This document shows positions 1-64,000 of a DNA stretch of 64,000 bases, one piece after another (positions within the stretch are counted from its first letter, which is position 1; every line of letters begins with the position of its first letter). The stretch spans positions 2,336 to 66,335 of the forward strand of contig DATMDV010000370.1 in NCBI GenBank assembly GCA_035557475.1. The letters are read 5' to 3'. A program made the translations under genes and the position numbers. The notes under the pieces were generated by a model. That model worked only from the letters and a program-made list of their open reading frames with translations, searched no databases and was not told the origin of the DNA. The stretch is from Ilumatobacteraceae bacterium. Lineage in GTDB: Bacteria; Actinomycetota; Acidimicrobiia; Acidimicrobiales; Ilumatobacteraceae.

Positions 1-9773: not shown

Positions 9774-10346
9774 ATGCTCCTGTTGGTGCGTCATGGCGAA
9801 ACGCCACCGAATCGGCAGGGGCTGCTGTTGGGACGCGCTGATCCGTCGCTCACCGATGCCGGCCACGAGCACGCGCGACAGCTGGCGGCGACGTTGCCCG
9901 TTCCCGACCTCGTGGTCTCGAGTCCCCTGCGGCGGGCGCGCGACACGGCATCGGCGTTCGGTCGTCCGGTCGAGCTCGACGAACGTTGGATCGAGCTCGA
10001 CTACGGCGAGCTCGACGGTCAGCCGTCGGCCGCAGTCGCGGCCGGTGTCTGGGCGCAGTGGCGATCGGATGCATCGTTCGCGCCACCCGGCGGTGAGTCG
10101 TTGGACGCGCTTTCGATCCGCGTGCGTGCCGCATGTGCGGAGCTGGCGGCGGCCGCCGCGACGTCGACCGTCGTCGTCGTCACGCACGTGAGCCCGATCA
10201 AAGCGGCGCTCGCGTGGGCACTCGACGTGCCGGTCGGGATCGCGTGGCGGATGTACGTCGAGGACTCGAGCGTGTCGCGCATCGACATCGAGCCCCAGGG
10301 GCCGGTCGTCCGCTGGTTCAATCGCGGCCCGGTCCGAGTCGACTGA
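9774..10346 (+). CDS. histidine phosphatase family protein (phosphoglycerate-mutase-like)
   Basis: LLLVRHGETPPN (RHG motif), SSPLRRARDTA, VVVVTHVSPIKA. Confidence 0.8.
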   Translation: MLLLVRHGETPPNRQGLLLGRADPSLTDAGHEHARQLAATLPVPDLVVSSPLRRARDTASAFGRPVELDERWIELDYGELDGQPSAAVAAGVWAQWRSDASFAPPGGESLDALSIRVRAACAELAAAAATSTVVVVTHVSPIKAALAWALDVPVGIAWRMYVEDSSVSRIDIEPQGPVVRWFNRGPVRVD

Positions 10347-11352
10347 GGGCGCCGAAGAACGCGTCTGCCGCGGCGTCCCAGGTCGGAAGCGTTGCACCGC
10401 GACGCAACGCGGCCTCGGCAAGCGAACCACGCCATTCGTCGTCGGTGGCGAGTCTTCCCAGCACGGCGCTCAGCGCGTCGATGTCGCCGGGAATGACGAG
10501 GCATCCCTCCCGGCCGTCCTCGATGAGGTTGGGAAGGTTCCCGGAGCGCCACCCGACCGTCGGCAGCCCGGCGGACAGCGCTTCGGCGAAGACTGTTCCG
10601 TACGTCTCGGCGTAGCTGGGCAGCACGAAGACGTCGGCGCCGCCGTAGAGCCGCCCGACATCGTCACGCGTGACGGCACCGTGGACGACCACCCGGCCGG
10701 CCAGATCGGGATCACGCAGGCGGGCGCCCACCTTGGCCGAATACGACGGGTCGACATCCGACCGTCCGGCGAGATGAAGCGTCACATGGTCGGGCGGCAG
10801 CGCGGCGACCGCCTCCAGCAGTTCGAGTACTCCCTTGTTCGGGAGCCAGTTGCCGACACAGAGGAGCGCGATCCGGCGTCCGTGGCGAAGGTCACCGGAC
10901 GCCGACCGATCGACCGGTAGGTCACTGCCCGGTTCGACGACGCAGATCCGTTCCGCGGGGAGGCCGTAATCGTCGGCCAGCGCGCGTCCGAGCGCCGTGC
11001 TGGCCGCGATCAACAAATCGCATCGCCGGTACAGCGCCTGGTCGAACGGACGCTGCAGTGTCGTACGGAGAGGGCCCTGCCCGACGCCGCCCGGTGGCTG
11101 GTGGAGGATCGCCGCGATCGGTGAACGGCGACGCTGTCGGGCCACTACGTAGGGCGCGACCGCCCACGCCGCGAGACTGTCGACGAGCACGAGGCCGCGG
11201 GCCCCTCGGAGCGGGTTGCGGAACCACGGCACCGAGATGAACTCGATCTCGGCACCTCGGGATGCGGCCGCCTCGGCCATCCGCCGGTGGTAGAGATGTC
11301 CACCCGTCACCTGCGTCGGCGAGCCGCGCGTCACGAGCGAGATGACGACCAT
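10318..11352 (-). CDS. GT-B (GT4-like) glycosyltransferase, last gene of the PTPS-like/ADH operon
   Basis: The N-terminus MVVISLVTRGSPTQVTGGHLYHRRM and the C-terminal FVLPSYAETYGTVFAEALSAGLPTVG (EX7E-like) are typical of retaining GT4 enzymes. Confidence 0.75.
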   Translation of the reverse strand: MVVISLVTRGSPTQVTGGHLYHRRMAEAAASRGAEIEFISVPWFRNPLRGARGLVLVDSLAAWAVAPYVVARQRRRSPIAAILHQPPGGVGQGPLRTTLQRPFDQALYRRCDLLIAASTALGRALADDYGLPAERICVVEPGSDLPVDRSASGDLRHGRRIALLCVGNWLPNKGVLELLEAVAALPPDHVTLHLAGRSDVDPSYSAKVGARLRDPDLAGRVVVHGAVTRDDVGRLYGGADVFVLPSYAETYGTVFAEALSAGLPTVGWRSGNLPNLIEDGREGCLVIPGDIDALSAVLGRLATDDEWRGSLAEAALRRGATLPTWDAAADAFFGALSRLGPGRD

Positions 11353-11367
11353 GCCGGCCTTGACGCG

Positions 11368-11745
11368 TCAGTTGAGTCGATCGCTGTATCCACCGAACGC
11401 CACGGCCGACTCCCACACCCGCACCGACAACGTCTCCGCACCGGTGTTGCGGATCGCGTCCGCGAGGAAGTCGTGCGCCCAGCGCGCGAACACCTCGACC
11501 GTGACGGCCTCGGCGTCGGCGGGACGGATCACTTCGAGGTTCTTGCCGCGCACGGTCGCGTCGATGCCCTGCAGCGCGGCCTCGAGCACGTCGAGGTCGC
11601 AGACCATCCCCCGATCGTCGAGCTTCTCGCGCTCCACGACCACGTCGAGGCGGTAGTCGTGCTCGTGGAGCTCGCCTTCGGGCCCTTCGACACCGGGCAT
11701 GATGTGTTGCGCGGGGAACTCGATCGCGGTGCCGACTTGGAACAT
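11368..11745 (-). CDS. 6-pyruvoyl-tetrahydropterin synthase / QueD-family protein (variant)
   Basis: 125 aa. FPAQHIMPG corresponds to F-AAH-L. LHEHDYRLDVVV corresponds to the HGHNY zinc motif. No Cys is visible at the usual catalytic position before that motif. Confidence 0.7.
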   Translation of the reverse strand: MFQVGTAIEFPAQHIMPGVEGPEGELHEHDYRLDVVVEREKLDDRGMVCDLDVLEAALQGIDATVRGKNLEVIRPADAEAVTVEVFARWAHDFLADAIRNTGAETLSVRVWESAVAFGGYSDRLN

Positions 11746-11748
11746 GGG

Positions 11749-12744
11749 CTACCGGTACCCCAACGCCGCGTGGATCAATCCTTCGGTTCCGGCATCGATC
11801 GCGGCATAGGCCTCACCGGCCTGATCGAACGGGAACGTGTGGGTGGCGAGGCTGCCGAGGGGGAGCTCATCGAGAAGGTCGACGACGGCGCGTCGCCGCC
11901 GGTCGGCAGTCCAGCGATTCCCCAGCCGGGCGGGAATCGTCGACACCTGGGTGCTGCGAATCGTCAACCGGCGGCGGTGGAACTCGCCCCCGAGTGGCAG
12001 CGTCACTTCCTTTGTGCCATACCAGGAGGCCACCAGCACGGTGCCCTCGTGCGACAGCAACCCGAGCGCGGTCCGCAAGGCGTCGGGATTGCCCGACGCC
12101 TCGACGACGAGCGGAACTTGCGCGCGACACCCGTCCGAACCGAGCGCATCGGCCAGGGATTCGGGTGCGACCGCGTCGACGCCGAGACCGCCGATCGCAT
12201 CACGCCGCCAGGCCTGTGGCTCGACGGCGACGACCCGCGCTCCCGCGCGTTGGAGCAGGCACGCAGTCAGGCTGCCGACGACGCCGAGCCCGAGCACGAC
12301 AACGGTCTCACCGAGCAGCGGCCCGGCATCGAGGGTGATCTGCAACGCGGTCTCGACGAGGGGGAACAGCGTCGCATCCCGGGGCGCGACCGACCCGAGC
12401 GCCACGACATCGTCGGCGCTCGCCACGAACATGTCCTGATGGGGATGGAACGCGAACACCACCGTCCCTTCGGCGAGCTCGCCTCGACTCTCCTCGACGA
12501 CCCCGACGCAGCTGTATCCGTAGCGGAACGGGTAGCGGAACGTCCCGGCGAGTGTGCCAAGCGTCTCATCGAGCGGCAGGTCGGGATCGAGCTGACCGCG
12601 GTACGCCAGCATCTCGGTTCCCGCGCTGATACCCGAGAACGCCGTGCGGATCAACGATTGACCGCCTTCGAGCGGCGGGAGTCCTTCGACCCTGACGTCA
12701 ACCGACCGGGGACCCACGAACCAGAGCGATCGGGCGTTCCCCAC
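11749..12744 (-). CDS. medium-chain (zinc-type) alcohol dehydrogenase family oxidoreductase
   Basis: 331 aa. MDR architecture with Rossmann motif VVVLGLGVVGSL. GTG start. Confidence 0.7.
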   Translation of the reverse strand: MGNARSLWFVGPRSVDVRVEGLPPLEGGQSLIRTAFSGISAGTEMLAYRGQLDPDLPLDETLGTLAGTFRYPFRYGYSCVGVVEESRGELAEGTVVFAFHPHQDMFVASADDVVALGSVAPRDATLFPLVETALQITLDAGPLLGETVVVLGLGVVGSLTACLLQRAGARVVAVEPQAWRRDAIGGLGVDAVAPESLADALGSDGCRAQVPLVVEASGNPDALRTALGLLSHEGTVLVASWYGTKEVTLPLGGEFHRRRLTIRSTQVSTIPARLGNRWTADRRRRAVVDLLDELPLGSLATHTFPFDQAGEAYAAIDAGTEGLIHAALGYR

Positions 12745-12788
12745 GCGCGCCAGTTTGCCCTGGACCGCCAGGGGGTAAACGACGGCCC

Positions 12789-14126
12789 ATGATTACGAGC
12801 GAGGCGGTTCGAGTCCCTTTGCCGACCCCCTACGGCGTGTTCGACGTGCACGCCTTCGAACGGGCTTCCGGTCACGTGTACGTAGCGATGGTGCAGGGTG
12901 ACATCGGCGACGGCGACGACGTGCTCGTCCGCCTCCACTCGGAATGCCTGACCGGCGACGCGCTCGGGTCGCTGCGATGTGACTGTGGCATCCAGCTCCG
13001 ATTGGCGCTGCGGATGATCGCCGCCGAGCAGCGCGGGGTGTTGGTCTACGCCACCGGCCACGAGGGGCGGGGCATCGGCCTGGTCAACAAGCTCCGGGCG
13101 TACGTGGCCCAGGACGACGGCGCGGACACCGTCGATGCCAACGTCGTGCTCGGCTTGCCGATCGACTCTCGCGACTACAACGAGTCAGCCGCCGTCCTCG
13201 CCGAGCTCGGAGTCCGCACAACGCGACTGCTGACCAACAATCCACACAAGGTCGACGGGCTCAGGTCAGCCGGCACAGTCGTCACCGGGGTGGTCCCTCT
13301 GCCCACGTCGCCCCACCACCGCAACATCGGCTACCTCAACACCAAGGCGATGCGCATGGACCACGTGCGCCCGACAGGGCTGTCGGCAGCGATGGCCGAC
13401 GATGTGGACACGCCGGTCGATGCGATGGCGCTCCTCGGCGATGTTCGACCCCGTCCTGACCGACCGTTCGTCGTGCTCAAGTACGCGCAGACGCTCGACG
13501 GTCGCATCGCCACCTCCACTGGCGACTCGCAATGGATCAGCAGCGAGGAGGAACGGCGGCTTTCCCACGCGTTGCGGGCGGCGTGTGACAGCGTGCTCGT
13601 CGGCGTGGGAACGGTGTTGCGCGATGACCCGCAACTCACCGTGCGGATGGTGTCGGGGGCGTCGCCGATGCGGACCGTGCTCGACACGTCCCTGCGAATC
13701 CCGTCGACGGCCAAGATCCTCGGGCCGGGCGCCGGGACCACGGTGATCACGACCGAACGATCCGATCCGAACCGGCGCGCCGAGCTGCGTCAGCAGGGCG
13801 TCCGGGTGGAGGTCGTGGCGGAGCAATCCGGACAGGTGTCCCTGCGCGGCGCGCTCGCCGCGTTGCGGGCGTCGGGCACCGAGTCGGTGCTGGTCGAGGG
13901 TGGTTCCGAGGTGATCACCGGTCTGCTCGCGGCGGGGCTCGTCGATCGGATCATCGTCGCGGTCGCCCCGATCGTGATCGGCGCCGGCACACAAGCGGTG
14001 AACGGTCTCGGCGTCCAGAACATCGCCGACGGCATCCGCCTCACGAATCGTGCGATCCAACTGGTCGGCGACGACGTCGCGCTCGCCTGGGATGTCGTCG
14101 CGCCCCACCAGGCCAGGAACAACTGA
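12789..14126 (+). CDS. fusion: GTP cyclohydrolase II + RibD C-terminal (pyrimidine reductase) domain, no deaminase domain
   Basis: The N-terminal half has LHSECLTGDALGSLRCDCG (Zn Cys triad), GHEGRGIGLVNKLRAYVAQDDG and TNNPHK. The C-terminal half has FVVLKYAQTLDGRIATSTGDSQWISS, DDPQLTVR and VLVEGGSEVITGLL. Confidence 0.85.
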   Translation: MITSEAVRVPLPTPYGVFDVHAFERASGHVYVAMVQGDIGDGDDVLVRLHSECLTGDALGSLRCDCGIQLRLALRMIAAEQRGVLVYATGHEGRGIGLVNKLRAYVAQDDGADTVDANVVLGLPIDSRDYNESAAVLAELGVRTTRLLTNNPHKVDGLRSAGTVVTGVVPLPTSPHHRNIGYLNTKAMRMDHVRPTGLSAAMADDVDTPVDAMALLGDVRPRPDRPFVVLKYAQTLDGRIATSTGDSQWISSEEERRLSHALRAACDSVLVGVGTVLRDDPQLTVRMVSGASPMRTVLDTSLRIPSTAKILGPGAGTTVITTERSDPNRRAELRQQGVRVEVVAEQSGQVSLRGALAALRASGTESVLVEGGSEVITGLLAAGLVDRIIVAVAPIVIGAGTQAVNGLGVQNIADGIRLTNRAIQLVGDDVALAWDVVAPHQARNN

Positions 14127-14147
14127 GTCGCCGTCGCGTTCCCCGCA

Positions 14148-14609
14148 TCAACGCACGGCGGCCAACGCGGTCTGGAGGTCGACGAGCCCCTGGTACCGGG
14201 CGAGATCACACACCGTCGGTGGATCGGCCTCGTACCGGTAGCGCTGCACCCGCACGACGCCGTCGACGGCTGTGGCGATGAACACGGTTCCCGGCGGGAC
14301 GCCGTCTGCGGGCTCGTCGCCGGCGACACCGGTCGTGGCGACCGCCACGTCGCTCTCGAACATCCGGCACGCACCGAGTGCCATCTGCGCCGCCGCGTCG
14401 GCGCTCAACGTCGACTCGGCAGTCACGCCGAGAAACGACCGCTTCACCTGATCCTGATAGGCGACCAGGCCGCCACGAAGGAAATCGACGGCCTTGTCGA
14501 CCGACGCCAGCGACTCGGCGAGCCGCCCCGCGGTGCACGACTCGGCAGTGGCGATGCTGCGGCCCCCGAGCAGCCGGGCAGCCTCGGTTGCGAGCTCTAC
14601 GTGCCCCAT
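14148..14609 (-). CDS. CinA C-terminal domain / nicotinamide-nucleotide amidase (PncC-like)
   Basis: ATAESCTAGRLAESL, GGLVAYQDQVK, VATTGVAGD. Confidence 0.85.
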   Translation of the reverse strand: MGHVELATEAARLLGGRSIATAESCTAGRLAESLASVDKAVDFLRGGLVAYQDQVKRSFLGVTAESTLSADAAAQMALGACRMFESDVAVATTGVAGDEPADGVPPGTVFIATAVDGVVRVQRYRYEADPPTVCDLARYQGLVDLQTALAAVR

Positions 14610-14628
14610 CGAGACTCGACGCGCTGGA

Positions 14629-15042
14629 TCAGTTGTTCGGCGGTGCCGAACTGATCTGGCCGAGCGCCGAATCGCGGTCTCGGTACTCTGCGAGGTCCCC
14701 GATCGACAGGATCCCGATGGCGCGACCCCCGTCGACCACCGGGATGCGCCTCACTGCGCTGCCCTCCATCTTCGACACGACCTCCTCGACCTCATCGTTC
14801 GCTGACACCGTCTCGAGATCGGTCGTGGCGATGTCGCCGAGCGTCAGTTCTCCGGGGTCGTTGCCCTCGGCAAGGCCACGCACCACGATGTCGCGGTCGG
14901 TCACGATGCCGCACAACGCGCCATCGCGCTCGACGAGCACATCGCCGATGTTCCGATCCCGCATCGCGGTGGCGGCCTCGACGAGTGACGCGTCAGCACC
15001 GAACACGACGGGGTTCGCGGTCATCACATCTGCGACTTTCAT
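14629..15042 (-). CDS. CBS-pair domain protein
   Basis: Starts MKVADVMTANPVVF, preceded by AGGAG. Two CBS repeats (RNIGDVLV ... GIVTDRDIV; RRIPVVDGGRAIGILSIGDL). The track ORF was trimmed from 15276. Confidence 0.85.
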   Translation of the reverse strand: MKVADVMTANPVVFGADASLVEAATAMRDRNIGDVLVERDGALCGIVTDRDIVVRGLAEGNDPGELTLGDIATTDLETVSANDEVEEVVSKMEGSAVRRIPVVDGGRAIGILSIGDLAEYRDRDSALGQISSAPPNN

Positions 15043-15145
15043 AGCTGCTCCTGACTGTCGGGTCGGGTGTGCGGATACCCCGCGACCGGACCAAGCAAAC
15101 GCGCCCGCGGCCGGCGGACTCGACGCGTTTGGCATCCTTCCTGGC

Positions 15146-16015
15146 GTGCTCGACGCCTCCCTTGTCGTTCCCGACCCCGGTCGATCCGAACTGGTCGTGC
15201 CGGCTCCCGGACCCGGTGCACGCCGATGGGCCGGCGCTCCCAGCGCCCAACTCGACGTGGACGGCACGTTCGTCATCGCCTATCGGCTGCGCGATGCAGC
15301 GGCCGGGCTCGCCCAGAACATCGTCGCCCGCTGGGCACCGGGCCGGCCGGCGACGACGATGTGCACGCTCGATCGCGAGGACTTCGACGCCTACTCGCTC
15401 GAGCGCCCGGCGATCGTGCGTCTCGACGACGGGGCGTGGCGGCTGTACGTGTGCTGCGCGAGCCCATCGTGGCCGGCGAGCAAGCAATGGTGGATCGAGG
15501 TTCTCGACGCGGACGATCCGTCGGCGTTCCGGGATGCAGTGCCGCGCGAGGTGTTCCGGGATGACGACGTGGCGTTGAAGGATCCGGTGATCCGGCGCCG
15601 CGACGATCGCTGGTTCGCCTGGATCTGCTGCCATCCTCTCGCCGAGCGCGACGAGGAAGACCGCATGACGACTGCGCTTGCAACGAGCGACGACGGGTTG
15701 CGGTGGTCATGGCAAGGTGACGTGCTCGCCGGCCGGCCGGGTGCTTGGGACGCGCGCGGCGCGCGCCTCACGGCCGCGTTGCCTGACGGCTCCGCCACCT
15801 ACGACGGCCGGGCATCGAAGGAGGAGAACTTCTCGGAGCGCACCGGCATCGCCGAGCCGCTCGGTGGTGGAGCACTCAGGCCGGTCGGCGATGCACCGGT
15901 CGCGACGGTCCGCTACCTCGACGTGGTCGAGACGCCGAGCGGGTATCGCACGTTCTACGAGCACCCGCTGCCCGACGGCAGCCATGACCTGCGAACCGAG
16001 TTGATCGATCGCTGA
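15146..16015 (+). CDS. hypothetical protein, possibly a glycoside-hydrolase-like beta-propeller
   Basis: Only the C-terminal ~289 codons of track ORF 14378..16015 are free of the CinA and CBS genes on the other strand. GTG 15146 is the first start after them. Repeated patterns (FVIAYRLRD, WRLYVCCAS, KDPVIRRRDDRWFAW, TSDDGLRWSW) resemble 5-bladed propeller GH families. Both function and start are uncertain. Confidence 0.4.
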   Translation: MLDASLVVPDPGRSELVVPAPGPGARRWAGAPSAQLDVDGTFVIAYRLRDAAAGLAQNIVARWAPGRPATTMCTLDREDFDAYSLERPAIVRLDDGAWRLYVCCASPSWPASKQWWIEVLDADDPSAFRDAVPREVFRDDDVALKDPVIRRRDDRWFAWICCHPLAERDEEDRMTTALATSDDGLRWSWQGDVLAGRPGAWDARGARLTAALPDGSATYDGRASKEENFSERTGIAEPLGGGALRPVGDAPVATVRYLDVVETPSGYRTFYEHPLPDGSHDLRTELIDR

Positions 16016-16065
16016 GTCCGGTGCACGGCTGCGCCCGTGGCGAGCCCGCTGGAGTTGGTGTCAAG

Positions 16066-16860
16066 ATGCGCTCCGTGCCAGCGACCACGACTCCCGCCGG
16101 CACGACGGTCCACTACGAGGTGATCGGCGACGGAGCGCCCGTCGTGCTGGTCCACGGCCTCGCCGAATCGGGCGAGGCGTGGGGGACGATCACCGATCGA
16201 TTGTCGGCGACGCGGCGCGTCATCGTCGTCGACCTTCCCGGCCACGGACGATCCGGAGCCGCCGACTCCTATGACATCGTCCACATGGCCGCCGATGTCG
16301 CGGCGGTCATCTCCGCCGAGGGTCTCGACGGAGTACACGTGGTCGGTCACTCCCTCGGCGGTGCCGTGGTGTCCGCGCTGGCCGCGAGCGACGGCCCGGT
16401 CCGCTCGGTGGTCAACGTCGACCAGCCCCTGAAGCTCGACGACTTCCAGGAGAGCGTGCAGGCGGTCGGAGCCGCGCTGCGCGACCCGGTGTCGTTCGCG
16501 GACGTGATGAACACGATCTTCGATTCGATGGCCGGCGATGCGCTCGACGCGTCCGAGCGCGATCGCCTGCAGGAATTGCGCCGGCTGGATCAGGACGTCG
16601 TGCTCAGCGTCTGGTCGCCCCTGCTCGACTCGACACGCGACGCGCTCGCGACACGGATCGAGGAGATGACACGAAACATCCGCTGCCCGTATCTCGCGAT
16701 CCACGGGATCGATCCGGGACCCGCCTACGCCACGTGGCTCGAAGCGCTCGCGCCGGGCGCGATCGTCGAGGTCTGGGACGGGCTCGGCCACTACCCCCAT
16801 CTCGTCGACCCCGACCGCTTCGTGCGTCGGGTCGAGGAGTTCTGGGCCGTGTCTGATTGA
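16066..16860 (+). CDS. alpha/beta hydrolase
   Basis: VVLVHGLAESGEAW, nucleophile elbow VVGHSLGG, C-terminal GLGHYPHL. Start taken at ATG 16066. Confidence 0.8.
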   Translation: MRSVPATTTPAGTTVHYEVIGDGAPVVLVHGLAESGEAWGTITDRLSATRRVIVVDLPGHGRSGAADSYDIVHMAADVAAVISAEGLDGVHVVGHSLGGAVVSALAASDGPVRSVVNVDQPLKLDDFQESVQAVGAALRDPVSFADVMNTIFDSMAGDALDASERDRLQELRRLDQDVVLSVWSPLLDSTRDALATRIEEMTRNIRCPYLAIHGIDPGPAYATWLEALAPGAIVEVWDGLGHYPHLVDPDRFVRRVEEFWAVSD

Positions 16861-16871
16861 GTCAGCTCACT
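16848..16871. repeat. copy 1 of a 24-nt motif CG(T/C)GTCTGATTGAGTC(A/G)GCTCACT, also found at 48040-48063
   Basis: 22 of 24 positions are identical to the second copy. Both copies lie at the junction of convergent genes. Confidence 0.6.
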
Positions 16872-16908
16872 GCCGGTCGCGGTGCCGAACGTCTGGTCGC
16901 GGACTCAG

Positions 16909-17661
16909 CTAGTTGACGACGAAGAACACGACCCCGCCGGGGACGTTGGTCTGGTTGGCGTTCGGATCGAACGCGACGAAGCTGCCCATGAACAGCTCGG
17001 CCGCGGTCACCACGTAGTAGACCCAACCCTCGACCGAGCCGCCCGCGAACGTCTCGGGCTGATCGGTCAACATGTCGCGCTGCGGCTTGCAGCACGGTGA
17101 CTCGTCGCCGACGATCGTCTCCGCCGGGCTGACGAGGTTGATGCCCAACTTGCGCGGATCGCCAGCACCCTGACCGTTGTACACGGCCTTCAGCCGCAGG
17201 CGCGAGTACACCTTGCCGTCGCCGGCCGGGTCGTTGTTGGCGCTGAGCATCGCGACCAGGTCACTGACGTTCGGCTCGAACGCGACCACCGTGTAGGTCC
17301 AGTCGCCGGCCTCGATCGGCCGGCCGAGCGGAATGGGGTTCTCACGTGATCCCGGCGCCGGAGGCAACGTCGTCGTCGGTGCCACGGTCGACGCTGGCGG
17401 CGTCGATTCCGGCGTCGATCCGGACGGCGAGGTCTCCCCGGCTGCGACTGATCCGGCAGGGGCGTCACCACTCTCCGTGTTCGTTGTCGTGTTCGCGGCC
17501 TCCAACTGCGCGCGGAGCGATTCGTTCTCCTGCTCAAGCTCCGCCAGCCGCTCGTCGAGGTCGGAGTCGGTGCCGGAACCGCATGCCGCGAGGAGCAGAC
17601 AGGCGGCGACGCCCAGCGCGACACCTCCCCGCCGAGCGACGGCTCCCCCGCCGTTCGACAT
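16909..17661 (-). CDS. putative lipoprotein with coiled-coil and Ser/Thr/Pro-rich linker
   Basis: Starts MSNGGGAVARRGGVALGVAACLLLAAC-GSG (lipobox), then LDERLAELEQENESLRAQLEA, a T/S/P-rich linker and a beta-rich C-terminal domain. Confidence 0.6.
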   Translation of the reverse strand: MSNGGGAVARRGGVALGVAACLLLAACGSGTDSDLDERLAELEQENESLRAQLEAANTTTNTESGDAPAGSVAAGETSPSGSTPESTPPASTVAPTTTLPPAPGSRENPIPLGRPIEAGDWTYTVVAFEPNVSDLVAMLSANNDPAGDGKVYSRLRLKAVYNGQGAGDPRKLGINLVSPAETIVGDESPCCKPQRDMLTDQPETFAGGSVEGWVYYVVTAAELFMGSFVAFDPNANQTNVPGGVVFFVVN

Positions 17662-17724
17662 GGGACGACCATAGCGCAGCAGGCGACCGCGGGGGTCGGC
17701 GGGACGATCTCGCGGCCAATGAAG

Positions 17725-17753
17725 TTGCATTGTGAGGGCGCAGCATCAAGAAT
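17725..17753 (+). promoter_or_regulatory. candidate sigma70-type promoter for the first operon of the polysaccharide locus
   Basis: TTGCAT (17725-17730), a 17-nt spacer, then AAGAAT (17748-17753), in a locally AT-richer gap ~35 nt upstream of GTG 17787. Sequence pattern only. Confidence 0.3.
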
Positions 17754-17786
17754 GCAGGGACCAGTTCGGAAGGGCGGACGGTAACT

Positions 17787-19709
17787 GTGGAATGGGGACG
17801 TTCCTTGGGGGGACGCGGGGCATCTTGGGTCAGCGGCCGTGGTCCGCGTTCGCCACTCCTCGTGGCGTCGCGGCTACGAATCGGTGTGCCCCTGACACTG
17901 CTCGACGCGATGCTGGTGGCCGGGTCGTACACGTCGCTGCTCGCCGTGCGGTTCGACGGCCAGATCCCCTCCGCCTACTCGCATCGCATGTTCCAATGCC
18001 TGCCGCTGGTGGTCGGCGTGCACATCACGTCGAACCTCGTGTGGGGTCTGTACGGACAGATCTGGCGTCACGCCAGCATCGCCGAAGCGCGGCGCGTCGT
18101 CCTGGCCGGCATCACCGCCGGAGTGATCATCTACCCCTTTGATCCACTCGAGTCGTTCCCGGTACCTCGTTCGGTCGCCCTGTTCGCCGCCGTCGTCGCC
18201 ACGATGTTCATGGGACTCGTGCGGTTCCAGGCGCGGTTGTTCAGCTGGCGTCGCAAGGTCGACCGCACAGGGACGCCCGTCGCCGTCGTCGGCGCAGGTG
18301 TCCCCGGCGCTTCGATCATCCGCGAGATGGCCCGCTCGCCGATGAGCCGCCGGTATCCGGTCGTGGTCGTCGACGACGATGTGCGCACCCACGGCCGGTC
18401 GCTGCTCGGCGTCCCAGTGGTCGGGAGCGTCGCCAACCTCGAACGGGCCATCGAGCGCTTCCGGGCGCGCGAGGTCCTCGTCGCCGATCCGGGCGCCGAT
18501 CAGATACTGCTGCGCACCGCGATGGAGGCCGCCGAGCGGGCCAAGGTGCCGGTCAAGGTGTTCCCGCCGGTCCACGAGCTCCTCACCGCCGCGCCGTCGG
18601 TGCGCGACGTCCGCGAACTTCAGATCGACGACCTGCTCGGGCGCCAACAGGTGGTCACCGACCGCGAGAGCATCCGCGCCACGATCGCCTCGCGCCGGGT
18701 CCTGATCACGGGAGCTGGTGGATCGATCGGATCTGAGATCGCCGCCCAGGTCGCAACGTACGAGCCGTCCCTCCTCGTGTTGCTCGATCACGACGAGACC
18801 CACCTCCACGAGCTGTCGGCGCGAATGCCACCCACGGTCAATCAGCAGCTCGTGCTCACCGACATCCGCGACCGCGTCCGGCTGCAGTCGGTGTTCGAGC
18901 GCGTGCGGCCCGAGGTCGTGTTCCACGCTGCCGCCCACAAGCACGTCCCCCTGCTCGAGGCCGATCCGGTCGAGGCGATCAAGACCAACGTGTGGGGAAC
19001 GGAGAACGTCCTCCAATCGGCCGCCTCGGTGTTCGTGGAGCGGCTCGTGTTCATCTCGTCCGACAAGGCGGTGCGCCCGAGCAACGTGCTCGGGCGATCG
19101 AAGCACATCGGCGAGCAGCTCGTCGTCTCTCGCGCGCCAGCGGGCGCCCGGTGGTGCTCGGTGCGCTTCGGCAACGTGATCGGCAGCCGCGGCAGCGTCA
19201 TCCCGACGTTTGCCGCTCAGATCGCGGGTGGTGGCCCGGTCACCGTCACCGATCCCCACATGACCAGGTACTTCATGAGCGTCTACGAGGCGGTGACGCT
19301 CGCCCTCCAAGCAGCCGTCTTCTCCTCCGGCGGCGAGATCTTCATGCTGAACGTCGGCGAACAGGTCAACGTTCTCGAGCTCGCCGAACGCATGATCCGG
19401 CTGTCCGGGCGAGTTGTCGGTGACGAGGTCCCGATCGAGTTCGTCGGAGCACGCCCAGGTGAGAAACTCTCCGAGCAGTTGCAGGACATCGACGAGGAGG
19501 CACATCCCACGAATCACTCGGCCATCACCCGCCTGGTTCCGATCGCCCTCGGCGGAGATCGCATGGACCGCACGGTCGAACAGCTCGGCCTGCTGGCCGC
19601 GCGCGGCCGAGATGACGAGATCCGCAGGCTGCTCGACGAGCTCACGATCACCGACGTCGAAACCGACGCCGCAAGGGCGCCCATGGTCCCGTTCGGGGGC
19701 ACGTCCTAG
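17787..19709 (+). CDS. membrane-bound nucleotide-sugar 4,6-dehydratase (CapD/PglF/WbpM family)
   Basis: N-terminal TM helices, then VAVVGAGVPG and ITGAGGSIGSEI Rossmann motifs, plus FISSDKAVRPSNVLGRSK (catalytic region). Start uncertain. Confidence 0.85.
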   Translation: MEWGRSLGGRGASWVSGRGPRSPLLVASRLRIGVPLTLLDAMLVAGSYTSLLAVRFDGQIPSAYSHRMFQCLPLVVGVHITSNLVWGLYGQIWRHASIAEARRVVLAGITAGVIIYPFDPLESFPVPRSVALFAAVVATMFMGLVRFQARLFSWRRKVDRTGTPVAVVGAGVPGASIIREMARSPMSRRYPVVVVDDDVRTHGRSLLGVPVVGSVANLERAIERFRAREVLVADPGADQILLRTAMEAAERAKVPVKVFPPVHELLTAAPSVRDVRELQIDDLLGRQQVVTDRESIRATIASRRVLITGAGGSIGSEIAAQVATYEPSLLVLLDHDETHLHELSARMPPTVNQQLVLTDIRDRVRLQSVFERVRPEVVFHAAAHKHVPLLEADPVEAIKTNVWGTENVLQSAASVFVERLVFISSDKAVRPSNVLGRSKHIGEQLVVSRAPAGARWCSVRFGNVIGSRGSVIPTFAAQIAGGGPVTVTDPHMTRYFMSVYEAVTLALQAAVFSSGGEIFMLNVGEQVNVLELAERMIRLSGRVVGDEVPIEFVGARPGEKLSEQLQDIDEEAHPTNHSAITRLVPIALGGDRMDRTVEQLGLLAARGRDDEIRRLLDELTITDVETDAARAPMVPFGGTS

Positions 19710-21491
19710 ATGGAGCCGCTGGCGTATGCGCAGATCGTGCGCCGGTGGTGGTGGCTCATCGCCGGGCTCGTGGTCGCCGCGCTGGGCATCGTCTACGTCA
19801 CCACACCCGCGCGCTTCGTCGACCGCTACGAGGCAACGCACGTGCTCCTCGTCGAGGACACGGGCGATTCGAGCAGGAGCACCGCGGCCAACCCCGAGAT
19901 CGTCGCGCTGTGGGCCGAGGAGACCGAGGTACTCGAACGGGCGGCGGCCGCGATCGGCCCAGGGGTCGATCCCGAGCGGCTCGGTCGCGACATCGAGGTC
20001 AGGACGAACCGCAACGTCGGCACTGTCTTGATCACCGCGACCGATCTCAATCCCCAGCGCGCCGCGCTGAAGGCGAACACGGTTGCTGACGAGACGGTCG
20101 CGTTTCTCGCCGAGCGCGAGGCCACTCGCCAGCTCGAGGCCGAGGAGGATCTCGCGGCCCAGGAGGCGTCGCTGCGCGAGCGCGTCTCGACCCTGGACGC
20201 GGCAATCGCCAACAACCCACCCGACGTCGAGACGTTGACCGCCGAGCGCGACGCACTCATCCGCCAGTTGGGCTCTGTGCTCGAGGCCCAGGACGCGCAG
20301 GCCTCGACCGTCGTCTACACCACGATCGACGAGGCCGACCGCGGCACGAAGCAGGACCGCCTGCCGGGGACGAGGAGCCGCGCCGAGCGGATGGCGCTCG
20401 CCGCCGCTGTCGCGCTCGTCCTCGGATTCGGCCTCGCCCTCACGCTCGACCGCTCCGACACCCGCGTCCGGACGAGGCGGGGCGCCGAGGAGCACTTCGG
20501 CCTGCCCGTCATCGCCGAGGTCGTCAAGTTCCCGTTCTGGTCACGCTGGCGCAAGTTGGTCGTCGTCCGCGAGCCCGACACCGCCGTCGCCGAGTCGTAC
20601 CGGACGTTGCGCAGCGCGTTGATGCTCCTCGAGCCCGACGTCGACCCGCAGTGGAGCGGGGGCGAGCCGCTACCCGGCCCTGGCGCGGATTCCGCGCCTC
20701 GCGGCGAGGTGATCATGATCACGTCCGCCGGCAGCGGCGACGGCAAGTCGACGACGGTGTCGAACCTCGCGGCCGCCTACGGCGAGAGCGGATACTCGGT
20801 GCTGATGCTCAGCTTCGACCTGCAACGGATCCGTGCACGAAGGCGGGCGCGAACCACCCGCAACCCGGGGGTCACCGAGTTTCTCGCCGCCGCGCCTCCG
20901 ATCCCGCTCGCCTCACTCGTCATGGGCACCAACGTGCGCGGCGTCAGCATGGTGGGCATCGGCAGCGCCGCCCGCCCGCCCGGCGGCCAGCTCGCCGATC
21001 AGCAGCGGCTGATCGACGAGGCCCGGGCGTTGGCCGACGTCGTCCTCATCGACACCGCGCCGTTGCTCGCCTCGAGCATCAACCGCGAATTGGCGACGAT
21101 GGTCGACGGAGTGGTCGCGCTGTGCCGTGTCGGTCGCACGACCACGTCCCAGGCCGAACGCTGCGGCGACCTCCTCGCCCAGATCCGTGCCCCGGCGATC
21201 GGTGTGGTGATGACGGGTGTCACGGCGCCGGAGGGCTCGGCGTACTTCGCCTATTGGACCCTGCGCCGCGACAAGCGATCGAAAATGACCACGCTCGAGG
21301 CCGATGGTGCCGCGCCGCCACCATCGGCGCAAGCGCCGTCGATCGGGTCGACCGTGCGGTCGGACAGCGCACCGCGTCGGCCGCGCCCGCCGACCCGGCC
21401 GAGCGCGGTGGGCACCTTCGATGCACCGACAGCCGACAATGGTCATGTCCGCAGGGCGCGGTCGCGCGACGTGCCGGTCGACGAGCGGTGA
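19710..21491 (+). CDS. polysaccharide co-polymerase (Wzz-like) fused to a BY-kinase-type P-loop ATPase
   Basis: N-terminal TM segment, a long coiled-coil periplasmic-type region and a second TM segment (MALAAAVALVLGFGLAL). Then Walker A ITSAGSGDGKST, Walker A' VVLIDTAPLL and Walker B DGVVALCRVG. The C-terminal tail has only two Tyr (AYFAYW). Confidence 0.8.
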   Translation: MEPLAYAQIVRRWWWLIAGLVVAALGIVYVTTPARFVDRYEATHVLLVEDTGDSSRSTAANPEIVALWAEETEVLERAAAAIGPGVDPERLGRDIEVRTNRNVGTVLITATDLNPQRAALKANTVADETVAFLAEREATRQLEAEEDLAAQEASLRERVSTLDAAIANNPPDVETLTAERDALIRQLGSVLEAQDAQASTVVYTTIDEADRGTKQDRLPGTRSRAERMALAAAVALVLGFGLALTLDRSDTRVRTRRGAEEHFGLPVIAEVVKFPFWSRWRKLVVVREPDTAVAESYRTLRSALMLLEPDVDPQWSGGEPLPGPGADSAPRGEVIMITSAGSGDGKSTTVSNLAAAYGESGYSVLMLSFDLQRIRARRRARTTRNPGVTEFLAAAPPIPLASLVMGTNVRGVSMVGIGSAARPPGGQLADQQRLIDEARALADVVLIDTAPLLASSINRELATMVDGVVALCRVGRTTTSQAERCGDLLAQIRAPAIGVVMTGVTAPEGSAYFAYWTLRRDKRSKMTTLEADGAAPPPSAQAPSIGSTVRSDSAPRRPRPPTRPSAVGTFDAPTADNGHVRRARSRDVPVDER

Positions 21492-21540
21492 ACAACGGCA
21501 TGACGGCCGAGATGAAGGTAGCGATGAAGGTGGGGATCCG

Positions 21541-22716
21541 GTGACATTGCTGGCGATGCTCGGGGGAGAACCAGTGTTCCCTGCAGGGTTGAAGTTCGCG
21601 CGGCCGGCGGCGCCGCCGCTCGAACGTGTCGTCGCCCGCCTCGAGCCGTCGTACGACCTGGGGATCCTGACCAACGGGCCCCTCGTCCGCGAGCTCGAGC
21701 TCCAGGTGGCGAACCGACTCGGGGTCGATCACGTCGTCGCCGTCTCGTCGTGCACCGCCGGGTTGATGCTCACGCTGCAGGCGCTCGTGCCACCCGGGCG
21801 ACCGGTGCTGATGCCGAGCTTCACGTTCGCCGCGACCGCCCACGCCGCCGCGTGGGTCGGTGGCATCCCCCGATTCGCAGAGTGTGGCGACGACGACTTC
21901 CTGCTCGACGTCGACGACGCGGCCCACCGGATCGACGGGTCGGCAGCGATCCTCGCCACCCACGTGTTCGGCGCGCCGTGCCATCCCGAGCGCGTCGAGG
22001 AGCTCGGCAGCGCGCACGGCATCCCGGTGGTCTTCGACGCCGCCCACGCGCTCGGCGCCCTCCGTAACGGGCGGCCGGTCGGCGGGTTCGGGATCGCCGA
22101 GGTGTTCAGCCTCAGCCCGACCAAGCTCGTCGTCAGCGGCGAAGGTGGGCTCGTCACGACCAACGACGAAGCGCTCGCGGCGCGGATCCGCATCGGACGC
22201 GACTACGGCAACCCGGGAACGTACGACACAAAGTTCGCGGGGCTCAACGCGCGACTGTCGGAGATGCATGCGGCGCTGGCGCTCGAGTCGCTGGAGATCC
22301 TCGACGACCATCTGGCGCGACGTGCACACCTCGTGGCGCGGTATCGGACCCTGCTGGCGGCAGTGCCCGGGATCATCCCGCAGCAGCTGACGCCCGGCGA
22401 CGCGTCGACGCACAAGGACTTCACCATCGTCGTCGACGAGACCGTGTTCGGTGTCGAACGCGACCTCCTCGCCCTCGCCCTGCGCGCCGAGGGCATCGAC
22501 ACGCGTTGCTACTTCTCGCCACCCGTCCATCGTCATGAGGCCTACCGCGGATTGCTCGCCCCAGAGCTGCCCCGCACAGACCAGTTGGCGTCCCGCGTCA
22601 TCAGCCTGCCGCTGTGGCGCGACCTCGACGAGGCCGCCGTCGAGGCGGTCGCCGACACGATCGCCCGCGTCCATGAGGACGCCGACGCGGTCGGCCAGCT
22701 CCCGAGGTCGGCGTGA
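21541..22716 (+). CDS. DegT/DnrJ/EryC1-family PLP-dependent sugar aminotransferase
   Basis: VTLLAMLGGEPVFP..., AVSSCTAGLMLTL, FDAAHALGA, FSLSPTKLVVSGEGG (PLP Lys). GTG 21541 or ATG 21556. Confidence 0.85.
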   Translation: MTLLAMLGGEPVFPAGLKFARPAAPPLERVVARLEPSYDLGILTNGPLVRELELQVANRLGVDHVVAVSSCTAGLMLTLQALVPPGRPVLMPSFTFAATAHAAAWVGGIPRFAECGDDDFLLDVDDAAHRIDGSAAILATHVFGAPCHPERVEELGSAHGIPVVFDAAHALGALRNGRPVGGFGIAEVFSLSPTKLVVSGEGGLVTTNDEALAARIRIGRDYGNPGTYDTKFAGLNARLSEMHAALALESLEILDDHLARRAHLVARYRTLLAAVPGIIPQQLTPGDASTHKDFTIVVDETVFGVERDLLALALRAEGIDTRCYFSPPVHRHEAYRGLLAPELPRTDQLASRVISLPLWRDLDEAAVEAVADTIARVHEDADAVGQLPRSA

Positions 22717-23660
22717 GAGCGCTCGTCACCGGCGGCGCCGGCTTCATCGGCTCGCATCTCGTCACCGCGCTCGTCGCCGAGGGCACGCAGGTCGTCGTCC
22801 TCGACGATCTGTCGACCGGTGACAGCGCCAACGTGGCGCCCGAAGCCGACCTCGTCGAGGGCGATATCACCGATGCGTCGAGGGTCGCCTCGGCCGTGCG
22901 CGGCTGCGACGTCGTCTTCCACCTCGCCGCGCGTGGCTCGGTCCAACGCTCGGTCGAGCAACCGCTGGCGACCGACAAGTCGAACGTCAGCGGCACGCTC
23001 ACGGTGCTGTGCGCGGCGCACGACGCAGGCGCCGGCCGGGTCGTGCTGTCGTCGTCGTCGTCGGTCTACGGCGGCGCACGGGAACGCCCGACACGCGAGG
23101 ACCAACCGCTGCAGCCGCGCTCGCCGTATGCCGTCAGCAAGCTCGCCGGCGAGCACTACGCGCGGGTCTTCACCGAGCTGCACGGCTTGGAGACGGTCGC
23201 GCTCCGGTACTTCAACGTGTTCGGTCCCCGCCAGCGCTCCGACAGCCAGTACGCCGCCGTGGTCCCCCGCTTCATCGACGCCTTGCGCCGCGGTCTCCCG
23301 GTCGAGATCCACGGCGACGGTGAGCAGAGCCGCGACTTCACGTACGTGACCGATGCAGTACAAGCGAACCTGCGGGCCGCGGTCGCGCCGGCCGAGTCGT
23401 GCGTCGGTCGCGCCTACAACATCGCCAGGGGCGAGTCCCACACCGTGCTCGAGCTCCTCGCGGCGCTCGCCGATCTGCTCGGAGTCGAAGCCATCCCCCG
23501 TCACGTTCCCAGTCGGCCCGGCGATGTCCGCCACTCGCAGGCGTCGATCGAGGCCGCCGGCGACGACCTCGGCTTCCGTCCCCGGGGCACGCTCCGCGAC
23601 GGCCTCGCCGCGACCGTGGCCTGGTGGAGTGAAGCCGTCCCAGCGGGGTCGTGGACGTGA
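22713..23660 (+). CDS. NAD-dependent nucleotide-sugar epimerase/dehydratase (SDR, UDP-HexNAc 4-epimerase-like)
   Basis: MRALVTGGAGFIGSHL, YAVSKLAGE (YxxxK). 4-nt GTGA overlap with the aminotransferase gene. Confidence 0.85.
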   Translation: MRALVTGGAGFIGSHLVTALVAEGTQVVVLDDLSTGDSANVAPEADLVEGDITDASRVASAVRGCDVVFHLAARGSVQRSVEQPLATDKSNVSGTLTVLCAAHDAGAGRVVLSSSSSVYGGARERPTREDQPLQPRSPYAVSKLAGEHYARVFTELHGLETVALRYFNVFGPRQRSDSQYAAVVPRFIDALRRGLPVEIHGDGEQSRDFTYVTDAVQANLRAAVAPAESCVGRAYNIARGESHTVLELLAALADLLGVEAIPRHVPSRPGDVRHSQASIEAAGDDLGFRPRGTLRDGLAATVAWWSEAVPAGSWT

Positions 23661-24961
23661 CCGACCTCGCCGACGCACTGGCGGCCCGCCTCGATCAGCG
23701 TCAGGCGCGCGTCGTGGTGATGGGGCAGGGCCACGTCGGGTTGCCCGTGGCGATGCGGTCGAGCGCGGTCGGGTTCGCCGTCGTCGGTTTCGACACCGAC
23801 GCCGAGCGGGTGGCGGCGCTCCGTGCCGGAACCTCGTACATCACCGATGTGGTCGACGACGAACTCGCCGGCGCGCTCGAGCAGGGCTACTGGCCGACCA
23901 ACGACCCGGCCGATCTGGAGGCGTTCGACGTCGCCGTGATCACGGTGCCCACTCCGCTGCGCGAGGGCATGCCCGACCTCTCCCACGTCGAGCAGGCGGC
24001 CGGACTCGTCGCCGACGCGTTGCGTCCCGGCGCCCTCGTGGTGCTCGAGTCGACGACGTACCCCGGCACGACCAACGAGCTCGTGCGGCCGATCCTCGAG
24101 CGCACGGGATTGCTCGTCGGTCGCGATTTCTTCCTCGGCTACTCGCCCGAGCGGATCGACCCCGGCAATCCGAGCTGGGGCCTGGTCAACACGCCCAAGG
24201 TCGTGTCGGGCGTCGACGAGCCGTCGCTGCGGTGCGTCGAGGTGTTCTACGGGGCACTCGTCGACAAGGTGGTGCCCGTCGGCACGCCGGCCGAGGCCGA
24301 GCTGGTCAAGCTCCTCGAGAACACGTTCCGCCACGTCAACATCGCCCTGGTGAACGAGCTGGCGATGTACGCATCGGAGCTCGGCATCGACATCTGGAGC
24401 GCGATCGACGCGGCGTCCACGAAGCCGTTCGGCTATCTCCGGTTCACGCCCGGTCCGGGTGTCGGGGGCCACTGCCTCCCGATCGATCCGTCGTTCCTGT
24501 CGTGGCGTGTGAAGCGGAGCCTCGGTCGCACGTTCCGGTTCGTCGAGCTGGCCAACGATGTCAACGAACACATGCCCGACTACGTCGTCACGCGGATCAT
24601 GACGCTGCTGAACGGCGATGGGTTGGCGGCGCGGAACAGTCGGATCCTCGTCCTCGGGCTGAGCTACAAGGCGGGGACGTCGGACTGGCGCGAGTCGCCG
24701 TCGTTGGCGGTCGTCGAGCGGTTGATCGCACTCGGCGCCAACGTGCGGGCGTGGGAGCCGCACCTCCCGCCCGTCGGGCTTCCGCAGCTGCCGGTCCCGG
24801 TCGTGCCCTGCACCGTCGACGAGATCGCCGCCGCCGACCTCGTCGTCGTGCTCGTCGAACATCCCGAGCTCCCCCTCGACGACATCGCCGAGCACGCCCG
24901 GCTGGTGCTCGACACTCGCGGCTGCCTGCGCGACCGCGCGTTCCGCGGCGAACTGCTCTGA
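23651..24961 (+). CDS. UDP-N-acetyl-hexosamine (Glc/Gal/ManNAc) 6-dehydrogenase family enzyme
   Basis: VVVMGQGHVGLPVA Rossmann motif, catalytic GVGGHCLPIDP, and a C-terminal UDP-binding domain LGLSYKAGTSDWRESP. Confidence 0.85.
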   Translation: MDVTDLADALAARLDQRQARVVVMGQGHVGLPVAMRSSAVGFAVVGFDTDAERVAALRAGTSYITDVVDDELAGALEQGYWPTNDPADLEAFDVAVITVPTPLREGMPDLSHVEQAAGLVADALRPGALVVLESTTYPGTTNELVRPILERTGLLVGRDFFLGYSPERIDPGNPSWGLVNTPKVVSGVDEPSLRCVEVFYGALVDKVVPVGTPAEAELVKLLENTFRHVNIALVNELAMYASELGIDIWSAIDAASTKPFGYLRFTPGPGVGGHCLPIDPSFLSWRVKRSLGRTFRFVELANDVNEHMPDYVVTRIMTLLNGDGLAARNSRILVLGLSYKAGTSDWRESPSLAVVERLIALGANVRAWEPHLPPVGLPQLPVPVVPCTVDEIAAADLVVVLVEHPELPLDDIAEHARLVLDTRGCLRDRAFRGELL

Positions 24962-24968
24962 AGCCGGC

Positions 24969-26366
24969 TCAGTAGCGCCTGGCGCGCATGGGCACCCTCG
25001 TCGGCGTCGTCCTCGACGGCCGGTCGTCGCCGGTCGACCGGTGGATGCGGGACGGAACCGCCAGGAGCACCAGTACCAACGGGAGCACCTGGGTCCGCTG
25101 GCGGGTCAACAACCCGAAGTTGCCGATGGCTGAGAACGCGAGCACGAACATCGCCGTGTAGGCGACAGCGAACGCCACGTACGGGGTGCGCACCGCATAC
25201 CACGGCAGACATTTGAGTCGGGAAAGCGAGTACGCGAACAGCCCCATGAGCACGACGCCTTCGGCGGCGGCGACCAGCGCCTGGGCGTTGCCCGCCTCCC
25301 ACGGGAACGGGCGGAACAACACCGACACCACCGCGTACGGGTACTCGCTGGGTGACGACAGGCGCGGCGAGTCGAACGCCGCATCGCCGTCGGACGACTG
25401 GTCGTCGGTGCGATCCAGCACCTGTTCGACGGAGCCGCGGTCGATGTTGTCGACGTTGAAGAAACTCGCCGTCTGGGCGAAGATCACCGCGCCCAGCCCG
25501 ACGAGCACGGCGAGGCCGGCGAGGCGGCCGAGCAGACCGAGCCGAGAGTCCCGCCACGATCGACGGCGCAGCAGCGAGCCGCCGAACAGGGCGGCGAACA
25601 CGAGCAGCGACACGTGCGGCCTGACGGCCGCGGTGCCGGCCAGCCCGACGATGAGCACCAGGTAGCCGTGCGGTTGGTACGTGAACACGAGCGCCGCGCC
25701 GTAGGCGACGATGCCGAGCGTGAACAGCATCCACGATTCCTTGCCGATGCTCGACGGCCAGTACAGCAGCGACGGGAGGAAGAACAGCAGGATCGCGTAC
25801 CGGCGGTGATCGCCCCCGGGGAACGCGATCCGGAACGCCCGGTACGAGCAGAAGAGTCCCCAGAAACCGAGCCACCCGAACACGACGAACCCGCCGAGCT
25901 TGGTCGGTCCGGTTGCGATGTAGACGACGCCGGTGACGACCCTGATGAACTCGGTGCCGACCAGCTCGGGGACCTCTTCCCGCAGTACCTGATCCCACGT
26001 GCCGTTCCAGAAGGCTGCCGCGAGGCGCCGCCCCGAACCGTGGTACCCGCCGGCGTCGGCGCGCCCGCCGTACACCTCGAACGTCACGGCGTAGCGGACG
26101 AGCGACCCCAGCATCTTGGCGGCGAACGCGCCGAACAGGATTTTCGCCATCACCGGGTCGGGATCGGCGCGACCGGCTCGCTCGAGGATCGGGATGCTGA
26201 TACCGACGAGGACCGGGCCGACGACCATCGCGCCCCAGATGTCGTACGACACGTTGTCCATCGCCCACACCAACGCGAACAGGTAGCCCAGCGCGAGCGT
26301 GACTCCGATCAGCGCAGTGGCGTTGTGGAGGCCCGACGACCTGGTGAGACGAGGAGTGCTCAGCAT
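24969..26366 (-). CDS. polytopic membrane protein, O-antigen polymerase/ligase-like (Wzy-type candidate)
   Basis: 465 aa starting MLSTPRLTRSS, with ~10-12 hydrophobic helices and a large loop (DRTDDQSSDGDAAFDSPRLSSPSEYPY). This is only the last 465 codons of the 1030-aa track ORF. The start overlaps the upstream GT4 stop (ATGCTGA). Confidence 0.55.
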   Translation of the reverse strand: MLSTPRLTRSSGLHNATALIGVTLALGYLFALVWAMDNVSYDIWGAMVVGPVLVGISIPILERAGRADPDPVMAKILFGAFAAKMLGSLVRYAVTFEVYGGRADAGGYHGSGRRLAAAFWNGTWDQVLREEVPELVGTEFIRVVTGVVYIATGPTKLGGFVVFGWLGFWGLFCSYRAFRIAFPGGDHRRYAILLFFLPSLLYWPSSIGKESWMLFTLGIVAYGAALVFTYQPHGYLVLIVGLAGTAAVRPHVSLLVFAALFGGSLLRRRSWRDSRLGLLGRLAGLAVLVGLGAVIFAQTASFFNVDNIDRGSVEQVLDRTDDQSSDGDAAFDSPRLSSPSEYPYAVVSVLFRPFPWEAGNAQALVAAAEGVVLMGLFAYSLSRLKCLPWYAVRTPYVAFAVAYTAMFVLAFSAIGNFGLLTRQRTQVLPLVLVLLAVPSRIHRSTGDDRPSRTTPTRVPMRARRY

Positions 26367-27499
26367 CGCCCGAGGGCCTCGTCGTAGACCTGCTCGATGC
26401 GACGCACCGCGGCGGTGAGGTCGAACTGCCCGGCCCGTGTCGCGGCGTTGCGGCCGAGCTCCTCGCGGCGGCAGGGGTCGGCGAGCAGGGCCACCAGGGC
26501 CGCTGCCAGGGCGACCGGGTCGCCCGGGGCGACGAGCACTCCGTGATGGCCGTCGTTCACCACCTCGGGGATCCCGCCGACCGTGGTCGCGACGCACGCC
26601 AGGCCGGTCGCCATCGCCTCCAGCAGCGCGATCGGCAGACCCTCGAAGCGCGAGCTGAGGGCGAACACGTCGAACCCGGGGAGCAGGTCGGGCACGTCGT
26701 CGCGCGAGCCGGCCATGATCACGCTGTCGGCGAGTCCGAGCGCCGCCGTGTGGCGGCGCGTCTCGGCGTCGAGCGGTCCTGAACCGATCAGCACGAGACG
26801 GATCGTTGGAACCTCCTTGCGCGCGAGGGCGATTGCCCGCAACAAGGTTTCGTGGTCCTTCTTCGCGGTCAGGTTGCCGACGGTCCCGATCACCGGCTCG
26901 TCGGCGCCGAGTCCGAGCGCCGCCCGCGCCGCCGACCGGGCGCCGGGGTCGCGGCGGACGTCGGAGGACTCCACGCCGTGGAGCACGACGTCGACCGGCA
27001 CGCGCGACTTGATCGAAGCGGCGACGCCGTCGGACACGGCGATGACGGCATCGTTGCGTCGGTACGTCGCTCGATTCGCCCAGCGTGTCGCCGGGCGGTA
27101 GCGCCCCCACAGGTTGTGCTCGGTGTGCACGATCGCCGGACCGCGGCCGTTGCCGACCAGGTGGGCGAAGGCCAGGCGAGCGGCGACGGCCGGCACCGGC
27201 ATGTGGGTGTGGACGATCCCGATGTCGTGGGTGCGCACCAGTTGGCGGAGGCGGCCGATCCAGGCGACGCTCGTCGCGTGCCGGGCGTCGAGGCAGTGCA
27301 CCGGAACGCCGTCGTGGCGGATCTCGTCGACGAGCGCGTCCTTCCACGGCAGCAGGTAGGCGACTTCGGCCCGGAACCGAGCCGGATCGAGGTGACGCAC
27401 CGCGCCCGCGATCAGTCGCTCGGTGCCGCCCAACCCGAGACCTTTGGTCAGCATCAACACGCCGACCGGCTCCCCATCCGCACTCGAATCGATCCGCAC
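26360..27499 (-). CDS. GT4 glycosyltransferase
   Basis: VLMLTKGLGLGGTERL N-terminus; ALSSRFEGLPIALLEAMATGLACVAT (EX7E). Confidence 0.85.
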   Translation of the reverse strand: MRIDSSADGEPVGVLMLTKGLGLGGTERLIAGAVRHLDPARFRAEVAYLLPWKDALVDEIRHDGVPVHCLDARHATSVAWIGRLRQLVRTHDIGIVHTHMPVPAVAARLAFAHLVGNGRGPAIVHTEHNLWGRYRPATRWANRATYRRNDAVIAVSDGVAASIKSRVPVDVVLHGVESSDVRRDPGARSAARAALGLGADEPVIGTVGNLTAKKDHETLLRAIALARKEVPTIRLVLIGSGPLDAETRRHTAALGLADSVIMAGSRDDVPDLLPGFDVFALSSRFEGLPIALLEAMATGLACVATTVGGIPEVVNDGHHGVLVAPGDPVALAAALVALLADPCRREELGRNAATRAGQFDLTAAVRRIEQVYDEALGRC

Positions 27500-27579
27500 G
27501 CCGTCCCCGCGGTGACCACCCTCGTTCGGGGAGGCGACCGCGCCGCAACGTTAGGCGACGGACGTCGATCCGCCCGCCG

Positions 27580-28722
27580 TCAGCCCGCGGCCAGCTCGCC
27601 GACGACCTCCGCCCACCGCTCGCCGACGACGCCGATCTCGAACCGGGCAAGGCATCGCCGGCGGGCCGCCGCACCCATCGAACCAGGGTCGTCGAGAACA
27701 CGCCGAAGCGCGTCGGCCAGCGCCGTGACGTCGCCCGAAGAGACGAGCAGGCCGGTCTCCCCATCGGCGACGACCTCGGACACCGCCCCGACGTCGTAGG
27801 CGACGACCGGGCGCTCGCTGAGGCCGGCTTCGATGAGCACGCCGGGCATCCCCTCGGTGCGACTGGCGAGGACGACGATGTCGGCCGCGGCGTACACCGG
27901 GGCGACAGCAGGCACGGCGCCGACGAAGTGGACGCGGGCCGGCGCGTCACGATCGGCTCGCGCCTCGAGCGCGGCACGCCCGGGGCCGTGACCGGCGACG
28001 AGCAGGTGCGCGCCCGGAAGCCGGGCGACGGCGGCGATCGCGTCGTCGACCCGCTTCTCATGGGTCAGCGAGCCGATGTAGGCGACGACCGGCGCGTCAG
28101 CGGGCACGTCGAAACCACGACGGGCTTCCAGCCTCGTGGCGGCGTCGGGCACCGGGCACCGCTCGGACGCAACGCCGTTGGGGACGACGCGGATCTTGGC
28201 CGACGGCACGCCGTGGCGGGCCATCAACACGTCGGCGGCGCCATCCCAGAGAACAGTGACGATCCGGGCCCGCCTCAGCAACAACGCCGTGCGGACGCGG
28301 CGCACCCCGCGCGTCGACCACGCGCTCGGATCACCGATGCTGCGGTAGGCGAACGGCACGCCCGTCGCGGCAAGCGCCATCGCACATGCCGGGAGCGTGC
28401 GGGAACCGTGTGCCACGGCCGCCGATGCGCGGTGCGCCTCTCGTCGCAGGGCCAGCAGCGTCGACGGCCCGAGCTCGCGCCGACCGAGCACGCGTACCGG
28501 AAGCGGGTTACGTTCGGTGCCCGCCCTCAACGCGACCACATCGGAGCTGATCCCGCGCCGTACCAGGTCGTGCGCCAGGTCGGCGGCGAAGACCTCGGCG
28601 CCGCGCCGCTGGGTCGACACGGTGACGTGGAGCACTCCGGCGGCCGCGCCTGGCAACGTCGGAGACGAATCACCTGACCGCTCGACCTCACCGCCGTCGC
28701 TCACGGGACCCATCCTGCCCAT
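27580..28722 (-). CDS. GT4 glycosyltransferase
   Basis: LHVTVSTQRRGAEVFA N-terminus; VLASRTEGMPGVLIEAGLSERPVVA (EX7E). Confidence 0.8.
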   Translation of the reverse strand: MGRMGPVSDGGEVERSGDSSPTLPGAAAGVLHVTVSTQRRGAEVFAADLAHDLVRRGISSDVVALRAGTERNPLPVRVLGRRELGPSTLLALRREAHRASAAVAHGSRTLPACAMALAATGVPFAYRSIGDPSAWSTRGVRRVRTALLLRRARIVTVLWDGAADVLMARHGVPSAKIRVVPNGVASERCPVPDAATRLEARRGFDVPADAPVVAYIGSLTHEKRVDDAIAAVARLPGAHLLVAGHGPGRAALEARADRDAPARVHFVGAVPAVAPVYAAADIVVLASRTEGMPGVLIEAGLSERPVVAYDVGAVSEVVADGETGLLVSSGDVTALADALRRVLDDPGSMGAAARRRCLARFEIGVVGERWAEVVGELAAG

Positions 28723-28886
28723 CGCCGTGACCGTCTCCGTTGCACCGAGGCTCGCTCAGCGGCCATGATCAGGGCTCAGCGTCTTCGCCGGGGGCGTCCG
28801 GCGGGTCGGATGGCGGGTGTGGCGCGGGCAGCTCGACCGCCAAATGACAGTGCCCATGCGGTGGACCTCTGCGGGAAGGAACGGAC

Positions 28887-29726
28887 ATGAAGACAGTCGA
28901 CGGTCCACCGGCCGAACTGCTCTTCCGCCGCGCGGTCCGGCCGCTGGTGATGCTCCGCGAGCTGTGGAGCCGCAGGGAGCTCGTGGTCGTGCTGGCCGAA
29001 CGCGAACTGCGGGCGCGGTTCAAGCAGACGCGCATCGGCTTCGCCTGGGCACTGATCACGCCGTTCATCATGATGGTCGTCTTCACGGTGTTCTTCAAAC
29101 GGGTCGCCGACGTCAAGACGTTCGGCGTCCCGTATCCCCTGTACTCGTACGTCGGGCTGCTGTCGTGGACGTTCTTCTCGGGTGCCCTGTCGAAGGGCGC
29201 GGTGAGCATCGTCCAGAACCTGGCGCTGCTGAACAAGGTGTACTGCCCCCGCGAGGTGTTCCCGATCTCGTCGATCGCGACCGCGGGCGTCGACACCGCG
29301 ATCGCCACGACGATCCTCGGCGTGCTGTTCGTGATCTATGGCTTCATGCCGCACGCGGCATCGCTGTGGGTCCCGGTATTGCTGGTGATCCAGCTCACGT
29401 TCACCATCGGCCTCACGATGGCGCTGGCCGCAACGGTCGTGTACGTGCGCGACATCCGTCAACTCCTGCCGATGGTGCTCCAGCTGGGTCTGTTCGCGAC
29501 GCCGGTCGCATACGGGCTCGACGTGATCCCCACCAATTGGTGGCGGCCGTACTCGGCGCTCAACCCGCTGGCGCCGGTGATCGACGGGTACCGGCGGAGC
29601 GTTCTCTTCGGCGAGCAACCGCACCTCGACCTCGTGGGCATCGCCGCCGTGACGAGCGTCATCACCCTCGTCGCCGGCTACCTGGCGTTCAAGAAGATGG
29701 AGACCGGCTTTGCCGACGTCGCCTGA
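28887..29726 (+). CDS. ABC-2 type polysaccharide export permease (Wzm-like)
   Basis: LWSRRELVVVLAERELRARFKQTRIGFAWALITPF signature, followed by 6 TM helices. Confidence 0.85.
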   Translation: MKTVDGPPAELLFRRAVRPLVMLRELWSRRELVVVLAERELRARFKQTRIGFAWALITPFIMMVVFTVFFKRVADVKTFGVPYPLYSYVGLLSWTFFSGALSKGAVSIVQNLALLNKVYCPREVFPISSIATAGVDTAIATTILGVLFVIYGFMPHAASLWVPVLLVIQLTFTIGLTMALAATVVYVRDIRQLLPMVLQLGLFATPVAYGLDVIPTNWWRPYSALNPLAPVIDGYRRSVLFGEQPHLDLVGIAAVTSVITLVAGYLAFKKMETGFADVA

Positions 29727-30900
29727 CGGCACGATCGTCGCCTCGAACGTCTGGAAGCGGTTCCGCGCCGATCCGACGAGGCAGTCGCTGCGGGCGCGCG
29801 CCGCCAACGCCAAGCGGCACCGGAGCGGTCGAGGGCGACGCGGCTGGCGCTGGGCACTCGAGGACGTCGACGTCCGGGTCGAGCCCGGTGAGGCGATCGG
29901 CCTGATCGGGATCAACGGCTCGGGGAAGTCGACGTTGCTGAAGATCCTGGCGCGGGTGATGTATCCGTACGCGGGCAGCGTCGAGGTCGCCGGCCGCACC
30001 GGTGCGTTGATCGAGGTGCGCGCCGGCATCCACCCCGAGCTCACCGGACGCGAGAACATCCACCTGTACGGCACGCTGCTCGGGTTGCCGCGCCGGATGG
30101 TGAGCACGCGCTTCGACGACATCGTCGAGTTCGCCCAACTCGAGGAAGCCGTCGACCGGCAGGTCAAGTTCTACTCGAGTGGTATGCAGATGCGGCTCGG
30201 CTTCGGAGTCGCCGCCTTCCTCGAGCCCGACGTGCTGCTCGTCGACGAGGTGCTCGCCGTCGGCGACACCGGGTTCCAGCAGCGATGCATCGACCGCATG
30301 CGCACGATGCTCAGCGCCGGCACCACGTTGGTGTTCGTGTCGCACGACCTCGCTGCCGTCGAGAGCATCACCGAGCGTGCCGTCTGGCTGCACGGGGGGC
30401 GGGTTCAAGAGGACGGACCCGTGCGTGACGTGCTCGGTTCGTACCGCCAGGCGCTCGAGCACGTCTCCGAGCTCACCGCCGACAACGACGGTGTCGTGCG
30501 TCTTGTGAAAGCCAGGGTCGCCGCCGTCGAGGGCGAACTGCTGCAAACCCAAGAGCCTGCCGACATCTTCCTCGTGCTGCGCAGCGGGCAACCCGCCGCG
30601 GGACGCCTGTGCATCGGGTGCAGCGAGGGTCCCGCGGCACCGATCTTCCTCCTCCGCCACGACCTGCACCTCCCCGACGACCGCGAGGTCGAGGTCCGGT
30701 GCCGCATCGATCGCCTTCCGCTGCCCCGTGGTCGCTACTACCTGTGGGTCGGCGTGTTCCTCGCGAGGGGCGAGCTGCTCGGATGGCAACCGGGCGCCTA
30801 CTTCGACGTCGCCGGGCCCGACCTCGACGTCGGCCCGCCCGGGATCGGGCGCCTGTCCCCCGTCCACGTCGCCGCCAGCTGGGAGGTCGGGCAGCAGTGA
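29710..30900 (+). CDS. ABC polysaccharide export ATPase with C-terminal glycan-binding-type domain (Wzt-like)
   Basis: Walker A GINGSGKSTLL, signature YSSGMQMRLGF, Walker B LLVDEVLAVGD. An extra ~140-aa beta-rich C-terminal domain (GRYYLWVGVF...) is arranged as in Wzt. TTG start. Confidence 0.8.
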   Translation: MPTSPDGTIVASNVWKRFRADPTRQSLRARAANAKRHRSGRGRRGWRWALEDVDVRVEPGEAIGLIGINGSGKSTLLKILARVMYPYAGSVEVAGRTGALIEVRAGIHPELTGRENIHLYGTLLGLPRRMVSTRFDDIVEFAQLEEAVDRQVKFYSSGMQMRLGFGVAAFLEPDVLLVDEVLAVGDTGFQQRCIDRMRTMLSAGTTLVFVSHDLAAVESITERAVWLHGGRVQEDGPVRDVLGSYRQALEHVSELTADNDGVVRLVKARVAAVEGELLQTQEPADIFLVLRSGQPAAGRLCIGCSEGPAAPIFLLRHDLHLPDDREVEVRCRIDRLPLPRGRYYLWVGVFLARGELLGWQPGAYFDVAGPDLDVGPPGIGRLSPVHVAASWEVGQQ

Positions 30901-32150
30901 GGGCCGCGGCGCTGCCGGCAGGTCGGCCCGCAGTGCTCTTCGTCAGCGTCCCCACCGGCATCGGCGGATCGACGCGCTCGCTGGCGACCGTGTTGTCCCA
31001 CGTCGCCGACGACGCCGTGTGCATCCTCGCCGGGCCGCGGTCCGGGCGGTTCGTCGATCTCGTCCGCCAGAACGGGATCGATCTGCACCTCCCGATCATC
31101 TCGAGCGGCCGCGTGCGCCCGCTGCGCCGGGCGTGGACGGCGGCGCGGCTGGCGGCGTTCGCCGTTCGGCACCGCCGCCGGCTGGCGGCGATCCACGCCA
31201 ACGGCCTCAAGGAGCTGAGCTTGTCGCTCCCTGCTGCCGTCGTGAGCCGGGTCCCGCTCGTCGTCTGGGTCCACAACTTTGCCGTACCACCTTCGGTGCG
31301 CCTGTTCGGGTGGCTGTGGCGCACCGTGCTGCCGCGGTGCGACGTGCGCTGGGCGGCCGTCTCACCGCTTGCCCGCGACATCGCGGTCGGCGCCCGCCTG
31401 ACGGCGGCCGGCGACGTCGTGATCGTGCCCAACCCGATCGACGCCGCCGACGTGGTCGCACCGGCCAGGCAGGTCTCCGACACCGTCTCCGTCGCCTACC
31501 TCGGTGCGCCGCGCAAGTACAAGGGGTTCGCCCAGCTGCCCGCCATCGTCGAGCAGTCGCAGCGCCTGGTGAGCGCCGAGTGGCTCGTGTTCTCGCACCA
31601 GACCGACGACGATCTGGATGCGACCTGGCAGCAGCTCCGCACGATGGCCGCCGACGGGCTGGTGTCACTCGAGGGCAAGTTCCCCGACGTCCGCTCCGTG
31701 TACGCCCGGTGCGACATCGTGGTGTGTCCGTCGGAGCTCGAATCGTTCTGCCGGGTCGCGGCGGAGGCGATGCTGAACGGCATCCCCGTCGTCGGCAGCG
31801 ATCTGGCGCCCATCCGTGCCTTGCTCGGTGACGACGAGGCAGGCCTGCTCTTCCCGGTGGGCGACACCGAGCGGGCGGCCGCCGCGATCGCCCGCCTCGT
31901 GGAGGACGACGAGCTGCGGGCGCGGCTCGGCGAGGCCGGGCGTCGGCGGGCCGCGCCGTACAACCCGGCGAGCGTGCGTCGCCAACTGCTCGAGCTCTAC
32001 GGGATCGGCGATGCCACCGCTGGTGTCACGGCCGCGGCGAGGGCCGACGCGGGCGTCCCATGGCGCGCCGGACGACGCCGGGCAGCCGGACGCCACCACC
32101 GTGCACCGACCAGCGCACCCGACCCCATGCCGCGGCCGCCCGGGCCGTGA
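30897..32150 (+). CDS. GT4 glycosyltransferase
   Basis: The GTG start overlaps the Wzt stop (GTGA). VLFVSVPTGIGGSTRS N-terminus; VVCPSELESFCRVAAEAMLNGIPVVGS (EX7E). The last ~40 codons overlap the convergent sulfotransferase gene. Confidence 0.8.
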   Translation: MRAAALPAGRPAVLFVSVPTGIGGSTRSLATVLSHVADDAVCILAGPRSGRFVDLVRQNGIDLHLPIISSGRVRPLRRAWTAARLAAFAVRHRRRLAAIHANGLKELSLSLPAAVVSRVPLVVWVHNFAVPPSVRLFGWLWRTVLPRCDVRWAAVSPLARDIAVGARLTAAGDVVIVPNPIDAADVVAPARQVSDTVSVAYLGAPRKYKGFAQLPAIVEQSQRLVSAEWLVFSHQTDDDLDATWQQLRTMAADGLVSLEGKFPDVRSVYARCDIVVCPSELESFCRVAAEAMLNGIPVVGSDLAPIRALLGDDEAGLLFPVGDTERAAAAIARLVEDDELRARLGEAGRRRAAPYNPASVRRQLLELYGIGDATAGVTAAARADAGVPWRAGRRRAAGRHHRAPTSAPDPMPRPPGP

Positions 32151-33018
32151 TCGACGGCCGGGCGGCACCCCGCTCGTAACCGAGCTGGCTCAACAGGTCG
32201 CCGGCGACCGCCTCGAAGCGCTCGAGATCGGCGGGCGCCATGGCGGTGCGCCACGAGCGGGGTCCCGACGACAGCGGTTCGGCGAGCCGCGCGTGCCGCG
32301 GGTTGGCGCGGACCTTGGCCGGCACGCTGTCGCGACGTTCGAAGAACTGCAACATGCCCGGCTCGTAGTCGAGGTCGAGGAAATTGCACAACGCGGCGAT
32401 CGGCTCGGCCGGATCGGCCACGAGCTGCTCGTAACGCACCTCGTGGTAGCGATGCGCGCCGAGTCGCGCGCCGGCCGCCCGACCGGCCTCGACACGCCGC
32501 CGCCAGTCGATGGCGAGGGCGACCGGGTCGTGGCGCTGGCCGGCGATGGCCATCGCCGACAACGCGACGTCCCGTCCGTCGCGGATGATGTGGACGAACC
32601 GCCCCTCGGGGAACATCTCGGCGAGGGCCGGGATGCGCAGCACGTAGGCAGGCATCTTGTCGCCATAGCGGACTTTGCCGCGCTGCGACGCGTAGTGCGC
32701 GAACACCCGCCGGACGGCGTCGGGGTAGTCGGCGACCGGGGCGCCGCCAAGCGCCACCCGCAGATCGTCAGGATCCAGACCGAGGTTGCCGCGGACGCCG
32801 GGATCGGCGAGGAGGTCGGCGGTGAAGGCGTCGACGTCGAAGCCCTCGGTTCGTTCGTACCGCGACCGGCGGCGGCTCATCGGGAAGACGAACCGTCCCT
32901 CGTGGCACACGGCCAACCGGCTGTGACCATCGAGCACGGTGCGCAGCACCGAGGTGCCGGAGCGACCGGCGCCGAGGACGAACACGAACGGTGGGAACTG
33001 CTCAGGGGCCGTCATCAC
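32026..33018 (-). CDS. sulfotransferase, family A, paralog 1
   Basis: 5'-PSB loop FVFVLGAGRSGTSVL; 3'-PB FVHIIRDGRDVALS. About 320-336 aa, like its paralogs at 38002 and 45117. Basic/Trp-rich C-terminal tail. Confidence 0.8.
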   Translation of the reverse strand: MMTAPEQFPPFVFVLGAGRSGTSVLRTVLDGHSRLAVCHEGRFVFPMSRRRSRYERTEGFDVDAFTADLLADPGVRGNLGLDPDDLRVALGGAPVADYPDAVRRVFAHYASQRGKVRYGDKMPAYVLRIPALAEMFPEGRFVHIIRDGRDVALSAMAIAGQRHDPVALAIDWRRRVEAGRAAGARLGAHRYHEVRYEQLVADPAEPIAALCNFLDLDYEPGMLQFFERRDSVPAKVRANPRHARLAEPLSSGPRSWRTAMAPADLERFEAVAGDLLSQLGYERGAARPSITARAAAAWGRVRWSVHGGGVRLPGVVRRAMGRPRRPSPRP

Positions 33019-33905
33019 CCGCCCGCCGTGTAGCCGAACCGGTCCGCGCCCGACGCTGCGAGCAGCTCGTCGAGCCGGGCGATCTGCTCGACGGTGAGCT
33101 CGTCGCGGTGACCGCCGACCGTGCCGCGTCGGGTCTTGTACGTGTCGTGGTCGCCATGGCGGCCCGGGCGCAGCTTCTCGGAGGCGAACGCCTCGGTCTC
33201 CTCGAGTTGGCGCATGTTGTCGAACGAGCCGAACTCGACGGCGTCGGCGACGATCGCGGGTGCAACGTCGCCGGCGCCGGCGAACGTGAGCACCCGGCGC
33301 AGTTCGGCGTCGGGCTGAGCGTGCAGGTCCTCATACCGCACGACGAGGACGGCGCCCGGCGCGTCGAGCTGGTCGGCCCAGGCGTCGTAGAACCGCAGCA
33401 GCGACTCGAACCCCCCGACACGTTCGTCGAGGAACTCGGCGAGCGTGCCGCCGTAACCGCCGTGCCGCCCTCGACGCTGGTGATACAGCGAGACGATCAC
33501 GTCGCGGGGGTCGCGCACCAGCAGGATCACCCGCGTGCCGCGGTAACGCGACTTGTCGACGTCGACCTCTTCGGGCGCCTTCCACTGCGCCTCGTCGTCA
33601 TGCGTGGCAACGATGCACGGGACCCGGGCGTCGAGCTCGGCCAGCCGGTGCAGCTCGACGAGGTCGGCGTCGGCCGGCAGGTCGTACTGCAGCTGGAACA
33701 CCCGGCCGAGCATCACCCGCAGCCACGTCCGCCCGCACTTGGGGAACGAGACGAGGTACACGTCGGTACGCAAGCGGCGGTAGGAACCGAGCAGGCGACG
33801 GGGCAGGATCGCGGCGATGCGCTTGCGGGCCCGCGGCGTGAGCGAGCCCGCGATGCGACGGTGCGTCGCCCTCAACAAACCGCCCATCCCGGAGAGGTTA
33901 GGCAT
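33015..33905 (-). CDS. sulfotransferase, family D (Sulfotransfer_1-like)
   Basis: VSFPKCGRTWLRVML corresponds to the PKSGTTW 5'-PSB loop. ILLVRDPRDVIVSLYHQ is the 3'-PB motif. Start at ATG 33905 or 33887. 4-nt overlap with the family A gene. Confidence 0.8.
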   Translation of the reverse strand: MPNLSGMGGLLRATHRRIAGSLTPRARKRIAAILPRRLLGSYRRLRTDVYLVSFPKCGRTWLRVMLGRVFQLQYDLPADADLVELHRLAELDARVPCIVATHDDEAQWKAPEEVDVDKSRYRGTRVILLVRDPRDVIVSLYHQRRGRHGGYGGTLAEFLDERVGGFESLLRFYDAWADQLDAPGAVLVVRYEDLHAQPDAELRRVLTFAGAGDVAPAIVADAVEFGSFDNMRQLEETEAFASEKLRPGRHGDHDTYKTRRGTVGGHRDELTVEQIARLDELLAASGADRFGYTAGG

Positions 33906-34037
33906 CCGAGCGCAGGGCGTCGCCTTTGCACGCGCGATGCTGCCGCGGGACAATGCCAGCGGGCCGCCGCCGCGGGGCCGAATGTCAGCGGCATGGTCGG
34001 GGAGGAGCGGTCCGACAGGATGAGGCAGGAGGCGGTG

Positions 34038-34916
34038 ATGCAGGCTGGGAAGCAGGCCGGTGAGGCGCGCCATGACCAGCCCGTCGTCATGCGCCGCGAC
34101 GACGGCGGCCATGACGAGATCGAGTTCTTCGGCGACGGTGAGCTGCTGTTCGGCTGCCGCCACGTACCGGCGGGCGATATCCGGGCCGGCCTCGTGGTGT
34201 GCCCGTCGATCCTCTCGGACGCCGGCGCCAACTACCAGCGCGAGGTCCGCCTCGGCCGGCAACTGGCCGCGGCCGGGATCGTCGTGCAGCGCTTCCACCC
34301 GCGCGGCACCGGCCACAGCGACGGTGTCGGTTCCGACCTGACGTTGGGCTCCTTGGTCGAGGATGCACGGGCCGCGGCGGCGCAGCTGCGCGCGCGGTGC
34401 CCGGTCGAGACCGTGATGGTGCTCGGAACCCGATTCGGCGCGCTCGTGGCGGGTGCCGTCGCCGCCGAGTTGGACGACGCTCCGGTCGTGCTGTGGGAGC
34501 CGACGACCGATCCACGGCGCTTCCTCCGCGAAGGCCTGCGGGCCCGCGCCGTGCACCTCGTCCGGCAGGCCGGGGCCGAACGCGAAGATCCCGAGGTCGA
34601 GCTCGACCGCCAGGGCTTCATCGATCTGCTCGGCGTTCCGGTCGGGCGCGGGCTGTTCGAGACACCGGCCGGCCACGACCTGGCGAGCCAGATGGGCGAT
34701 CGACCGCGCCCGGTGCTGCTCGTTCAGATGGACCAACGCGACGATCTCCGCCCCGAGTACGTGAACCTCGTCGACCGCTGGACGGAGCTGGGGTTCTCGG
34801 TCACCACCCGATGCTGCCCGTGCGACGAGACGTGGTGGTACGTCCACGACCGGCTGGCACCCGCCGCGCACCTGCTCGACGCCACCGCTGAGTGGCTCTT
34901 GGCCCGATCGCCGTGA
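34038..34916 (+). CDS. alpha/beta-fold protein (hydrolase 1 of a tandem pair); Arg at the nucleophile position
   Basis: GLVVCPSILSDAGANY, FHPRGTGHSDG, and the elbow region VMVLGTRFGALVAG (G-T-R-F-G instead of GXSXG). ATG 34038 has AGGAGG 5 nt upstream. Other in-frame ATGs are at 33993, 34020 and 34089. Confidence 0.6.
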   Translation: MQAGKQAGEARHDQPVVMRRDDGGHDEIEFFGDGELLFGCRHVPAGDIRAGLVVCPSILSDAGANYQREVRLGRQLAAAGIVVQRFHPRGTGHSDGVGSDLTLGSLVEDARAAAAQLRARCPVETVMVLGTRFGALVAGAVAAELDDAPVVLWEPTTDPRRFLREGLRARAVHLVRQAGAEREDPEVELDRQGFIDLLGVPVGRGLFETPAGHDLASQMGDRPRPVLLVQMDQRDDLRPEYVNLVDRWTELGFSVTTRCCPCDETWWYVHDRLAPAAHLLDATAEWLLARSP

Positions 34917-35851
34917 GTCCGATGTCCGAGACACCCGACGCGACCGCGGCCGACGAGCTGCCGGTCGTCGTCCCGGCGAGCACCGGCGACCTGCTGGCAG
35001 TCGTCACCACGCCAACGGGCCCGGCGGCCGGGCTCGCCGCGGTGCTGTTGCGCGGCGCCGGCTGGCGTCCATCGTCGGGCCCGCGACGCACCCAGGTGCG
35101 ATTGGCGCGCCGGCTCGCGGCGGCCGGGGTGCACGGAGTGCGCTTCAGCTACCACGGCGTCGCCGAGAGCGGTGGCCAGAGCGAGGACATCGTCCGCCTC
35201 GACCAGCCGTTCGTGGAGGACGTCGACGCAGTCGCCCGATGGCTCGCCGGGGAGAACCTGCGGCCGGTTCTGGTCGGGAACTGCTTCGGGGCGCGGACGG
35301 CGCTGTCGTTCGCCGCCGGCCAAGCCGGTGACGCCGAGGTCGCCGGTCTGGCGCTGATCGTGCCGCCCGTCCACGACTTCGAAGTCGCCCGCCGGCTCGA
35401 CCGGCGCCCACTCCCCAAGCTCGCCCGGCGGGTGACGCCCACGCGCGCCTGGGCGGTGCTGCGCGATCCGGTCCGGCGACGGGCGATGGGCCGCACGCTC
35501 CGCGCCCTCTCCCACGTCGGCCGCCATCGGGTGCGGGCGGCGCGCGCCGACGATCCGGTGTGGCTGAGCCGCTCGTTCTGTCGCGAGCTCGACGACGTCA
35601 CCGCCCGCGGGATCCCGGTGCTGGTGGTCTACGGCGACGACGACAACTACTTCCGTGACTTCGAGCTCGCCCGCGCCGGCACGCTCGGCGATGTCGTCAC
35701 CCGAGCCGGCACACGGCTGGAGCTCCGTGTCGTGCCGGGGAAGATCCACGGGCTCACCAGCATCGAGACCCAGGAGGCCACGCTCGACGCGGTCGAGGAC
35801 TGGGTCCACGCCACATTGCTGCCGGGCTCGCGTCGCACGGAGCGCGCGTGA
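34913..35851 (+). CDS. alpha/beta-fold protein (hydrolase 2 of a tandem pair); Cys in the nucleophile elbow
   Basis: FSYHGVAESGG and the elbow VLVGNCFGARTAL (G-N-C-F-G). C-terminal VLVVYGDDD ... GKIHGL. GTG 34913 overlaps the upstream stop; ATG 34922 is an alternative. Confidence 0.6.
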   Translation: MSPMSETPDATAADELPVVVPASTGDLLAVVTTPTGPAAGLAAVLLRGAGWRPSSGPRRTQVRLARRLAAAGVHGVRFSYHGVAESGGQSEDIVRLDQPFVEDVDAVARWLAGENLRPVLVGNCFGARTALSFAAGQAGDAEVAGLALIVPPVHDFEVARRLDRRPLPKLARRVTPTRAWAVLRDPVRRRAMGRTLRALSHVGRHRVRAARADDPVWLSRSFCRELDDVTARGIPVLVVYGDDDNYFRDFELARAGTLGDVVTRAGTRLELRVVPGKIHGLTSIETQEATLDAVEDWVHATLLPGSRRTERA

Positions 35852-37011
35852 CGCGGATGCGGGTGATGCACGTCGTCGATTCGCTCGCCGCGTCCGGTGG
35901 CGCCGAACAGCGACTGGTCGAGGAGGCCGAGGCGATCGCCGACCGCTTCGATCAGCGCGTCGTGCGGCTGTACGGGCGCGACGAGCTGCAGCCCCGGCTC
36001 GAGCAGGCGGGCATCCCGGTCATCGCCCTCGGGATGACCGGCCGTCACGCCGGCCGCACCTGGCCCGTGGCGGTGTTGCGGTTGCGTCGGGCGTTGCGCG
36101 AGTGGCGCCCCGACGTCATCCACACGACACTCTTCTCGGCCAACCTCACCGGCCAGCTGGCGGCGCGGACGCTCGGGATCCCGGTCGTGTCGTCGTTCAA
36201 CCGGACCGGTGACATCACCCTCCAACGAACGCTGCAACCAGGTGTGGCCGGCTGGCGCGGGCGTTCGATGCAGGCCATCGCCGGCCGCGCCGCACGGTGT
36301 GGTGACGTGCACTTCCGGGCCGTCAGCGCGTACGCCCGCGACAGCAACTGCGAGCTGTTCGACGTACCGCTCGAGCGGGTCACCGTCGTCCCCCGGGGCA
36401 TCTCGGTCGGCGGCGCACCAGCGGCGGACCGCGCGGCGTTCGGGATCGCCGACGGAATCCCGCTGTTCGTCAACGTCGCTCGGCTCGTACCGGAGAAGGC
36501 GCAGCACCTGCTCGTCGACGCGTTCGCCGAAGTCCGCGACACGCTGCCCGATGCCGAGCTGGCGATCGCCGGCGCGTCGGGTTCGGCGGAACCGACGGTT
36601 CGGGCCGCGATCGCCCGCCACGGTCTCGACGGCGCCGTTCACCTGCTCGGCTGGCGCGACGACGTCCGCTCGCTCGTCGCCGTCGCCGACGTGTTCGTGT
36701 TCAGCTCGCTGTCGGAAGGGTCGCCGAGCGCGGTGCTCGAGGCGATGGTGATCGGAACGCCCGTCGTCGCGTTCGCCATCGCCCCCGTCGTCGAGCTCAC
36801 CGGCGGTCACGCCCGACTGGCGCCCACCGGTGCGCCGGGACTGCTCGCCCACGAGATGCTGGCGGCGTACAACGCTCCTGAACGGACGACCGAGATCGCG
36901 GGCGCGCAGGCGTGGGCCGCGCGGTTCGCGCTGAGCGACGTCGCCCGCCAGCTCGGCGACCTGCTCGAATGGCGAGCCGGTCGTCGGGCGGAACCCGTGC
37001 GGGCGGCATGA
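35848..37011 (+). CDS. GT4 glycosyltransferase
   Basis: MRVMHVVDSLAASGGAEQ N-terminus; VFSSLSEGSPSAVLEAMVIGTPVVA (EX7E). GTGA overlap upstream. Confidence 0.85.
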   Translation: MTRMRVMHVVDSLAASGGAEQRLVEEAEAIADRFDQRVVRLYGRDELQPRLEQAGIPVIALGMTGRHAGRTWPVAVLRLRRALREWRPDVIHTTLFSANLTGQLAARTLGIPVVSSFNRTGDITLQRTLQPGVAGWRGRSMQAIAGRAARCGDVHFRAVSAYARDSNCELFDVPLERVTVVPRGISVGGAPAADRAAFGIADGIPLFVNVARLVPEKAQHLLVDAFAEVRDTLPDAELAIAGASGSAEPTVRAAIARHGLDGAVHLLGWRDDVRSLVAVADVFVFSSLSEGSPSAVLEAMVIGTPVVAFAIAPVVELTGGHARLAPTGAPGLLAHEMLAAYNAPERTTEIAGAQAWAARFALSDVARQLGDLLEWRAGRRAEPVRAA

Positions 37012-37979
37012 GCGTGGCGTCGTCGTTGTTGGAGCGAGGTGTGGCCGTGGTGTCCATCGACACCGAGCTGGCGTGGGGCGAGTCGCACCACCGCGACGGC
37101 ACCGGGCCGCGACGCGACTACTCCTCGGAGCGCGGGGTCATCGACCAGATCCTCGCCGTGTTCGATCGCTACGACATCTCGGCGACGTGGGCCATCGTCG
37201 GCCACCTGTTCCTCGATCAGTGCGCGGCGGTCGAGGGTCTGCCGCATCCCGAGATCGTGCGCCCGGAATCTCCGTCGTCGGGCGGCGACTGGTTCGACAT
37301 CGACCCCTGCTCGACGCTCTCGGCCGACCCCGCGTACTACGGCCGCGACATCGTGGCCGCGATCCGCAGGAGTCGTGTCCCGCACGAGATCGGCTGTCAT
37401 TCGTTCTCGCACCTGATCGCCGACGGCTGCGGCGAAGCCGCGTTCGGATCCGACCTCGCCGCGTGCCAGGCGGTCGCTGCCGCGGAAGGGCTCGACGTGC
37501 GCTCGTTCGTGTACCCCCGCAACGCAATCGCGCACATCGACATGCTGCGCGGGCACGGATTCATCAGCTACCGCGGGTCGGCGGCGGCGTCGGTCAGCTC
37601 GGCCGGGCGCCTCGTCCGCTACGCCGATCGGCTGCGCCCACTGGCCAGGTCGGCCGTGGTGCCGGCCCTTCACCCGAGCGGCGTGTGGAACGTGCCGCAG
37701 ACCTACCTGTTCGCGCCGGCGACCCGCGCCCGCCACGTGCCGGTCGGGCTGTGGGCGCGACGGCCGATCGCCCGGATGCGCCTCGCGACGCGGGAGCGGT
37801 CGCTGTTCCACCTGTGGTTCCACCCGTACAACGTCACGGCCGCGCCCGACCGCGCGTTGCACGGGTTGGAGGCGATCTGCCGGGCCGCGGCCCGTCTGCG
37901 TGATGCGGGCCGGCTCGACATCCTGACGATGGGCGCCCTGGCTGCCCGCCTCGAGGCTGATCGGCCCGACGCCACCTAG
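37008..37979 (+). CDS. polysaccharide deacetylase (CE4-like)
   Basis: ATGA overlap with the GT4 gene. VVSIDTELAWG, ISATWAIVGHLF, IGCHSFSHL (His motifs of the NodB/CE4 type). Confidence 0.7.
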   Translation: MSVASSLLERGVAVVSIDTELAWGESHHRDGTGPRRDYSSERGVIDQILAVFDRYDISATWAIVGHLFLDQCAAVEGLPHPEIVRPESPSSGGDWFDIDPCSTLSADPAYYGRDIVAAIRRSRVPHEIGCHSFSHLIADGCGEAAFGSDLAACQAVAAAEGLDVRSFVYPRNAIAHIDMLRGHGFISYRGSAAASVSSAGRLVRYADRLRPLARSAVVPALHPSGVWNVPQTYLFAPATRARHVPVGLWARRPIARMRLATRERSLFHLWFHPYNVTAAPDRALHGLEAICRAAARLRDAGRLDILTMGALAARLEADRPDAT

Positions 37980-38001
37980 CGGCCCTGAGGCCGGGGCGGT
38001 G

Positions 38002-38964
38002 TCACCCGCGGTCGAAGACGCGACCGACTCGGCGCCGCACCCGGTGGACCTGCCACCGGCACCAACGGGCGGCGACATCGCGCCGGACCGACGCCGACGG
38101 GCGCCGTTCTTGTCGCTCGTAGCCGTGCTCCTCCAACGCCTCGCCGGCGAGCAGCTCGAAACGAGCCACGTCGACGGCGCTCAGCTCGCGCCGCCAGTCG
38201 CGCATGCCCGGCGTCGGCGGCAACGCGAGTTGACGGTGGTACTCGGGGTGACCCGTCGTGCGCATCACCTCGGCGGCGCGGTCCGAATGATCGAGCATGG
38301 CCGCCGAGAACGGCAGCTCGATGGTCGAGCACATGGCGCGCAGCTGGGTGCCGGGATCCCGCACGAGGTCCTCGTAGCGCAGTTCGAGGTAGCGACCGGC
38401 GGGCAACGCTCGTCCGGCGCGCCGGCCGCGGGTGACGCGGAGTCGCCAGTGCATCGCCGCTTCCTCGATCGAGTCGGCCCAGCCGAGCTCGAGGAACGAG
38501 CACGCCACGTCGCGCCCGTCGCGGACCAGGTGGACGAACACCGCTTCCGGGAACACTCGCGCCAGCTCGCGGATGTGGAGCACGTACACCGGCGTCTTGT
38601 CGGCGTAGCGCGACTTGCCCCGGGCCGACGCCCAGAGCCCGAAGACGTGGCGCACGGCCTGCGGGTAGTCCTGAGGCGGCGACGCCGCGAACGCGGCGGC
38701 GATGACGTCGCGCTCGATCTCCCACAGACGGAACCGCTCGCTTGCCGCGAGTTGGTCGACGAAGGCGCCGGCGTCGAATGGCCGGTTCGCAGCCCGCCCG
38801 CGCGGCGCCAGCTGGACGACGAAGTGCGATTCGGGCGGGACGGCGAGGTCGGGATGACCGTCGCACATCGCGCGCAGCAGCGTGCTGCCGGACCGGCCGC
38901 ACCCGACGATGAACGGGAACGGCGGCCGAGCCGTCGGACCCAGAGCCTCGGACCCCGGCATCAT
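38002..38964 (-). CDS. sulfotransferase, family A, paralog 2
   Basis: PPFPFIVGCGRSGSTLLRAMCDGHPDLAVP; FVHLVRDGRDVACS. Basic tail ...ARWCRWQVHRVRRRVGRVFDRG. Confidence 0.8.
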   Translation of the reverse strand: MMPGSEALGPTARPPFPFIVGCGRSGSTLLRAMCDGHPDLAVPPESHFVVQLAPRGRAANRPFDAGAFVDQLAASERFRLWEIERDVIAAAFAASPPQDYPQAVRHVFGLWASARGKSRYADKTPVYVLHIRELARVFPEAVFVHLVRDGRDVACSFLELGWADSIEEAAMHWRLRVTRGRRAGRALPAGRYLELRYEDLVRDPGTQLRAMCSTIELPFSAAMLDHSDRAAEVMRTTGHPEYHRQLALPPTPGMRDWRRELSAVDVARFELLAGEALEEHGYERQERRPSASVRRDVAARWCRWQVHRVRRRVGRVFDRG

Positions 38965-38977
38965 CAGACCGAAACCA

Positions 38978-40492
38978 TCAAACGAGATACTTGCGCAGGA
39001 TCTTGCCGAGCGGGCTGCGGGGGATCTCGTCGCGGAACTCGACGATGCGCGGCACCTTGAACGCGGCCAACTGCGCCTTGCATGCCGCCAGCAGGTCGCG
39101 GCGAAGAGGTGACTCGTCGGCTTCGGGGTCGTCGCGGACCACCACCGCCTTCACGATCTCCTCGCCGCGGTCGCCCTGCGCGCCGACGACGACGACGTCG
39201 GCGACACCCGGCTGGGCGCGGATGACCGCCTCGACCTCGAACGGGTCGACCTTGAAGCCGCTTGTCGAGATGAACAATTTCGTGCGGCCGGTCACGAACA
39301 GGTTCCCGGCGTCATCGAGGCGGCCGAGGTCGCCGGTGCGGAACCAACCGCCGTCGAACATCTCGTTCGCCGACTCGCCCTCCGCCACGTATCCCGCCGT
39401 GAGGGCATCGCTGCGGAACGTGATCTCTCCCGTCGCACCGCGGGCGTGGCAGACACCGTCGTCGTCGATGACCGCGACGTCGATGCCGCTCATCGGCCGG
39501 CCGACCGAATCCCAGCTGCCCGTCGCATCGTCGTCGAGGTTGATCGTCACCGATCCGGCCTCACTGCATCCGTAGAGCTGCCTGATCGGATGGCCGAAGC
39601 GGTCGTGGAACAGGTCGAACGTCGCCTGCGAGAGCGGCGCGCCGGCCGAGAAGCACAGCCGCAACGTCTGCAGGTCGGCACGCTGGGCGCGCCGGGTCTC
39701 GGCGAGGCTGTGGAAGATGAACGGCACGGCCGGGAACAGTGTGACCCGCTCCTGCTTGATCGCCGCCAGCGTCGCGTCGCGTTCGAACCGGCCGAGCACC
39801 AGCGGAGCTCCGGAATGGATCGCGGCGAGCAACGCGTTGCCCAGGCCGTGGGCGTGGAACAGCGCGACGACGGCGAGGATGACGTCGTCCTCGGTGACGT
39901 CGACGGTCGCCGCGAACTGGTCGGCCTCGGCCGCCAGGTTGCGGTTCGTGCGGATCATGCCCTTGGGCGTGCCGGTGGATCCCGACGAGAACGCGAACAG
40001 CGCCGGCGCGGCGGGGTCGACGGTGACGTCGTGGAATGCCGCGGTGTGTGACGTGGCGTTATCGAACGAGGCGAAGTCCTCGACCCACGGATGGCGCCGA
40101 CCCGGGGCCGTGTACGGCCGATCGCGGAGCACCGGCACGAGATCGGGCTCGGCGACGATCCCGACGACGTCGCAGCCGGCGACCTCGCAGCCGGCCAGGT
40201 GACGGCCGAGCTCCTCGGGCGTGAACAGCGGGTTGAGCGGCACCGCCATCGCGCCGAGCAGCTCGACGGCGAGGAACGTCGTGACGAAGGCGCGGTCGTT
40301 GCCGAGCACGATGGCGACGCCGCTGCCGGGCGTGATGCCGCGAGCCTGCAGCGAGCCCGCCAACTGACGGGCGTCACCGGCGAGCTCATCCCAGGTGCGG
40401 CGCTCGGATCCGTCGACCAGCGCCAGGCGATCGCCGACCCGATCGACCGTCGACGAGAACATCGCCGCCACGGTCGACGGGCGCCCCCTCAC
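38978..40492 (-). CDS. AMP-forming acyl-CoA/acyl-ACP ligase (ANL superfamily)
   Basis: AMP-binding motif FSSGSTGTPKGM, plus YGCSEAG, FRTGDLG and the C-terminal PRSPLGKILRK. Confidence 0.85.
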   Translation of the reverse strand: MRGRPSTVAAMFSSTVDRVGDRLALVDGSERRTWDELAGDARQLAGSLQARGITPGSGVAIVLGNDRAFVTTFLAVELLGAMAVPLNPLFTPEELGRHLAGCEVAGCDVVGIVAEPDLVPVLRDRPYTAPGRRHPWVEDFASFDNATSHTAAFHDVTVDPAAPALFAFSSGSTGTPKGMIRTNRNLAAEADQFAATVDVTEDDVILAVVALFHAHGLGNALLAAIHSGAPLVLGRFERDATLAAIKQERVTLFPAVPFIFHSLAETRRAQRADLQTLRLCFSAGAPLSQATFDLFHDRFGHPIRQLYGCSEAGSVTINLDDDATGSWDSVGRPMSGIDVAVIDDDGVCHARGATGEITFRSDALTAGYVAEGESANEMFDGGWFRTGDLGRLDDAGNLFVTGRTKLFISTSGFKVDPFEVEAVIRAQPGVADVVVVGAQGDRGEEIVKAVVVRDDPEADESPLRRDLLAACKAQLAAFKVPRIVEFRDEIPRSPLGKILRKYLV

Positions 40493-40746
40493 GATGCGCG
40501 CCGCCCGGCGATGTAGCTGCTCATCGATCCGAGGCTGCCGAAGTTCTCGATCGTGATCTCGCGATCGGGCACGTCGATGCCGAACGCCTCCTCGATGCCG
40601 ATCACGACGCTGAGCAGCGCTGCCGAGTCGAGACCGAGGTCGAGGAGCGACGCTCCCTCGTCGACCCTCACACCGGCGTCGAGCTGGAGTCGCTCGGCAA
40701 GGAGCGCCCGCAGCCGGTCGTCGATGTCAGCATGCTCACCGTCCAC
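40489..40746 (-). CDS. acyl carrier protein
   Basis: 85 aa. LLDLGLDSAALLSVVIGIEEAFGI contains the phosphopantetheine-attachment Ser in a DS motif. 4-nt overlap with the ligase gene. Confidence 0.8.
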   Translation of the reverse strand: MDGEHADIDDRLRALLAERLQLDAGVRVDEGASLLDLGLDSAALLSVVIGIEEAFGIDVPDREITIENFGSLGSMSSYIAGRRAS

Positions 40747-40910
40747 GTCCGCCCCTCCGCGATCGATCCTACGCCGAGCCGAGCATCGATGCGGTTTGGG
40801 TCGAGATTCTCCGCGTGGGGCGCGGAAGTCCTCGACGCAAGCGGCGTGGGGCAGACTCGCGGCAGCCCGGTAGCGCTGGGACGGGCGCTTTCGATCAGGC
40901 TGTCGGCGCC

Positions 40911-41765
40911 ATGACGATGCTCGACGCAGTGCGGACCCGGGTCCCGATGGACGTCCGGCATCGCATCGCGCAATTGCGGGTGCGGGCGCGGGTTCCGACC
41001 GGCAGATGGCGACGCCTGCCTGACCTGCTGGTGATCGGCGGCCAACGGTGCGGGACGAGCACGCTGTACCGCCACCTCGGACGGCACCCCGACGTCGCGC
41101 CGTCGCTGCGCAAGGAGGTCGAGTACTTCAGCCGTCGGTACGACCGCGGCGAGCGCTGGTATCGGGCCCATTTCGCGCTCGAAGCGCAACGTCACCGGCT
41201 GTGCTTCGAGGCGACGCCCGACTACCTGTTCCATCCGCTGGCCGCGGCGCGGGCGGCCACCGTCGTGCCCGAGGCGCGGCTCGTCGTGATGCTCCGCGAT
41301 CCGGTCGTCAGGGCGTGGTCGCACTATCACCACATGGTGGGGCTCGGTCACGAGGACCTCGAGTTCGACGCCGCCGTCGAGGCCGAGCAGGGCCGCAGTG
41401 CCGGCGATCTCGCCCGGCTGGCCGACGACCCGTTGCACGACCCGGTCGCGCTGCTGCGGTACTCGTACGTGGCGCGCGGCCGCTACGCCGAGCAGCTTTC
41501 GCGATGGTTCGAGCAGTTCCCCCGCGAACAGCTGCTCGTCGTGCGCAGCGAGGACCTCTTCGCCGATCCGCGAGCCTCGTTCCGCCGGATCCTCGACTTC
41601 GCCGGGCTGCCGCCGTGGGAGCCCGACACCTTCACCAACGTCAGCCGGCCGAGCGGTGAGCGGCCGCCGCCCATCCCATCCGCCTCCCGCGACCGCCTGA
41701 CGGAAATGTTCGAGCTCCCGAACCTCGAGCTCGCCAAGCTGCTCGGCGAAACCCCGAGCTCGTGA
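40911..41765 (+). CDS. sulfotransferase, family B, paralog 1 (heparan-sulfate sulfotransferase-like)
   Basis: LLVIGGQRCGTSTLYRHLGRHPDV, KEVEYFSRRYDRGERWYRAHF, VVMLRDPVVRAWSHY. This pattern resembles animal HS N-/3-O-sulfotransferase domains. Confidence 0.8.
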   Translation: MTMLDAVRTRVPMDVRHRIAQLRVRARVPTGRWRRLPDLLVIGGQRCGTSTLYRHLGRHPDVAPSLRKEVEYFSRRYDRGERWYRAHFALEAQRHRLCFEATPDYLFHPLAAARAATVVPEARLVVMLRDPVVRAWSHYHHMVGLGHEDLEFDAAVEAEQGRSAGDLARLADDPLHDPVALLRYSYVARGRYAEQLSRWFEQFPREQLLVVRSEDLFADPRASFRRILDFAGLPPWEPDTFTNVSRPSGERPPPIPSASRDRLTEMFELPNLELAKLLGETPSS

Positions 41766-41799
41766 AGTTTCGGTGTCCCTAGGACGCCGAAACTTCACG
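41761..41799. terminator. long perfect hairpin between convergent genes (bidirectional terminator candidate)
   Basis: CGTGAAGTTTCGG (41761-41773) pairs with CCGAAACTTCACG (41787-41799). An inner GTCC-CTA-GGAC extends the stem. The TGA of the upstream gene lies inside the 5' arm. Confidence 0.65.
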
Positions 41800-41810
41800 G
41801 GATGGCTTTG

Positions 41811-43952
41811 TCAGGTGTCGGTGGAGACCGCGTTCCATTCGGGGCGGGGGTCGCCCTGCTGGTCGCCGGGGCGGACGGTGTAGGTGGTGGTCCCGTTGAT
41901 GACGCGCAGAACGGTCTCCTCCGCCACGTCGTCGACCAGCCAGAACTCGTTGCCGGCGAACGTGCAGTTGACGAAGTCGTACAGCTGCGGATGGTCGCCG
42001 CCGTCCGGCAGCCCGATCTGGGCCACCGTGCCGCCCTGGAACGTCGAGTCGGAGATCTCGGTGACCCGTCCACCTCGGGCGAGGTGTTTCGTCACGTGCA
42101 CCGCGAAGTCGGACAGACCGGCCTGGTCGACGTACATGCGGGTGTAGGTGATCGTCTCGTCGGAGGCCTGGCCCGCCTTCGCCGGAAGGGCCGAGATCAC
42201 CACCCCGACGTTCTCGCAGGCATAGACGGTGCAGTCGTGGTACGAGACGAGGTTGGCGTACGAGCCGGCGAAGATGCCCTGACCGCAGTGATAGGCCGTG
42301 AACCCGTCGACGAGCGTGCGCGGCTTGCCGTTCTGCCAGAAGTAGATGCCGCTGTGGCGGACGTTGTGGGCCATGTTGCCCTCGAACGCCCACGTGTTGT
42401 CATCGCGCGACAGCGACGGCCAGTTGTAGCCCGCCGACGACTCCGCGCCACCCTCCACGCCGGTCGCCACGCATCCCCTGGCGATGTTGCCGTCGCCGGC
42501 GCCCATCATGAACCCGCAGAGGTTGAACTTGCTGTTGCCACCACTCTTCACGAAGCTGGCGACGCACCGCTCGTAGACGATGTTGTGCGACGGAACCAGG
42601 TCGCGTCCGCCGCCGTCGAGGCTGAGGTCCCACCAGAACGCGTCGTCGACCATGTCGTGGGCGATGCAGTCGCGGAACGTGACGCCGTTGGACAGGTGCG
42701 ACGCGAACCCGTGACCCGTCGAGTCGTACACGGAGACACCGTCGAGGAGCGATCCGCGCGAGCCGTCGTAGCCGGCATGGAAGTGGATCGCGTACCGGCC
42801 GAGGACCTCGTCCTCGCCCTTTCTCGGGCCCATGTTGCGCAGCCCGATGTGAGAGATCTGCTGCGCCGTGGTCGTCGACAGCATGATGAGGTGCGCCTTG
42901 CCACCTGGTGTCCCACCGATGACGACGTTGCGGCTGATGTTGAGGACCTCGGCCCGGTGGGTGACGCCGGGACGGACCGTCGCGGCCGGGTGGGGGAAGT
43001 CGAGTGGACGGTCGAGGCCGATCCGCGCGCCGGAGACGGACGTGACCGTGCGACGATCGTGATGCTCCCAGTGGTTGTCGACGGTGGTCGATTCGGTCGG
43101 GGTGATCACGACCTCGTCGCCGACCCGCCAGCCGGCGGCCGCGTCGACATCGATCGTCGAGTCGCCCTTGTTCGCCGCCCCGCTCAGGTTGGTCCACGCG
43201 GTCTTGGGCGTGCCATGGGCGTCGAGCACGCCGGCGGCGACCACCCACAGCCCGACGTCCGTGGCGAGCGGCTCAGCCGAGTGACCGCCGACGAAGCGAC
43301 TTTCGTCGACCTCGATGAACTCGATCTGGTGGAGGATCTGCGCCGAGGACGGGCGCAGCGTCAACTGCCCGGCCACCACCACGTTGCCTCGCGAAGCGAG
43401 CTTCCGACTGCTGGCCGGGTCGAACGTCAGCGAACCGTTTGGTCCGATGTGCACGCCGCCGACCGTGGCGTCGATGTCGAGCAACACGGGCCGGTCGATC
43501 ATCGCCGTGTCCGTCGCGCCGGGGACGCTGCCGCCCCAGGTCGCCGGGTCGCTCCAGTTCACGGCCGTCGGGTCGCCACCCGGCGGTGGTGTCGTCGTCT
43601 CGACCGGAACCGTGGTTTCGGTCCCTTCGTGGTGCCCAGTCGTCGTCGTGGCAGGGGCAGTCGTCGTGGTCGCCGTCGGCTGGGTCGTCGACGGCTGGGT
43701 CGTCGTGGTCTTGTCCGGCTTGCGGTCGCGCTCGCGTTCCTCTTTCGGAGGCTTGGTGTTGTCGGGTTCGTTCGCTCCCGACCGGCGCCCGGACCGGCCC
43801 GCCCCGGACTCCGCGTCGTCGCCGATCGTTCGCGTCACCTGCCACCCCAGCAGGGCGAGGCCACCGAAGCCGGCGATCGCGATCACCTCGCGGCGCGGGT
43901 AGGACCGCTTCGTCGGCTCACGGTCGTCGGGAACGGGGGGCGTCTCTGCCAT
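41811..43952 (-). CDS. membrane-anchored G8-domain / right-handed beta-helix protein (CEMIP/TMEM2-like candidate polysaccharide depolymerase or modifier)
   Basis: - N-terminal TM anchor: VIAIAGFGGLALLGW.
- Thr/Pro-rich linker: TTTTQPSTTQPTATTTTAPATTTT.
- G8-like segment: VNWSDPATWGGSVPGATDTAMIDRPVLLDIDATVGGVHIGPNGSLTF.
- LGRYAIHFH motif.
- Multiple beta-helix-like repeats. Confidence 0.65.
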   Translation of the reverse strand: MAETPPVPDDREPTKRSYPRREVIAIAGFGGLALLGWQVTRTIGDDAESGAGRSGRRSGANEPDNTKPPKEERERDRKPDKTTTTQPSTTQPTATTTTAPATTTTGHHEGTETTVPVETTTPPPGGDPTAVNWSDPATWGGSVPGATDTAMIDRPVLLDIDATVGGVHIGPNGSLTFDPASSRKLASRGNVVVAGQLTLRPSSAQILHQIEFIEVDESRFVGGHSAEPLATDVGLWVVAAGVLDAHGTPKTAWTNLSGAANKGDSTIDVDAAAGWRVGDEVVITPTESTTVDNHWEHHDRRTVTSVSGARIGLDRPLDFPHPAATVRPGVTHRAEVLNISRNVVIGGTPGGKAHLIMLSTTTAQQISHIGLRNMGPRKGEDEVLGRYAIHFHAGYDGSRGSLLDGVSVYDSTGHGFASHLSNGVTFRDCIAHDMVDDAFWWDLSLDGGGRDLVPSHNIVYERCVASFVKSGGNSKFNLCGFMMGAGDGNIARGCVATGVEGGAESSAGYNWPSLSRDDNTWAFEGNMAHNVRHSGIYFWQNGKPRTLVDGFTAYHCGQGIFAGSYANLVSYHDCTVYACENVGVVISALPAKAGQASDETITYTRMYVDQAGLSDFAVHVTKHLARGGRVTEISDSTFQGGTVAQIGLPDGGDHPQLYDFVNCTFAGNEFWLVDDVAEETVLRVINGTTTYTVRPGDQQGDPRPEWNAVSTDT

Positions 43953-44124
43953 TGCTGAACCTCAGTCCTTACGGCCCCGTTACACCGTCGCAGCGGCCCG
44001 GCTGAACGTATCGGGCGGATCCTGGAAAACCGCAGAAAGCGGTCGAGTAGTCACTAAACCGATTCGACACCGACACCGAGCCGACACGGAAAACACGCCC
44101 CCTTCGAACGATTTCAACTGCCCC

Positions 44125-45120
44125 CTAGAACAATTCCACATCACCGAGGCCGAGGTGCCATCGCCCCGGGTCCGGGATCGTCATCAGACCGAGGTCGCGG
44201 CACACGAGGATCGGTCCCCGACCGACGAGCGGCACGAACCCGGCCCGCGGCAGGTGGTCACCGAGCCGGACGGCATAGTCGGCCCCGGTGGCCTTCAAGA
44301 CCTGGCGGAGGAGCCGCCGGGTCACGCTTGGGTCGCCGCCGGGGACGAGCTCCTCGCACACCGCGGCCTCGACCGCCGGACCGCGCCGCCGCAACCGGAA
44401 CACGGCGAGGCCGCCGCCCGGGCCATCGATCGTGAGCGCCCGGTACCCGAGCGGTTCGAACCCGTACCGCCAGGTGAGGTACGCCGCCGACCTGTTCGTC
44501 CTCAACCCCGCTCGCGGCCCCGACTCGGGGCGCGTCTCGAGCAGCGCCGCTACTGCGCCGGCGTCGGTGAACGCCTCGACAGCGGGGACGCCGACGGTGC
44601 TCGGCACCGACCACTTGTCGGCAGCGGTCCGGGCGCGTGCGATCCGGCCGAGCGCCCGCAGCGAGCCTGGCCGAGCGAGCACGGCCAGGCGCCGCACCGG
44701 CTGCCATCCCATTGCCAGGTAACCCGGCCGGCTGCGCTCGTTGGGCGTGTTGAACACGAATGCCACGCCATCGTCGCGCAGCACGTCGAGGGCGTGGCGC
44801 GTCAGACCGGCGAACACGCCCTGGCCGCGATGGTCGGGATGGGTGGCGGTGTCGACCGCCCGCACCGCCGTGACGACCCTCCCGTCGACGAGGAACTCCC
44901 AGCGCATGAACGTGCGGAAGCCGACGACCCGGTCGGCGACGGTGGCGACCCATGCGGGCGAGGCGCCGAACGGACTCTCGTGGTGTTTCCAGGCGAAGAG
45001 GCGGGCGTGCAGTGCGTCGGGGTGCCAACCGAGCGACGACCCGAGCAACTCCAGCACGACGGCCTCGTCGGTGGGTTCGTAGCGACGCACGTCGAACTCG
45101 GCGACGCTCGAGCCGGTCAT
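44125..45120 (-). CDS. GNAT-family acetyltransferase with an extra C-terminal domain
   Basis: Starts MTGSSVAEFDVRRYEP. Acetyl-CoA motif HPDHRGQGVFAGL. The track ORF (741 aa) was trimmed to the last 331 codons. Confidence 0.7.
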   Translation of the reverse strand: MTGSSVAEFDVRRYEPTDEAVVLELLGSSLGWHPDALHARLFAWKHHESPFGASPAWVATVADRVVGFRTFMRWEFLVDGRVVTAVRAVDTATHPDHRGQGVFAGLTRHALDVLRDDGVAFVFNTPNERSRPGYLAMGWQPVRRLAVLARPGSLRALGRIARARTAADKWSVPSTVGVPAVEAFTDAGAVAALLETRPESGPRAGLRTNRSAAYLTWRYGFEPLGYRALTIDGPGGGLAVFRLRRRGPAVEAAVCEELVPGGDPSVTRRLLRQVLKATGADYAVRLGDHLPRAGFVPLVGRGPILVCRDLGLMTIPDPGRWHLGLGDVELF

Positions 45121-46127
45121 CGGCGGCCGACCTGACGGGCGACGACCCGAGCGCCGGCCGCCACCTGCACCCACGAGCGGGAAGCGCCGTCGGCGGCGAC
45201 CCGGCACCGCGCGGTCGCTCGCCGGCGCACCGACGGTGGCGGTGCGTCGCATCCATAGCCCAACTCGTCGAGCAAGCCGCCGGCGACGGCCTCGAAGCGG
45301 GCGACGTCGGCGGCGGTCATCTCCCGGCGCCAGTCGCGCAGGCCGGGCGTCGGCGGGAGCAGCAGCCGGCTGTGGGCATCGGGAAAGCGGGTCGCGGCGA
45401 TCACGTCGGCGGCCCGCTCGTGGTGGTGCAGCACGCCGTCGTCCCAGCCCAGCTCGAGGAACCCGCACAGCTCCCGCAGGACGCGTTCGGGCTCGGCGAC
45501 GAGCGCTTCGTAGCGGACCTCGCGATAACGATCGGAGCCCAGACGCTCGCCCTCGCGCCGACCACGCACCACGCTGCGGCGCCACCGCACGGCGGCGTCC
45601 TCGACCGTCGTCGGGCCCCAGCCGACGCTCCGGTACGACATCGCGACGTCGCGGCCGTCGCGGATGACGTGCACGAAGCGGGCCTCGGGGAACAACCGGC
45701 CGAGGCGGCGCAGGTGCAGCACGTGCATCGGCGTCTTGTCGGCGTAGCGGGCCTTGCCCCGTCGTGCTGCGGCGAGGGCGTAGAGCTGGCGGATGGCGTC
45801 GGCGAACGACGTCGGGACGGCGTCGGTGAGGGCGGCGCGGGCTTCGGCTTCGGTGATCGGCCAGCGGCGGAACGACGGGTCGGCCACGATCAGGTCGGCG
45901 CACCGCGAGGCATCGAAGTGGCGCGGCCAGCCGTACTGCAACGCGTAGTGCGGCCGGGCGTAGCGGATGATGAACGCCACCTCGTCGGGGACGGCGACAT
46001 CGCGGTGGGCGTCGAACATCGCCCGCAACAGGGTGGTCCCCGACCGTCCGCAGCCGACGAAGAACGGGAACGGTGGGCGGTCCGATCCAACCGACGGCGC
46101 ACCCCCCGTCGTCGTCGGCCCAGTCAT
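45117..46127 (-). CDS. sulfotransferase, family A, paralog 3
   Basis: PPFPFFVGCGRSGTTLLRAMFDAHRDVAVP; FVHVIRDGRDVAMS. Basic tail. 4-nt overlaps on both sides. Confidence 0.8.
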   Translation of the reverse strand: MTGPTTTGGAPSVGSDRPPFPFFVGCGRSGTTLLRAMFDAHRDVAVPDEVAFIIRYARPHYALQYGWPRHFDASRCADLIVADPSFRRWPITEAEARAALTDAVPTSFADAIRQLYALAAARRGKARYADKTPMHVLHLRRLGRLFPEARFVHVIRDGRDVAMSYRSVGWGPTTVEDAAVRWRRSVVRGRREGERLGSDRYREVRYEALVAEPERVLRELCGFLELGWDDGVLHHHERAADVIAATRFPDAHSRLLLPPTPGLRDWRREMTAADVARFEAVAGGLLDELGYGCDAPPPSVRRRATARCRVAADGASRSWVQVAAGARVVARQVGRR

Positions 46128-47146
46128 CGGCCGGTCGGGCCCTGAGCCGATCGCTTGGCCCGGCGTCGCAGCGGCGCGAGCAGCCGGTGACGGCGCACGC
46201 TGGCGACCGGTCCCCGCTCGTACCAGCCGCGGCCCTCGACCGCGCGCAGCAGACGCCGGGCCAGTGGCGGCTCGGGCAACTCCGTGTAGTCGAGCGCGCC
46301 GTGCGCGGCCCGCTCGCGGTTGAAGGCGTCGATGAGCGGGTTGAGGGCACCGTTGCGTGACCGGTAGACGAAGCCCGCGGCGTCCATCTCGTTGTGGTAG
46401 TGCAGGACGAACGGTGGTGTGACCTCGTGGGCGAACAGGGGATGCACGGTCACCGTCGTCGACAGGTTGGCGGCCACGGGCAGCCGCACCACGGGGATGT
46501 CGTCGCCGGCCACCGCGAGCGCGAGCGACAGCTGGTTCGTCCAGTGGCGCTCCTTGGCCGGCACGATGTCGGGTCGACTCTCGTAGACGTCGAGGACGTC
46601 GAAGATCCGCTTCGTCCAGCTCTCGCGCAGCTGGTCACAGCGGTCGCGGGGAACGGCGATGACCCCACTGTTGTAGTAGGGGTAGGTGACCTGCGCCGTG
46701 CTCGTCATCACCGCCGAGCGGCTCGGCTCGGGGATGGCCAGCACCGCGAACAGCTCGCGCCAGCACTGCGGCGGGTACGGGTCGCGGTTCTCGGGCTTGA
46801 TCGCCACCGCCTCGGTGTGGGCATAGCAACTGATGTCGCCGACGACGATCGTGTCGGTGTCGAGCGCGAGGAGGACGTCGAATTGGTGGGTGTCGATGAG
46901 CTCGAGCATGCGGAGCTTGTTGCTCGCGGGCGTCCGGCGGTCGAATCGCGGGACGACGCGGACCTCGGCGTCGAGCTCGGCGAGCCCGGCCTCATACCTG
47001 GCGTCGACGCCGTCGACGAAGTTGACGACGAAGGGCGCGCTGCTGAGCCCGCCCCCGAACCGGCGCACCGAGAGCACCAGGTTGTACGCCTCCTGGTACC
47101 ACCGGTCCCCGTTCTCCGCGACACAAGACACGAGTAACCCGCCCAC
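46124..47146 (-). CDS. GT-A fold glycosyltransferase (GT8-like)
   Basis: LLALDTDTIVVGD (DxD motif) and YYNSGVIAV. GTG start. Confidence 0.6.
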   Translation of the reverse strand: MGGLLVSCVAENGDRWYQEAYNLVLSVRRFGGGLSSAPFVVNFVDGVDARYEAGLAELDAEVRVVPRFDRRTPASNKLRMLELIDTHQFDVLLALDTDTIVVGDISCYAHTEAVAIKPENRDPYPPQCWRELFAVLAIPEPSRSAVMTSTAQVTYPYYNSGVIAVPRDRCDQLRESWTKRIFDVLDVYESRPDIVPAKERHWTNQLSLALAVAGDDIPVVRLPVAANLSTTVTVHPLFAHEVTPPFVLHYHNEMDAAGFVYRSRNGALNPLIDAFNRERAAHGALDYTELPEPPLARRLLRAVEGRGWYERGPVASVRRHRLLAPLRRRAKRSAQGPTGR

Positions 47147-47200
47147 GCGCCGATCGTACCCCTGGCACTACGGCGCGGTCCCAGCGGCGCCTATCGTGGC

Positions 47201-48037
47201 GTGATGGCGGGAGCACGCGTGGCATCGCAGGCGGCGGTGAAGGCGACGTCCGTGCTGGCCGACCAGGTGTGGCGACCACCGCGAGGCGTCGTGATCGTGC
47301 TGTACCACCGCGTCGGTGCACGGACGCCGACAGCCGTCGACCTTCCGGCGCCATTGTTCGACGAGCAGATGGCGTGGCTCGCGTCGCGCGGCCTCCAGAT
47401 CAGCATCGATGACGCCCTGTCATCGCTCGCCGGCCCCGTCCCGTCCGATGCCCCGTCCGATCCGGGCCCGGTCGTGGTCACGTTCGACGACGGCACGGCC
47501 GACCTGGTGGAGGTCGCGCTGCCGATCCTGTCTCAACACCGCATCCCGGCCGTGTTCTACCTGGCGACCGACTTCATCGAGCGCTCCCGGCCGTTCCCGA
47601 ACGACGGGGTCCCCCTCTCGTGGGCGGCCGTGCGCGAGGCCGTGTCGACCGGTCTCGTGACCATCGGTTCGCACACCGACACCCACGCCCTGCTCGATCG
47701 CGTCGACCCCGCCACCGCGGCCGCCGAGTTGGATCGGTCGCGAACCCTCATCGAGGACAACGTCGGCGTGACGCCGCTCGACTTCGCGTACCCGAAAGCG
47801 GTCGCCGGGACGGCCGAGGTCGAGGCGCTCGTCCGGGCCCGGTTCCGGTCGGCCGCGGTGGGTGGATGCCGGCCCAACCCCTACGGGCGCGCCGATCTCC
47901 ACCGCCTCACCCGATCGGCGATCCAGGTCAACGACGGCATGCGCTACTTCGAGCGCAAGGCACGTGGCGGCATGGCCCTCGAGGATCGATTGCGGCGGAT
48001 CGTCAACCGACGCCGGTACGCGAACGCCGTGACCTGA
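47201..48037 (+). CDS. polysaccharide deacetylase (CE4)
   Basis: VVVTFDDGTADL (TFDDG motif), AVFYLATDF, IGSHTDTHALL. Confidence 0.8.
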   Translation: MMAGARVASQAAVKATSVLADQVWRPPRGVVIVLYHRVGARTPTAVDLPAPLFDEQMAWLASRGLQISIDDALSSLAGPVPSDAPSDPGPVVVTFDDGTADLVEVALPILSQHRIPAVFYLATDFIERSRPFPNDGVPLSWAAVREAVSTGLVTIGSHTDTHALLDRVDPATAAAELDRSRTLIEDNVGVTPLDFAYPKAVAGTAEVEALVRARFRSAAVGGCRPNPYGRADLHRLTRSAIQVNDGMRYFERKARGGMALEDRLRRIVNRRRYANAVT

Positions 48038-48039
48038 GT

Positions 48040-48063
48040 CGCGTCTGATTGAGTCGGCTCACT
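48040..48063. repeat. copy 2 of the 24-nt motif CG(T/C)GTCTGATTGAGTC(A/G)GCTCACT
   Basis: See 16848-16871. This copy fills the 21-nt gap between convergent stops and includes the TGA of the GT4 gene. Confidence 0.6.
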
Positions 48064-49264
48064 CCACGCTGCGTCGCTGACCGGCTGGTCGCCGACTGTG
48101 GCGCCACCAGCGGCGGCGCGTCGCGGCACGGCGATAGGTGTCGAGCACCGTCTCGACGATGCGGCGTTCGTCGAAGTTGGCCCGCGCCCTGGCGACGGCG
48201 GCGACGCCCATCGCCACCCGGCGCGCCTCGTCCTCACCGAGGGCATGGATGGCCGCGGCGAGGGCGATCGGCGCCCGCAGCGGCACGAGGATCCCGGTCA
48301 CGCCGTCGTCGACGACCTGACGGCACCCGCGGATGTCGGTCGCCACGGTCGCCAGCCCCGATGACGCCGCCTCCATCGCCGCCCGTGGGAAGCCCTCGCG
48401 ATGCGAGGGCAACACGAACACGTCCATGCCTCGGTACAGCAGGTCGATGTCGTCGCGCAGCCCGAGGAACCGGACGCCCGCATCCGTTCCCACCTGCACC
48501 TGCTCGGTCGTGAGGGCGTCCGGCTTGTCGGGATCGTGGGGCCCGATCACGACCACGAGGTACCGGTCGCCGAGGGCCCTGGCGGCCTCGATCAGCTCGA
48601 GGTGTCCCTTCTCGGCGACGAGCCGTCCGACGGTGCCGACCACCACCTGGTCGGGAGCGGCCCCGAGCTCGGCGCGCGCCCTCGCCCGCTCGCCGGCGTC
48701 GATCGCCGGACGGAAGCGCTCGAGCGCGACGCCGTTGCCGAGCAGGAACGTGCGCCGCGGCGAGTTCAACCGCCACCGCACGAGGAGCGCGAGATCCTCG
48801 GGGTTCTGGATGAGCTCGGCGTCGGAGAAACGGGCGGCGATGCCCTCGAGGGCGAGCACGACGGCCCGCCGTACCCGCTGACCGTCGCCGATGTAGAGAC
48901 CGTGGTTCGTGTTCACCACCACTGGTACCCCGGCGAGCCGGGCGACGACACGGCCATACACGCCCGGCTTCGGGTTGTGGGTGTGGACGACGTCGAAGTG
49001 CTCCGACCGCAGGATTCGCCACAGATCGAACGCGGCCCGCAGGTCGGCGCCCACGTCCCACCCACGTGTCGACGATGTCAGAGCGATGTGACGGACGCCG
49101 TCGCGTTCGAGCGCCTCGACCCAGGGTCCCGGGGCGCTGATCCCGACGACCTCACCGCCCTCGTGGAGCACGGCCAGCAGTTGCGGGCGCAGGAGGTACC
49201 ACAATGTCGAGTCGACGGTGGTGACGTGGGCGACCCGGATCGGGGCCGCGGGCGCAACGCTCAC
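48059..49264 (-). CDS. GT4 glycosyltransferase
   Basis: The GTG start overlaps the ATP-grasp stop (GTGA). IRVAHVTTVDSTLWYLL N-terminus; VLPSHREGFPRAAMEAASSGLATVAT (EX7E). Confidence 0.85.
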   Translation of the reverse strand: MSVAPAAPIRVAHVTTVDSTLWYLLRPQLLAVLHEGGEVVGISAPGPWVEALERDGVRHIALTSSTRGWDVGADLRAAFDLWRILRSEHFDVVHTHNPKPGVYGRVVARLAGVPVVVNTNHGLYIGDGQRVRRAVVLALEGIAARFSDAELIQNPEDLALLVRWRLNSPRRTFLLGNGVALERFRPAIDAGERARARAELGAAPDQVVVGTVGRLVAEKGHLELIEAARALGDRYLVVVIGPHDPDKPDALTTEQVQVGTDAGVRFLGLRDDIDLLYRGMDVFVLPSHREGFPRAAMEAASSGLATVATDIRGCRQVVDDGVTGILVPLRAPIALAAAIHALGEDEARRVAMGVAAVARARANFDERRIVETVLDTYRRAATRRRWWRHSRRPAGQRRSVE

Positions 49265-50244
49265 GTCGTGGCCCGGTCGTCGGCTACGAAGACGGCCGCG
49301 TCGTAGCGCAGCATCACGACGCCGGCGCGCCATCCGTCGGCGCTGGCCGTCGACGGGAGGCCGACCAGGTCCTCGAGGATCCAGCGCGGGAAGTCCGCCC
49401 CCGCCTCGCGCGACAGCGGGAATCCCCCGCCGAAGCGGGCGTTGAGCTCGATGATCGCCAGCTGGTCGGTTCGGTCGTCGACGAACACCTGGATCGTGAG
49501 CGCGCCGAACGGATCGGGCAGCGCGTCGCACACCTCCACCGCCAGCTGCTCGAGCGACGCCGAGCGAACCGTCACTGCCTTGGCCACCTCGCCGGCACGC
49601 ACCTCGAGGCGCCGTCGGGGAACGGCGCAGACGCGCGCACCAGCCCGATCGACGAGGACGTCGATCGTGTACTCAGTGCCGGCCGCAACCGTCTCGACGA
49701 CGACGTCGCCGACTCGCGCCGCGACCTCGAGCTCCGTCGTGTCGCTGACGATGGTCACCCCATGGGCGGCACTGCCGAATCGCGGCTTGACCACGAGCGG
49801 GAACGGCCATGCGTCCGGATCGTCGCGGACGCTCGCCAACGTCGTCTGGCGGACGGTTGGAAGATCGTTCGCCACGAGCCACTCGTGGGTCGCCACCTTG
49901 TCGGCCGCGATGGCGACGACGGCGGGCGCCGACACTGCCACGGTCGTCCCGACGGCAGCCAGCTCGGAGCTGGCGGCCGCCAACACCGGCAGCTCGGGAT
50001 CGATCGTCGGCACGACGAGGTCGACCTGTTGGTCGACGCACAGCTCTACCATGCGCGGGACGAACGCTCGGTCCGTGCACGCCGGCACCTCGAAGCCGGC
50101 GTCGGCGCTGTGCCGCGCGCTGGAGTACCACGACCGGTCGGTGGCGATGACCCGACCGTTGAGGTCGAGGTCGTGCAACGCCTCGCGGAAGCTCCGCAAC
50201 AGCTCGACGCGCCGCCCGGCCGACGACACCAAGACGGTGGTCAT
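49261..50244 (-). CDS. ATP-grasp domain enzyme (carboxylate-amine ligase type)
   Basis: MTTVLVSSAGRRVELLRSF, PLVVKPRFGSAAHGV, IIELNARFGGGFP. ATGA overlap with the sugar transferase gene. Confidence 0.75.
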   Translation of the reverse strand: MTTVLVSSAGRRVELLRSFREALHDLDLNGRVIATDRSWYSSARHSADAGFEVPACTDRAFVPRMVELCVDQQVDLVVPTIDPELPVLAAASSELAAVGTTVAVSAPAVVAIAADKVATHEWLVANDLPTVRQTTLASVRDDPDAWPFPLVVKPRFGSAAHGVTIVSDTTELEVAARVGDVVVETVAAGTEYTIDVLVDRAGARVCAVPRRRLEVRAGEVAKAVTVRSASLEQLAVEVCDALPDPFGALTIQVFVDDRTDQLAIIELNARFGGGFPLSREAGADFPRWILEDLVGLPSTASADGWRAGVVMLRYDAAVFVADDRATT

Positions 50245-50909
50245 TCGCGCCGGGCGGGGAGCTGGGTCATGGTTGCGTGACCTGCTCCCGAGATCCCGCT
50301 GCGCCGCACGACCACCGGGACCGTCCTGGCGAGGATCCGTGCGTCGAGGGCGAGCGAGCGGTGGTCGACGTACCACGCATCGAGCTCGAGCCGGGCGTCC
50401 CACCCGATCGCGTTGCGGCCGTTGATCTGTGCCCAGCCGGTGATGCCGGGGCGGACGGCCAGCCGCCGGCGCTGACGATCGGTGTACCGCTCGACGTAGC
50501 GGACCGGCAGCGGTCGTGGCCCCACGACGGCCATGTCGCCGCGGACGACGTTGACGAGTGAAGGGAGCTCGTCGATGCTCGTCGACCGCAGGAACCGACC
50601 GAGCGGCGTGATGCGGGCGCCGTCGTGGTCGGGGGCCGTCTCTCCCGCACGTAGCGGGCGCATCGTGCGCAGCTTGAGCAGCTCGAAGGGCTCACCATCG
50701 CGACCCGCGCGGGCGTGCCGGAACAGGACCGGACGGCCCATCTTGACCCTGATCGCGAGCGCCGCCGCAGCGAGCACCGGTGCGGCAAACGCGAGGGCGG
50801 CCAAGGCGATCACCACGTCGAGTAGGCGCCGAACCGCGCGGCTCGTTCGTCCCTCGATTCGCCCGTTCGTGCGCCCGGCCCCCGACGACTGAACCTTCCA
50901 GCCCGCCAC
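50241..50909 (-). CDS. small polyprenyl-phosphate sugar-1-phosphate transferase (PglC/WbaP-C type, bacterial sugar transferase family)
   Basis: One N-terminal hairpin helix (VVIALAALAFAAPVLAAAALAI), then GRPVLFRHARAGRDGEPFELLKLRTM, DELPSLVNVVRGDMAVVGPRP and RPGITGWAQINGRN. Confidence 0.85.
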   Translation of the reverse strand: MAGWKVQSSGAGRTNGRIEGRTSRAVRRLLDVVIALAALAFAAPVLAAAALAIRVKMGRPVLFRHARAGRDGEPFELLKLRTMRPLRAGETAPDHDGARITPLGRFLRSTSIDELPSLVNVVRGDMAVVGPRPLPVRYVERYTDRQRRRLAVRPGITGWAQINGRNAIGWDARLELDAWYVDHRSLALDARILARTVPVVVRRSGISGAGHATMTQLPARRE

Positions 50910-50957
50910 GACCGCTCAGTCTTCCGCATCACCGCGCGTTGTGCCAATGTTCCGGTC

Positions 50958-51842
50958 GTGGGCGGACTCCGATCTCGGGTCGCGCGGCGGGCTCGGCGGC
51001 TCCCCGTGCTTCGGCGTTATCCCGTGACGTACATCTCGTCGTGGCTCGACGGGTACCGGCTGCGCGGCGACTTCGACCAGGTTCGCGCGTTCGTGATGTT
51101 CGTCGGCCAACCGCGCACCGGGCACAGCATCGTCGGCGCCCTGCTCGACGCCCATCCGAACACGTTGATCGCCCACGAGCTCGATGCGCTCAAGTACGTC
51201 ACTGCCGGCTACGACCGACGACGCCTGTACGCCCTGCTCGTGCGTGCACAGCAGGAGCGGATCGCCGCCGGCCACATCTCCGCGACCGGCTACCAGTATC
51301 TCGTCGACGGTCAGTGGCAGGGACGGTACGAGCAGCTGCAGGTGATCGGCGACAAGAAGGGCGGTCAGTCGACCGCCCGTCTCGGCGCGGACATCGGCTT
51401 GCTCGACCGTCTGCGCGCGACCGTTGGCGTCGACGTGCACGTCGTCCAGGTCGTGCGCAACCCGTACGACGTCATCGCCACGATGCAGCGCCGGGCGCCG
51501 AATCGCCGGCTGCCCGACGTCGTCGACTTGTTCTTCGACCTCGCCGTCACGGTCGACGAGGTCCGCCGCCGGGTCCCCCCCGAACGGTTCCACGAGCTCC
51601 ACCACGACGCGCTGATCACCGACCCGACGGCCACGCTGAGCAAGCTGTGCACGTTCTTGAGCCTCCCCGCACCCGCCGACTACCTCGCCGCGTGCAGCGC
51701 CATCATCTTCGACACACCGCGTCGCACCCGCGGCGACGTGGCATGGACGCCGGAGCTGATCGAGTGCGTTCGCGCACGCTTGGCCGAGCACCCGTCGCTC
51801 GAGCACTACGGATACGAAGCCACGTCGGCGGAGGCGTCGTGA
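50958..51842 (+). CDS. sulfotransferase, family C, tandem copy 1
   Basis: P-loop FVMFVGQPRTGHSIVGALLDAHPN; VVQVVRNPYDVIATM. Collinear with the next gene along its whole length. Confidence 0.7.
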   Translation: MGGLRSRVARRARRLPVLRRYPVTYISSWLDGYRLRGDFDQVRAFVMFVGQPRTGHSIVGALLDAHPNTLIAHELDALKYVTAGYDRRRLYALLVRAQQERIAAGHISATGYQYLVDGQWQGRYEQLQVIGDKKGGQSTARLGADIGLLDRLRATVGVDVHVVQVVRNPYDVIATMQRRAPNRRLPDVVDLFFDLAVTVDEVRRRVPPERFHELHHDALITDPTATLSKLCTFLSLPAPADYLAACSAIIFDTPRRTRGDVAWTPELIECVRARLAEHPSLEHYGYEATSAEAS

Positions 51843-52714
51843 AGACCAAGCAGGCCCACCGACGCCGCCAGGTGGCGCGCCTCGTCAACGGGGTCCGCGT
51901 GCTCCCCGGCTTCCGCAACTACCCGATGCTCTACGTCAGCTCGGCGGTGCGGGGTCGCCAACTGCGCGCCGACTTCGCCAGCGTGCGCACGTTCTTGCTG
52001 TTCGTCGGGCATCCGCGCAGCGGCCACAGCCTGGTCGGTTCGCTGCTCGACGCTCATCCCGACGCGGTGGTGTCGCACGAGCTCGACGCGCTCAAGTACG
52101 TCGCCGCCGGCTATCGCCGATCGCAGCTGTTCACGCTCGTGCTCGAACACGCCAAGGCCAACGCCGCGGCTGGCCGGAAATCGTGGGGCTACTCGTACGC
52201 CGTGCCCTCCCAATGGCAGGGACGGTACGAGCGGCTCGAAGTGGTGGGCGACAAGCGCGGCCGGCGCACGACCGCCCGCCTTGCCGAACGACCCGAGTTG
52301 CTCGACCGGCTGGCGGCCACGGTGCAGATGCCGGTATCGGTCGTGCAGGTCGTCCGCGACCCGATCGACAACATCTCGACGATGTGGCGACGAGGGCAAC
52401 TCACGCTCGAGTACCAGATCGACGAGTACTTCTCGCTGTGCGACACGGTCGACAAGATCACCGCCGGGATGGATCCGGCGCGCTTTCACCGTGTGCGGCT
52501 CGAGGAGCTCATCGCCCATCCGCACGACCAGCTCACCGACCTGTGTCGGTTCCTCGAGATGCGAGTCGTGCCGGGATACGTCGATGCGTGCGCGTCGATC
52601 GTGTTCGAGGCGCCGCGCCGTACCCGCGACGATGCGCCGTGGACAGCGGAGCTGGTCGACGACGTGCGTCGTCGAGCCGGGCGCCACGAATGGCTGGCGC
52701 CGTACGACGCATGA
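51839..52714 (+). CDS. sulfotransferase, family C, tandem copy 2
   Basis: GTGA overlap. FLLFVGHPRSGHSLVGSLLDAHPD; VVQVVRDPIDNISTM. The track ORF was trimmed from 50780. Confidence 0.7.
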   Translation: MKTKQAHRRRQVARLVNGVRVLPGFRNYPMLYVSSAVRGRQLRADFASVRTFLLFVGHPRSGHSLVGSLLDAHPDAVVSHELDALKYVAAGYRRSQLFTLVLEHAKANAAAGRKSWGYSYAVPSQWQGRYERLEVVGDKRGRRTTARLAERPELLDRLAATVQMPVSVVQVVRDPIDNISTMWRRGQLTLEYQIDEYFSLCDTVDKITAGMDPARFHRVRLEELIAHPHDQLTDLCRFLEMRVVPGYVDACASIVFEAPRRTRDDAPWTAELVDDVRRRAGRHEWLAPYDA

Positions 52715-52727
52715 CGGGCGGCGGACG

Positions 52728-53789
52728 GTGAGGCTGAAGTCGCGGGTCAAACGGCTGCTGCGCTCCGCCGGGTTGCGCCGGCGGCGGTCGCCGTGGGTGG
52801 TGCACGAGGATCAGCCGGCTGGCCCGGACCCGCTCGACTCGTGGGCGTTGTACGCGATCGTGGTGACTTGGATGGAGGCCGACGTGATCGCGGCCACCGT
52901 CCGCAACGCCCTGACGCAGGGATGCGAGAGGGTGATCCTGGTCGACAACGACAGCCCCGACGACACCGTGGCGGCGGCCATCGCCGCTGGGGCCGAGCTG
53001 GGGACGTCGTTCTCGACCCCTCAGCTCGACGAGATGCTGAAGATCCGCCTGCTCAACGAGACGGTCGCACGGGTGTCGGACGAATCACCCCACGACCACA
53101 TCTGGTGGCTGTGGCTCGACGCCGACGAGTTCGTCCACGGTCCCGGCGGTTCGACCGTCGCCGAGATGCTGACGACCTTGGACCGTCGCTTCCGCATCGT
53201 CGGCACCCGGTACTTCAACCACTTCCCCGATCGCCGCCCCGAGCACCTCGTGGGGCTCCACCCGCTCGACTTCCAGGCGGCGTGCGAGGAACGATCGGGC
53301 GACCTCTGCGACCTCGGCCATCGCAAGCACAGCCTCCAACGCTGGGATCGCCACGGACCGCCGATCACGTCGGGGCTCGGGTTCCACGCTGCCCGCGCCG
53401 ACGTCACGCTCGTCGAGCCGACGCTCGCCACGTTCACGCACCACTTCCCCTACCGGTTGGAGGCGGCCACGCGGCAGCGGTTCGATGCGCTCTGTGGCCG
53501 TGACGGCAACGGACGGTCACGCGTCGATCCCTACGACCGCCAGGTGCGGCGCAACGCCCGCACCGACTCCGACATGTCGAAGCGTTACCGGACGCTCGAG
53601 CACGTCTACGCGCGCGAATGGGCGAGGATCGAGAACCTGCGCCGCGCCGGGAACACGCTCGGGGTCGTGCTGCGCCCGTGGTGCGACGCGGTCGACCCGG
53701 CGGATGCGCAGTTCGCGAGGTGGTACTCGCCGACCGAGCTCGAGGCCGCGATCGCCGAGTGGGCGCTCACGGGCGGCGCGCCCCCGTGA
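52728..53789 (+). CDS. GT-A fold glycosyltransferase (GT2-like)
   Basis: YAIVVTWMEADVI, VILVDNDSPDDT, WLWLDADEF (DxD). The GTG 52728 start is uncertain. Confidence 0.65.
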   Translation: MRLKSRVKRLLRSAGLRRRRSPWVVHEDQPAGPDPLDSWALYAIVVTWMEADVIAATVRNALTQGCERVILVDNDSPDDTVAAAIAAGAELGTSFSTPQLDEMLKIRLLNETVARVSDESPHDHIWWLWLDADEFVHGPGGSTVAEMLTTLDRRFRIVGTRYFNHFPDRRPEHLVGLHPLDFQAACEERSGDLCDLGHRKHSLQRWDRHGPPITSGLGFHAARADVTLVEPTLATFTHHFPYRLEAATRQRFDALCGRDGNGRSRVDPYDRQVRRNARTDSDMSKRYRTLEHVYAREWARIENLRRAGNTLGVVLRPWCDAVDPADAQFARWYSPTELEAAIAEWALTGGAPP

Positions 53790-54625
53790 CGCCGCCGCCT
53801 TCCACACCGGCCGGGTTGCTGCCGAACTTCGTCGTGATCGGAGCGATGCGCTCCGGGTCGACGTCGTTGTACAAGTACCTGCAGGCCCACCCCGACGTCT
53901 TCATGCCGCGCAAGGAGATCCACTTCTTCGACGTCAAGTGGGACCGCGGTGTGGCGTGGTACCACACTCGCTTCGAGGGATACGCCGGGCAGACGGCGAT
54001 CGGGGAGGCGACGCCGACCTATCTCGCCGATCCCGTCGCGCTCGACCGCATGGCGGGCACGATTCCAGACACGCGGCTGGTAGCCGTGTTGCGTGATCCG
54101 GTCGACCGCGCCTACTCGCACTACTGGATGGAACACGCCCGCCAACGTGATCCGCGGACGTTCGAGGCTGCCATTGCCGACGAGCTCGCAAGACGGCCGG
54201 GTGCACCCCCATCCGACTACCTCGACCGCGGTCGCTACGCGCGGCAGCTCGAGCAGGTGTGCGAGCGGTTCCCACGGCACCACCTGCACGTCGTGCTCCT
54301 CGACGACCTCCGCGACCGGCCCCACGAGACCTACGCCGCGGCGTGCCGGTTCCTCGGGATCGACGACGGGTTCGTGCCGCCTCGGATCGGCGAGCGGGTC
54401 AACCGGTTCGTGGCGTTCCGATCGATGCGGGTGCGGAACATGCGCCGCTCACTTCCGTCGACGTTGCGGATCGCGCGGATCGTCGGCCGGCTCAACGCTC
54501 GCGAGGGCGCCTACTCGCCGATGGCAGCCGAAACGCGGGCGACATTGCACCAGCATTTCGGCGCCGACAACGAGGCGCTGGCCGAGTGGCTCGGACGCGA
54601 TCTGTCGATGTGGGGTGCCCGATGA
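53786..54625 (+). CDS. sulfotransferase, family B, paralog 2 (heparan-sulfate sulfotransferase-like)
   Basis: GTGA overlap. FVVIGAMRSGSTSLYKYLQAHPDVFMPRKEIHFFD, VAVLRDPVDRAYSHYWM. Confidence 0.8.
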   Translation: MTPPPSTPAGLLPNFVVIGAMRSGSTSLYKYLQAHPDVFMPRKEIHFFDVKWDRGVAWYHTRFEGYAGQTAIGEATPTYLADPVALDRMAGTIPDTRLVAVLRDPVDRAYSHYWMEHARQRDPRTFEAAIADELARRPGAPPSDYLDRGRYARQLEQVCERFPRHHLHVVLLDDLRDRPHETYAAACRFLGIDDGFVPPRIGERVNRFVAFRSMRVRNMRRSLPSTLRIARIVGRLNAREGAYSPMAAETRATLHQHFGADNEALAEWLGRDLSMWGAR

Positions 54626-54683
54626 CCGTGACTGAACGCAATCCCGACCGATCCTCGAACGGCGTCACGCGGATAGCGTTGTC

Positions 54684-55592
54684 ATGGTGACACGGGTCGC
54701 CGGCGCCACCGCTCAACTCGAGGACGAGGCGATCACGATCATCCGCGAGGTCGCCGCCGAGTGCGAACGGCCGGTGCTGCTGTTCTCCGGCGGCAAGGAC
54801 TCGGTCGTGATGCTGCACCTGGCCCGCCGGGCGTTCTGGCCGGCGCGGATCCCGTTCCCGGTGATGCACGTCGACACCGGCCACAACTTCGACGAGGTCA
54901 TCGCGTTTCGTGATCGCACGGTCGATCTGTTCGACGTGAAGTTGATCGTCGCCTCGGTGCAGGACTCGATCGATCGCGGGCGCGTGCACGAGGACACCGG
55001 CCCACGTGCATCGCGCAACCCGTTGCAGACGGTGACGTTGTTGGACGCGATCACCGAGCATCGTTTCGACGCCGTGTTCGGCGGAGCGCGCCGCGACGAG
55101 GAACGGGCGCGAGCCAAGGAGCGGGTGGTGTCTCACCGCGACGAGTTCGGTCAGTGGGATCCCAAGAACCAGCGCCCCGAGCTGTGGGGGATCTACAACA
55201 CCCGACGCAATCGGGGCGAGCACGTCCGGGTCTTCCCGCTGTCGAACTGGACCGAGCTCGACGTGTGGCGGTTCATCGCCGAGCGCGACGTCGAGCTGCC
55301 GTCGCTCTACTTCGCCCATCACCGTCAGGTGTTCCGGCGCGACGGGATGCTGATGGCCACCAACCGGCATGTGCCGCGCCTCGACGGCGAGGAGCCGTTC
55401 GAGGCGCTGGTGCGGTTCCGCACGATCGGCGACGCCACCTGCACGGCCGCCGTCGAGTCGGCCGCGTTCACGGTCGACGACATTGTCGCCGAGACGGCGG
55501 TGGCCAGGGTCACCGAGCGCGGTGCGACCCGCGCCGACGACCGCATCTCGGAGGCCGGCATGGAAGACCGCAAGCGCCAGGGGTACTTCTGA
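54684..55592 (+). CDS. cysD: sulfate adenylyltransferase subunit 2
   Basis: PP-loop LLFSGGKDSVVMLHLA; HVDTGHNF; the C-terminal RKRQGYF is typical of CysD. Confidence 0.9.
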   Translation: MVTRVAGATAQLEDEAITIIREVAAECERPVLLFSGGKDSVVMLHLARRAFWPARIPFPVMHVDTGHNFDEVIAFRDRTVDLFDVKLIVASVQDSIDRGRVHEDTGPRASRNPLQTVTLLDAITEHRFDAVFGGARRDEERARAKERVVSHRDEFGQWDPKNQRPELWGIYNTRRNRGEHVRVFPLSNWTELDVWRFIAERDVELPSLYFAHHRQVFRRDGMLMATNRHVPRLDGEEPFEALVRFRTIGDATCTAAVESAAFTVDDIVAETAVARVTERGATRADDRISEAGMEDRKRQGYF

Positions 55593-56878
55593 TGCAACCC
55601 GACACGACCGCCGGCCGCCAGCGGGCGCCGTTGCGCTTCGCCACGGTCGGCAGCGTCGACGACGGCAAGTCGACGCTCATCGGACGCCTGTTGCTCGACT
55701 CGAAGTCGATCTTCGAGGACCAGCTCGAACACATCGAGGCGGTCAGCAAACGCCGCGGCAACGACTACGTCGACCTGGCCCTGCTGACCGACGGCTTGCG
55801 GGCCGAGCGCGAGCAAGGCATCACCATCGACGTCGCGTACCGGTACTTCTCGACGCCCGTCCGCAGCTTCATCATCGCCGACTGCCCCGGCCATGTGCAG
55901 TACACCCGCAACGCGATCACCGGCGCATCGACCGCCGACCTGGCGCTCGTGCTCGTCGACGCCCGCCACGGAATCGTCGAACAGACGCGACGCCACAGCC
56001 TGTTGGTCTCGCTGCTCGGCGTGCCGCACCTCGTCATCTGCGTCAACAAGATGGACCTCGTCGGTCACGATCGAGACCAGTTCGACGCGATCCGCCAGGA
56101 GTTCACCGAGTTCGCCGCCCGCCTCGACCTGCGCGACGTCACGTTCATCCCGATCTCCGCCCTCGACGGCGACAACGTCGTCGACCGCTCGGCGAACATG
56201 ACGTGGTACGAGGGCCCGACCCTGCTGCACCACCTCGAGACGGTGTACACGGCGAGCGACGAGAACCTCATCGACGTGCGCTTCCCGGTGCAGTACGTCA
56301 TCCGCCCGCAACGCGCCGATCACCACGACTACCGCGGCTACGCCGGCACGGTCGCCGCTGGCACGCTCCGACCAGGCGACGAGGTGCTCGTGCTCCCGTC
56401 CGGCTTGACGTCGCGGATCGCGCGCATCGACACCGCCGACGGCCCGGTCGACGAGGCCCGCCCGTCGATGGCCGTCACGGTGCTCCTGGCCGACGACCTC
56501 GACGTCTCACGCGGCGACATGATCTGCCGCCCGAACAACCATCCGACGCCGTCCCAGGATCTCGACGCCACGATCGCGTGGATGGACTCCGAAGCCCCGC
56601 TGGCCCTGCGGCGCGTGTACGCGCTGAAGCACACGACCCGCACGGTGCGAGCAATGATCACCGACGTCCACTACCGGCTCGACGTCCACTCCCTACATCG
56701 CGACACCGAGGCGACGGAGCTGAAGCTCAACGAGATCGGTCGGGTCACGCTGCGGGCGACGGCGCCGCTGTTCGCCGACGACTATCGCCGCAGCCGTGTG
56801 ACCGGAAGCTTCGTCCTCATCGACGAGGCGACCAACCAGACGGTCGCCGCCGGAATGCTCCGCACCGCCACCGCCTGA
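55592..56878 (+). CDS. cysN: sulfate adenylyltransferase subunit 1 (GTPase); no fused APS-kinase domain
   Basis: The ATG overlaps the cysD TGA by 1 nt. G1 GSVDDGKSTLIGRLL, G3 DCPGH, G4 NKMDL. At 428 aa it ends after the beta-barrel domains. Confidence 0.9.
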   Translation: MQPDTTAGRQRAPLRFATVGSVDDGKSTLIGRLLLDSKSIFEDQLEHIEAVSKRRGNDYVDLALLTDGLRAEREQGITIDVAYRYFSTPVRSFIIADCPGHVQYTRNAITGASTADLALVLVDARHGIVEQTRRHSLLVSLLGVPHLVICVNKMDLVGHDRDQFDAIRQEFTEFAARLDLRDVTFIPISALDGDNVVDRSANMTWYEGPTLLHHLETVYTASDENLIDVRFPVQYVIRPQRADHHDYRGYAGTVAAGTLRPGDEVLVLPSGLTSRIARIDTADGPVDEARPSMAVTVLLADDLDVSRGDMICRPNNHPTPSQDLDATIAWMDSEAPLALRRVYALKHTTRTVRAMITDVHYRLDVHSLHRDTEATELKLNEIGRVTLRATAPLFADDYRRSRVTGSFVLIDEATNQTVAAGMLRTATA

Positions 56879-56891
56879 CGGCTCTGACGAC

Positions 56892-59800
56892 TCACGGCCT
56901 CCATTCGGCGAGGTGCTCGGCCAGGTCGGCGAGCGCGGCCGCGACGGCAGGGTCGCGGACCAGGATCGCGAGCTCGGCGACGTACCGCGTCGGCGAGCCA
57001 CGCTCGCGGGCGGTCGAGCGGTGGCGGAAGACGTCGATGTAGGCCGCCTTGATCGCGTCGAGTGTCGGACCGTCGCTCAGCGACGCGTCGATCAGCGCTC
57101 GGGTGAGCGCCAGCTCCGGATGGGCGACGCGCCCCCAGAAGTCGGTGGCGGGACCCACGAAGTCAGGCGCGTCGATGGCCGCCAGGATCGCCGCCCGTCG
57201 GCTCGGTTGGAGGAGGCCGCCGATCCCGTCGAGTTGCAGCGCGCACAGTGCCCCGTAGGGCTTGCCGTCGAGCCGCCACGCTTCGGCGTAGGCCCGGGCG
57301 GCCGTGCGCAGTGCGGTCGTGCGTTCGCGACCTCGGGTGGACGCGGCGACGGCCTTCCAGAACCCGGCGTTGATGGCGACGCGCTCGGCGGTGCGGCCCA
57401 ACGCCAGCAACGTGGCGATCCGTGCCTTCGCCGTGTCGCGCAGCGTGGTCGCGGTCACAGGCGACTTGGGCTCGAGCGCGATGAGCGCGGCCAGCTCGTC
57501 CTTGTCGGGGGGCTGGGGCGATTCGAGGGCGGCGGCGAGGCGTACCTCGAGGTTGGCGAGCTGCTCGACGGCCTTCAGCGACACGTGGGCATCGGCGCAC
57601 ATGAGCGCCTTGCGGTACGCGCGGACGGAGTCGGCAAGCGCGCCGCACTCGCCGAAGCCTCCGCCGAGGGCGGCCCACACGTCTCCCCGTACGTCCCACG
57701 GGGGGATGGCGAGCCCTTCGAGCGCCCGCACTTCGGTGGCGATGCGGCTCTGATCGGCCCCTGGGTCCCCAGCCTGTACCGCCAGCGCGACGAGTGCCCG
57801 CACGAGCTCCTCGGCCGACACCGGGTGGCTCGCCGACGAGGAACGGGCGCCGGCCGCGGCCAACCGGAACGCGGGGTCTCCGTAGCACTGGTAGGCCGCC
57901 CACGTGTTCGACGCGCCCCCGTCGACCTGGTGGGCCGCGACGCGAGCGGCGCGCACCGCGATTCCGAACGCCTCACCGCCGAGCATCCGGTCGTAGAACA
58001 CCTTGGCGAACTCGGCGGCCGCTCGATCGTCGACCGACCATCCTGCCGCCACCACGGCCCGCACGCCCATGGCCATCAGCTTGCGCGAGAGGCTGGCCGC
58101 GAGCTGGGGGAGGCGGCCACGCTGGACGGCGAGGATCGCCTTGTCCGCAGTCTCGGGTGATCCGTCCCCCTCGCGGGACTCGGTCAGCACACTGCCGAGG
58201 TGGCAGCAGTTCAAGAACACGAGGCTCGGTGGACGACGCATCTGACCGATCTCCACTGCCGTGAGGTACTGGTTACGTCCGATGGCCACTCCGCCCCACG
58301 GTTTGCCGTCGCGCCCTTCGGGGTCGAACCACCCATGTCCCGCGATGTGCAGGATCTGGTAGTCGTCGGCGAGCAACATCCCGATCACGGCACCCGCGGA
58401 GCCAGCCTCTTCTTGCGCGTCGCCTTCGAAGATGACGGGGACCACGCGGACGTCGGCGGCGGCGAGTTGCTCCGCGACCGCCTTCGCCTCGCTCTGCGCT
58501 CCTTCCAATCGCGGGAACAGGGCACCGGCTGGTGGATCGCCGATCACCAGCGCGCGTGGGTGCACCGTCGACACGTCTCCCACGGGTCGGTCGATCAGTT
58601 TGAGCTGACGCACGAAGCCCATCCGCTTCACCAGCGGCTCGGGCCCGCCGAGCGCCGAGCGGTCGGCGAGCGCCTCCCATGGGATGTCGGCGGTCTGTTC
58701 GTCGACGACGAGCACGAGGTTCTCGACTGAACCCAGCTCGCGCTTCAGATCGTTCGGCAGGAGGAGCTCGAACAACGCCACGTTCACCGTGCCGTCGACG
58801 CGAGCCGATCCGACGGCGTCACGAACCATCCGCCCGACGAGACCGTTGTCGACCACGTGCGGGACGAGGTCGGCCCTGGCGCGGGCGCCGAGCGACGTGA
58901 ACATCAGCTCGACCAGGCCATCGCCGACCTTCTCGTCCGGCCCGCTGACGATGAGGCGGCGCCACATGCCTGCGCCGTACTCGGCCGTCGGCGCCGACGG
59001 CCGGCCGCCCTCGCCCACCACGAGGCGGTCGGATGGTCGCACCTCGCCGCCGGCCTGCAACGCCACCGGGAGGTAGCGCTCGATGTCGCGGACGATCCGC
59101 GCCGCGTCCTCCGCGCGCTGTTCGTACAGCTCGACGATCTCCAGCTCGTCGATGCGCACCGGGCGCTCGGTTTGCGACGAGGCCAGTTCGCGGTTGGCGA
59201 GAAGCACACCTTCGACGATGGCGCCGACGACGGTGGGGACCTGCAGCCCGTCCGGGCCGTAGCTGCCGACGAGCACCGAGGAGAGCCCGACGGTCACCGG
59301 TGTCGGCTCGTCGGCGTCGAGCAATGGTGGAACCGACGCCAGCGCGTGTTCGACGGCTGCGTTGTGCAGCGCTCGGGCGAGCGCGGTCGGCGTGAGGTCC
59401 CCCATCTCGCCGAGCCCGATCACGGCAACCCCGGCGAACGCCCCGAGCCGTTCCTCGCCGGCGGGCACGACCCGCAGCACGTCGTTCGGCGTCGCCGGAT
59501 AGCGGCCGAGCACCTGTCGAGCGGTCAGCCTGCCACCCAACAACCAGTCGGCCCACTCCTCGGCACCGCCGAACGGTGTGCCTGCGTAGTGACCGAGCAC
59601 CACGAGGTGGCTGGCGTGCTCGAGACTGGCGTGGCGCACCGAGACCTTCAGGGTGGGCAACGGGGCGTCGACGAGCCGCAGCGTGCCGAGCCAGCTGCTC
59701 GTGGCTTCGTCGACGTACTGCCGAGCGATCGTCGCGCGCTGTTGTCGACTCGGCGCGCGTCCGCGGACGGCACGGGCGAGCGGGATCGGGTCGATGAGCG

Positions 59801-62600
59801 GTGGCAGTTCGAGCTCGTCGCCCGCAACCCAGTCGAGAGTCGTCGGAGCGCGTCGAGCGACGACTGGTGCCTCGGTCGGCAGGATGTCGGTCGCACCCTT
59901 GCGCAGCAGTTCGGACACCGCGGCGACGACGTCTCGGTCGGTCGTGAGGCCTCCGTGATCGGCGGTCGAGTACCAGACCTTCGTGATCGCCGGTCGACCA
60001 TTCGCGTCGCGGGCGATGCCGGCATCGTGGGTGACCCGACCGTCACCGGCTCGGGTCTGCTGGAAGCGAAATCGTCCTGGCCCTTCGATCCGCAGCTTGG
60101 CAGGAGTGTCATGCCCACTGCCGGCGACGTAGAGCATCCGCGCCGCGTCGAACCCGTCGGTGGCCAGCGCGACATGGATCCGTCGCGCCTCGTCGAGCAA
60201 CGGCTTGCGCACCTGTTTCGCCTCCCAGCTGGCCGGGTCGTACAGCCGGGCATGCTCGCTCTCCCCTTCCGGTAGGTCGGGTGACGGAAGGAGTTGGTAG
60301 GCGCCGGGAAAGCTGGCGACGATCTGTTGCACCTCATCGCGGTTGTTGCGCAGGTCGAGCCGGGCGAGCCAGCGCACCATCTTGTCCTCGGCGGTCAGCG
60401 CGGTGGCGATCGACAGCGACCCGAGCGACGGGGTTCCGAGCATCACCAGCCGACCGCCCTTGGCGACGTCGCCACGGTCGAAGAGTCGATCCCACGACTT
60501 GCGGTGCCGGGCCCGCAGCATGCGGCACACGAGGCCGCCCATCGAGTGGGCGACGAGGTGGGCCGGCTGACCCCACTCGTCGACCTTTTTGGCGAGGAGG
60601 TCGGCGGCGGCGTCGATCCCGAGCCGCCAGTCGAACGCCACGGGCACCACGTCCCACTCACTGTCGAGTCCCATGATGAGGGGGAGATAGACGCGATAGA
60701 GGCCGTCAGCGCTGATGTCGTCGCCGGCCGGATGACCCAGACGGCGGAACTCACCGTTGACGAGACGCAGGGGGTTGATCCAAATGCGGTCGCTGTCGCC
60801 ACCCCGCTCGTGCGCCGACAGCAGCGAGCCCATGATGCCGTGCAGCACGAACACGCGACCGGCCTTGGACGCTCCCGCGCCCCGCGCGAACCGGTCGAGA
60901 GCAACCGGGCCGATCTGCGCCTCGAGGGCCCGGCGGTCGCGCTCGGACAGGGCCTGGATGGCGGTCCGAACACCGTCGAGATCGCCGGCGGCGAGGCGCT
61001 CGTCGACGCCGGCGAGCGGATCGGTCTCCTCGGTGCCGGTGAGCAACGCCGGCCCGGCCGCGCGGGCCAGCGTCGTGCCCGCCGCAGCCGGCGTCGCCCG
61101 CAGCGCGGGATCGGCGGCACCGAACCAGCGCTCGAAGGCGGCGATCACATCGGCCGCTGTCCAGAACGACGAATGGTCGACGCCGCGGGCCGCCGGCAGC
61201 ACGACCCGCTCGGTGATCGGAAAGCCGGTCGCGCCATTCCACTGGTAGGTGCTGCTCGTCGGAACGATGAGGTCGTTCGGTTCGTAGTCGAAGACGTGGT
61301 CGAACAGCGCATCGCGGGCGATGCGCGCCAGACCACTCCCACGCGGCGGCTCGTAATCGGAGGCGATCGCGCGGTAGCGGGCGGTCACCGGCCGGGGCTT
61401 GTTGAGTTGGGCGAGGAAGCCGTCGGCATCGTGTTCCGCCGCTCGCATCGCCATCAGTCCGTCGAGACCCTTCATCGCCGAGACCGCCAACTGCTTGACC
61501 ACGCCGACGACGCCAGTGATCGTGTCGAGCACCGGACTGGCCGGGTTGTCGGGCACGAGGTCGACGAGGTTCGTGAGCGAATCGACCAGACCGCCGAGGT
61601 GGTCGGGGTCGGCGAGCGGCGTGCCGTGGCTCGGTGTCGCCACGAACACCACCTGGCGGACGCGAAGACGTCCGGAGCCGATGCCGACGTCGTCGGCGCG
61701 CTCGGTCAGCATGCGGGCGACGAGACCGCCCCGCGAATGCGCGAGCACATCGACTTCGAGTCCGGCGTCGGCGGGAAGCATCTCAGCCAGCCGCCGGCAG
61801 TTCTCGGCCGGGTCGATCGACAGGGTGGGATGGTCGAACGCAAACACGCGGCCGTCGTATTGCTGGTGGAGGCGGGCGACGACATCGTCGGGGAGCCGGC
61901 CGAACCCCGAGTGCGTGAGGCAGTTGACGCCATGGAGCACCAGCAGCGCCGGGCCCTTGGCCAACTCGAGGAGATCCGGTGATTCGCCGGCGGGCAAGCG
62001 GTAGTCCTTGACCGTGAACGTACGGAGCCGGTGCGGTCGGGCCTGCTCCTCCCACCGGCGGACGAAGAAGTCACCCACCTCGCCTGCCACCTTGTCGACG
62101 AGCTCGAACGTGAGCACGTGGAGCACCTTCTTGGCGAGCCGGCCGACGAGCCCTCGCGACGCCACGACATCGTCGCCGTCGTCGGCATCGGTGACGAGGT
62201 TGATCCTGAACGTCGAGCCCGCTGGCGCACCGCGACGCCGTGAGGCGCCGGGCGCTGACGCCTCCGGAAACACCCACCGAAACGCACCGGCGTCCTCGAC
62301 CAGGAGCACCTGGCCCTGACCGGGCGGCGGTGGCGGCGCGGTGAGCTCGACCGACGCCGCGACATCCGGTCCGATCGGCATCGGCCCACCACCTCGCCGG
62401 GGCGCTCGAGACAAGATCGTGGGGTGGGCCTCCACGGTGGCACCGGCGACCTCTTCGAGCCCGGCGGCGGCCAGCGCGGCGCTCACGGAACCGGGCGGTG
62501 CCGATCGGTCCGGAAGTGCGACCCGCACGTCTCCGCGTGTGGCCGCGAGTCGCAGCCCTCCCATCTCGATCGGTGCGCCGCCCGACTCCAACTCGGTCAT
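56892..62600 (-). CDS. 1902-aa multidomain protein: two lipase-like alpha/beta hydrolase domains + CHAT (caspase-like) protease domain + C-terminal helical-repeat region
   Basis: - Nucleophile elbows VLAHSRGG (Ser ~289) and LVAHSMGG (Ser ~686).
- CHAT dyad context: YQILHIAGHGWF (His ~1422) and PSLVFLNCCHLGS (Cys ~1465/1466).
- The last ~380 aa are Ala/Leu-rich, TPR-like helices.
- No signal peptide.
- GGAGG lies 6 nt before the ATG. Confidence 0.75.
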   Translation of the reverse strand: MTELESGGAPIEMGGLRLAATRGDVRVALPDRSAPPGSVSAALAAAGLEEVAGATVEAHPTILSRAPRRGGGPMPIGPDVAASVELTAPPPPPGQGQVLLVEDAGAFRWVFPEASAPGASRRRGAPAGSTFRINLVTDADDGDDVVASRGLVGRLAKKVLHVLTFELVDKVAGEVGDFFVRRWEEQARPHRLRTFTVKDYRLPAGESPDLLELAKGPALLVLHGVNCLTHSGFGRLPDDVVARLHQQYDGRVFAFDHPTLSIDPAENCRRLAEMLPADAGLEVDVLAHSRGGLVARMLTERADDVGIGSGRLRVRQVVFVATPSHGTPLADPDHLGGLVDSLTNLVDLVPDNPASPVLDTITGVVGVVKQLAVSAMKGLDGLMAMRAAEHDADGFLAQLNKPRPVTARYRAIASDYEPPRGSGLARIARDALFDHVFDYEPNDLIVPTSSTYQWNGATGFPITERVVLPAARGVDHSSFWTAADVIAAFERWFGAADPALRATPAAAGTTLARAAGPALLTGTEETDPLAGVDERLAAGDLDGVRTAIQALSERDRRALEAQIGPVALDRFARGAGASKAGRVFVLHGIMGSLLSAHERGGDSDRIWINPLRLVNGEFRRLGHPAGDDISADGLYRVYLPLIMGLDSEWDVVPVAFDWRLGIDAAADLLAKKVDEWGQPAHLVAHSMGGLVCRMLRARHRKSWDRLFDRGDVAKGGRLVMLGTPSLGSLSIATALTAEDKMVRWLARLDLRNNRDEVQQIVASFPGAYQLLPSPDLPEGESEHARLYDPASWEAKQVRKPLLDEARRIHVALATDGFDAARMLYVAGSGHDTPAKLRIEGPGRFRFQQTRAGDGRVTHDAGIARDANGRPAITKVWYSTADHGGLTTDRDVVAAVSELLRKGATDILPTEAPVVARRAPTTLDWVAGDELELPPLIDPIPLARAVRGRAPSRQQRATIARQYVDEATSSWLGTLRLVDAPLPTLKVSVRHASLEHASHLVVLGHYAGTPFGGAEEWADWLLGGRLTARQVLGRYPATPNDVLRVVPAGEERLGAFAGVAVIGLGEMGDLTPTALARALHNAAVEHALASVPPLLDADEPTPVTVGLSSVLVGSYGPDGLQVPTVVGAIVEGVLLANRELASSQTERPVRIDELEIVELYEQRAEDAARIVRDIERYLPVALQAGGEVRPSDRLVVGEGGRPSAPTAEYGAGMWRRLIVSGPDEKVGDGLVELMFTSLGARARADLVPHVVDNGLVGRMVRDAVGSARVDGTVNVALFELLLPNDLKRELGSVENLVLVVDEQTADIPWEALADRSALGGPEPLVKRMGFVRQLKLIDRPVGDVSTVHPRALVIGDPPAGALFPRLEGAQSEAKAVAEQLAAADVRVVPVIFEGDAQEEAGSAGAVIGMLLADDYQILHIAGHGWFDPEGRDGKPWGGVAIGRNQYLTAVEIGQMRRPPSLVFLNCCHLGSVLTESREGDGSPETADKAILAVQRGRLPQLAASLSRKLMAMGVRAVVAAGWSVDDRAAAEFAKVFYDRMLGGEAFGIAVRAARVAAHQVDGGASNTWAAYQCYGDPAFRLAAAGARSSSASHPVSAEELVRALVALAVQAGDPGADQSRIATEVRALEGLAIPPWDVRGDVWAALGGGFGECGALADSVRAYRKALMCADAHVSLKAVEQLANLEVRLAAALESPQPPDKDELAALIALEPKSPVTATTLRDTAKARIATLLALGRTAERVAINAGFWKAVAASTRGRERTTALRTAARAYAEAWRLDGKPYGALCALQLDGIGGLLQPSRRAAILAAIDAPDFVGPATDFWGRVAHPELALTRALIDASLSDGPTLDAIKAAYIDVFRHRSTARERGSPTRYVAELAILVRDPAVAAALADLAEHLAEWRP

Positions 62601-62658
62601 CCCTGCCTCCCCATGCCCTGCCGCCCCCTTGCACGTCGGGACTCAGCAGTGGCGCACC

Positions 62659-63273
62659 CTAGTTGCGCACGTCAGACGCCAAATCCGGATTCGACGGCGG
62701 TGGCACCGGGCGGTCGCCGACGCGGGCGCCGGTGATGACGGAAGCGTCCGGGAACAGCGTCAGCGAGAGGAGCCGCCGGCGGCGCTCGCCACCGGGCTCG
62801 TGGGCGCGAAGCGGTTCGAGGAGCTCGGTCCAGCGCGTCGCCGCCTCGGCGAGCTCGTCGTCGCTCAGCCACAGCGGGATCTGCTCATAGAGGACGCCGT
62901 CGGGTCCGCGGCCGGTTTCGATCGAGCGGAGATAGCGCTCGAAGCCGGTGATGAGCGAGCCGACGAAGGTGGCGAAGTAGCGCAGGTGATCTTCGGCGGT
63001 GGCGGATGCGACGTCGTCCGGTCCGAGCTCGACGGCCGACTCGACCACGGCGTAGGTCCGTTCGACCCCTCCCCGCACGACGCGCTCGTCGGTCACGTGC
63101 ACGAGGCCGGCGTCGACGAGCCGGGCCACGTGGCGATACAGCGAGGCCTGCGGGACGTCACTCAGAACGTCCTTGAGCTGCTGGGTCGTGAGTTGGCGGC
63201 CGACGAGCGCCTGCACGATGCGGAGACGCACGGGGTGCAAGAGCGTGTCGGCCACGTGCCGTTCGTCAGCCAT
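62659..63273 (-). CDS. ArsR-type winged-helix transcriptional regulator with C-terminal extension
   Basis: LLHPVRLRIVQALVGRQLTTQQLKDVLSDVPQASLYRHVARLVDAGLV (HTH plus wing). It lies 58 nt upstream of, and co-directional with, the giant gene. Confidence 0.75.
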   Translation of the reverse strand: MADERHVADTLLHPVRLRIVQALVGRQLTTQQLKDVLSDVPQASLYRHVARLVDAGLVHVTDERVVRGGVERTYAVVESAVELGPDDVASATAEDHLRYFATFVGSLITGFERYLRSIETGRGPDGVLYEQIPLWLSDDELAEAATRWTELLEPLRAHEPGGERRRRLLSLTLFPDASVITGARVGDRPVPPPSNPDLASDVRN

Positions 63274-63290
63274 GCCCGATGTTTCGGTTG

Positions 63291-63322
63291 ACTCTCATCA
63301 TTGGGAATGATATCACTCTCAT
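63291..63322. promoter_or_regulatory. candidate operator in the divergent ArsR / hydrolase intergenic region
   Basis: The only clearly AT-richer gap in this part of the window. Inverted repeat ATCATT-GGG-AATGAT (63297-63311), flanked by direct repeats ACTCTCAT (63291-63298 and 63315-63322). Confidence 0.4.
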
Positions 63323-63369
63323 AGTTCTCATCTTCGAGAACAAACCCTTGGCGGAACGATCGGACAGCA

Positions 63370-64000
63370 GTGACGGAGCACCACATCGACATCTGGTCCG
63401 ACCAGACCCGCCTGGCGGGTGCGGTCACGCTCCCGACGTCCGCCGGTTCCCATCCGGCCGCGTTGCTGCTCAGCGGCTCGGGACCGTTGGACCGAGACTC
63501 GAACACGAAGCGGATGCGTCTCGACGTCTCGAAGTCCATTGCGGCCGGTCTGCTGTCGCACGGCATCGCATCACTGCGGTACGACAAGCGTGGCGTCGGG
63601 GCCTCGGGTGGCGAGTACCTGCCCGCCGGGTTCGACGACGAGACCGCCGACGCTCGAGCGGCGCTGGATGCACTCCGCACCCACGCTCGCATCGACGCCG
63701 ATCGGGTGATCGTCATCGGCCACTCGGCAGGGGCCACGGTGGCGATGCGACTCGTGCGCACGTCGACGCCGCCCGCCGGCTACGTGTTCTTGGCCGCCGC
63801 GGCCATGACCGGCGAGCAGGTGATGGAGTGGCAGACGCATCGGATCGCGGCGACGCTGCCGTCGCCGCGGGGCAAGCGGGCACGCCGCTTCGAGCGCCGC
63901 CAAGCGCGACACCGTGCCCTGCTCTCGGGATCCACCACCGACATCGTTCGCCTCGCGTGGGTGCGCTGGAACGCACGCTGGTTCAGGGAGTACATGACCT
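63370..64000 (+). CDS. alpha/beta hydrolase (partial; runs off the right edge)
   Basis: The GTG 63370 frame is open to the window end, so it is not in the ORF track. VTEHHIDIWSDQTRLAGAVTLP..., LLLSGSGPLDRDSN, and the nucleophile elbow VIVIGHSAGA. Confidence 0.7.
   Translation, partial: MTEHHIDIWSDQTRLAGAVTLPTSAGSHPAALLLSGSGPLDRDSNTKRMRLDVSKSIAAGLLSHGIASLRYDKRGVGASGGEYLPAGFDDETADARAALDALRTHARIDADRVIVIGHSAGATVAMRLVRTSTPPAGYVFLAAAAMTGEQVMEWQTHRIAATLPSPRGKRARRFERRQARHRALLSGSTTDIVRLAWVRWNARWFREYMT

Follow-up and report, generated by a model that had tools for sequence, protein, structure and literature searches.

A GCH II–RibD_C fusion and its conserved neighbours in an Ilumatobacteraceae genome: a putative GTP-derived glycoside module

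Six features at 9774-14126 of the window, that is, the whole 64,000-nucleotide stretch of DNA that was analysed, probably form one module for a GTP-derived glycoside other than riboflavin, and the probability of this reading was set at roughly 0.55. The module is regarded as separate from riboflavin synthesis proper and from the nearby polysaccharide locus. Its core gene association was already known, as a 2017 publication had linked PTPS-IV to GCH II and RibD_C and PTPS-IV proteins neighbour PF00925 and PF01872 (PMC5445326). As this link is joined by a match to SCO6650, an orphan PTPS homolog of S. coelicolor, the window was taken to hold a version of an orphan cluster that was already described and not a new kind. 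The published association, the solved structure of SCO6650 (3D7J) and a published remark on F420 had been overlooked in the earlier note. The features are as follows.

9774-10346, plus strand: histidine phosphatase (branch 1, RHG motif), 190 aa (Pfam His_Phos_1, E 1.5e-45)
10318-11352, minus strand: GT4 glycosyltransferase, 344 aa (Pfam Glycos_transf_1 and Glyco_transf_4; NCBIfam)
11368-11745, minus strand: PTPS/QueD-family T-fold protein, 125 aa (Pfam PTPS)
11749-12744, minus strand: BchC-like MDR dehydrogenase (ADH), 331 aa (Pfam ADH_zinc_N)
12745-12788, no strand: 44-nt divergent control region (sequence)
12789-14126, plus strand: fusion gene of GTP cyclohydrolase II (GCH II) and a RibD_C pyrimidine reductase (Pfam, NCBIfam)

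Gene set and encoded proteins

The four open reading frames described in the earlier note were all located at these coordinates, the divergent genes were separated by exactly 44 nt, and the motifs CLTGD...CDCG, EGRGIGL, RAY and LHEHDY were each found in the translations. The third-position GC of the four frames was 0.81–0.90, which is typical for genuine genes of a genome with 70% GC. On the minus strand, the gaps were 3 nt between the ADH and PTPS genes and 15 nt between the PTPS and GT4 genes. The phosphatase gene, whose linkage to the operon had been missed, is convergent with the GT4 gene, and the two share 29 nt at the 3' end of GT4. The divergent region contains an imperfect palindrome, GTTTGCCC-N12-GGGTAAAC, at 12753-12780, each half preceding a start codon by 8 nt. 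In 12 related loci, the half-sites were invariant or nearly so and the spacer was variable; the palindrome may be an operator or paired -10 boxes.

The plus-strand protein had been described as a complete GCH II joined to the RibD C-terminal reductase without deaminase or RibB. Pfam agreed, placing PF00925 (GTP_cyclohydro2) at aa 7-170 (E 5e-56) and PF01872 (RibD_C) at aa 226-431 (E 5e-52), and neither a deaminase nor a RibB (DHBP-synthase) domain was found in the fusion. The NCBIfam scores exceeded the cut-offs for both ribA TIGR00505 (207.7, cut-off 205.85) and ribD_Cterm TIGR00227 (196.2, cut-off 150.15). The PDB matches were M. tuberculosis RibBA and E. coli RibA on the GCH II side and the pyrimidine reductases 6P8C, 2AZN and 2B3Z. 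The protein carries the zinc-binding Cys triad C53/C64/C66 and, in its GCH II domain, the Tyr switch (KLRAY), with Tyr kept in 65/65 aligned sequences. The Lys in VVLKYAQTLDG of the reductase domain, kept in 38/38, is the counterpart of K151 in B. subtilis RibG, and a Lys of this type reportedly favours the deaminated substrate, according to the RibG structure paper. The pairing of this Lys with a module that has no deaminase counts against the route proposed below. However, since RibD_C of the Chloroflexi type has His where the fusion has Lys, the residue at this position may not decide specificity.

In the case of the T-fold protein (Pfam PTPS, E 4e-21), the His triad H14/H27/H29 is present. 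The earlier statement that it has no obvious catalytic Cys held in that the catalytic-Cys position of QueD is occupied by Glu23, kept in 83/83 relatives, but one Cys does exist: C49, the sole one, is off that position and conserved in 82/83. Glu112, the ring anchor, is present; the protein retains the Glu that aligns with Glu110, a conserved residue in E. coli QueD; and Arg66-Gly67 stand in place of the Asp-His dyad. As the titles of 3LZE and 3M0N put it, Glu is the catalytic residue in P. vivax PTPS. The sole match of a PDB sequence search was 3D7J, which is SCO6650, and the AF2 model (pLDDT 97.8) returned the same structure as the top Foldseek match (TM 0.85), with E. coli QueD as the next best. 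PTPS-IV proper has Ala where Glu23 stands, and SCO6650-type proteins lack the third His and the full metal site. Thus, Glu23 and the His triad are not essential to the T-fold chemistry in all lineages, which is a further point against the route.

No catalytic zinc ligands are present in the dehydrogenase (GISAGTE, GYSCVG), which has GxGxxG followed by Glu175 (NAD-type) and an HPHQ motif that is invariant. Its best NCBIfam match was BchC at 68 bits, far under the BchC cut-off, and its PDB matches were threonine and sorbitol dehydrogenases. The GT4 protein is of the GT-B, retaining type and carries the EX7E motif (AETYGTVFAE). For the histidine phosphatase, the best specific NCBIfam matches, alpha-ribazole phosphatase CobC among them, were below their cut-offs. 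A homolog of it was located near the ADH-PTPS pair in 66/83 loci, and it is a candidate enzyme for the last dephosphorylation.

Conservation across loci and lineages

The ADH gene adjoined the PTPS gene in 83/83 loci. All 38 fusion-bearing loci, from Acidimicrobiia and relatives, contained the fusion, ADH and PTPS, and 37 of them also a window-type GT4 (at least 40% identity). Their flanks varied, and no flanking family outside the cluster's own conserved ones was common to more than 9 loci in the gene-clustering run. In the Chloroflexi-like locus L087, the genes form a co-directional operon, GCHII-RibD_C-ADH-PTPS, with GT4 convergent; L086 has RibD_C-ADH-PTPS plus GT4, and in L085 PTPS follows a single 604-aa RibD_C-ADH fusion. 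The Chloroflexi-type proteins were 57% (GCH II), 45-50% (RibD_C), 44-46% (ADH) and 50% (GT4, E 1e-96, adjoining the operons) identical to those of the window. The Streptomyces locus (L084) was syntenic as ADH-PTPS-GT4...GCH II.

The neighbourhood conservation of the four-gene set was therefore borne out in loci with differing flanks and in two phyla. Given this synteny and the RibD_C-dehydrogenase fusion, the four genes were taken as one functional unit and not as chance neighbours. This also ruled out the possibility, raised in the earlier note as a refutation, of a minus-strand operon that lacks co-conservation with the GCH II–RibD_C gene. Accordingly, it is hardly credible that unrelated neighbours were observed, namely a housekeeping riboflavin fusion, a GT4 of the downstream polysaccharide locus, and a dehydrogenase and PTPS as a QueD-like leftover. 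The many further GT4 genes in the window and the polysaccharide locus from about 17.8 kb on would fit such an explanation, but it is contradicted by the synteny and by the 50% identity between the GT4 and that of the Chloroflexi-type clusters. Moreover, the Streptomyces cluster GT4 gave only short local matches to the other GT4 genes of the window, the QueD Cys and Asp-His residues are missing from the T-fold protein, and neither queC nor queE was found near the module.

A different layout was observed in the Streptosporangiaceae-type loci (n=45), where the ADH-PTPS-phosphatase trio adjoined a CDP-alcohol phosphatidyltransferase/sulfatase-like fusion in 41/45 and an LPG_synthase_TM protein was present in 39/45; in L052, the LPG_synthase_TM gene is directly upstream of GCH II and overlaps it. 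In this layout, membrane genes and methyltransferases occupy the place of GT4, a hint that the product is lipid-linked in these loci and a point against the glycoside reading. The Streptomyces cluster likewise contains methyltransferases and both membrane families (55% and 47% identity). These loci would fit a product of the membrane or cell envelope, in which a polyol-phosphate head group derived from GTP is attached to a lipid or polymer and flipped outward, with the Acidimicrobiia version as a reduced form whose membrane genes are elsewhere in the genome. However, the membrane families were absent from the 64-kb window, from 38/38 fusion-type loci and from the Chloroflexi-type loci, and the module proteins of the window are predicted soluble-type enzymes, so this explanation was judged improbable.

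Riboflavin and F420 context

Within the 64-kb window, no other riboflavin, folate or F420 genes (RibB, RibH and RibE included) and no FMN riboswitch were found. A supply line for 5-amino-6-ribitylaminouracil, the precursor common to riboflavin and the F420 chromophore, was considered as another role and appears unlikely. The ribityl diaminopyrimidine phosphate would come from GCH II and the reductase, the T-fold protein would take the place of the missing RibD deaminase domain, and the phosphatase would strip the 5'-phosphate. The missing deaminase domain and the constant presence of a T-fold protein that bears the His triad agree with this scheme. The phyla Actinomycetota and Chloroflexi are known to make F420, and the carriers of the module (Actinomycetota; Chloroflexi-like MAGs) belong to them. 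Furthermore, a histidine-family phosphatase, the family of the module enzyme, dephosphorylates the ribityl-5'-phosphate pyrimidine in Aquifex (PMC12051542), and a review citing unpublished work places PTPS-IV in F420 synthesis (PMC5041015), a remark that also counts against a glycoside route. On the other hand, the supply line leaves no role for the always-adjacent dehydrogenase, once fused to RibD_C, or for the co-conserved GT4. In T-fold structures, the metal is near the side chain and far from the 2-amino group, which is bound by the conserved Glu; moreover, the full metal site is absent in SCO6650-type members, and no fbiC, cofC, cofD or cofE-like Pfam domain was found in any neighbourhood read.

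Proposed route and closest known systems

In the preferred reading, a GTP-derived glycoside module, the GCH II domain, intact and with the Tyr switch, would open GTP to 2,5-diamino-6-ribosylamino-4(3H)-pyrimidinone 5'-phosphate (step 1), and the fused RibD_C would turn the ribosyl chain into a ribityl chain with NADPH (step 2). The zinc-less, NAD-type, polyol-dehydrogenase-like MDR may then re-oxidise the ribityl chain at one of its secondary hydroxyls, with C2' as the most plausible position (step 3), and steps 2 and 3 would together equal an Amadori rearrangement. Ring closure between the 2'-ketone and the 5-amino group could yield a 7,8-dihydropteridine of the dihydroneopterin-3'-phosphate type, similar to the substrates of PTPS-family enzymes. 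The T-fold protein, with its His triad and Glu23, might alter the side chain or ring of this intermediate (step 4), after which GT4 would add a sugar and the histidine phosphatase would remove the remaining phosphate (step 5), on the pattern of other pairs of glycoside-phosphate synthase and phosphatase that work in two steps. The route would end in a glycosylated pteridine or ribitylaminopyrimidine. Steps 3-5 in this specific form are tentative and rather doubtful. The intact domains and catalytic residues, the co-conservation across loci and lineages, the conserved palindrome, the lack of riboflavin context in the 64 kb, the likeness of ADH to sorbitol and threonine dehydrogenases with its NAD-type Glu, and the QueD-aligned Glu of the T-fold protein speak for the preferred reading; against it, all steps beyond GCH II and RibD_C are ones that we infer, and reduction followed by re-oxidation is roundabout. 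As for precedents, GCH II and an Amadori-type isomerase form a dihydroneopterin route in Chlamydia (PMC4161248), and PTPS-III enzymes may use the monophosphate in some Archaea (PMC5041015).

The orphan cluster SCO6649-SCO6655 of S. coelicolor has the order of the window, dehydrogenase-PTPS homolog-GT4, plus a GCH II (SCO6655), with identities of 39% (dehydrogenase), 26% (PTPS), 30% (GT4) and 53% (GCH II). Unlike the window, it contains a CDP-alcohol phosphatidyltransferase, a methyltransferase-like protein and an LPG_synthase_TM protein, and neither a RibD_C fusion nor a phosphatase was found in the 18 kb read. Among SCO6650-type proteins, the motifs are FGPAQ and LHGATF, without the third His, whereas the window protein has GPEGE and the full triad. 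Where the window has the switch Tyr, the GCH II of Streptomyces carries Met (KLRAM); Spoonamore et al. in 2006 are said to have linked this Met to the formylated product FAPy. The PTPS-IV subfamily of COG0720, described by de Crecy-Lagard and co-workers, shares the PTPS fold without the catalytic Cys, but the window subfamily lacks its FGPAQ signature and has an invariant GPE and Glu at the Cys position. Relatives with FGPAxRxHGH were 31-38% identical to the window T-fold protein and belong to the same operon type.

The cyanobacterial tetrahydrobiopterin-glycoside pathway (GCH I, PTPS, sepiapterin reductase and a pteridine glycosyltransferase) and the module share a common logic, in which a GTP opener is followed by a PTPS fold, a redox step and a GT-B glycosyltransferase; the analogy goes back to the earlier note. 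The module differs in having GCH II and a pyrimidine reductase for GCH I, an NAD-type MDR for the SDR reductase, and no PTPS catalytic triad. In the Chlamydia bypass (RibA and TrpF), GCH II and not GCH I is also the pterin entry, and the ribosylamine passes to a 2-keto (Amadori) form that cyclises (PMC4161248). This rearrangement requires a single isomerase and serves folate synthesis, whereas two redox steps, by reductase and dehydrogenase, and a glycoside are proposed for the module. Compared with the early riboflavin pathway (RibA, RibD and ARAPDP phosphatase), the GCH II and RibD_C of the module score as genuine members and its phosphatase is of the same family as the Aquifex ARAPDP phosphatase (PMC12051542), but the module adds three co-conserved enzymes.

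Gene organization and conservation of the module

The module, at 9774-14126, consists of five genes, in which a fusion of GTP cyclohydrolase II (GCH II) with a pyrimidine reductase domain (RibD_C) faces a minus-strand operon. The genes were identified from Pfam and NCBIfam matches.

Genes of the module
12789-14126, plus strand: fusion of GCH II (aa 7-170) and RibD_C (aa 226-431)
11749-12744, minus strand: MDR dehydrogenase (ADH), with a family match in the Rossmann half alone
11368-11745, minus strand: PTPS/QueD-family (T-fold) protein, 125 aa
10318-11352, minus strand: GT4 glycosyltransferase
9774-10346, plus strand: histidine phosphatase, convergent with the GT4 gene and overlapping its end by 29 nt

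The ORFs claimed in the earlier note were present as described. The GC content of the window was ~70%, and GC3 values of 0.81-0.90 gave the module ORFs the codon bias of real genes. The nearest relatives of the window proteins were found in Ilumatobacteraceae and Acidimicrobiia MAGs. No deaminase or DHBP-synthase domain was matched in the fusion (Pfam, NCBIfam), in agreement with its description as lacking deaminase and RibB, and the divergent gap between fusion and operon measured 44 nt, as claimed. The minus-strand genes were spaced by 3 and 15 nt. The histidine phosphatase gene was absent from the earlier note. Other neighbours encode a CinA/PncC domain protein, a CBS protein, DUF72, UdgX, and PhoX, and their adjacency to the module was not conserved in other loci. 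Promoter and terminator consensus scans of 9600-14800 returned no match. An imperfect palindrome, GTTTGCCC-N12-GGGTAAAC, was located at 12753-12780 inside the divergent intergenic region; its half-sites were invariant or nearly so across 12 related loci, and its spacer was variable. It could be a candidate operator or the paired -10 boxes of back-to-back leaderless promoters.

Conservation was evaluated by a profile scan of GTDB genomes, one for each species, using a 12-sequence alignment as the query. At least 354 stretches encoding a T-fold relative of the window's own subfamily were found, and 83 loci, namely, 80 of these stretches and three from protein look-ups, were compared. The dehydrogenase gene was immediately upstream of the T-fold gene in all 83 loci, a GCH II gene lay at most 7 kb away in 66, and a histidine phosphatase was nearby in 66. 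In 38 loci from Acidimicrobiia and some other actinomycetes (layout A), the GCH II-RibD_C fusion faced ADH-PTPS-GT4 as in the window, with a window-type GT4 in 37 of the 38. The four-gene neighbourhood, a check proposed in the earlier note, was thus found to be co-conserved. Outside the conserved families of the cluster itself, gene clustering found no flanking family common to more than nine loci; therefore, the module moves as a unit. As this synteny contradicts a reading of the genes as chance neighbours, that reading was given almost no weight. Membership of the GT4 in the downstream polysaccharide locus was likewise ruled out by synteny in other genomes. Several layout A loci carried a second GT4. 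In L022 (7389-8525), L025, L030, L031, L033, L034, and L037, all Acidimicrobiales loci, it was encoded on the opposite strand between PTPS and the conserved GT4, and this extra gene suggests a diglycoside in some Acidimicrobiales.

Sequence features of the module proteins

The GCH II domain belonged to the RibA family, scoring 207.7 with TIGR00505 (cut-off 205.85) and E 5e-56 with PF00925, and was alignable to E. coli RibA along its whole length. In this alignment, the Zn-binding Cys triad (C53/C64/C66) and the Tyr of KLRAY (E. coli Y105) were present, and both were kept in all aligned relatives. In the work of Spoonamore et al. 2006, this Tyr is said to separate the formate-releasing GCH II from the Met-type SCO6655, a Streptomyces coelicolor enzyme halting at the formylated product. 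The alignment placed Met at the switch position of the Streptomyces homolog. The RibD_C domain fell within the reductase family (TIGR00227, 196.2 with a cut-off of 150.15; PF01872, E 5e-52), and its top PDB matches were the stand-alone pyrimidine reductases 6P8C and 2AZN. The fusion did not qualify as a bifunctional RibD, as it had no deaminase Pfam match; TIGR00326 covered only profile positions 137-343 and scored 154.2 with a cut-off of 156.35. The residue aligned with K151 of B. subtilis RibG was Lys in the window, Asn in archaeal enzymes, and His in Chloroflexi-type orthologs. Since the latter carry His, the Lys was rejected as proof of a deaminated substrate, and, given the variability of this position, the substrate may carry either a 2-amino or a 2-oxo ring.

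The only Pfam match of the dehydrogenase was ADH_zinc_N, and the GroES-like ADH_N domain was unmatched. The protein was not assigned as a Zn-dependent ADH, as Ser40 (in GISAGTE) and Tyr77 (in GYSCVG) occupied the expected catalytic Zn-ligand positions, which we take from the canonical GxCGxD and GHE motifs with no Zn-ADH in the alignment. GxGxxG was followed by an acidic residue (NAD type), and an HPHQ motif was invariant. The nearest solved relatives were threonine and sorbitol dehydrogenases, which oxidise a secondary alcohol beside a carbon bearing N or O. Identity with BchC was rejected, as the TIGR01202 score was 68 with a cut-off of 291.25. Because of this score, the JGI name of a 90%-identity cluster mate, '2-desacetyl-2-hydroxyethyl bacteriochlorophyllide A dehydrogenase', is judged from sequence to be an over-annotation.

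The T-fold protein belonged to the PTPS/QueD family (PF01242, 75.5 bits with a cut-off of 22.4). Its AlphaFold (AF2) model, with a pLDDT of 97.8, was most similar to the S. coelicolor PTPS homolog SCO6650 (3D7J; TM 0.85), which was also its sole PDB sequence match, and gave TM values of 0.73-0.79 with E. coli QueD chains. H14/H27/H29 aligned with the Zn-binding H16/H31/H33 of QueD, were conserved in 83/83 loci, and form a predicted metal site. Glu23 stood at the place of the QueD catalytic Cys and R66/G67 at that of D70/H71. The HEH in place of HGH and the missing catalytic Cys pointed out in the earlier note were thereby borne out. Glu23, the His triad, Cys49, Asp50, Glu84, and Glu112 were kept in 82-83 of the 83 relatives. 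The last of these, Glu112, matches QueD Glu110, which in T-fold enzymes anchors the 2-amino-4-oxo ring. Identity with QueD was rejected, as the Cys and the Asp-His dyad were missing, no que genes were nearby, and the TIGR03367 score was 41.8 with a cut-off of 89.25. The signatures of PTPS-I/II/III are CxxxHGH, CxxxxxHGH or ExxHGH (PMC5041015); the window protein, reading E23-G-E-L-H27-E-H29 (Glu at -4; HEH, not HGH), matched none of the QueD, PTPS-II, and PTPS-III signatures. The PTPS-IV signature FGPAQ (PMC5445326) was likewise unmatched, with EGPEG at that place, and FGPAxR was present in T-fold relatives at 30-38% identity.

The GT4 carried Glycos_transf_1 and Glyco_transf_4 domains and the EX7E motif AETYGTVFAE and is predicted to be a retaining glycosyltransferase. 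The best specific NCBIfam match of the histidine phosphatase was CobC, under its cut-off. RibB/RibBA, RibH, RibE, folE, and an FMN riboswitch were not found in the 64-kb window (Pfam on most called genes; Rfam), and the Rfam scan returned one tRNA and nothing else. Pterin-dependent enzymes and F420 genes were not found in the scanned flanks of related loci. If the module instead supplied 5-amino-6-ribitylaminouracil and the T-fold protein acted as the deaminase, this would fit the missing deaminase domain, the phosphatase, and a review's remark, based on unpublished work, that PTPS-IV acts in F420 synthesis (PMC5041015). This reading leaves the dehydrogenase and the GT4 without a role and poorly fits the T-fold active-site geometry, and was considered unlikely.

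Relation to distant relatives and orphan clusters

Proteins with the motif FGPAxRxHGH, one of which carries the NCBI label Chloroflexi, were 31-38% identical to the window T-fold protein and had a matching gene context. Among the Chloroflexi-type loci, L087 had a co-directional GCH II-RibD_C-ADH-PTPS operon with a convergent GT4, and L086 had RibD_C-ADH-PTPS plus GT4. In L085, a single 604-aa fusion of RibD_C with a BchC-like dehydrogenase (6194-8008) was directly upstream of a PTPS-IV-type gene. The GT4 proteins of these loci were 50% identical to that of the window (E 1e-96), and the remaining components 44-57%. Judged from the RibD_C-dehydrogenase fusion and the repeated gene order, the reductase, the dehydrogenase, and the T-fold protein belong to a single pathway, in which they probably work in the order listed.

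PTPS-IV, a COG0720 subfamily, was defined by the de Crecy-Lagard group, and a 2017 neighbourhood-network paper placed PTPS-IV clusters (561 sequences) beside PF00925 and PF01872 (PMC5445326). The window module shares this neighbourhood. Thus, the association of GCH II with PTPS in the earlier note is real and conserved but not new, being a known orphan association (PMC5445326). In the literature searched, no product or functional assignment was found for PTPS-IV-type proteins or the SCO6650/SCO6655 cluster. The window module is a real, conserved functional unit and a variant of this known orphan cluster.

The SCO6649-6655-type cluster of Streptomyces shares with the window the collinear dehydrogenase-PTPS homolog-GT4 and a GCH II in the cluster, with the dehydrogenase 39% and GCH II 53% identical. 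Its order was CDP-alcohol phosphatidyltransferase / ADH-PTPS-GT4-methyltransferase-like-LPG_synthase_TM-187 aa-GCH II. Five features set the window form apart from the studied Streptomyces form: the GCH II-RibD_C fusion, Tyr at the switch position, a full His triad together with Glu23, the phosphatase, and the lack of membrane genes. In layout B (45 loci from Streptosporangiaceae-type MAGs), the order was ADH-PTPS-phosphatase, followed by a CDP-alcohol phosphatidyltransferase/sulfatase-like fusion, an LPG_synthase_TM protein, and later methyltransferases; in L052, the locus read in detail, the LPG_synthase_TM gene overlapped and directly preceded a stand-alone GCH II. CDP-alcohol phosphatidyltransferase and LPG_synthase_TM accompany ADH-PTPS-GCH II in L052 (8170-12524) and Streptomyces L084 (6980-7765, 12052-13269), with 55% and 47% identity between the Streptosporangiaceae-type and Streptomyces proteins. 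Their travelling with the cluster is a hint that a lipid-linked form of the product exists. A membrane-anchored product of the module itself, as suggested by layout B and the Streptomyces clusters, was considered quite improbable, as these membrane genes are absent from the window and layout A: the CDP-alcohol phosphatidyltransferase, LPG_synthase_TM, and methyltransferase partners had no window homolog (tblastn) and none in the 38 fusion-type loci.

Proposed pathway and surrounding genes

The module was read, with a probability of roughly 0.55, as one unit for a non-riboflavin, GTP-derived glycoside. A specific redox-Amadori-pterin route to it is proposed with low confidence. Its first steps, in which GCH II would open GTP and RibD_C would reduce the ribosyl chain, are well supported. 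The NAD-type polyol-dehydrogenase-like enzyme would then oxidise one of the secondary hydroxyls on the ribityl chain, with C2' as the natural site for its enzyme class, and C1' reduction with C2' oxidation would amount to a net Amadori rearrangement. The 2'-ketone and the free 5-amino group could form a 7,8-dihydropteridine with a trihydroxypropyl phosphate side chain, which would be dihydroneopterin 3'-phosphate provided that the 2-amino group is kept. With such an intermediate, it would make sense that the next gene always encodes a PTPS-fold protein bearing the ring-anchoring Glu. With GT4 and phosphatase, the phosphorylated acceptor may be glycosylated first and dephosphorylated second, a common two-step scheme exemplified by MshA and the histidine-phosphatase-type GpgP. 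Read broadly, the Cys-less T-fold enzyme, GT4, and histidine phosphatase would convert a dihydroneopterin-3'-phosphate-like intermediate to a glycosylated pteridine.

As precedents, an isomerase leads from the GCH II product to the pterin of folate in Chlamydia (PMC4161248), some archaeal PTPS-III may use a monophosphate (PMC5041015), the catalytic residue of P. vivax PTPS is Glu (PDB entry titles), and the substrates of histidine-family phosphatases include N-heterocycles with a ribityl or ribosyl 5'-phosphate (PMC12051542). A GCH I-independent redox-Amadori pterin route of Actinomycetota and Chloroflexi-like bacteria, leading to a new glycosylated pteridine with a membrane-anchored derivative in Streptomyces and Streptosporangiaceae, is likewise a proposal of low probability.

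With the co-directional order GCH II-RibD_C-ADH-PTPS, the RibD_C-dehydrogenase fusion, and a GT4 that is 50% identical between phyla, a pathway hypothesis that is ordered and testable can be put forward for what was an orphan cluster. PTPS-IV/SCO6650-SCO6655-type genes are present in Streptomyces generally (at least 8000 proteins). Should the product prove to be a new glycoside of a pteridine or pyrimidine, soil bacteria would share a widespread metabolite or cofactor that has been overlooked. The window carries the module in its simplest form, with five predicted soluble-type enzymes, a canonical Tyr-type GCH II, and a full predicted metal site in the T-fold protein. This form is therefore the most amenable to in vitro reconstitution from GTP and makes the old question of the PTPS-IV/GCH II product directly testable.

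Other genes were observed in the window. A 1266-aa protein with phosphodiesterase, metallophosphoesterase, and 5'-nucleotidase C-terminal domains (1475-5275, minus strand) and a nearby PhoX alkaline phosphatase (6537-8213, plus strand) look like a phosphate-scavenging pair. A tRNA-Arg (CCG; 5408-5481, plus strand) adjoins a membrane-protein gene (5521-6546, minus strand), whose product, by the GGEEF motif (RYGGEEF) in its translation, is likely a diguanylate cyclase. A UdgX-family uracil-DNA binding protein (TIGR03914, 253 bits with a cut-off of 190) is encoded at 8242-8892 on the minus strand. The region 17787-56878 is a very large glycan locus with a CapD-like dehydratase, a chain-length/ATPase protein, an epimerase, UDP-glucose dehydrogenase, at least six GT4 or GT2 genes, an ABC-2 permease, a priming sugar transferase, two polysaccharide deacetylases, an acyl-AMP ligase adjoining an 85-aa ORF, and six sulfotransferase-domain proteins; it ends with an EF-Tu-like GTPase, which may be CysN. 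These genes suggest a sulfated exopolysaccharide. At 56892-62600 on the minus strand, an ORF of 1902 aa shows strong coding bias, with a GC3 of 0.86.

Follow-up and report, generated by a model that had tools for sequence, protein, structure and literature searches.

What does an uncultured soil actinobacterium build with eight sulfotransferase genes set within ~39 kb of polysaccharide genes? The question is raised by a 64,000-nt stretch of DNA (the window) from the GenBank metagenome-assembled genome (MAG) of an Ilumatobacteraceae bacterium (Acidimicrobiia, Actinomycetota). At ~70% GC the raw ORF lists of the window are crowded with shadow ORFs, and genes were therefore called by GC3 frame analysis along with Pfam and NCBIfam searches. 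This gave 35 genes across 17787-56878, all at the positions listed in a first-pass annotation. The 639-aa ORF 33015-34934(-) is genuine only in its last 296 aa, the sulfotransferase ST2 (33015-33905); the rest was rejected as the shadow of a plus-strand hydrolase gene (34020-34916). The locus comprises at least 11 alternating transcription units, and 4-nt start/stop overlaps join several of the adjacent genes. Apart from the sulfotransferases, all of its genes are polysaccharide-related; seven encode glycosyltransferases, and there is a single gene or system each for priming (transferase), ABC-2 export and co-polymerization (polysaccharide co-polymerase, PCP).

All eight sulfotransferase ORFs (ST1-ST8) score above the Pfam gathering cutoff for Sulfotransfer_3 (27 bits) and/or Sulfotransfer_1 (22 bits); the profile searches assign none to another P-loop family, and all belong to the PAPS-sulfotransferase superfamily. 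The two PAPS-binding motifs reported in the first pass are present in every translation: a 5'-PSB (e.g. GRSGTT, PKCGRTW) and a 3'-PB (RDGRDVxxS or RDPxDxxxS). The eight are not recent copies but fall into four diverged clades; their structural relatives in the PDB differ from clade to clade. Clade A is TPST/NoeE-like and consists of ST1 (32026-33018(-); Sulfotransfer_3 123 bits; motifs GAGRSGTS and IRDGRDVALS), ST3 (38002-38964(-); 131.7 bits; GenBank HWM21871.1, recorded as "sulfotransferase") and ST5 (45117-46127(-); 134.2 bits), with ST1 42-43% identical to the other two and the 5'-PSB and 3'-PB residues of ST5 invariant among 21 orthologues. The CurM-like clade B contains ST6 (50958-51842(+); Sulfotransfer_3 50.8 bits; CurM ST in the PDB, E 9e-5) and ST7 (51839-52714(+); 49.0 bits; GenBank HWM21884.1), while clade D is ST2 alone (minus strand; cytosolic-SULT/StaL-like; Sulfotransfer_1 86.9 bits; motifs PKCGRTW and VRDPRDVIVS). 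Clade C, finally, holds the homologues of the animal heparan-sulfate 3-O- and N-sulfotransferases: the 3-OST/NDST-like ST4 (40911-41765(+); Sulfotransfer_3 68.9, Sulfotransfer_1 59.8 bits), which matches 3-OST-3A1 (E 1.4e-22) and the NDST N-sulfotransferase domain (E 2.9e-18), and the 3-OST-like ST8 (53786-54625(+); 56.3 and 43.8 bits), which matches 3rnl (E 1e-28) and 3-OST-3A1 (E 1.6e-21). Both align with the heparan-sulfate enzymes through the E-x-HFFD segment, and ST8 also retains the 5'-PSB and RDPVxRAxS.

The gene order and positional orthologues of all eight sulfotransferases (54-76% identity) recur in other uncultured Actinomycetota MAGs. Since the order is conserved in independent MAGs (L002, L003/L006, L004, L005+L033, L022 and L025), the sulfotransferase set appears to have been kept together as a unit. 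Chance cannot account for eight family-validated sulfotransferases of four clades, spread over 39 kb in an order that other genomes keep. The search turned up no carrier in culture, the best 80 genome matches all being MAGs. The first-pass description of the locus as an undescribed system needs to be tempered, as the GenBank MAG entry already names these genes "sulfotransferase" and the locus, recurring as it does, is not unique.

The last operon ends with genes for sulfate activation, CysD (54684-55592(+); TIGR02039 445.7 bits, cutoff 396.6) and the GTPase subunit CysN (55592-56878(+); TIGR02034 565 bits, cutoff 336) of sulfate adenylyltransferase. ST8 and cysD have the same orientation, and the 58 nt that separate them contain no terminator-like site. 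The end of a convergent gene lies 13 nt downstream of cysN. Of the 632-position CysNC model, the 428-aa CysN matches positions 21-433 and no others; a profile search finds no APS-kinase domain in it, and the 64,000-nt window carries neither cysC nor any other APS kinase. The locus consequently makes APS, not PAPS, and the supply of PAPS is an assumption. The first-pass claim that the locus has "its own CysDN" is therefore right about the identity of the two enzymes, both above curated cutoffs, but their product is APS only and their linkage to sulfotransferase genes is limited to the window and its closest relative (L084), being absent at the more distant orthologous loci L002, L003 and L085. 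Other sulfotransferase loci have cysC or cysNC beside the sulfotransferase genes.

Which sugars might be sulfated? A CapD/PglF-type membrane-anchored UDP-HexNAc 4,6-dehydratase (17787-19709(+); Polysacc_synt_2 327.8 bits; nearest NCBIfam models PseB and FnlA, both below cutoff) is accompanied by a DegT-family sugar 4-aminotransferase (21541-22716(+), start codon uncertain within 21304-21556; PF01041 294.7 bits; DesI-like 304 bits, PseC-like 203 bits), an SDR nucleotide-sugar epimerase (22713-23660(+); PF01370 229.8 bits) nearest to the UDP-GlcNAcA 4-epimerase TviC (NF011728 193 bits, below cutoff), and an NDP-sugar 6-dehydrogenase of the UDP-HexNAc type (23651-24961(+); TIGR03026 368 bits, cutoff 189.8) that has three UDPG_MGDP_dh domains and UDP-ManNAc dehydrogenase and TviB as nearest equivalogs. 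This complement fits the amino-sugar/uronic-acid composition predicted in the first pass; the sugars can be named only approximately, since most of these enzymes fall short of the equivalog cutoffs. The chain-building enzymes include a PglC-type small polyprenyl-phosphate sugar-phosphate transferase for priming (50241-50909(-); Bac_transf 196.5 bits; EPS_sugtrans 240.8 bits over the catalytic domain) and five GT4 enzymes: 26360-27499(-) (Glyco_trans_1_4 135, Glyco_transf_4 68 bits), 27580-28722(-) (Glyco_trans_1_4 115 bits), 30897-32150(+) (Glycos_transf_1 74.7 bits; GTG start overlapping the wzt stop by 4 nt), 35848-37011(+) (Glyco_trans_1_4 91, Glyco_trans_4_4 73.5 bits) and 48059-49264(-) (Glycos_transf_1 108 bits). 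To these are added a GT2-like glycosyltransferase (52728-53789(+); Glyco_tranf_2_4 38.6 bits, cutoff 27.5) and ORF 46124-47146(-), a lineage-restricted family of only 91 homologues without a match in Pfam or NCBIfam. Its AlphaFold (AF2) model (pLDDT 94.4) leads in Foldseek to glycogenin and LARGE1 (E 3e-11), bearing out the earlier guess of a GT8-like GT-A enzyme, and D96-x-D98 is invariant.

Export is by Wzm/Wzt, and the locus is an ABC-transporter pathway. The ABC-2 permease Wzm (28887-29726(+); PF01061 66.3 bits) scores 47.9 bits with the galactan-export Wzm model and the ATPase Wzt (29710-30900(+); PF00005 69 bits) 161-194 bits with the TagH and galactan-Wzt models, all below cutoff; the C-terminal extension of Wzt (~140 aa) has no Pfam match. 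The PCP is fused to a BY-kinase-type P-loop ATPase (19710-21491(+); CbiA/AAA_31 matches; TIGR03018 68.8 and TIGR01007 65.6 bits, both below cutoff) with two TM segments and one Walker A motif. A polytopic membrane protein (24969-26366(-)) with about seven or more hydrophobic segments had been labeled Wzy-like, which no family model supports: it has no Pfam match at E<=10 and no PDB profile match, and its more than 1500 homologues are mostly from Acidimicrobiales. Its predicted structure (AF2, pLDDT 82) weakly resembles GT-C enzymes, the best Foldseek matches being AftB, ArnT and STT3 (E 0.06-0.2). Given this protein without a family and no Wzx, LCP or OPX-type component found at the locus, the late steps are guesswork.

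A varied set of tailoring enzymes completes the inventory. There are two CE4 polysaccharide deacetylases, one (36912-37979(+), start uncertain; PF01522 26.3 bits, cutoff 23.1) with an HSFSH motif and no signal peptide, the other cytoplasmic and carrying TFDDG and HTDTH motifs (47201-48037(+); PF01522 72.2 bits; PgaB N-terminal domain 47 bits, below cutoff). An AMP-forming acyl ligase (38978-40492(-); AMP-binding 237.7 bits; ligase_PEP_1 212 bits, below cutoff) and an acyl carrier protein (ACP; 40489-40746(-); PP-binding 42.6 bits) may act with two alpha/beta-fold proteins, Hyd1 (34892-35851(+); TIGR03100 47.8 bits, below cutoff; Abhydrolase_6) and Hyd2 (34020-34916(+); TIGR03101 61.8 bits, below cutoff). 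Both are distant from hydrolases 1 and 2 of the XrtA systems: Hyd1 has Cys at the nucleophile elbow (conserved GxCFG) and Hyd2 has Arg at the nucleophile position (conserved GTRFG/S). A GNAT (Eis-like Acetyltransf_9) N-acetyltransferase (44125-45120(-); PF13527 49.8 bits) and a PylC-like ATP-grasp ligase, a candidate for amide formation (49261-50244(-); PylC-like_N 77.7, ATP-grasp_3 62.4 bits; NF009405 305 bits, below cutoff), are also present. Lastly, the membrane-anchored, extracytoplasmic G8/right-handed beta-helix protein (41811-43952(-); CEMIP_beta-hel 34.6, Beta_helix 34.3 bits; "G8 domain-containing protein" in PGAP) is a candidate glycanase, lyase or epimerase; its translation begins with a hydrophobic stretch (below the TM threshold) and a Thr/Pro-rich linker, and the protein has a single relative in the PDB, the hyaluronidase TMEM2 (E 5e-8).

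Considering all of these genes together, it seems probable that the 35 constitute one undecaprenyl-phosphate-based, ABC-exported pathway to an amino-sugar/hexosaminuronic-acid surface polymer that is sulfated at multiple positions in the cytoplasm. Perhaps, though, several sulfotransferases are alternative, condition-specific or redundant, the polysaccharide is only lightly or variably sulfated and "heavily sulfated" is an overstatement. Sulfotransferase number does vary between orthologous loci (about three in the corresponding region of L085, and a reduced toolkit of two in the more distant Actinomycetota L011 and L018), ST6/ST7 and ST3/ST5 are paralogue pairs (49% identity each), and deletion of xssE, one of the two synechan sulfotransferase genes, left that EPS almost unchanged (PMC8205485). 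We nevertheless consider this unlikely: all eight have the positional orthologues and both motifs described above, four distinct clades favor distinct acceptors, and the numbers of glycosyl and sulfuryl transfer steps are equal (eight of each). Even less probable, in our opinion, is that at least two glycan systems lie side by side, a CapD...Wzm/Wzt module and a PglC...ST8 module, each with a few sulfotransferases. The many alternating transcription units, the different neighbors of the right-hand module in L085 and the re-assorted gene subsets in the distant relatives L007, L011, L012 and L018 would agree with such an arrangement, but the 35 genes encode a single priming transferase, a single exporter and a single PCP, and the halves are contiguous in L002 (where ST3, the first CE4 gene and Hyd1 come after the right module), co-occur in a Jiangellaceae MAG (L005+L033) and are bridged by L022.

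The acceptors, alternatively, could for some or all of the sulfotransferases be something other than a polysaccharide: tyrosines of proteins or peptides, small molecules or glycopeptides, or an acylated lipo-oligosaccharide resembling a Nod factor. The closest solved relatives weigh in that direction, being protein-tyrosine sulfotransferases for clade A (TPST1/2; ST5 with TPST1, E 2e-24) and small-molecule and glycopeptide enzymes for clade D (SOT16/18, SULT1 and other cytosolic SULTs, TEG12/StaL), as does the acyl ligase/ACP cassette. Wzt also matches NodI models, and the carbohydrate-acting sequence relative of clade A is NoeE (ST3, 55.5 bits, below cutoff). In such a scheme the CE4 enzymes would be NodB-like, the ACP NodF-like, the sulfotransferases NodH-like, CysDN NodPQ-like and the ABC-2 exporter NodIJ-like; in rhizobia these Nod proteins perform analogous steps. 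Against this, glycosyltransferase genes are interspersed among those for the sulfotransferases and translationally coupled to them (GT8-like followed by ST5; ST7-GT2-ST8), neither a precursor peptide nor an NRPS/PKS nor a homologue of NodC/NodA turned up, and the PCP/BY-kinase and seven glycosyltransferases favor a polymer. Moreover, proven carbohydrate sulfotransferases, NodH and KpsS among them, belong to Sulfotransfer_3 (PMC11625862). We regard non-polysaccharide acceptors as the least probable explanation.

For the single sulfated-polymer pathway, gene functions rest on homology, and from them we infer the product and the order of steps. CapD/PglF, the DegT aminotransferase and the GNAT would supply a 2-acetamido-4-(acetyl)amino-2,4,6-trideoxyhexose nucleotide as priming sugar, and the dehydrogenase and TviC-like epimerase a HexNAc-uronic acid nucleotide. 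At the cytoplasmic face, the PglC-type transferase would prime undecaprenyl phosphate, and the seven other glycosyltransferases (five GT4, one GT2, one GT8-like) would extend the chain. Still in the cytoplasm, the two deacetylases, neither with a signal peptide, could expose amines, and the ATP-grasp ligase and the acyl ligase/ACP/Hyd1/Hyd2 cassette could add amide or acyl substituents. The eight soluble PAPS-dependent sulfotransferases would each modify one distinct position, possibly O-3 or the freed amines for ST4 and ST8. CysDN, co-operonic with ST6-ST7-GT2-ST8, would raise sulfate activation to APS, with PAPS presumably completed by an APS kinase encoded outside the window. Wzm/Wzt would then export the finished chain, the PCP/BY-kinase and the GT-C-like protein may set its length and/or attachment, and the G8/beta-helix protein may trim or remodel it outside the cytoplasm. 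The mature polymer may be released as free EPS, form a capsule or be linked to the wall.

The characterized xss cluster of synechan provides a useful comparison: its eight glycosyltransferases and two sulfotransferases correspond to a composition of eight sugars and two sulfates (PMC8205485), whereas the present locus has eight sulfotransferases. That the polymer would be glycosaminoglycan-like, as first proposed, is supported by the heparan-sulfate homology of ST4 and ST8 and by the TMEM2 match of the G8 protein; that it is sulfated we infer. Sulfated polysaccharides in actinomycetes are treated as unverified in the literature consulted, and if our reading is true, this locus would mean a heavily sulfated, glycosaminoglycan-like polymer in a phylum that has yet to yield chemical proof of one.

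The window has a GC content of about 70%, and for that reason a plain list of its open reading frames consists mostly of shadow ORFs. Frames and strands were chosen by third-position GC content together with the GC1>GC2 rule, and each candidate was then tested against Pfam and NCBIfam. The stretch 17787-56878 thus resolves into 35 genes, which make up at least 11 alternating transcription units, with no gene unrelated to glycan synthesis among the 35; the first-pass annotation's picture of a polysaccharide locus without unrelated insertions is therefore borne out by both the frame analysis and the family matches. Start/stop overlaps of 4 nt link the pairs wzt/GT4c, ST5/GNAT, ATP-grasp/GT4e, PglC/ATP-grasp and GT2/ST8 (ST1 to ST8 being the sulfotransferase genes, and GT4 a to e the GT4 glycosyltransferase genes). 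One long minus-strand frame (33015-34934, 639 aa), considered as a two-domain sulfotransferase, was rejected, as its N-terminal 345 aa are low-complexity shadow sequence. It is genuine only in its last 296 aa, and its upstream part is the antisense shadow of the plus-strand hydrolase gene Hyd2 (34020-34916); the earlier reading had likewise accepted only the ST2 part as real. No regulatory RNA came up near the locus in Rfam and tRNA scans. Just upstream of it, the frame 14378-16015(+), flanked by genes for a CBS-domain protein and an alpha/beta hydrolase, has coding-type GC3 only in its C-terminal ~270 aa (about 15200-16015) and has no Pfam match.

The eight ORFs at the centre of the proposal are ST1 (32026-33018), ST2 (33015-33905), ST3 (38002-38964) and ST5 (45117-46127), all on the minus strand, and ST4 (40911-41765), ST6 (50958-51842), ST7 (51839-52714) and ST8 (53786-54625) on the plus strand. 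Their assignment to the PAPS-sulfotransferase superfamily, made originally from the two PAPS-binding motifs, holds for every one of them: all eight reach the Pfam gathering thresholds of Sulfotransfer_3 (PF13469, 27 bits) and/or Sulfotransfer_1 (PF00685, 22 bits), with whole-protein scores of 49.0-134.2 bits, and both the 5'-phosphosulfate loop (of the PKxGTT / GxRSGTT type) and the RDP/RDG...S 3'-phosphate motif are readable in each translation. The motif residues of ST5 (G25-T31 and R156-S164) are invariant in an alignment of 21 of its orthologues, and the PAPS motifs line up with the corresponding segments of TPST1 and 3-OST-3A1. By pairwise BLAST the proteins fall into four groups: ST1, ST3 and ST5 (clade A, 42-50% identity), ST6 and ST7 (clade B, 49%), ST4 and ST8 (clade C, 39%) and ST2 alone (clade D); judged by their sequences, the eight are not recent copies.

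The closest solved structures differ from clade to clade. For clade A they are the protein-tyrosine sulfotransferases and CurM-ST, and this clade also has weak NCBIfam matches to the Nod-factor fucose sulfotransferase NoeE; for clade B the closest is again CurM-ST, and for clade D the cytosolic SULTs and the glycopeptide sulfotransferases TEG12 and StaL. Clade C is closest to the heparan-sulfate 3-O-sulfotransferases and the N-sulfotransferase domain of NDST (E values of 1e-22 to 1e-12). Thus ST4 matches 3-OST-3A1 at 1.4e-22 and NST at 2.9e-18, and ST8 matches 3-OST-3A1 at 1.6e-21, its KEIHFFD aligned to AEPHFFD of the animal enzyme. This homology spans the catalytic core, including the E-x-H-F-F segment, which we take to carry the catalytic Glu of the 3-OSTs.

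With respect to sulfate activation, both cysD (54684-55592) and cysN (55592-56878), plus-strand genes of which the second starts at the stop of the first, are genuine: CysD scores 445.7 bits against TIGR02039 (cutoff 396.6) and CysN 565 bits against TIGR02034 (cutoff 336). The promoter/terminator scan, otherwise uninformative, placed no terminator between ST8 and cysD. However, CysN has 428 aa and covers no more of the 632-position CysN/CysC model than positions 21-433, and a convergent gene terminates 13 nt past its stop. Neither tblastn with a CysC probe nor a P-loop motif search found an APS kinase anywhere in the 64-kb window. The probe was an E. coli CysC sequence, and it does detect cysC in three of the related contigs that we compared (L057, L029 and L017). 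Nor did Pfam identify a kinase, a PAP phosphatase or a sulfate transporter among the flanking genes. The locus does therefore have its own CysDN, as first proposed, but this supplies APS and not PAPS; since the 3'-phosphate motif is kept in all eight sulfotransferases, an APS kinase encoded elsewhere is required, and such a gene may lie elsewhere in the genome. In other Actinomycetota MAG loci an APS kinase gene adjoins the sulfotransferase genes, free-standing in L017 (153-593) and L029 (12997-13551) and fused to cysN in L057 (19510-20868), whereas the window has a cysDN without the kinase.

The convergent gene directly downstream of cysN, 56892-62600(-), encodes a 1902-aa protein with DUF7379 (alpha/beta-hydrolase-like), LCAT-like, CHAT protease and TPR-S sensor domains, and it is followed by an ArsR/HTH_20 regulator (62659-63273, minus strand); the same pair occurs on the JGI contig L001. 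The large protein resembles conflict or signalling proteins and appears to have nothing to do with the polysaccharide locus. At the other end of the window, 1475-8213 is a phosphate-scavenging neighbourhood with a 1266-aa phosphodiesterase/metallophosphatase/5'-nucleotidase fusion and a PhoX alkaline phosphatase, along with a tRNA-Arg(CCG) at 5408-5481 and a GGDEF diguanylate cyclase (5521-6546, minus strand) 11 kb from the locus.

The sugar-nucleotide enzymes recognised by Pfam and NCBIfam include a PglF/CapD-type 4,6-dehydratase, a DegT 4-aminotransferase closest to DesI and PseC, a TviC-like SDR epimerase and an NDP-sugar dehydrogenase that exceeds the TIGR03026 cutoff and is closest to the UDP-ManNAc and UDP-GlcNAc dehydrogenases. 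Pfam also identifies a PglC-type priming transferase, five GT4 glycosyltransferases and one GT2. The ORF 46124-47146(-) has no Pfam match, GT8 included, and only 91 homologues in a set of 5.8 billion proteins. Its AF2 model (pLDDT 94.4) nevertheless matches glycogenin (E 3e-11) and LARGE1 (E 2.5e-10) in Foldseek with a probability of 1.0 and TM scores of 0.4-0.6, and D96 and D98 of its DxD motif are invariant among the homologues. On the strength of the modelled GT-A fold and this motif it is GT8-like, without sequence-level membership of GT8, and so would be the eighth sugar transferase.

As for tailoring functions, there are two CE4 deacetylases without signal peptides (CE4b having TFDDG and HTDTH motifs), an Eis-like GNAT and a PylC-like ATP-grasp ligase. 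The G8/beta-helix protein, whose sole sequence relative in the PDB is the cell-surface hyaluronidase TMEM2, has, as read from its translation, a hydrophobic N-terminal stretch and after it a Thr/Pro-rich linker. A further cassette encodes an AMP-ligase, an ACP and two hydrolases, Hyd1 (34892-35851) and Hyd2. The same acyl-CoA ligase/ACP/hydrolase 1/hydrolase 2 combination is found in the XrtA/PEP-CTERM (EpsH1) EPS loci, and the exosortase-A-associated models are indeed its best or near-best specific NCBIfam matches, all far below cutoff (TIGR03098, 212 against 592 bits; TIGR03100, 47.8 against 168; TIGR03101, 61.8 against 203); the PCP kinase similarly matches TIGR03018. An exosortase-type system was rejected, given these low scores, the lack of an exosortase in the window and the monoderm host. 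Unlike the XrtA loci, moreover, the window has no PEP-CTERM proteins, and its hydrolases depart from the usual nucleophile elbow, with Cys in a conserved G-x-C-F-G in Hyd1 and Arg in a conserved G-T-R-F-G/S in Hyd2, both kept in the orthologues of L002, L022, L025 and L033. Because of this Arg, Hyd2 is probably not a serine hydrolase.

For export, the locus has an adjacent ABC-2 permease (PF01061, 66.3 bits) and ABC ATPase (PF00005, 69.3 bits), whose closest named models are the galactan Wzm/Wzt and TagH. No MOP/Polysacc_synt (Wzx) flippase was found by Pfam among the 35 gene products, and export would therefore proceed via Wzm/Wzt. The membrane protein 24969-26366(-) had initially been called Wzy-like, a designation that we could not sustain: it has no Pfam match at E<=10 and none in a PDB profile search, and its AF2 model (pLDDT 82) has only a weak Foldseek likeness to the GT-C membrane cores of AftB, ArnT and STT3 (E 0.06-0.2, TM 0.4-0.47) and none to WaaL or Wzy. 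The family of this 465-aa polytopic protein, for which the model is fairly confident, numbers more than 1500 sequences, mostly from Acidimicrobiales, and has no Pfam model; its members may be polysaccharide polymerases, ligases or GT-C enzymes of a kind not yet classified. Campylobacter-like N-glycosylation with a PglB-type oligosaccharyltransferase was considered and set aside, the protein being too short at 465 aa, lacking a soluble C-terminal domain and having only weak STT3/AglB matches.

Several of the window's proteins are identical to GenBank entries in the range HWM21866-HWM21888 on an 84.9-kb contig of an Ilumatobacteraceae MAG, where PGAP names include "sulfotransferase" and "G8 domain-containing protein", and the cysD product is encoded on a soil-type metagenome contig of JGI as well (sample 3300018422). 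Conservation was surveyed by looking up gene contexts and by scanning one genome for each GTDB species. The search for syntenic loci called for in the first-pass annotation was successful, as the same gene order recurs in several independent MAGs: L002, L003 (identical to L006), L004, L005 with L033 (both from one Jiangellaceae MAG), L022 (Ilumatobacteraceae) and L025 (Acidimicrobiales). Their common arrangement reads ST8-GT2-ST7-ST6 / PglC-ATP-grasp-GT4 / CE4 / GT8-like-ST5-GNAT-beta-helix / ST4, continuing with ACP-ligase / ST3 / CE4 / ... / ST2-ST1 / GT4-Wzt-Wzm / GT4-GT4-membrane protein / dehydrogenase-epimerase. In these same-order MAGs each of the eight sulfotransferases has a positional orthologue, 54-76% identical in amino acid sequence to that of the window; taken over the genes, the identity is 54-78%. 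The locus is thus conserved rather than unique. Smaller versions of the toolkit, with two sulfotransferases, occur in more distant Actinomycetota (L011 and L018), and L085 is a reduced variant. The cysDN pair is attached only in the window and in its close relative L084; other genes follow ST8 in L002, L003 and L085. No cultured carrier was found, the best 80 genome matches being all MAGs. ST5 has thousands of relatives, the closest of them all in MAGs of Acidimicrobiia or Actinomycetota.

Sulfotransferase genes also accumulate in a quite different setting. In an uncultured Solirubrobacterales MAG (L043, CAVURM010000005.1, 2301-13930), six to seven tandem ST5-like genes lie within 20 kb, together with one GT4 and one O-methyltransferase, inside a purine operon between a purQ-like GATase and purL-purF-purN-purH. 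Similar arrays occur in L038, L046, L047, L053, L055, L058, L063 and L073, and in arrays of this type one protein of 663 aa has two Sulfotransfer_3 domains. The architecture differs from that of the window locus, and no window-type exporter, priming-enzyme or CE4 genes were detected within 10 kb on either side of the L043 array.

Gene functions here are assigned by homology, and from them we infer an order of steps and a product. The priming sugar would probably be a 4-amino-4,6-dideoxy-HexNAc of the bacillosamine/AAT type, made by PglF, DegT and the GNAT and transferred by PglC, while the dehydrogenase and epimerase would provide a HexNAc-uronic acid. The chain would then be built on undecaprenyl phosphate at the cytoplasmic face by the seven further transferases. 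Sulfation, N-deacetylation and amide/acyl decoration would all precede export, because the sulfotransferases, CE4 enzymes, ATP-grasp and ligase/ACP proteins are soluble and without export signals and PAPS is cytoplasmic; this fits an ABC-transporter pathway, where the chain is fully made before it leaves the cell. The PCP/BY-kinase, the GT-C-like membrane protein and the TMEM2-like beta-helix protein could control chain length, attach the polymer or process it once it has been exported; the polymer itself may be a free EPS, a capsule or wall-linked. In the synechan system, 8 glycosyltransferases and 2 sulfotransferases correspond to a composition of 8 sugars and 2 sulfates (PMC8205485); by the same reckoning, eight glycosyl-transfer steps and eight sulfotransferases of four clades point to a sulfate content of up to roughly one per sugar. 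The sulfated-polysaccharide interpretation has held in each of its sequence-testable parts, but the locus has no APS kinase and no demonstrable Wzy or Wzx, it is not unique, and the sulfated product itself is a prediction.

Among known systems, the closest in layout is the synechan xss cluster of Synechocystis sp. PCC 6803 (PMC8205485), in which, as here, the sulfotransferase genes lie within a full set of EPS assembly genes. Both have a priming transferase, some eight glycosyltransferases, a PCP and PF00685/PF13469 sulfotransferases, and in both cytoplasmic sulfation ahead of export is presumed. However, xss has two sulfotransferases and the window eight from four clades; xss employs Wzx/Wzy and the window Wzm/Wzt, with no Wzx and no recognisable Wzy; and the xss polymer consists of neutral sugars (Rha, Man, Gal, Glc), whereas the window's enzymes point to amino-sugar and hexosaminuronic-acid precursors. 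Moreover, xss lacks the cysDN, CE4, ATP-grasp and acyl-ligase cassette genes of the window, and its host is a cyanobacterium, not a monoderm actinobacterium. With respect to XssQRS-type regulation, there is no STAND or two-component regulator among the 35 genes. The Actinoplanes missouriensis wps-1 cluster (PMC13390465), compared here by its description, is likewise an actinomycete EPS cluster with a predicted sulfated product and a heparan-sulfate-type sulfotransferase domain, but it has two sulfotransferases, Wzx/Wzy, a GH26 enzyme, a methyltransferase and a kinase and no cysDN, and it belongs to the class Actinomycetes rather than the Acidimicrobiia.

The rhizobial NodH/NoeE plus NodPQ and LpsS/KpsS pathways share with the window carbohydrate-type sulfotransferases of the Sulfotransfer_3 type, a dedicated extra copy of the sulfate-activation genes and a similar logic of CE4 deacetylase, ACP and ABC-2 exporter. 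In contrast to the window's CysN, NodQ has an APS-kinase domain, the NoeE match is far under its equivalog cutoff (55 against 500 bits), and the rhizobial pathways have one sulfotransferase per product, which is a short lipo-chitooligosaccharide or a single sulfated LPS/KPS residue. This NodB/F/H/PQ/IJ analogy, along with the TPST-like and SULT-like relatives of some of the sulfotransferases, could be taken to mean that the acceptors are not glycans or that the product is a Nod-factor-like lipo-oligosaccharide. We consider this highly improbable, as genes for sulfotransferases alternate with those for glycosyltransferases and are translationally coupled to them, and the locus has polymer machinery and no peptide, NRPS, NodA or NodC gene. 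It is also quite unlikely that two juxtaposed systems have been mistaken for one, because the locus has only one priming enzyme, one exporter and one PCP, and its two halves remain contiguous in L002 and L022. That the product is lightly or variably sulfated, as the varying number of sulfotransferases among the relatives might suggest, is somewhat easier to entertain and still unlikely, since each of the eight has a conserved positional orthologue and intact motifs.

A densely sulfated polysaccharide, our preferred reading, invites comparison with the animal heparan-sulfate system. ST4 and ST8 keep the 5'-PSB, E-x-HFFD and 3'-PB motifs of the homologous NDST and 3-OST enzymes, and in both systems N-deacetylases accompany the sulfotransferases and the precursors are hexosamine and uronic acid (predicted here from the genes). 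Conversely, the window's deacetylases are separate CE4 proteins and not a fused domain as in NDST, its sulfotransferases are soluble and cytoplasmic rather than Golgi type-II membrane proteins, its backbone synthases are GT4/GT2/GT8-like instead of EXT-type, and no C5-epimerase homologue was identified in the locus. The pairing of cytoplasmic N-deacetylases with NDST/3-OST-like sulfotransferases leaves room, speculatively, for N-sulfation. Taken to its limit, this would mean that a widespread lineage of uncultured soil Acidimicrobiia makes a true bacterial counterpart of heparan sulfate/heparin, a chain of hexosamine and hexosaminuronic acid with about one sulfate per sugar, N-sulfated by the soluble ST4 and ST8 on CE4-freed amines. 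This bold version we regard as rather doubtful; were it true, the enzymes would form an independent toolkit for sulfation patterns like those of glycosaminoglycans, soluble and easy to express, and there would be a candidate source of the sulfated GAG-like material that environmental biofilms have been found to contain.

Few sulfated polysaccharides of bacteria have been proven, and a 2024 review attributes them to only a handful of genera (PMC11625862). Synechan, with its two sulfotransferases, is the only genetically dissected cluster that we located in the literature, and according to its authors no other bacterial EPS cluster had until then been found to contain such sulfotransferase genes (PMC8205485). 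A 2020 paper on Pontiella stated that glycosaminoglycan-active sulfotransferases were not known in prokaryotes (PMC7356697), and for the 2026 Actinoplanes missouriensis study, where a sulfated EPS is predicted from a two-sulfotransferase cluster, verification is pending and sulfated actinomycete polysaccharides are an unverified possibility (PMC13390465). Our own searches for literature on Ilumatobacter or Acidimicrobiia sulfotransferases, or on sulfated actinobacterial wall glycopolymers, found nothing relevant. An EPS locus with PAPS sulfotransferases is therefore a known kind of system, and the claim of an undescribed one has to be narrowed: the variant in the window appears undescribed as a system in the searchable literature, but its genes are already annotated individually in GenBank. 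What distinguishes it are the eight sulfotransferases of four clades, two of them of heparan-sulfate type, the ABC export, the attached cysDN and the Acidimicrobiia host.

If these predictions are correct, the ligase/ACP/two-hydrolase cassette, so far known from exosortase-A systems, would be a portable polysaccharide-tailoring module, and soluble bacterial sulfotransferases, presumably of differing regiospecificity, would become available for the chemoenzymatic synthesis of heparin-like molecules. A sulfated product would, moreover, extend dense glycan sulfation to the Actinomycetota and single out specific organisms and genes as candidates for making the sulfated GAG-like polymers reported in environmental biofilms.

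Follow-up and report, generated by a model that had tools for sequence, protein, structure and literature searches.

Eight sulfotransferases were found in a polysaccharide-type cluster of an uncultured Acidimicrobiia soil/sediment bacterium, together with the cluster's own sulfate-activation genes. This gene content suggests a surface polysaccharide with heavy sulfation, a type barely documented in bacteria outside cyanobacteria. The cluster covers about 17.9-56.9 kb (~39 kb) of the window, meaning the whole 64,000-nucleotide stretch of DNA that was analysed, and houses all eight enzymes. Synteny comparison showed that its order is shared with at least 15 Acidimicrobiia MAGs. Across the syntenic loci (L001-L023 and L090) a positional orthologue was present for every sulfotransferase, with identity down to ~59%. 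With fair confidence, we read it as a conserved Acidimicrobiia (Ilumatobacteraceae-like) cluster that would make a glycan carrying multiple sulfates, which is probably a polysaccharide of the cell surface or an exopolysaccharide.

Eight sulfotransferases fall into four families

The eight enzymes, in window order, are as follows.

32026-33018, minus strand: A1, family A sulfotransferase, 330 aa (Pfam Sulfotransfer_3, 123 bits; A1 clade bootstrap 100)
33015-33905, minus strand: D1, family D sulfotransferase, 296 aa, cytosolic-SULT/StaL/Teg12-like (Pfam Sulfotransfer_1, 90 bits)
38002-38964, minus strand: A2, family A sulfotransferase, 320 aa (Pfam, 131.7 bits; orthologue clade bootstrap 100)
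40911-41765, plus strand: B1, family B sulfotransferase, 284 aa, heparan-sulfate 3-OST/NDST-like (PDB matches; B1 clade bootstrap 100)
45117-46127, minus strand: A3, family A sulfotransferase, TPST-like, 336 aa (PDB TPST1, E 2e-24; AlphaFold2; Foldseek)
50958-51842, plus strand: C1, family C sulfotransferase, 294 aa, start possibly 51006 or 51024 (Pfam Sulfotransfer_3, 50.8 bits)
51839-52714, plus strand: C2, family C sulfotransferase, 291 aa (Pfam, 49 bits; sulfotransferase fold in AlphaFold2 model)
53786-54625, plus strand: B2, family B sulfotransferase, 279 aa, alternative start 53816 (Pfam)

All eight ORFs were intact, with zero internal stops and a coding-like composition (GC3 0.86-0.91, GC2 0.46-0.57), and every one scored above the Pfam gathering threshold of Sulfotransfer_3 and/or Sulfotransfer_1. 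All-against-all BLASTP separated A1/A2/A3, B1/B2, C1/C2 and D1. Pairs inside families reached 117-266 bits (A2/A3 266 bits, 50% identity; A1/A3 204 bits; A1/A2 198 bits; C1/C2 256 bits, 49% identity, alignable end to end; B1/B2 117 bits, 39% identity), whereas between-family pairs were all at or below 38 bits. Profile-profile comparison of the orthologue groups gave E 1e-40 to 1e-113 within families versus 1e-13 to 2e-3 between them. The four families proposed by the first-pass annotation were thus upheld by BLASTP and profile-profile scores, and its worry that similarity within families might not exceed that between them was not borne out.

The motifs quoted for each family were also found as written in the translations. 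Family A carries PPFxFxxGxGRSG[ST][ST][LV]LR and FVH[LVI][VI]RDGRDVAxS in all three members, and LPPTPG[ML]RDWRRE in A2 and A3 only, two of three as had been noted; family B carries GxxR[CS]G[ST][ST]xLY, KExx[YF]F and LRDPVxRA[WY]SHY; family C, FVGxPR[TS]GHS and VVQVVR[ND]P; and family D, PKCGRTW and RDPRDVIVS. Cofactor-binding motifs (5'-PSB, 3'-PB) and a catalytic Glu or His were kept in each of the eight orthologue groups. Judged by their sequences, these results showed that the eight belong to the PAPS-dependent superfamily and to four deeply separated subfamilies of it. A ninth sulfotransferase was not found in the window by tblastn of the eight proteins or by Pfam scans of the other called genes.

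The D1 stop overlaps the A1 start (GTGA), and the predicted GTGA overlap of the same type joins C1 and C2 at 51839-51842. The substitution pattern against four relatives supports the D1 start and its 296-aa extent. A 639-aa ORF at 33015-34934 was rejected as an antisense artefact, with substitutions against the four relatives sitting on the third codon position of a plus-strand gene.

The paralogues are older than the sampled lineages

Positional orthologues in other Acidimicrobiia MAGs were 52-92% identical, compared with 39-50% between the paralogues in the window. In neighbour-joining trees (14-32 sequences, midpoint-rooted, deep branching order not secure), A1, A2, A3, B1, B2, C1 and C2 each formed their own clade with bootstrap 99-100, and the C1/C2 split had bootstrap 100. 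Since the clades are separate and the positional orthologues closer, these sequence comparisons showed that the paralogy is ancient and that the duplications long predate the divergence of the sampled lineages. C1 and C2 are the only pair still in tandem and are conserved as neighbours, which looks like a tandem duplication, likewise old.

The same alignments and trees bear on the proposal of the first-pass annotation that duplication and divergence took place in the locus. Paralogy within A, B and C is clear, and C1 and C2 lie side by side with translational coupling, as recent duplication inside this locus with lineage-specific regiospecificities would predict. The recent timing did not stand: the closest relatives lie in other MAGs and not in the window, the orthologue clades are strongly supported, and unrelated single-copy homologues from other kinds of locus branch between the A clades, so that recent duplication is very improbable. 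That the related loci are recent horizontal copies of the cluster is argued against by their 59-92% protein identity. Catalytically intact copies have long been retained, and it is a reasonable inference from this that the paralogues differ in regiospecificity. A1 is missing from two related loci (L012 and L022); therefore, not all eight are indispensable.

Conserved basic extensions

In all eight proteins, a conserved and strongly basic extension of 30-45 residues was found, placed as a C-terminal helix in family A, N-terminally in B1, C1, C2 and D1, and internally in B2. The family A extensions are located as follows.

32029-32154, minus strand: A1 basic C-terminal tail, ~residues 289-330
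38005-38097, minus strand: A2 tail, ~residues 290-320 (ARWQLHRV.RR motif kept among orthologues)
45120-45230, minus strand: A3 tail helix, residues 300-335 (AlphaFold2)

The last 40 residues of A1, A2 and A3 have a net charge of +9 to +10. These tails had been described as rich in Arg and Trp; the basic tails exist in all three, but Trp occurs merely once or twice per tail. They are conserved among homologues down to 45% identity, and where A1 overlaps a convergent GT4 gene for 125 nt, substitutions follow the A1 codon position (95 at the third versus 49 and 41). Both results speak against the tails being frame or annotation artefacts. Outside family A, the extension of B1 has the conserved motif R.R[VIL]P...RHR[IL]A....VPTGRWR and that of C1 the motif R.LPV.R.YP, while that of D1 (~45 aa) is conserved as well and that of C2 was modelled at low confidence. 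B2 has an internal basic amphipathic segment at ~residues 205-235 (muH 0.70 at 219-236).

It had been suggested that the tails anchor family A enzymes at the membrane. AlphaFold2 predicted the A3 tail as a single 36-residue helix (pLDDT 83-94), which agrees with this; its amphipathicity was modest and barely above shuffled controls (hydrophobic moment 0.34-0.38, shuffle p 0.05-0.22, mean hydrophobicity negative). Anchoring by the tails is thus plausible on the model. Most likely, the extensions would tether the catalytic domains, themselves soluble, either to the anionic inner face of the membrane, close to the exporter or the lipid-linked chain, or to the polyanionic product. It is possible, though doubtful, that they are not membrane anchors and serve instead as docking elements of a multi-enzyme assembly or as arms gripping the growing polyanion. 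The Arg-rich composition, negative mean hydrophobicity and modest hydrophobic moment agree with that reading, as do the confident A3 helix, unusual for a free membrane-seeking helix, and the similar tail on the DxD protein beside A3; a basic amphipathic segment fits anionic bacterial membranes equally well. Docking and membrane roles are mutually compatible.

Gene context, sulfate activation and the likely product

The remaining parts of the locus are listed below.

17886-32150: left part of the polysaccharide locus (Pfam and NCBIfam scans; syntenic in L010-L023), with UDP-GlcNAc 4,6-dehydratase-like, DegT aminotransferase, epimerase and UDP-sugar dehydrogenase genes, PCP/BY-kinase, a polytopic membrane protein, three GT4 and a Wzm/Wzt-type ABC exporter
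33993-53789: genes interleaved with the sulfotransferases (Pfam scans; synteny; DxD protein from translation), namely two GT4, GT2, two polysaccharide deacetylases, a PglC-type priming phosphoglycosyl transferase, the DxD protein, acyl-AMP ligase and ACP, GNAT, ATP-grasp, a membrane-anchored beta-helix protein and two alpha/beta-hydrolase-like genes
54684-55592, plus strand: cysD, sulfate adenylyltransferase small subunit (TIGR02039, 445.7 bits, cutoff 396.6; Pfam PAPS_reduct)
55592-56878, plus strand: cysN, sulfate adenylyltransferase GTPase subunit (TIGR02034, 566.8 bits)

The profile scores showed the identity of CysD and CysN, whose genes sit next to B2. This adjacency, the basic extensions on all eight enzymes and the closeness of family A to tyrosylprotein sulfotransferases had gone unremarked in the first-pass annotation. 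CysN lacks an APS-kinase domain and aligns with the CysN/CysC model, 632 residues long, at positions 22-433 only, and no APS kinase was found in the window by NCBIfam scans or by a P-loop search of every frame; PAPS supply is therefore assumed. CysD and CysN would raise the supply of APS, and an APS kinase encoded elsewhere would convert it to PAPS.

In the proposed pathway, the PglC-type priming transferase and some eight glycosyltransferases would assemble the chain on polyprenyl phosphate as its carrier, and the Wzm/Wzt-type ABC transporter and PCP/BY-kinase would export or control it. We infer that all eight sulfotransferases are active on distinct, non-redundant acceptors, each a different sugar residue or position, possibly with N- versus O-sulfation once the two deacetylases have acted.

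Two other readings were weighed against this polymer. An acylated sulfated glycolipid or lipid-anchored short oligosaccharide, comparable to mycobacterial sulfolipids or sulfated Nod factors, would account for the FadD-like acyl-AMP ligase, the free-standing ACP and the alpha/beta hydrolases (two or three) conserved in the locus; glycolipids too are moved by ABC-2 exporters, and mycobacterial Stf-type sulfotransferases were among the fold matches. This product is nevertheless unlikely, since features that typify a polymer pathway are present: the many glycosyltransferases, polyprenyl-phosphate priming transferase and PCP/BY-kinase, together with the polysaccharide deacetylases and the beta-helix glycanase/epimerase-like protein.

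Still less probable is that some of the enzymes, with TPST-like family A foremost, transfer sulfate to tyrosines in proteins or peptides. Bacterial tyrosine sulfotransferases such as RaxST exist, and family A has its best matches in TPST1/2, both by sequence and among the top Foldseek matches of A3 (E 1e-13; model pLDDT 93.6). Against this, ATGA overlaps couple A3 translationally to the glycosyltransferase-like DxD gene upstream and the GNAT gene downstream, single-copy A-type homologues lie inside other polysaccharide clusters, family A gave a weak profile match to NoeE, the Nod-factor fucose sulfotransferase, and Pfam scans of the locus revealed no RiPP-like precursor or peptide-processing gene. 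Under the tyrosine reading, a candidate substrate would be the membrane-anchored beta-helix protein encoded nearby, which has a Thr/Pro-rich linker.

Comparison with known systems

By sequence and fold, the nearest solved relatives of family A are the tyrosylprotein sulfotransferases TPST1/2 (PDB 5wri, 3ap1), with which it aligns across the whole catalytic domain, and it has GxxRSGTT, a conserved Glu 19 residues past the loop, DKTP and RDGRD..S in common with these. Unlike TPST, family A lacks an N-terminal transmembrane anchor, has its conserved basic C-terminal helix (30-40 residues) outside the TPST-aligned region, and occurs in a context of glycan rather than protein or peptide synthesis.

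The likeness of family B to animal heparan-sulfate sulfotransferases, pointed out in the first-pass annotation, was confirmed by its top PDB matches, 3-OST-3A1 (1t8t, E 1.4e-22) and the NDST1 N-sulfotransferase domain (E 2.9e-18). Against 3-OST/NDST as a group (PDB 1t8t, 1vkj, 1nst) it scored E 1e-22 to 1e-17, at roughly 25-30% identity, with the 5'-PSB loop, the KE..FF catalytic-Glu motif and the 3'-PB RDPV.RA.S motif in common. In contrast to the animal enzymes, family B has no Golgi type II anchor, and its 5'-PSB loop has Arg where theirs has Lys. In B1, the E-x-H-x-x-D motif is missing its His and Asp; B2, whose orthologues are 63-95% identical, has a full E-x-H-F-F-D motif (KEIHFFD in translation).

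For family C, the sole solved structures matching by sequence (E 9e-5) were the CurM/olefin-synthase activating sulfotransferase domains (PDB 4gbm, 4gox). Identity is 16-17% and the TM-score ~0.5; family C proteins are free-standing rather than PKS domains, with an invariant set of their own (PR.GHS, HELD, DK, R.P.D). The C2 model (pLDDT 89.8) had TPST2 and CurM-ST as its top Foldseek matches, both at only 16-17% identity, and 1029 homologues of C2 were found at E <= 1e-5. As far as these searches show, family C would be an uncharacterised TPST/CurM-ST-like branch.

Family D aligns end to end with Sulfotransfer_1, and plant SOT16/18, SULT1 enzymes, Teg12 and StaL were the best PDB matches of D1. 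PKxGxTW, an invariant His and RDPxD..S are common to it and the cytosolic SULTs, StaL, Teg12 and Teg14; in 15 D1 orthologues PKCGRTW, H102 and RDPRD..S139 are invariant. It differs from them in its basic N-terminal extension and polysaccharide-locus context. D-type homologues adjoin EPS genes in cyanobacteria, Chloroflexota and Streptomyces.

There is bacterial precedent for sulfotransferases inside exopolysaccharide clusters: in Synechocystis sp. PCC 6803 the synechan (xss) cluster (PMC8205485), and in Actinoplanes missouriensis a predicted one, wps-1 (PMC13390465). Cyanobacterial, Chloroflexota and other loci hold D/A/B mixtures with as many as four sulfotransferases in 20 kb, and single-copy A-type and C-type enzymes lie in other polysaccharide loci (L091, L092). 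Our literature search found no report of sulfotransferases in Acidimicrobiia. In xss and wps-1, as in the present locus, sulfotransferases of different subfamilies lie among glycosyltransferase, priming-transferase and export genes. Each of the two contains two sulfotransferases and relies on Wzx/Wzy, whereas the present locus, in the host class Acidimicrobiia, contains eight, spread over four subfamilies, has an ABC exporter of the Wzm/Wzt type, and adds cysD and cysN, two deacetylases, the acyl-AMP ligase/ACP pair and the beta-helix protein.

Eight intact sulfotransferases of four families

Because the window has a G+C content of about 70%, mechanical ORF lists were full of antisense artefacts, and each claimed gene was therefore checked by its codon-position composition. 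The eight sulfotransferase genes proposed in the first-pass annotation were all found to be open throughout; GC3 ranged from 0.86 to 0.91 and GC2 from 0.46 to 0.57, the pattern of real genes in this DNA:

32026-33018, minus strand, A1 (family A)
33015-33905, minus strand, D1 (family D)
38002-38964, minus strand, A2 (family A)
40911-41765, plus strand, B1 (family B)
45117-46127, minus strand, A3 (family A)
50958-51842, plus strand, C1 (family C)
51839-52714, plus strand, C2 (family C)
53786-54625, plus strand, B2 (family B)

The sequence motifs quoted for them were all present in the translations as written, and the GTGA overlap joining C1 to C2 was found. All eight proteins fall in the PAPS-dependent sulfotransferase superfamily: their matches to Sulfotransfer_3 and/or Sulfotransfer_1 scored 45-134 bits, above the Pfam gathering cutoffs of 22-27. 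AlphaFold2 models of A3 (pLDDT 93.6) and C2 (pLDDT 89.8) matched only sulfotransferases in the PDB. The proposed division into four families was recovered by all-against-all BLASTP, with 198-266 bits within A, 256 within C, 117 within B and no more than 38 for every cross-family pair. Similarity within families was also above the between-family level when orthologue groups were compared profile to profile, with E values of 1e-40 to 1e-113 within families and 1e-13 to 2e-3 between them; A and C were the nearest neighbours among the four (1e-13). The four-family partition is solid. The eight enzymes belong to known superfamilies, and their classification, correct as first proposed, is yet ordinary annotation by itself.

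No ninth sulfotransferase was found in the window by tblastn of the eight proteins and Pfam scans of all other called genes. Two candidates, 46124-47146 and 24969-26366, were rejected, as they gave no such signal in Pfam, NCBIfam or the PDB, and the former has a DxD motif instead.

The 5'-phosphosulfate-binding loop (P/G-K/R-x-G-T/S-T/S) and the 3'-phosphate-binding motif (R-D/N-P/G-x-D/x...S) were present in 8/8 proteins and invariant across 14-32 orthologues of each family. The candidate catalytic residue of family A is E49, which aligned to the Glu of the 'GEET' motif of tyrosylprotein sulfotransferases (TPSTs) and was at least 90% conserved. The candidate bases of the other families were invariant: K68-E69 in B, aligned to 'EPHFFD' of 3-OST; H80-E81 in C, where the 19-residue distance to the loop matches that in A; and H102 in D. 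Because the loop, the Glu/His and the 3'-phosphate-binding motif are kept across orthologues of all four families, the eight enzymes look catalytically competent.

Gene boundaries of D1, A1 and A3

A 639-aa minus-strand ORF (33015-34934) was considered as a longer D1 and rejected. Its part upstream of 33905 had no Pfam match, and substitutions against four related loci (within L010-L014) clustered at the third position of plus-strand codons; in L010 they numbered 27/23/78 by codon position, so that 78 of 128 were at the third. The pattern upstream of D1 thus belongs to the opposite strand, and the start at 33905 was retained as annotated. Since the substitutions fall on the opposite-strand third position, a plus-strand hydrolase-like gene was placed upstream of D1, and a second one follows it:

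start about 33993-34038, stop 34916, plus strand, alpha/beta-hydrolase-like gene with a weak Hydrolase_4 match
34892-35851, second alpha/beta hydrolase

A1 and a convergent GT4 glycosyltransferase gene (30933-32150, plus strand) overlap by 125 nt at 32026-32150. Across ten related loci, 95 substitutions in this overlap fell on the third codon position of A1, which is the second position of the GT4 frame, versus 49 and 41 on the other two A1 codon positions, and GT4 orthologues beyond the closest relative aligned only to residue 360-366 or so of 405. These two observations indicated that the A1 tail is constrained and the GT4 extension incidental; a read-through artefact as the origin of the A1 tail was ruled out, the A1 frame being the constrained one. 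The last 40 or so residues of GT4 look like an unconstrained late-stop extension and are common only to the closest relative. The stop of A3 overlaps the start of the GNAT gene by ATGA, and its start likewise overlaps the stop of the upstream gene.

Basic extensions of the sulfotransferases

The first-pass annotation had described Arg/Trp-rich C-terminal tails on the family A proteins and suggested that they might anchor the enzymes at the membrane. The tails are no frame or annotation artefact: the extension was alignable in A1-A3 and in 17/17 database homologues, down to 45% identity, with a conserved Pro-Ser entry and two invariant arginines. Within each family A orthologue group, tail identity was 44-49% versus 63-68% for the core, and group-specific motifs were seen (AAWGR.RWQ...R...RLPG in A1, ARWQLHRV.RR in A2). 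In the A3 AlphaFold2 model, built from an 89-sequence alignment, residues 300-335 form one continuous helix (pLDDT 83-94), and the net charge of the tails is +9 to +10. The family A tails are real, conserved, basic helices. Amphipathicity was not borne out to the same degree, as the hydrophobic moment was only 0.34-0.38, mean hydrophobicity was negative and shuffling gave p values of 0.05-0.22. A role as peripheral membrane anchors is plausible.

A basic extension, overlooked earlier outside family A, is common to all eight sulfotransferases. B1, C1, C2 and D1 carry N-terminal segments of net charge +7 to +10 that are conserved among orthologues, and B2 has an internal amphipathic basic stretch. 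The N-terminal 30 residues of the C2 AlphaFold2 model are of low confidence.

Conservation of the locus and age of the duplications

GTDB representative genomes were searched with A3 and D1 as queries. The hits included syntenic loci from 15 or more MAGs, whose labels were Ilumatobacteraceae, Acidimicrobiales, Acidimicrobiia, Actinomycetota and Jiangellaceae. The closest lies on the Ilumatobacteraceae MAG contig CAVZOP010000015.1 (82-97% protein identity), and the same gene order was kept in a locus whose A3 homologue was only 59% identical. The cluster also appears in two MAGs labelled Jiangellaceae (L013, L015), a family of another actinobacterial class, suggesting transfer or mis-binning.

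Neighbour-joining trees were built with Kimura distances and 100 bootstraps, and only from intact ORFs, since many of the MAGs were assembled from long reads and contain frameshifts. In L002, L007, L009, L010, L018 and other MFD loci, the MFD MAGs coming from Danish soil and sediment samples, tblastn broke many genes into two or three pieces that lie in different frames, probably through homopolymer frameshift errors, and this explains database 'fusion' proteins such as P0002, P0003 and P0077. A1, A2 and A3 formed separate clades with bootstrap values of 100, 100 and 99, and the B1/B2 and C1/C2 splits each had a value of 100. Homologues from other contexts branched between the A clades, including P0103, the sole sulfotransferase of a different EPS cluster, and a C-type homologue also occurs singly elsewhere.

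The suggestion that the eight genes arose by duplication within the locus does not hold as recent history. Positional orthologues of every sulfotransferase occur in these loci at 52-92% identity, whereas the paralogues in the window share only 39-50% with one another; recent duplication was rejected on these identities and on the clade structure, which together place the paralogy long before the sampled lineages. Only C1/C2 retain a tandem arrangement. The cluster is modular, A1 being absent from L012 and L022, and the GT2 gene (52728-53789) from L003 and L005, with the rest syntenic. Such ancient, maintained multiplicity implies a structurally defined sulfation pattern, not redundancy.

A polysaccharide-type cluster with its own sulfate activation

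Pfam and NCBIfam scans showed the sulfotransferases to be scattered through a polysaccharide-type cluster. Among its other genes are those for a UDP-GlcNAc 4,6-dehydratase-like protein, a DegT aminotransferase, an epimerase and a UDP-sugar dehydrogenase. Priming is represented by a short PglC-type transferase (Bac_transf), and assembly and export by five GT4 and one GT2 glycosyltransferases, one DxD protein, a PCP/BY-kinase and a Wzm/Wzt-type ABC exporter; such co-location of sulfotransferases with these genes marks sulfated-polysaccharide clusters of the xss/synechan type, and it is kept in at least 15 MAG loci. Two polysaccharide deacetylases, the GNAT protein, an ATP-grasp enzyme, alpha/beta hydrolases and an acyl-AMP ligase with a free ACP are also encoded. 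Individual genes are as follows:

24969-26366, minus strand, polytopic membrane protein of 465 aa, no family match in Pfam, NCBIfam or the PDB
29710-30900, plus strand, Wzt-like ABC ATPase of 396 aa, exceeding the nucleotide-binding domain by about 150 residues
38978-40746, minus strand, FadD-like acyl-AMP ligase and 85-aa free-standing carrier protein, conserved within the glycan cluster
41811-43952, minus strand, right-handed beta-helix protein of 713 aa (CEMIP_beta-hel/Beta_helix)
46124-47146, minus strand, DxD protein of 340 aa with an LALDTDT motif and a basic C-terminal tail, no match in Pfam, NCBIfam or the PDB
54684-55592, plus strand, cysD, sulfate adenylyltransferase subunit
55592-56878, plus strand, cysN, sulfate adenylyltransferase subunit

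The polytopic protein lies between the UDP-sugar dehydrogenase and GT4 genes, shows 54-85% identity in related loci and may be a polymerase- or ligase-like component. The DxD protein, whose translation is coupled to that of A3, is 67-93% conserved across all related loci and probably represents an undescribed family of GT-A-type glycosyltransferases. The beta-helix protein has an N-terminal hydrophobic anchor and a Thr/Pro-rich linker and is conserved in each related locus; outside the cell it might act on the product as a glycanase, lyase or C5-epimerase. The acyl-AMP ligase and carrier protein suggest that the product is acylated or aminoacylated, or that there is a lipid anchor. By analogy with some O-antigen Wzt proteins, the extra C-terminal part of the Wzt-like ATPase could be a glycan-terminus-binding domain.

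The cysD and cysN genes (54684-56878) lie directly 3' of B2, and both products exceeded NCBIfam cutoffs. CysN lacks the APS-kinase half: its match to the bifunctional CysN/CysC model stops after the N-terminal two thirds. Neither Pfam and NCBIfam scans of every called gene nor a search for the P-loop in all six frames found an APS kinase or cysC in the 64-kb window, so PAPS formation must depend on a gene outside it. The cluster is directly followed by a gene for a 1902-aa protein (56892-62600, minus strand) that combines DUF7379, alpha/beta-hydrolase-like, CHAT protease and TPR-sensor domains; this protein is similar to conflict-system or STAND-like proteins and has no connection with the sulfotransferases.

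A proposed model for multiple sulfation of the product

The best reading of the locus, and in our judgement a probable one, is that a membrane-assembled lipid-linked glycan is multiply sulfated by eight tethered enzymes and then exported. The identity, conservation, motifs and synteny of the eight sulfotransferases are direct observations on which this reading builds. The glycan would be assembled on its lipid at the inner face of the membrane, where the eight soluble sulfotransferases would be held, or held on the polyanionic product, by their basic extensions, each acting on a different site. PAPS would be made from APS supplied by CysD and CysN of the locus, amines freed by the deacetylases may be N-sulfated by the NDST-like family B, and the product would leave the cell through Wzm/Wzt. 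We infer the acceptors, the regiospecificity, where the enzymes are located and what the product is.

Several rivals bear on these points. Family A might sulfate protein tyrosines, as TPSTs are its closest solved relatives (E 2e-24; Foldseek E 1e-13) and the catalytic domains are homologous; A1-A3 translations lack the N-terminal hydrophobic anchor of the type II TPSTs, and the genomic context of family A is glycan genes. We do not class family A as TPST. A sulfated acyl-glycolipid as the product would fit the acyl-AMP ligase and carrier protein, but the glycosyltransferases, priming transferase, PCP/BY-kinase and polysaccharide deacetylases are typical of polymer pathways. The basic extensions might serve docking, not a membrane role; the charge and modest amphipathicity of the family A tails are consistent with this, and those tails are also plausible membrane anchors.

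A more specific proposal, which we consider unlikely, is that the product is a bacterial heparan sulfate analogue, a uronic-acid and amino-sugar polymer with a GAG-type sulfation line. The two deacetylases would N-deacetylate the polymer, N-sulfation would be the task of the 3-OST/NDST-like family B and O-sulfation of several other positions that of families A, C and D, and the secreted beta-helix protein would epimerise or trim the chain. If this were true, widespread uncultured Acidimicrobiia would be a source of sulfated GAG-like environmental material, and GAG-type sulfation would gain new, prokaryote-specific parts in family C and the basic docking extensions.

Returning to the main reading, the eight intact sulfotransferases of four subfamilies, the dedicated cysD/cysN and the wide conservation in Acidimicrobiia make the locus a concrete candidate source of a bacterial glycan with dense sulfation. 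Its enzymes, small and soluble and presumably different in regiospecificity, also form a panel that could serve chemoenzymatic sulfation.

Comparison with known systems

Sulfated polysaccharides have a central place in the biology of animals and algae and are of value as materials. Family A has roughly 2900 database homologues; its next-closest solved relatives after TPSTs are CurM-type domains, and its NCBIfam match to NoeE, the Nod-factor fucose sulfotransferase, was weak. The heparan-sulfate-type likeness claimed for family B was upheld by matches to 3-OST-3A1 (E 1.4e-22) and to the N-sulfotransferase domain of NDST1, and a bacterial structure, 3rnl, was matched as well. B2 has the full E-x-H-F-F-D catalytic motif of 3-OST/NDST (KEIHFFD), whereas B1 keeps only the Glu (KEVEYFS). 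Family C, with approximately 1000 database homologues, is an uncharacterised branch; its sole sequence match among solved structures was CurM-ST (E 9e-5), and the C2 model is predicted to adopt a sulfotransferase fold, with TPST and CurM-ST as best matches at 16-17% identity. Family D resembles cytosolic SULTs, plant SOT16/18, StaL and Teg12.

Prokaryotic GAG sulfotransferases were not known as of 2020 (PMC7356697), and bacterial pathways for GAG-type sulfation are described as 'not well known' (PMC10483923). 'Sulfated glycosaminoglycan-like' material has been chemically detected in environmental biofilms and granular sludges, its producers and enzymes being unknown (PMC7356697, PMC10483923). 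Our full-text literature search found no papers on sulfotransferases in Acidimicrobiia.

An analogous set of genes was observed on a Dehalococcoidia contig (L034), with GNAT, deacetylase, B-, A- and D-type sulfotransferases, GT4 and a priming transferase. Cyanobacterial, Chloroflexota and other loci carry up to four mixed D, A and B sulfotransferases per 20 kb, a count that allows only a rough cross-phyla comparison, as it undercounts (6 of the window's 8 were recovered, long antisense ORFs dropping neighbours). Being seen across phyla, the mixing of subfamilies in one glycan locus is a general habit, of which the present cluster is an extreme case.

Bacterial sulfated polysaccharides are known essentially only from cyanobacteria (PMC8205485, PMC13390465). 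Sulfotransferase-bearing EPS clusters are already known: that of synechan has two sulfotransferases (PMC8205485), and so does a predicted cluster of Actinoplanes (PMC13390465). Beyond bare classification, the part of interest here is that eight sulfation enzymes are conserved as a set, together with sulfate activation of their own.

Follow-up and report, generated by a model that had tools for sequence, protein, structure and literature searches.

The window analysed here, a stretch of 64,000 nucleotides from an uncultured actinobacterium (Ilumatobacteraceae-like Acidimicrobiia), contains a ~40-kb, ABC-transporter-dependent glycan locus at about 17.8–56.9 kb. It encodes eight sulfotransferases from three families, the sulfate-activation proteins CysD/CysN, enzymes for HexNAc-uronate and 4-amino sugars, and an acyl carrier protein (ACP)/AMP-ligase module. 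The genes are as follows.

17787-24961 (+): nucleotide-sugar genes (PglF/PseB-like 4,6-dehydratase, Wzc-like tyrosine kinase, DegT aminotransferase, TviC-like epimerase at 22713-23660, and NDP-HexNAc dehydrogenase at 23651-24961, closest to UDP-ManNAc dehydrogenase and TviB)
28887-30900 (+): glycan exporter, Wzm (ABC-2 permease) and Wzt (ATPase) (Pfam; NCBIfam TagH, galactan Wzt)
32026-33018 (-): family A sulfotransferase (Sulfotransfer_3; Pfam, 123 bits)
33015-33818 (-): family C, cytosolic-SULT-like sulfotransferase (PF00685, 87 bits)
34041-35851 (+): two alpha/beta hydrolases, hydr2_PEP-like (34041-34916) and hydr1_PEP-like (34892-35851)
35848-37011 (+): GT4 glycosyltransferase upstream of CE4-1 (Pfam GT4 domains, junction sequence)
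37008-37979 (+): CE4-1, cytoplasmic deacetylase with CE4 fold, HpPgdA/3rxz-like subfamily
38002-38964 (-): family A sulfotransferase (PF13469, 132 bits)
38978-40492 (-): acyl-AMP/CoA ligase (PF00501, 238 bits)
40489-40746 (-): acyl carrier protein (PF00550, 43 bits)
40911-41765 (+): ST-B1, sulfotransferase of the heparan sulfate (HS) 3-OST/NST clade (motifs G-x-Q-R-x-G-T-S and R-K-E-V-E-Y-F-S)
41811-43952 (-): membrane-anchored extracellular beta-helix protein, CEMIP/G8-like (Pfam)
44125-45120 (-): GNAT (Acetyltransf_9) N-acetyltransferase (Pfam, synteny)
45117-46127 (-): family A sulfotransferase (PF13469, 134 bits)
46124-47146 (-): conserved protein with a DxD motif (LALDTDT) and a YYNSGV motif
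47201-48037 (+): CE4-2, cytoplasmic PgaB/IcaB-like N-deacetylase
48059-49264 (-): GT4 glycosyltransferase adjoining CE4-2, start approximate (Pfam)
49261-50909 (-): ATP-grasp ligase (49261-50403) and small PglC-like polyprenyl-phosphate glycosylphosphotransferase (50241-50909)
50958-51842 (+): family A sulfotransferase (PF13469, 51 bits)
51839-52714 (+): family A sulfotransferase, start approximate (PF13469, 49 bits; GC3 frame)
53786-54625 (+): ST-B2, HS-clade sulfotransferase with the 3-OST-type motif K-E-I-H-F-F-D (Pfam, phmmer, junction)
54684-55592 (+): CysD, sulfate adenylyltransferase subunit 2 (NCBIfam TIGR02039, 446 bits, above cut-off; Pfam PAPS_reduct)
55589-56878 (+): CysN, sulfate adenylyltransferase subunit 1 (NCBIfam TIGR02034, 567 bits)

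An earlier note on this DNA had described two CE4-type deacetylases and two family B sulfotransferases sharing a locus with an epimerase and a dehydrogenase (22713-24961), and these observations were confirmed. GC3 frame analysis and Pfam back all four genes, and the sugar-nucleotide pair consists of a TviC-like epimerase and an NDP-sugar dehydrogenase. CE4-1 matches PF01522 at 26.3 bits (cut-off 23.1; E 8e-6), and its AF2 model (pLDDT 86) retrieves the polysaccharide deacetylases 3rxz and 3qbu at the top of the Foldseek matches, followed by many CE4 enzymes. The HSFSH motif that had been noticed corresponds to H131/H135; these two and D18, E20, R171, H268, and H272 do not vary among 30 CE4-1 homologues, a set that includes the acidic pair, the HxxxH motif, and the distal His. 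CE4-2 is a stronger match to the same family (72 bits, E 5e-20), with IcaB and PgaB as best PDB matches. These PNAG N-deacetylases are its closest relatives and have the permuted His motif in common with it. Y35-H36, the TFDDG motif (TFD96D97G), H158-x3-H162, Y197-P198, R238, and D245 are at least 98% conserved across 45 CE4-2 homologues; on alignment, the metal and catalytic residues of both deacetylases are thus intact.

The constant partner of both CE4 enzymes is a GT4 glycosyltransferase. At an ATGA junction, the CE4-1 start codon overlaps the stop codon of the upstream GT4 gene, which is translationally coupled to it, and all the related loci seen (L001, L002, and those of the window type) have this GT4–CE4-1 pair. 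Likewise, CE4-2 and its GT4 stay together in loci seeded on CE4-2. Elsewhere, orthologues of this GT4 abut the deacetylase or are fused to it; P0253, P0323, and P0328 are fusions whose sequences cover both CE4-2 and the GT4 at 48059-49264 on alignment. Whereas such CE4–GT4 fusions were seen, no fusion of a CE4-2 homologue to a sulfotransferase was found. The CE4-2/GT4 pair as well as CE4-1/GNAT/CE4-2 modules are also present in loci devoid of any sulfotransferase. Pairing, fusions, and sulfotransferase-free modules together argue that the deacetylases work alongside glycosyltransferases to produce sugars bearing a free amine.

Both ST-B1 and ST-B2 match PF00685 and PF13469. Searched with phmmer against the PDB, ST-B1 finds HS 3-OST-3A (E 1e-22), the bacterial structure 3rnl (2e-20), and NDST1 (3e-18), and ST-B2 finds 3rnl (1e-28), HS 3-OST-3A (2e-21), and NDST1 (1e-12). 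For the ST-B1 model (AF2, pLDDT 94), the top 21 Foldseek matches are all HS 3-OST, NDST1, or 3rnl. By sequence and structure, the only close relatives are therefore animal HS 3-O-sulfotransferases, the NDST1 sulfotransferase domain, and 3rnl; the family B enzymes genuinely belong to the clade of HS N-/3-O-sulfotransferases, which bears out the likeness proposed earlier. In 43 ST-B homologues, the 3′-PB Arg and Ser (R129, S137) are invariant, and the PSB-loop Arg (R46) and catalytic Glu (E69) are at least 90% conserved. A GTGA overlap couples ST-B2 to an upstream GT2 gene, with cysDN just downstream.

To compare gene neighborhoods, we used 80 related loci, 45 of them with full flanks. Homologues of both ST-B1 and CE4-2 were present in 27 of these 45, and in 15 the ST-B1 homologue directly preceded that of CE4-2, followed by GT4, often with a 4-nt stop/start overlap. 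Across the whole sample of species-level genomes, the two were directly adjacent in 22/80 loci (the overlap being available in at least nine of the 22), and stop/start overlaps with ST-B and GT4 persisted at ST-B identities down to ~45%. The two families are genomically coupled. Nearly all of these loci are from Acidimicrobiia and share ancestry, so the adjacency counts do not represent independent events. ST-B1 has no strict need of CE4-2, given that 18/45 full-flank ST-B loci had no CE4-2 within 10 kb.

Neither CE4 nor any of the sulfotransferases showed a transmembrane segment or signal peptide in a sequence scan. As PAPS is cytoplasmic and Wzm/Wzt are present, this fits assembly in the cytoplasm followed by ABC export. 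Among the other sulfotransferases, the one at 45117-46127 is closest to the tyrosylprotein sulfotransferases TPST1/2 among solved structures (E 2e-24), while the best PDB matches of that at 33015-33818 are plant and animal cytosolic SULTs, StaL, and Teg12. CysN is devoid of an APS-kinase domain (the match to the bifunctional model spans only positions 22-433 of 632), and no APS kinase was found within the window; PAPS supply is thus assumed.

From these genes we infer substrates, order of steps, and sulfate position as follows. The PglC-like phosphotransferase would begin a chain on polyprenyl phosphate, to be extended by GT4, GT2, and GT8-like transferases from HexNAc-uronic acid (made by the TviC-like epimerase and the dehydrogenase) and 4-amino-4,6-dideoxy-HexNAc (made by the PglF-like dehydratase, DegT, and GNAT). 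Each GT4 would add a HexNAc from which its partner CE4 strips the N-acetyl group, so that the lipid-linked chain carries a hexosamine with a free amine. The eight PAPS-dependent sulfotransferases of three families would then decorate the chain with sulfate activated by CysD/CysN and an APS kinase encoded elsewhere in the genome, and Wzm/Wzt would export the polymer. We favor this pathway as a whole with moderate confidence. Its product, whether a glycopolymer linked to the cell wall or an exopolysaccharide, is reasonably likely to be a heavily sulfated, partly N-deacetylated heteropolysaccharide. Within it, ST-B1 may act as an HS-type carbohydrate sulfotransferase at the residue that CE4-2 and its GT4 produce or next to it, and probably decorates the residue that CE4-2 deacetylates. 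The free amines could also be used by the ACP/AMP-ligase module, GNAT, or the ATP-grasp ligase, or stay free.

The earlier note had suggested that the locus may be a split version of animal NDST, with separate proteins in place of its two fused domains. In terms of the genes analysed here, CE4-2 and/or CE4-1 would expose the HexNAc C2 amine and ST-B1 would N-sulfate it from PAPS, yielding GlcNS-like residues. This interpretation is partly supported. The NDST1 deacetylase domain shares the Asp-Asp/His-His chemistry of CE4 enzymes (D-D / H-x3-H / His; PMC10864358), so the analogy is sound, and nitrous-acid assays are reported to have revealed N-linked sulfate in exopolysaccharides of bacteria (PMC7356697, PMC10483923). 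The intact CE4 residues, HS-clade membership, and the tight ST-B1–CE4-2–GT4 operon likewise speak for it. What it lacks is an N-specific feature. The ST-B family profile gives 122-145 bits for 3-OSTs against 125 bits for NDST1, and the two groups also share a TM-score range of 0.67-0.72 (TMq 0.72 for NDST1 vs 0.70 for 3-OSTs); structural comparison, which the note had proposed, thus established the fold but did not discriminate, and ST-B1 lies no closer to N- than to 3-O-sulfotransferases. ST-B2 carries E-x-H-F-F-D, the catalytic motif of 3-OSTs; neither enzyme has the NDST motif E-x-Q-F-F-N, and ST-B1 has E-x-E-Y-F-S, matching neither type, although its second Glu, beside the catalytic base, could bind an ammonium group. 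No profile score, fold, or motif of the ST-B enzymes separates N- from O-specificity, and in our reading sequence alone cannot tell sulfate on nitrogen from sulfate on oxygen. To our knowledge, the bacterial carbohydrate sulfotransferases characterised so far (NodH, Stf0, and the synechan enzymes) are all O-sulfotransferases. The GT4 partnership, the missing sulfotransferase–CE4 fusions, the CE4 modules in sulfotransferase-free loci, and the ST-B loci devoid of CE4-2 also weigh against the split-NDST reading. N-sulfation of the freed amine is a minority alternative that we consider unlikely; if true, this bacterium would, like animals, be able to produce N-sulfated amino sugars. Most likely, ST-B1 performs O-sulfation that needs or tolerates a free amine, a preference resting on priors because its motif matches neither 3-OST nor NDST. 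Its best PDB match provides a precedent: 3-OST-3A sulfates glucosamine that has no N-substituent (Liu et al. 1999, as cited in PMC5856405).

The Nod-factor pathway joins a CE4 enzyme (NodB), acyl-ACP-dependent N-acylation, O-sulfation by NodH, and NodPQ (CysDN homologues), and the freed amine might similarly be N-acylated (ACP/AMP-ligase/hydrolase), re-acylated (GNAT), or aminoacylated (ATP-grasp), with all sulfation O-linked and independent of the deacetylases. Gene order in the window-type clade (hydr2, hydr1, GT4, CE4_1, STA, AMP, ACP, STB_1) places CE4-1 two genes from AMP-ligase and ACP, and GNAT accompanies CE4-2 in many loci. Yet a Pfam scan of 49 predicted proteins gave no match to NodA (PF02474), loci in which ST-B and CE4-2 are immediate neighbors retain CE4-2 but have no ACP/AMP module within 10 kb, and GNAT—a companion of CE4-2 and PglF across related loci—may at least equally be the 4-N-acetyltransferase of the PglF/DegT route. 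We hold this scenario to be possible but doubtful; it is compatible with the favored pathway, since what becomes of the amine may differ between the two CE4s. That the CE4s are instead O-acetyl esterases or have some other substrate, their nearness to sulfotransferases reflecting only shared locus ancestry, is very improbable. The family does include acetylxylan esterases, also among the CE4-1 Foldseek matches, and the counts come from related Acidimicrobiia; against this stand the IcaB/PgaB kinship of CE4-2, the overlaps retained down to ~45% ST-B identity, and the lack of any O-acetyltransferase family match in the 49 proteins.

Some neighboring genes resemble known families below formal thresholds. 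The acyl-AMP/CoA ligase is similar to the exosortase-A-associated ligase TIGR03098 (212 bits), and the alpha/beta hydrolases to TIGR03101 (62 bits) and TIGR03100 (48 bits), all under the cut-offs. A long ORF at 33015-34934 (-) proved to be a shadow ORF covering the SULT-like gene (33015-33818, -) and the first hydrolase (34041-34916, +). The protein at 46124-47146 had no Pfam match even at E 5; it is conserved beside CE4-2 in window-type loci, and is probably a GT8-like GT-A glycosyltransferase. Finally, the CEMIP/G8-like protein combines an N-terminal hydrophobic stretch (IAIAGFGGLALLG, under the TM threshold of our script) with a Thr/Pro-rich linker; its probable role is that of a glycanase or polymer modifier.

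Because the window has a G+C content of ~70%, most of its long ORFs are shadows; genes were called from third-position GC and each call was then checked against Pfam and NCBIfam, with the start codons of several genes remaining approximate. A single glycan-biosynthesis locus spans about 17.8–56.9 kb of the window and includes the following genes.

Gene content of the glycan locus
within the locus: PglF/PseB-like 4,6-dehydratase, Wzc-like tyrosine kinase and DegT aminotransferase
22713–24961: epimerase and dehydrogenase, TviC-like and NDP-HexNAc-type, respectively
within the locus: multi-TM protein and several GT4 glycosyltransferases
28887–30900: Wzm/Wzt (PF01061, PF00005; closest NCBIfam models, TagH and galactan Wzt)
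34041–35851: two alpha/beta hydrolases, like the exosortase-A-associated hydr1 and hydr2
37008–37979 (+): CE4-1, a CE4-type deacetylase
within 38978–40746: AMP-ligase and ACP
40911–41765 (+): ST-B1, a family B sulfotransferase
47201–48037 (+): CE4-2, a CE4-type deacetylase
50241–50909: small PglC-like phosphoglycosyltransferase (Bac_transf)
53786–54625 (+): ST-B2, a family B sulfotransferase
54684–56878: CysD/CysN (scores above the curated cut-offs)
within the locus: eight sulfotransferases in all
within the locus: GNAT, ATP-grasp ligase and a GT2

An ABC-2 permease, its ATPase and an initiating phosphoglycosyltransferase are all present, the combination that defines ABC-transporter-dependent assembly, and a scan of 49 window proteins yielded no Wzx-type flippase. 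The earlier note had placed UDP-HexNAc epimerase and dehydrogenase genes in this locus, and these were indeed identified as a TviC-like epimerase and an NDP-HexNAc dehydrogenase. A 639-aa minus-strand ORF (33015–34934) was considered as an NDST-like fusion with an N-terminal deacetylase and rejected, its N-terminal 370 residues being an antisense shadow: only the C-terminal 267 aa (33015–33818) are real, representing a SULT-like sulfotransferase, and the rest of the ORF overlaps the hydr2_PEP-like hydrolase gene on the opposite strand (34041–34916, +).

Both presumed CE4 deacetylases belong to the family, passing the PF01522 cut-off of 23.1 bits, CE4-2 as a clear member (72 bits) and CE4-1 narrowly (26.3 bits). 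Since a sequence comparison of CE4-1 with the PDB gave chance matches only, a fold search was needed. Its AlphaFold (AF2) model, built from 30 homologues (pLDDT 86), is a CE4 barrel with the (beta/alpha)7 NodB fold, matched best in Foldseek by the M. smegmatis deacetylase 3rxz (E 2e-9, TM 0.62/0.69), then by H. pylori HpPgdA (3qbu) and dozens of further CE4 esterases and deacetylases. By alignment, rather than residue-level superposition, all 30 homologues retain D18, E20, H131, H135, R171, H268 and H272, with H131-S-F-S-H135 as one motif and S-I-D-T-E (D18/E20) standing in place of TFDD, so that either acidic residue may be the metal ligand. The nearest relatives of CE4-2 are IcaB, PgaB and BpsB. 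Its T94-F-D96-D97-G motif, which aligns with TFDDG of IcaB and PgaB, is kept in 98–100% of 45 homologues, as are H158-T-D-T-H162, Y35-H36, Y197-P198, R238 and D245; we take Y35-H36 to be the PgaB/IcaB-type acid His, equivalent to PgaB H55. The earlier note had reasoned that its idea would fail if the metal and catalytic residues were lacking on careful alignment, and such a loss was seen neither in CE4-2 (45 homologues) nor in CE4-1 (30 homologues). HfsH was weakly matched by both proteins. No TM segment or signal peptide was predicted in CE4-1, CE4-2 or the ST-B proteins and therefore, deacetylation and sulfation are predicted to be cytoplasmic, which fits the use of PAPS and the export of a finished chain by Wzm/Wzt.

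Both family B sulfotransferases matched human heparan sulfate (HS) 3-OST-3A (E about 1e-22 for ST-B1—whose best PDB match this is—and 2e-21 for ST-B2) and NDST1 (3e-18 and 1e-12), as well as the bacterial protein 3rnl. The top 21 Foldseek matches of the ST-B1 model (pLDDT 94) comprised HS 3-OSTs, NDST1 and 3rnl only (TMq 0.65–0.72; NDST1 entry 8ccy, 0.72; 3-OST-3, 0.70), with CurM as the next fold at 0.46. In the ST-B1 family, the 5′-PSB loop (G-x-Q-R-x-G-T-S, with Arg replacing the usual Lys) and the catalytic Glu E69 are kept in at least 90% of 43 homologues, and R129/S137 of the 3′-PB motif are invariant. Fold, PSB loop, 3′-PB motif and catalytic Glu together place family B in the clade of the HS N- and 3-O-sulfotransferases, bearing out the resemblance noted earlier.

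Whether these enzymes sulfate nitrogen or oxygen is a different matter. The structural comparison envisaged in the earlier note did return NDST and 3-OST as the nearest folds, but TM-scores do not discriminate N- from O-sulfotransferases within the HS clade, and neither do scores of the ST-B family profile (3rnl, 151 bits; 3-OST-3A, 145; 3-OST-1, 130; NDST1, 125; 3-OST-5, 122). Around the catalytic residue, R-K-E69-V-E-Y-F-S of ST-B1 is aligned with A-E-P-H-F-F-D of 3-OST-3A, E-E-I-Q-F-F-N of NDST1 and K-E-A-H-F-F-S of 3rnl, placing E69 on the Glu of AEPHFFD and EEIQFFN. ST-B2 carries K-E-I-H-F-F-D, that is, the 3-OST pattern E-x-H-F-F-D, in which we presume the roles of Glu, His and Asp from work on 3-OST-1 and 3-OST-3. 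In ST-B1, and in all but a few of the 80 related proteins, the motif reads R-K-E-[VIT]-E-Y-F-[ST], which fits neither the 3-OST nor the NDST pattern, and the NDST motif E-x-Q-F-F-N occurs in neither ST-B1 nor ST-B2. 3-OST-3A is known to sulfate N-unsubstituted glucosamine (Liu et al. 1999, as cited in PMC5856405). We consider N-sulfation less likely than O-sulfation in this locus.

Homologues of CE4-1 (672 matches) and ST-B1 (1650) come almost exclusively from Acidimicrobiia, Ilumatobacteraceae and Jiangellaceae MAGs. Scanning the ST-B alignment against one genome per species yielded 80 loci, the nearest of which, in an Ilumatobacteraceae MAG (86% identity), is syntenic with the window; all window proteins were mapped onto the six-frame ORFs of the related loci. 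A look-up for a record identical to the ST-B1 of the window gave none. Three patterns were seen. In the window-type clade, the order is hydr2, hydr1, GT4, CE4_1, STA (a family A sulfotransferase), AMP, ACP, STB_1, beta-helix, GNAT, followed by STA, a no-Pfam protein, CE4_2, GT4, ATP-grasp, PGT, STA and STA (CE4_1, CE4_2 and STB_1 denoting homologues of the window proteins). In a more distant group (ST-B 45–52% identical), CE4-2 lies immediately 3′ of ST-B on the same strand, with a GT4 within ~4 kb downstream in 17 of 22 loci, mostly abutting CE4-2; where full-flank loci reach far enough upstream, they read PglF, a 631-aa protein, STB_1, CE4_2, GT4. The third pattern has ST-B with no CE4 within 10 kb. 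The protein between PglF and ST-B (8069–9964 in L005 and L021, and equivalents elsewhere) is conserved at ~631 aa and matches no Pfam family.

Among 45 loci whose flanks extend for 9 kb or more in either direction, 27 contain a CE4-2 homologue, placed directly downstream of ST-B in 15; overall, the two genes are adjacent in 22/80 loci, counts that do not represent independent events since the loci are phylogenetically related. In at least nine of the 22 adjacent loci, a start codon is available with a 4-nt overlap to the stop of ST-B, and GT4 follows directly on the stop of CE4-2. The conserved adjacency genuinely supports the view that ST-B1 and CE4-2 are functionally linked. Several of the public assemblies used for context contain frameshift-broken genes; in the long-contig MAGs behind L003 and L087–L089, genes are in fragments, probably through frameshifts, and false fusions or absences are possible.

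The reverse view, seeded from the deacetylases, argues against a strict pairing. ST-B adjoined CE4-2 in none of four CE4-2-seeded contexts, only one of which had any sulfotransferase nearby (a sulfotransferase-methyltransferase fusion ~7 kb away), while three of the four held the pair CE4_2>GT4, the fourth having no annotated neighbour of this kind. Likewise, a CE4-1 homologue (58% identity; L002) is accompanied by GT4, GNAT and CE4-2 with no sulfotransferase within 10 kb. No ORF with both a sulfotransferase and a CE4 domain occurs in 85 loci, nor did a chimeric ST-B1+CE4-2 query of a 5.8-billion-protein set detect such a fusion (coverage at most 56%); since no more than 8000 word-sharing candidates were scored there, this negative outcome carries little weight. 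Fusions of CE4-2 with GT4 do exist, namely a clean GT4-CE4 protein of 643 aa (P0274) and three CE4-GT4 proteins with some frameshift-like stretches (P0253, P0323 and P0328), and in the window itself, the CE4-1 start overlaps the stop of the upstream GT4 as ATGA. Given this retention of GT4, the fusions and the overlap, the constant partner of each CE4 is a GT4, and ST-B is an add-on found in some lineages only. The same protein collection included a tandem double ST-B protein (P0250, 562 aa).

The best-supported model is hence one in which each GT4/CE4 pair would add a HexNAc to the lipid-linked chain and then de-N-acetylate it, after which ST-B1 would sulfate that residue or a neighbouring one. 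The free amine could meet several fates. As the earlier note had it, it could be the sulfate acceptor itself, with deacetylase and sulfotransferase dividing the two steps of NDST between them; this two-enzyme logic is plausible and has the conserved operon structure on its side, but its N-sulfation step ranks below O-sulfation. That ST-B1, CE4-2 and GT4 of Acidimicrobiia act as such a split NDST—adding a HexNAc, deacetylating it and N-sulfating the amine—strikes us as rather unlikely. Alternatively, by analogy with 3-OST-3A, the amine could be what the enzyme recognizes for O-sulfation; by analogy with Nod factors, it could receive an acyl group from the ACP/AMP-ligase module; or it could be left free. 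A second amine would arise without any deacetylase from the PglF/DegT route, at C4 of a 4-amino-4,6-dideoxy-HexNAc, and we infer that a place for the GNAT in this route, as its acetyltransferase, is an explanation at least as good.

The GT4/CE4 logic of the model equals that of PelF/PelA, PgaC/PgaB and HfsH. PgaB and IcaB deacetylate PNAG, PelF is a GT4 working with PelA, and HfsH is a cytoplasmic oligosaccharide deacetylase of holdfast synthesis; CE4-2 is nearest to IcaB/PgaB, and the GT4–deacetylase pairing is that of PelF and PelA. However, PgaB, IcaB and PelA are extracytoplasmic, unlike the signal peptide-free CE4-1 and CE4-2, and the products of the PgaB/IcaB, PelA and HfsH systems are unsulfated. 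A further likeness is to the rhizobial Nod-factor pathway with its CE4 deacetylase NodB, acylation by NodA/NodF, sulfotransferase NodH and NodPQ, in that CE4 proteins, an ACP-linked acyl module, PAPS-dependent sulfotransferases and a dedicated sulfate activation of the CysD/CysN type share one locus here. Yet the product is a Wzm/Wzt-exported polymer rather than a chitooligosaccharide, the eight sulfotransferases belong to other families, no APS-kinase domain was found, and no Pfam match to the NodA or NodC families occurred among the 49 window proteins scanned.

Homologous to Agd3, the deacetylase domain of NDST1 folds as a (beta/alpha)7 barrel and carries D319/D320, H389/H393 and H529 (PMC10864358). 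CE4-2 shows the same Asp-Asp/His-x3-His/His logic (PMC10864358), ST-B1 and ST-B2 share fold, PAPS-binding motifs and catalytic Glu with NDST1 and 3-OST-1/3/5, and many relatives have the genes for deacetylase and sulfotransferase side by side, with translational coupling. From the residues and fold of the NDST1 domains, the bacterial pair would thus use the two chemistries of NDST, but as separate proteins, in contrast to the single NDST polypeptide, and in reverse order, with the sulfotransferase gene before that of the deacetylase. Further differences are the type of deacetylase (CE4, PgaB/IcaB-like, versus the Agd3/CE18-like domain in NDST), the PSB-loop Lys-to-Arg exchange and absent E-x-Q-F-F-N in ST-B, and the predicted site of action, which is the cytoplasm as opposed to the Golgi, with a lipid-linked bacterial glycan as the substrate. 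The ST-B1/CE4-2 pair falls outside the NDST family.

Among sulfated-glycan loci, synechan xss of Synechocystis is an EPS locus with sulfotransferases (PMC8205485) and wps-1 of Actinoplanes missouriensis a proposed cluster with an HS-type sulfotransferase, WpsH (PMC13390465). The window locus shares with them sulfotransferases within an EPS locus, and with the latter an HS-type enzyme in an actinomycete with sulfate-activation genes nearby (PMC8205485, PMC13390465). Both are, however, Wzx/Wzy-dependent with one or two sulfotransferases, whereas the window locus is ABC-dependent, has eight sulfotransferases and two CE4s, and belongs to Acidimicrobiia. N-linked sulfate was detected by nitrous-acid assay in Pontiella EPS (75–80%) and in granular sludge, the enzymes and pathways being unknown according to the authors (PMC7356697, PMC10483923). 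Within the literature covered, our search for Acidimicrobiia sulfated glycans or bacterial CE4-plus-sulfotransferase N-sulfation returned nothing relevant.

The locus is a variant of bacterial sulfated-glycan loci with an unusually clear three-gene candidate module. Sulfated polysaccharides are held to be rare in bacteria outside cyanobacteria (PMC13390465), and here Acidimicrobiia, widespread and uncultured Actinomycetota of soil and water, carry large dedicated sulfation loci, including a compact operon, conserved across species, in which the gene for an HS-type sulfotransferase immediately adjoins those for an N-deacetylase and a glycosyltransferase. ST-B1/CE4-2/GT4 is accordingly a clear candidate for bacterial N-sulfation or amine-dependent O-sulfation. 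If the former were true, prokaryotes would have here their first identified enzymatic route to N-sulfated amino-sugar polymers, from which the N-linked sulfate of environmental EPS might stem; were all sulfation O-linked, the locus would remain a sulfated-glycan pathway of unusual richness among Gram-positive bacteria. Obtaining the NDST step in active form in bacteria is described as a bottleneck of microbial heparin production (PMC13353177), and a soluble, natively bacterial pair of deacetylase and sulfotransferase would be useful in practice, provided that it accepted heparosan-like substrates.

An APS kinase is absent from the 64-kb window by Pfam, NCBIfam and a six-frame P-loop regex. In many Actinomycetota this domain is fused to CysN; the CysN here (55589–56878) lacks it, and an APS kinase may be encoded elsewhere in the genome. 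The two hydrolases together with AMP-ligase and ACP (34041–35851, 38978–40746) resemble an ‘exosortase A system-associated’ cassette, with TIGR03098, TIGR03100 and TIGR03101 all scoring below cut-offs and no exosortase match among the 49 window proteins scanned; we know of no function for this cassette in any organism. The products of 46124–47146 and 24969–26357 had no Pfam match, even at E 5. The former (minus strand, 340 aa) has DxD (LALDTDT) and YYNSGV motifs and a GT8-like look, and is kept beside CE4-2 across the window-type clade. A 713-aa, CEMIP/G8-like beta-helix protein (41811–43952, −) starts with a hydrophobic segment resembling an anchor and also contains a Thr/Pro-rich linker; judging from its sequence, it appears to be the only clearly extracellular enzyme of the locus, where its role may be to trim or modify the polymer.

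Upstream of the glycan locus (1475–8213) lie phosphate-scavenging genes for a 1266-aa phosphodiesterase/5′-nucleotidase and PhoX, plus a GGDEF cyclase. Teichuronic acid is a phosphorus-free anionic substitute polymer, and the phosphate-scavenging genes suggest, speculatively, a similar role for a sulfated wall or EPS polymer. Also outside the main locus, a PTPS-like gene, a zinc-dehydrogenase gene and a GTP cyclohydrolase II/RibD-C fusion (11368–14126; pterin or riboflavin-type) adjoin a further GT4 (10318–11367). Directly past cysN, DUF7379, CHAT protease and TPR-S domains are combined in a 1902-aa protein (56892–62600, −) that resembles a conflict or defence system, with an ArsR-type regulator thereafter (62659–63273).
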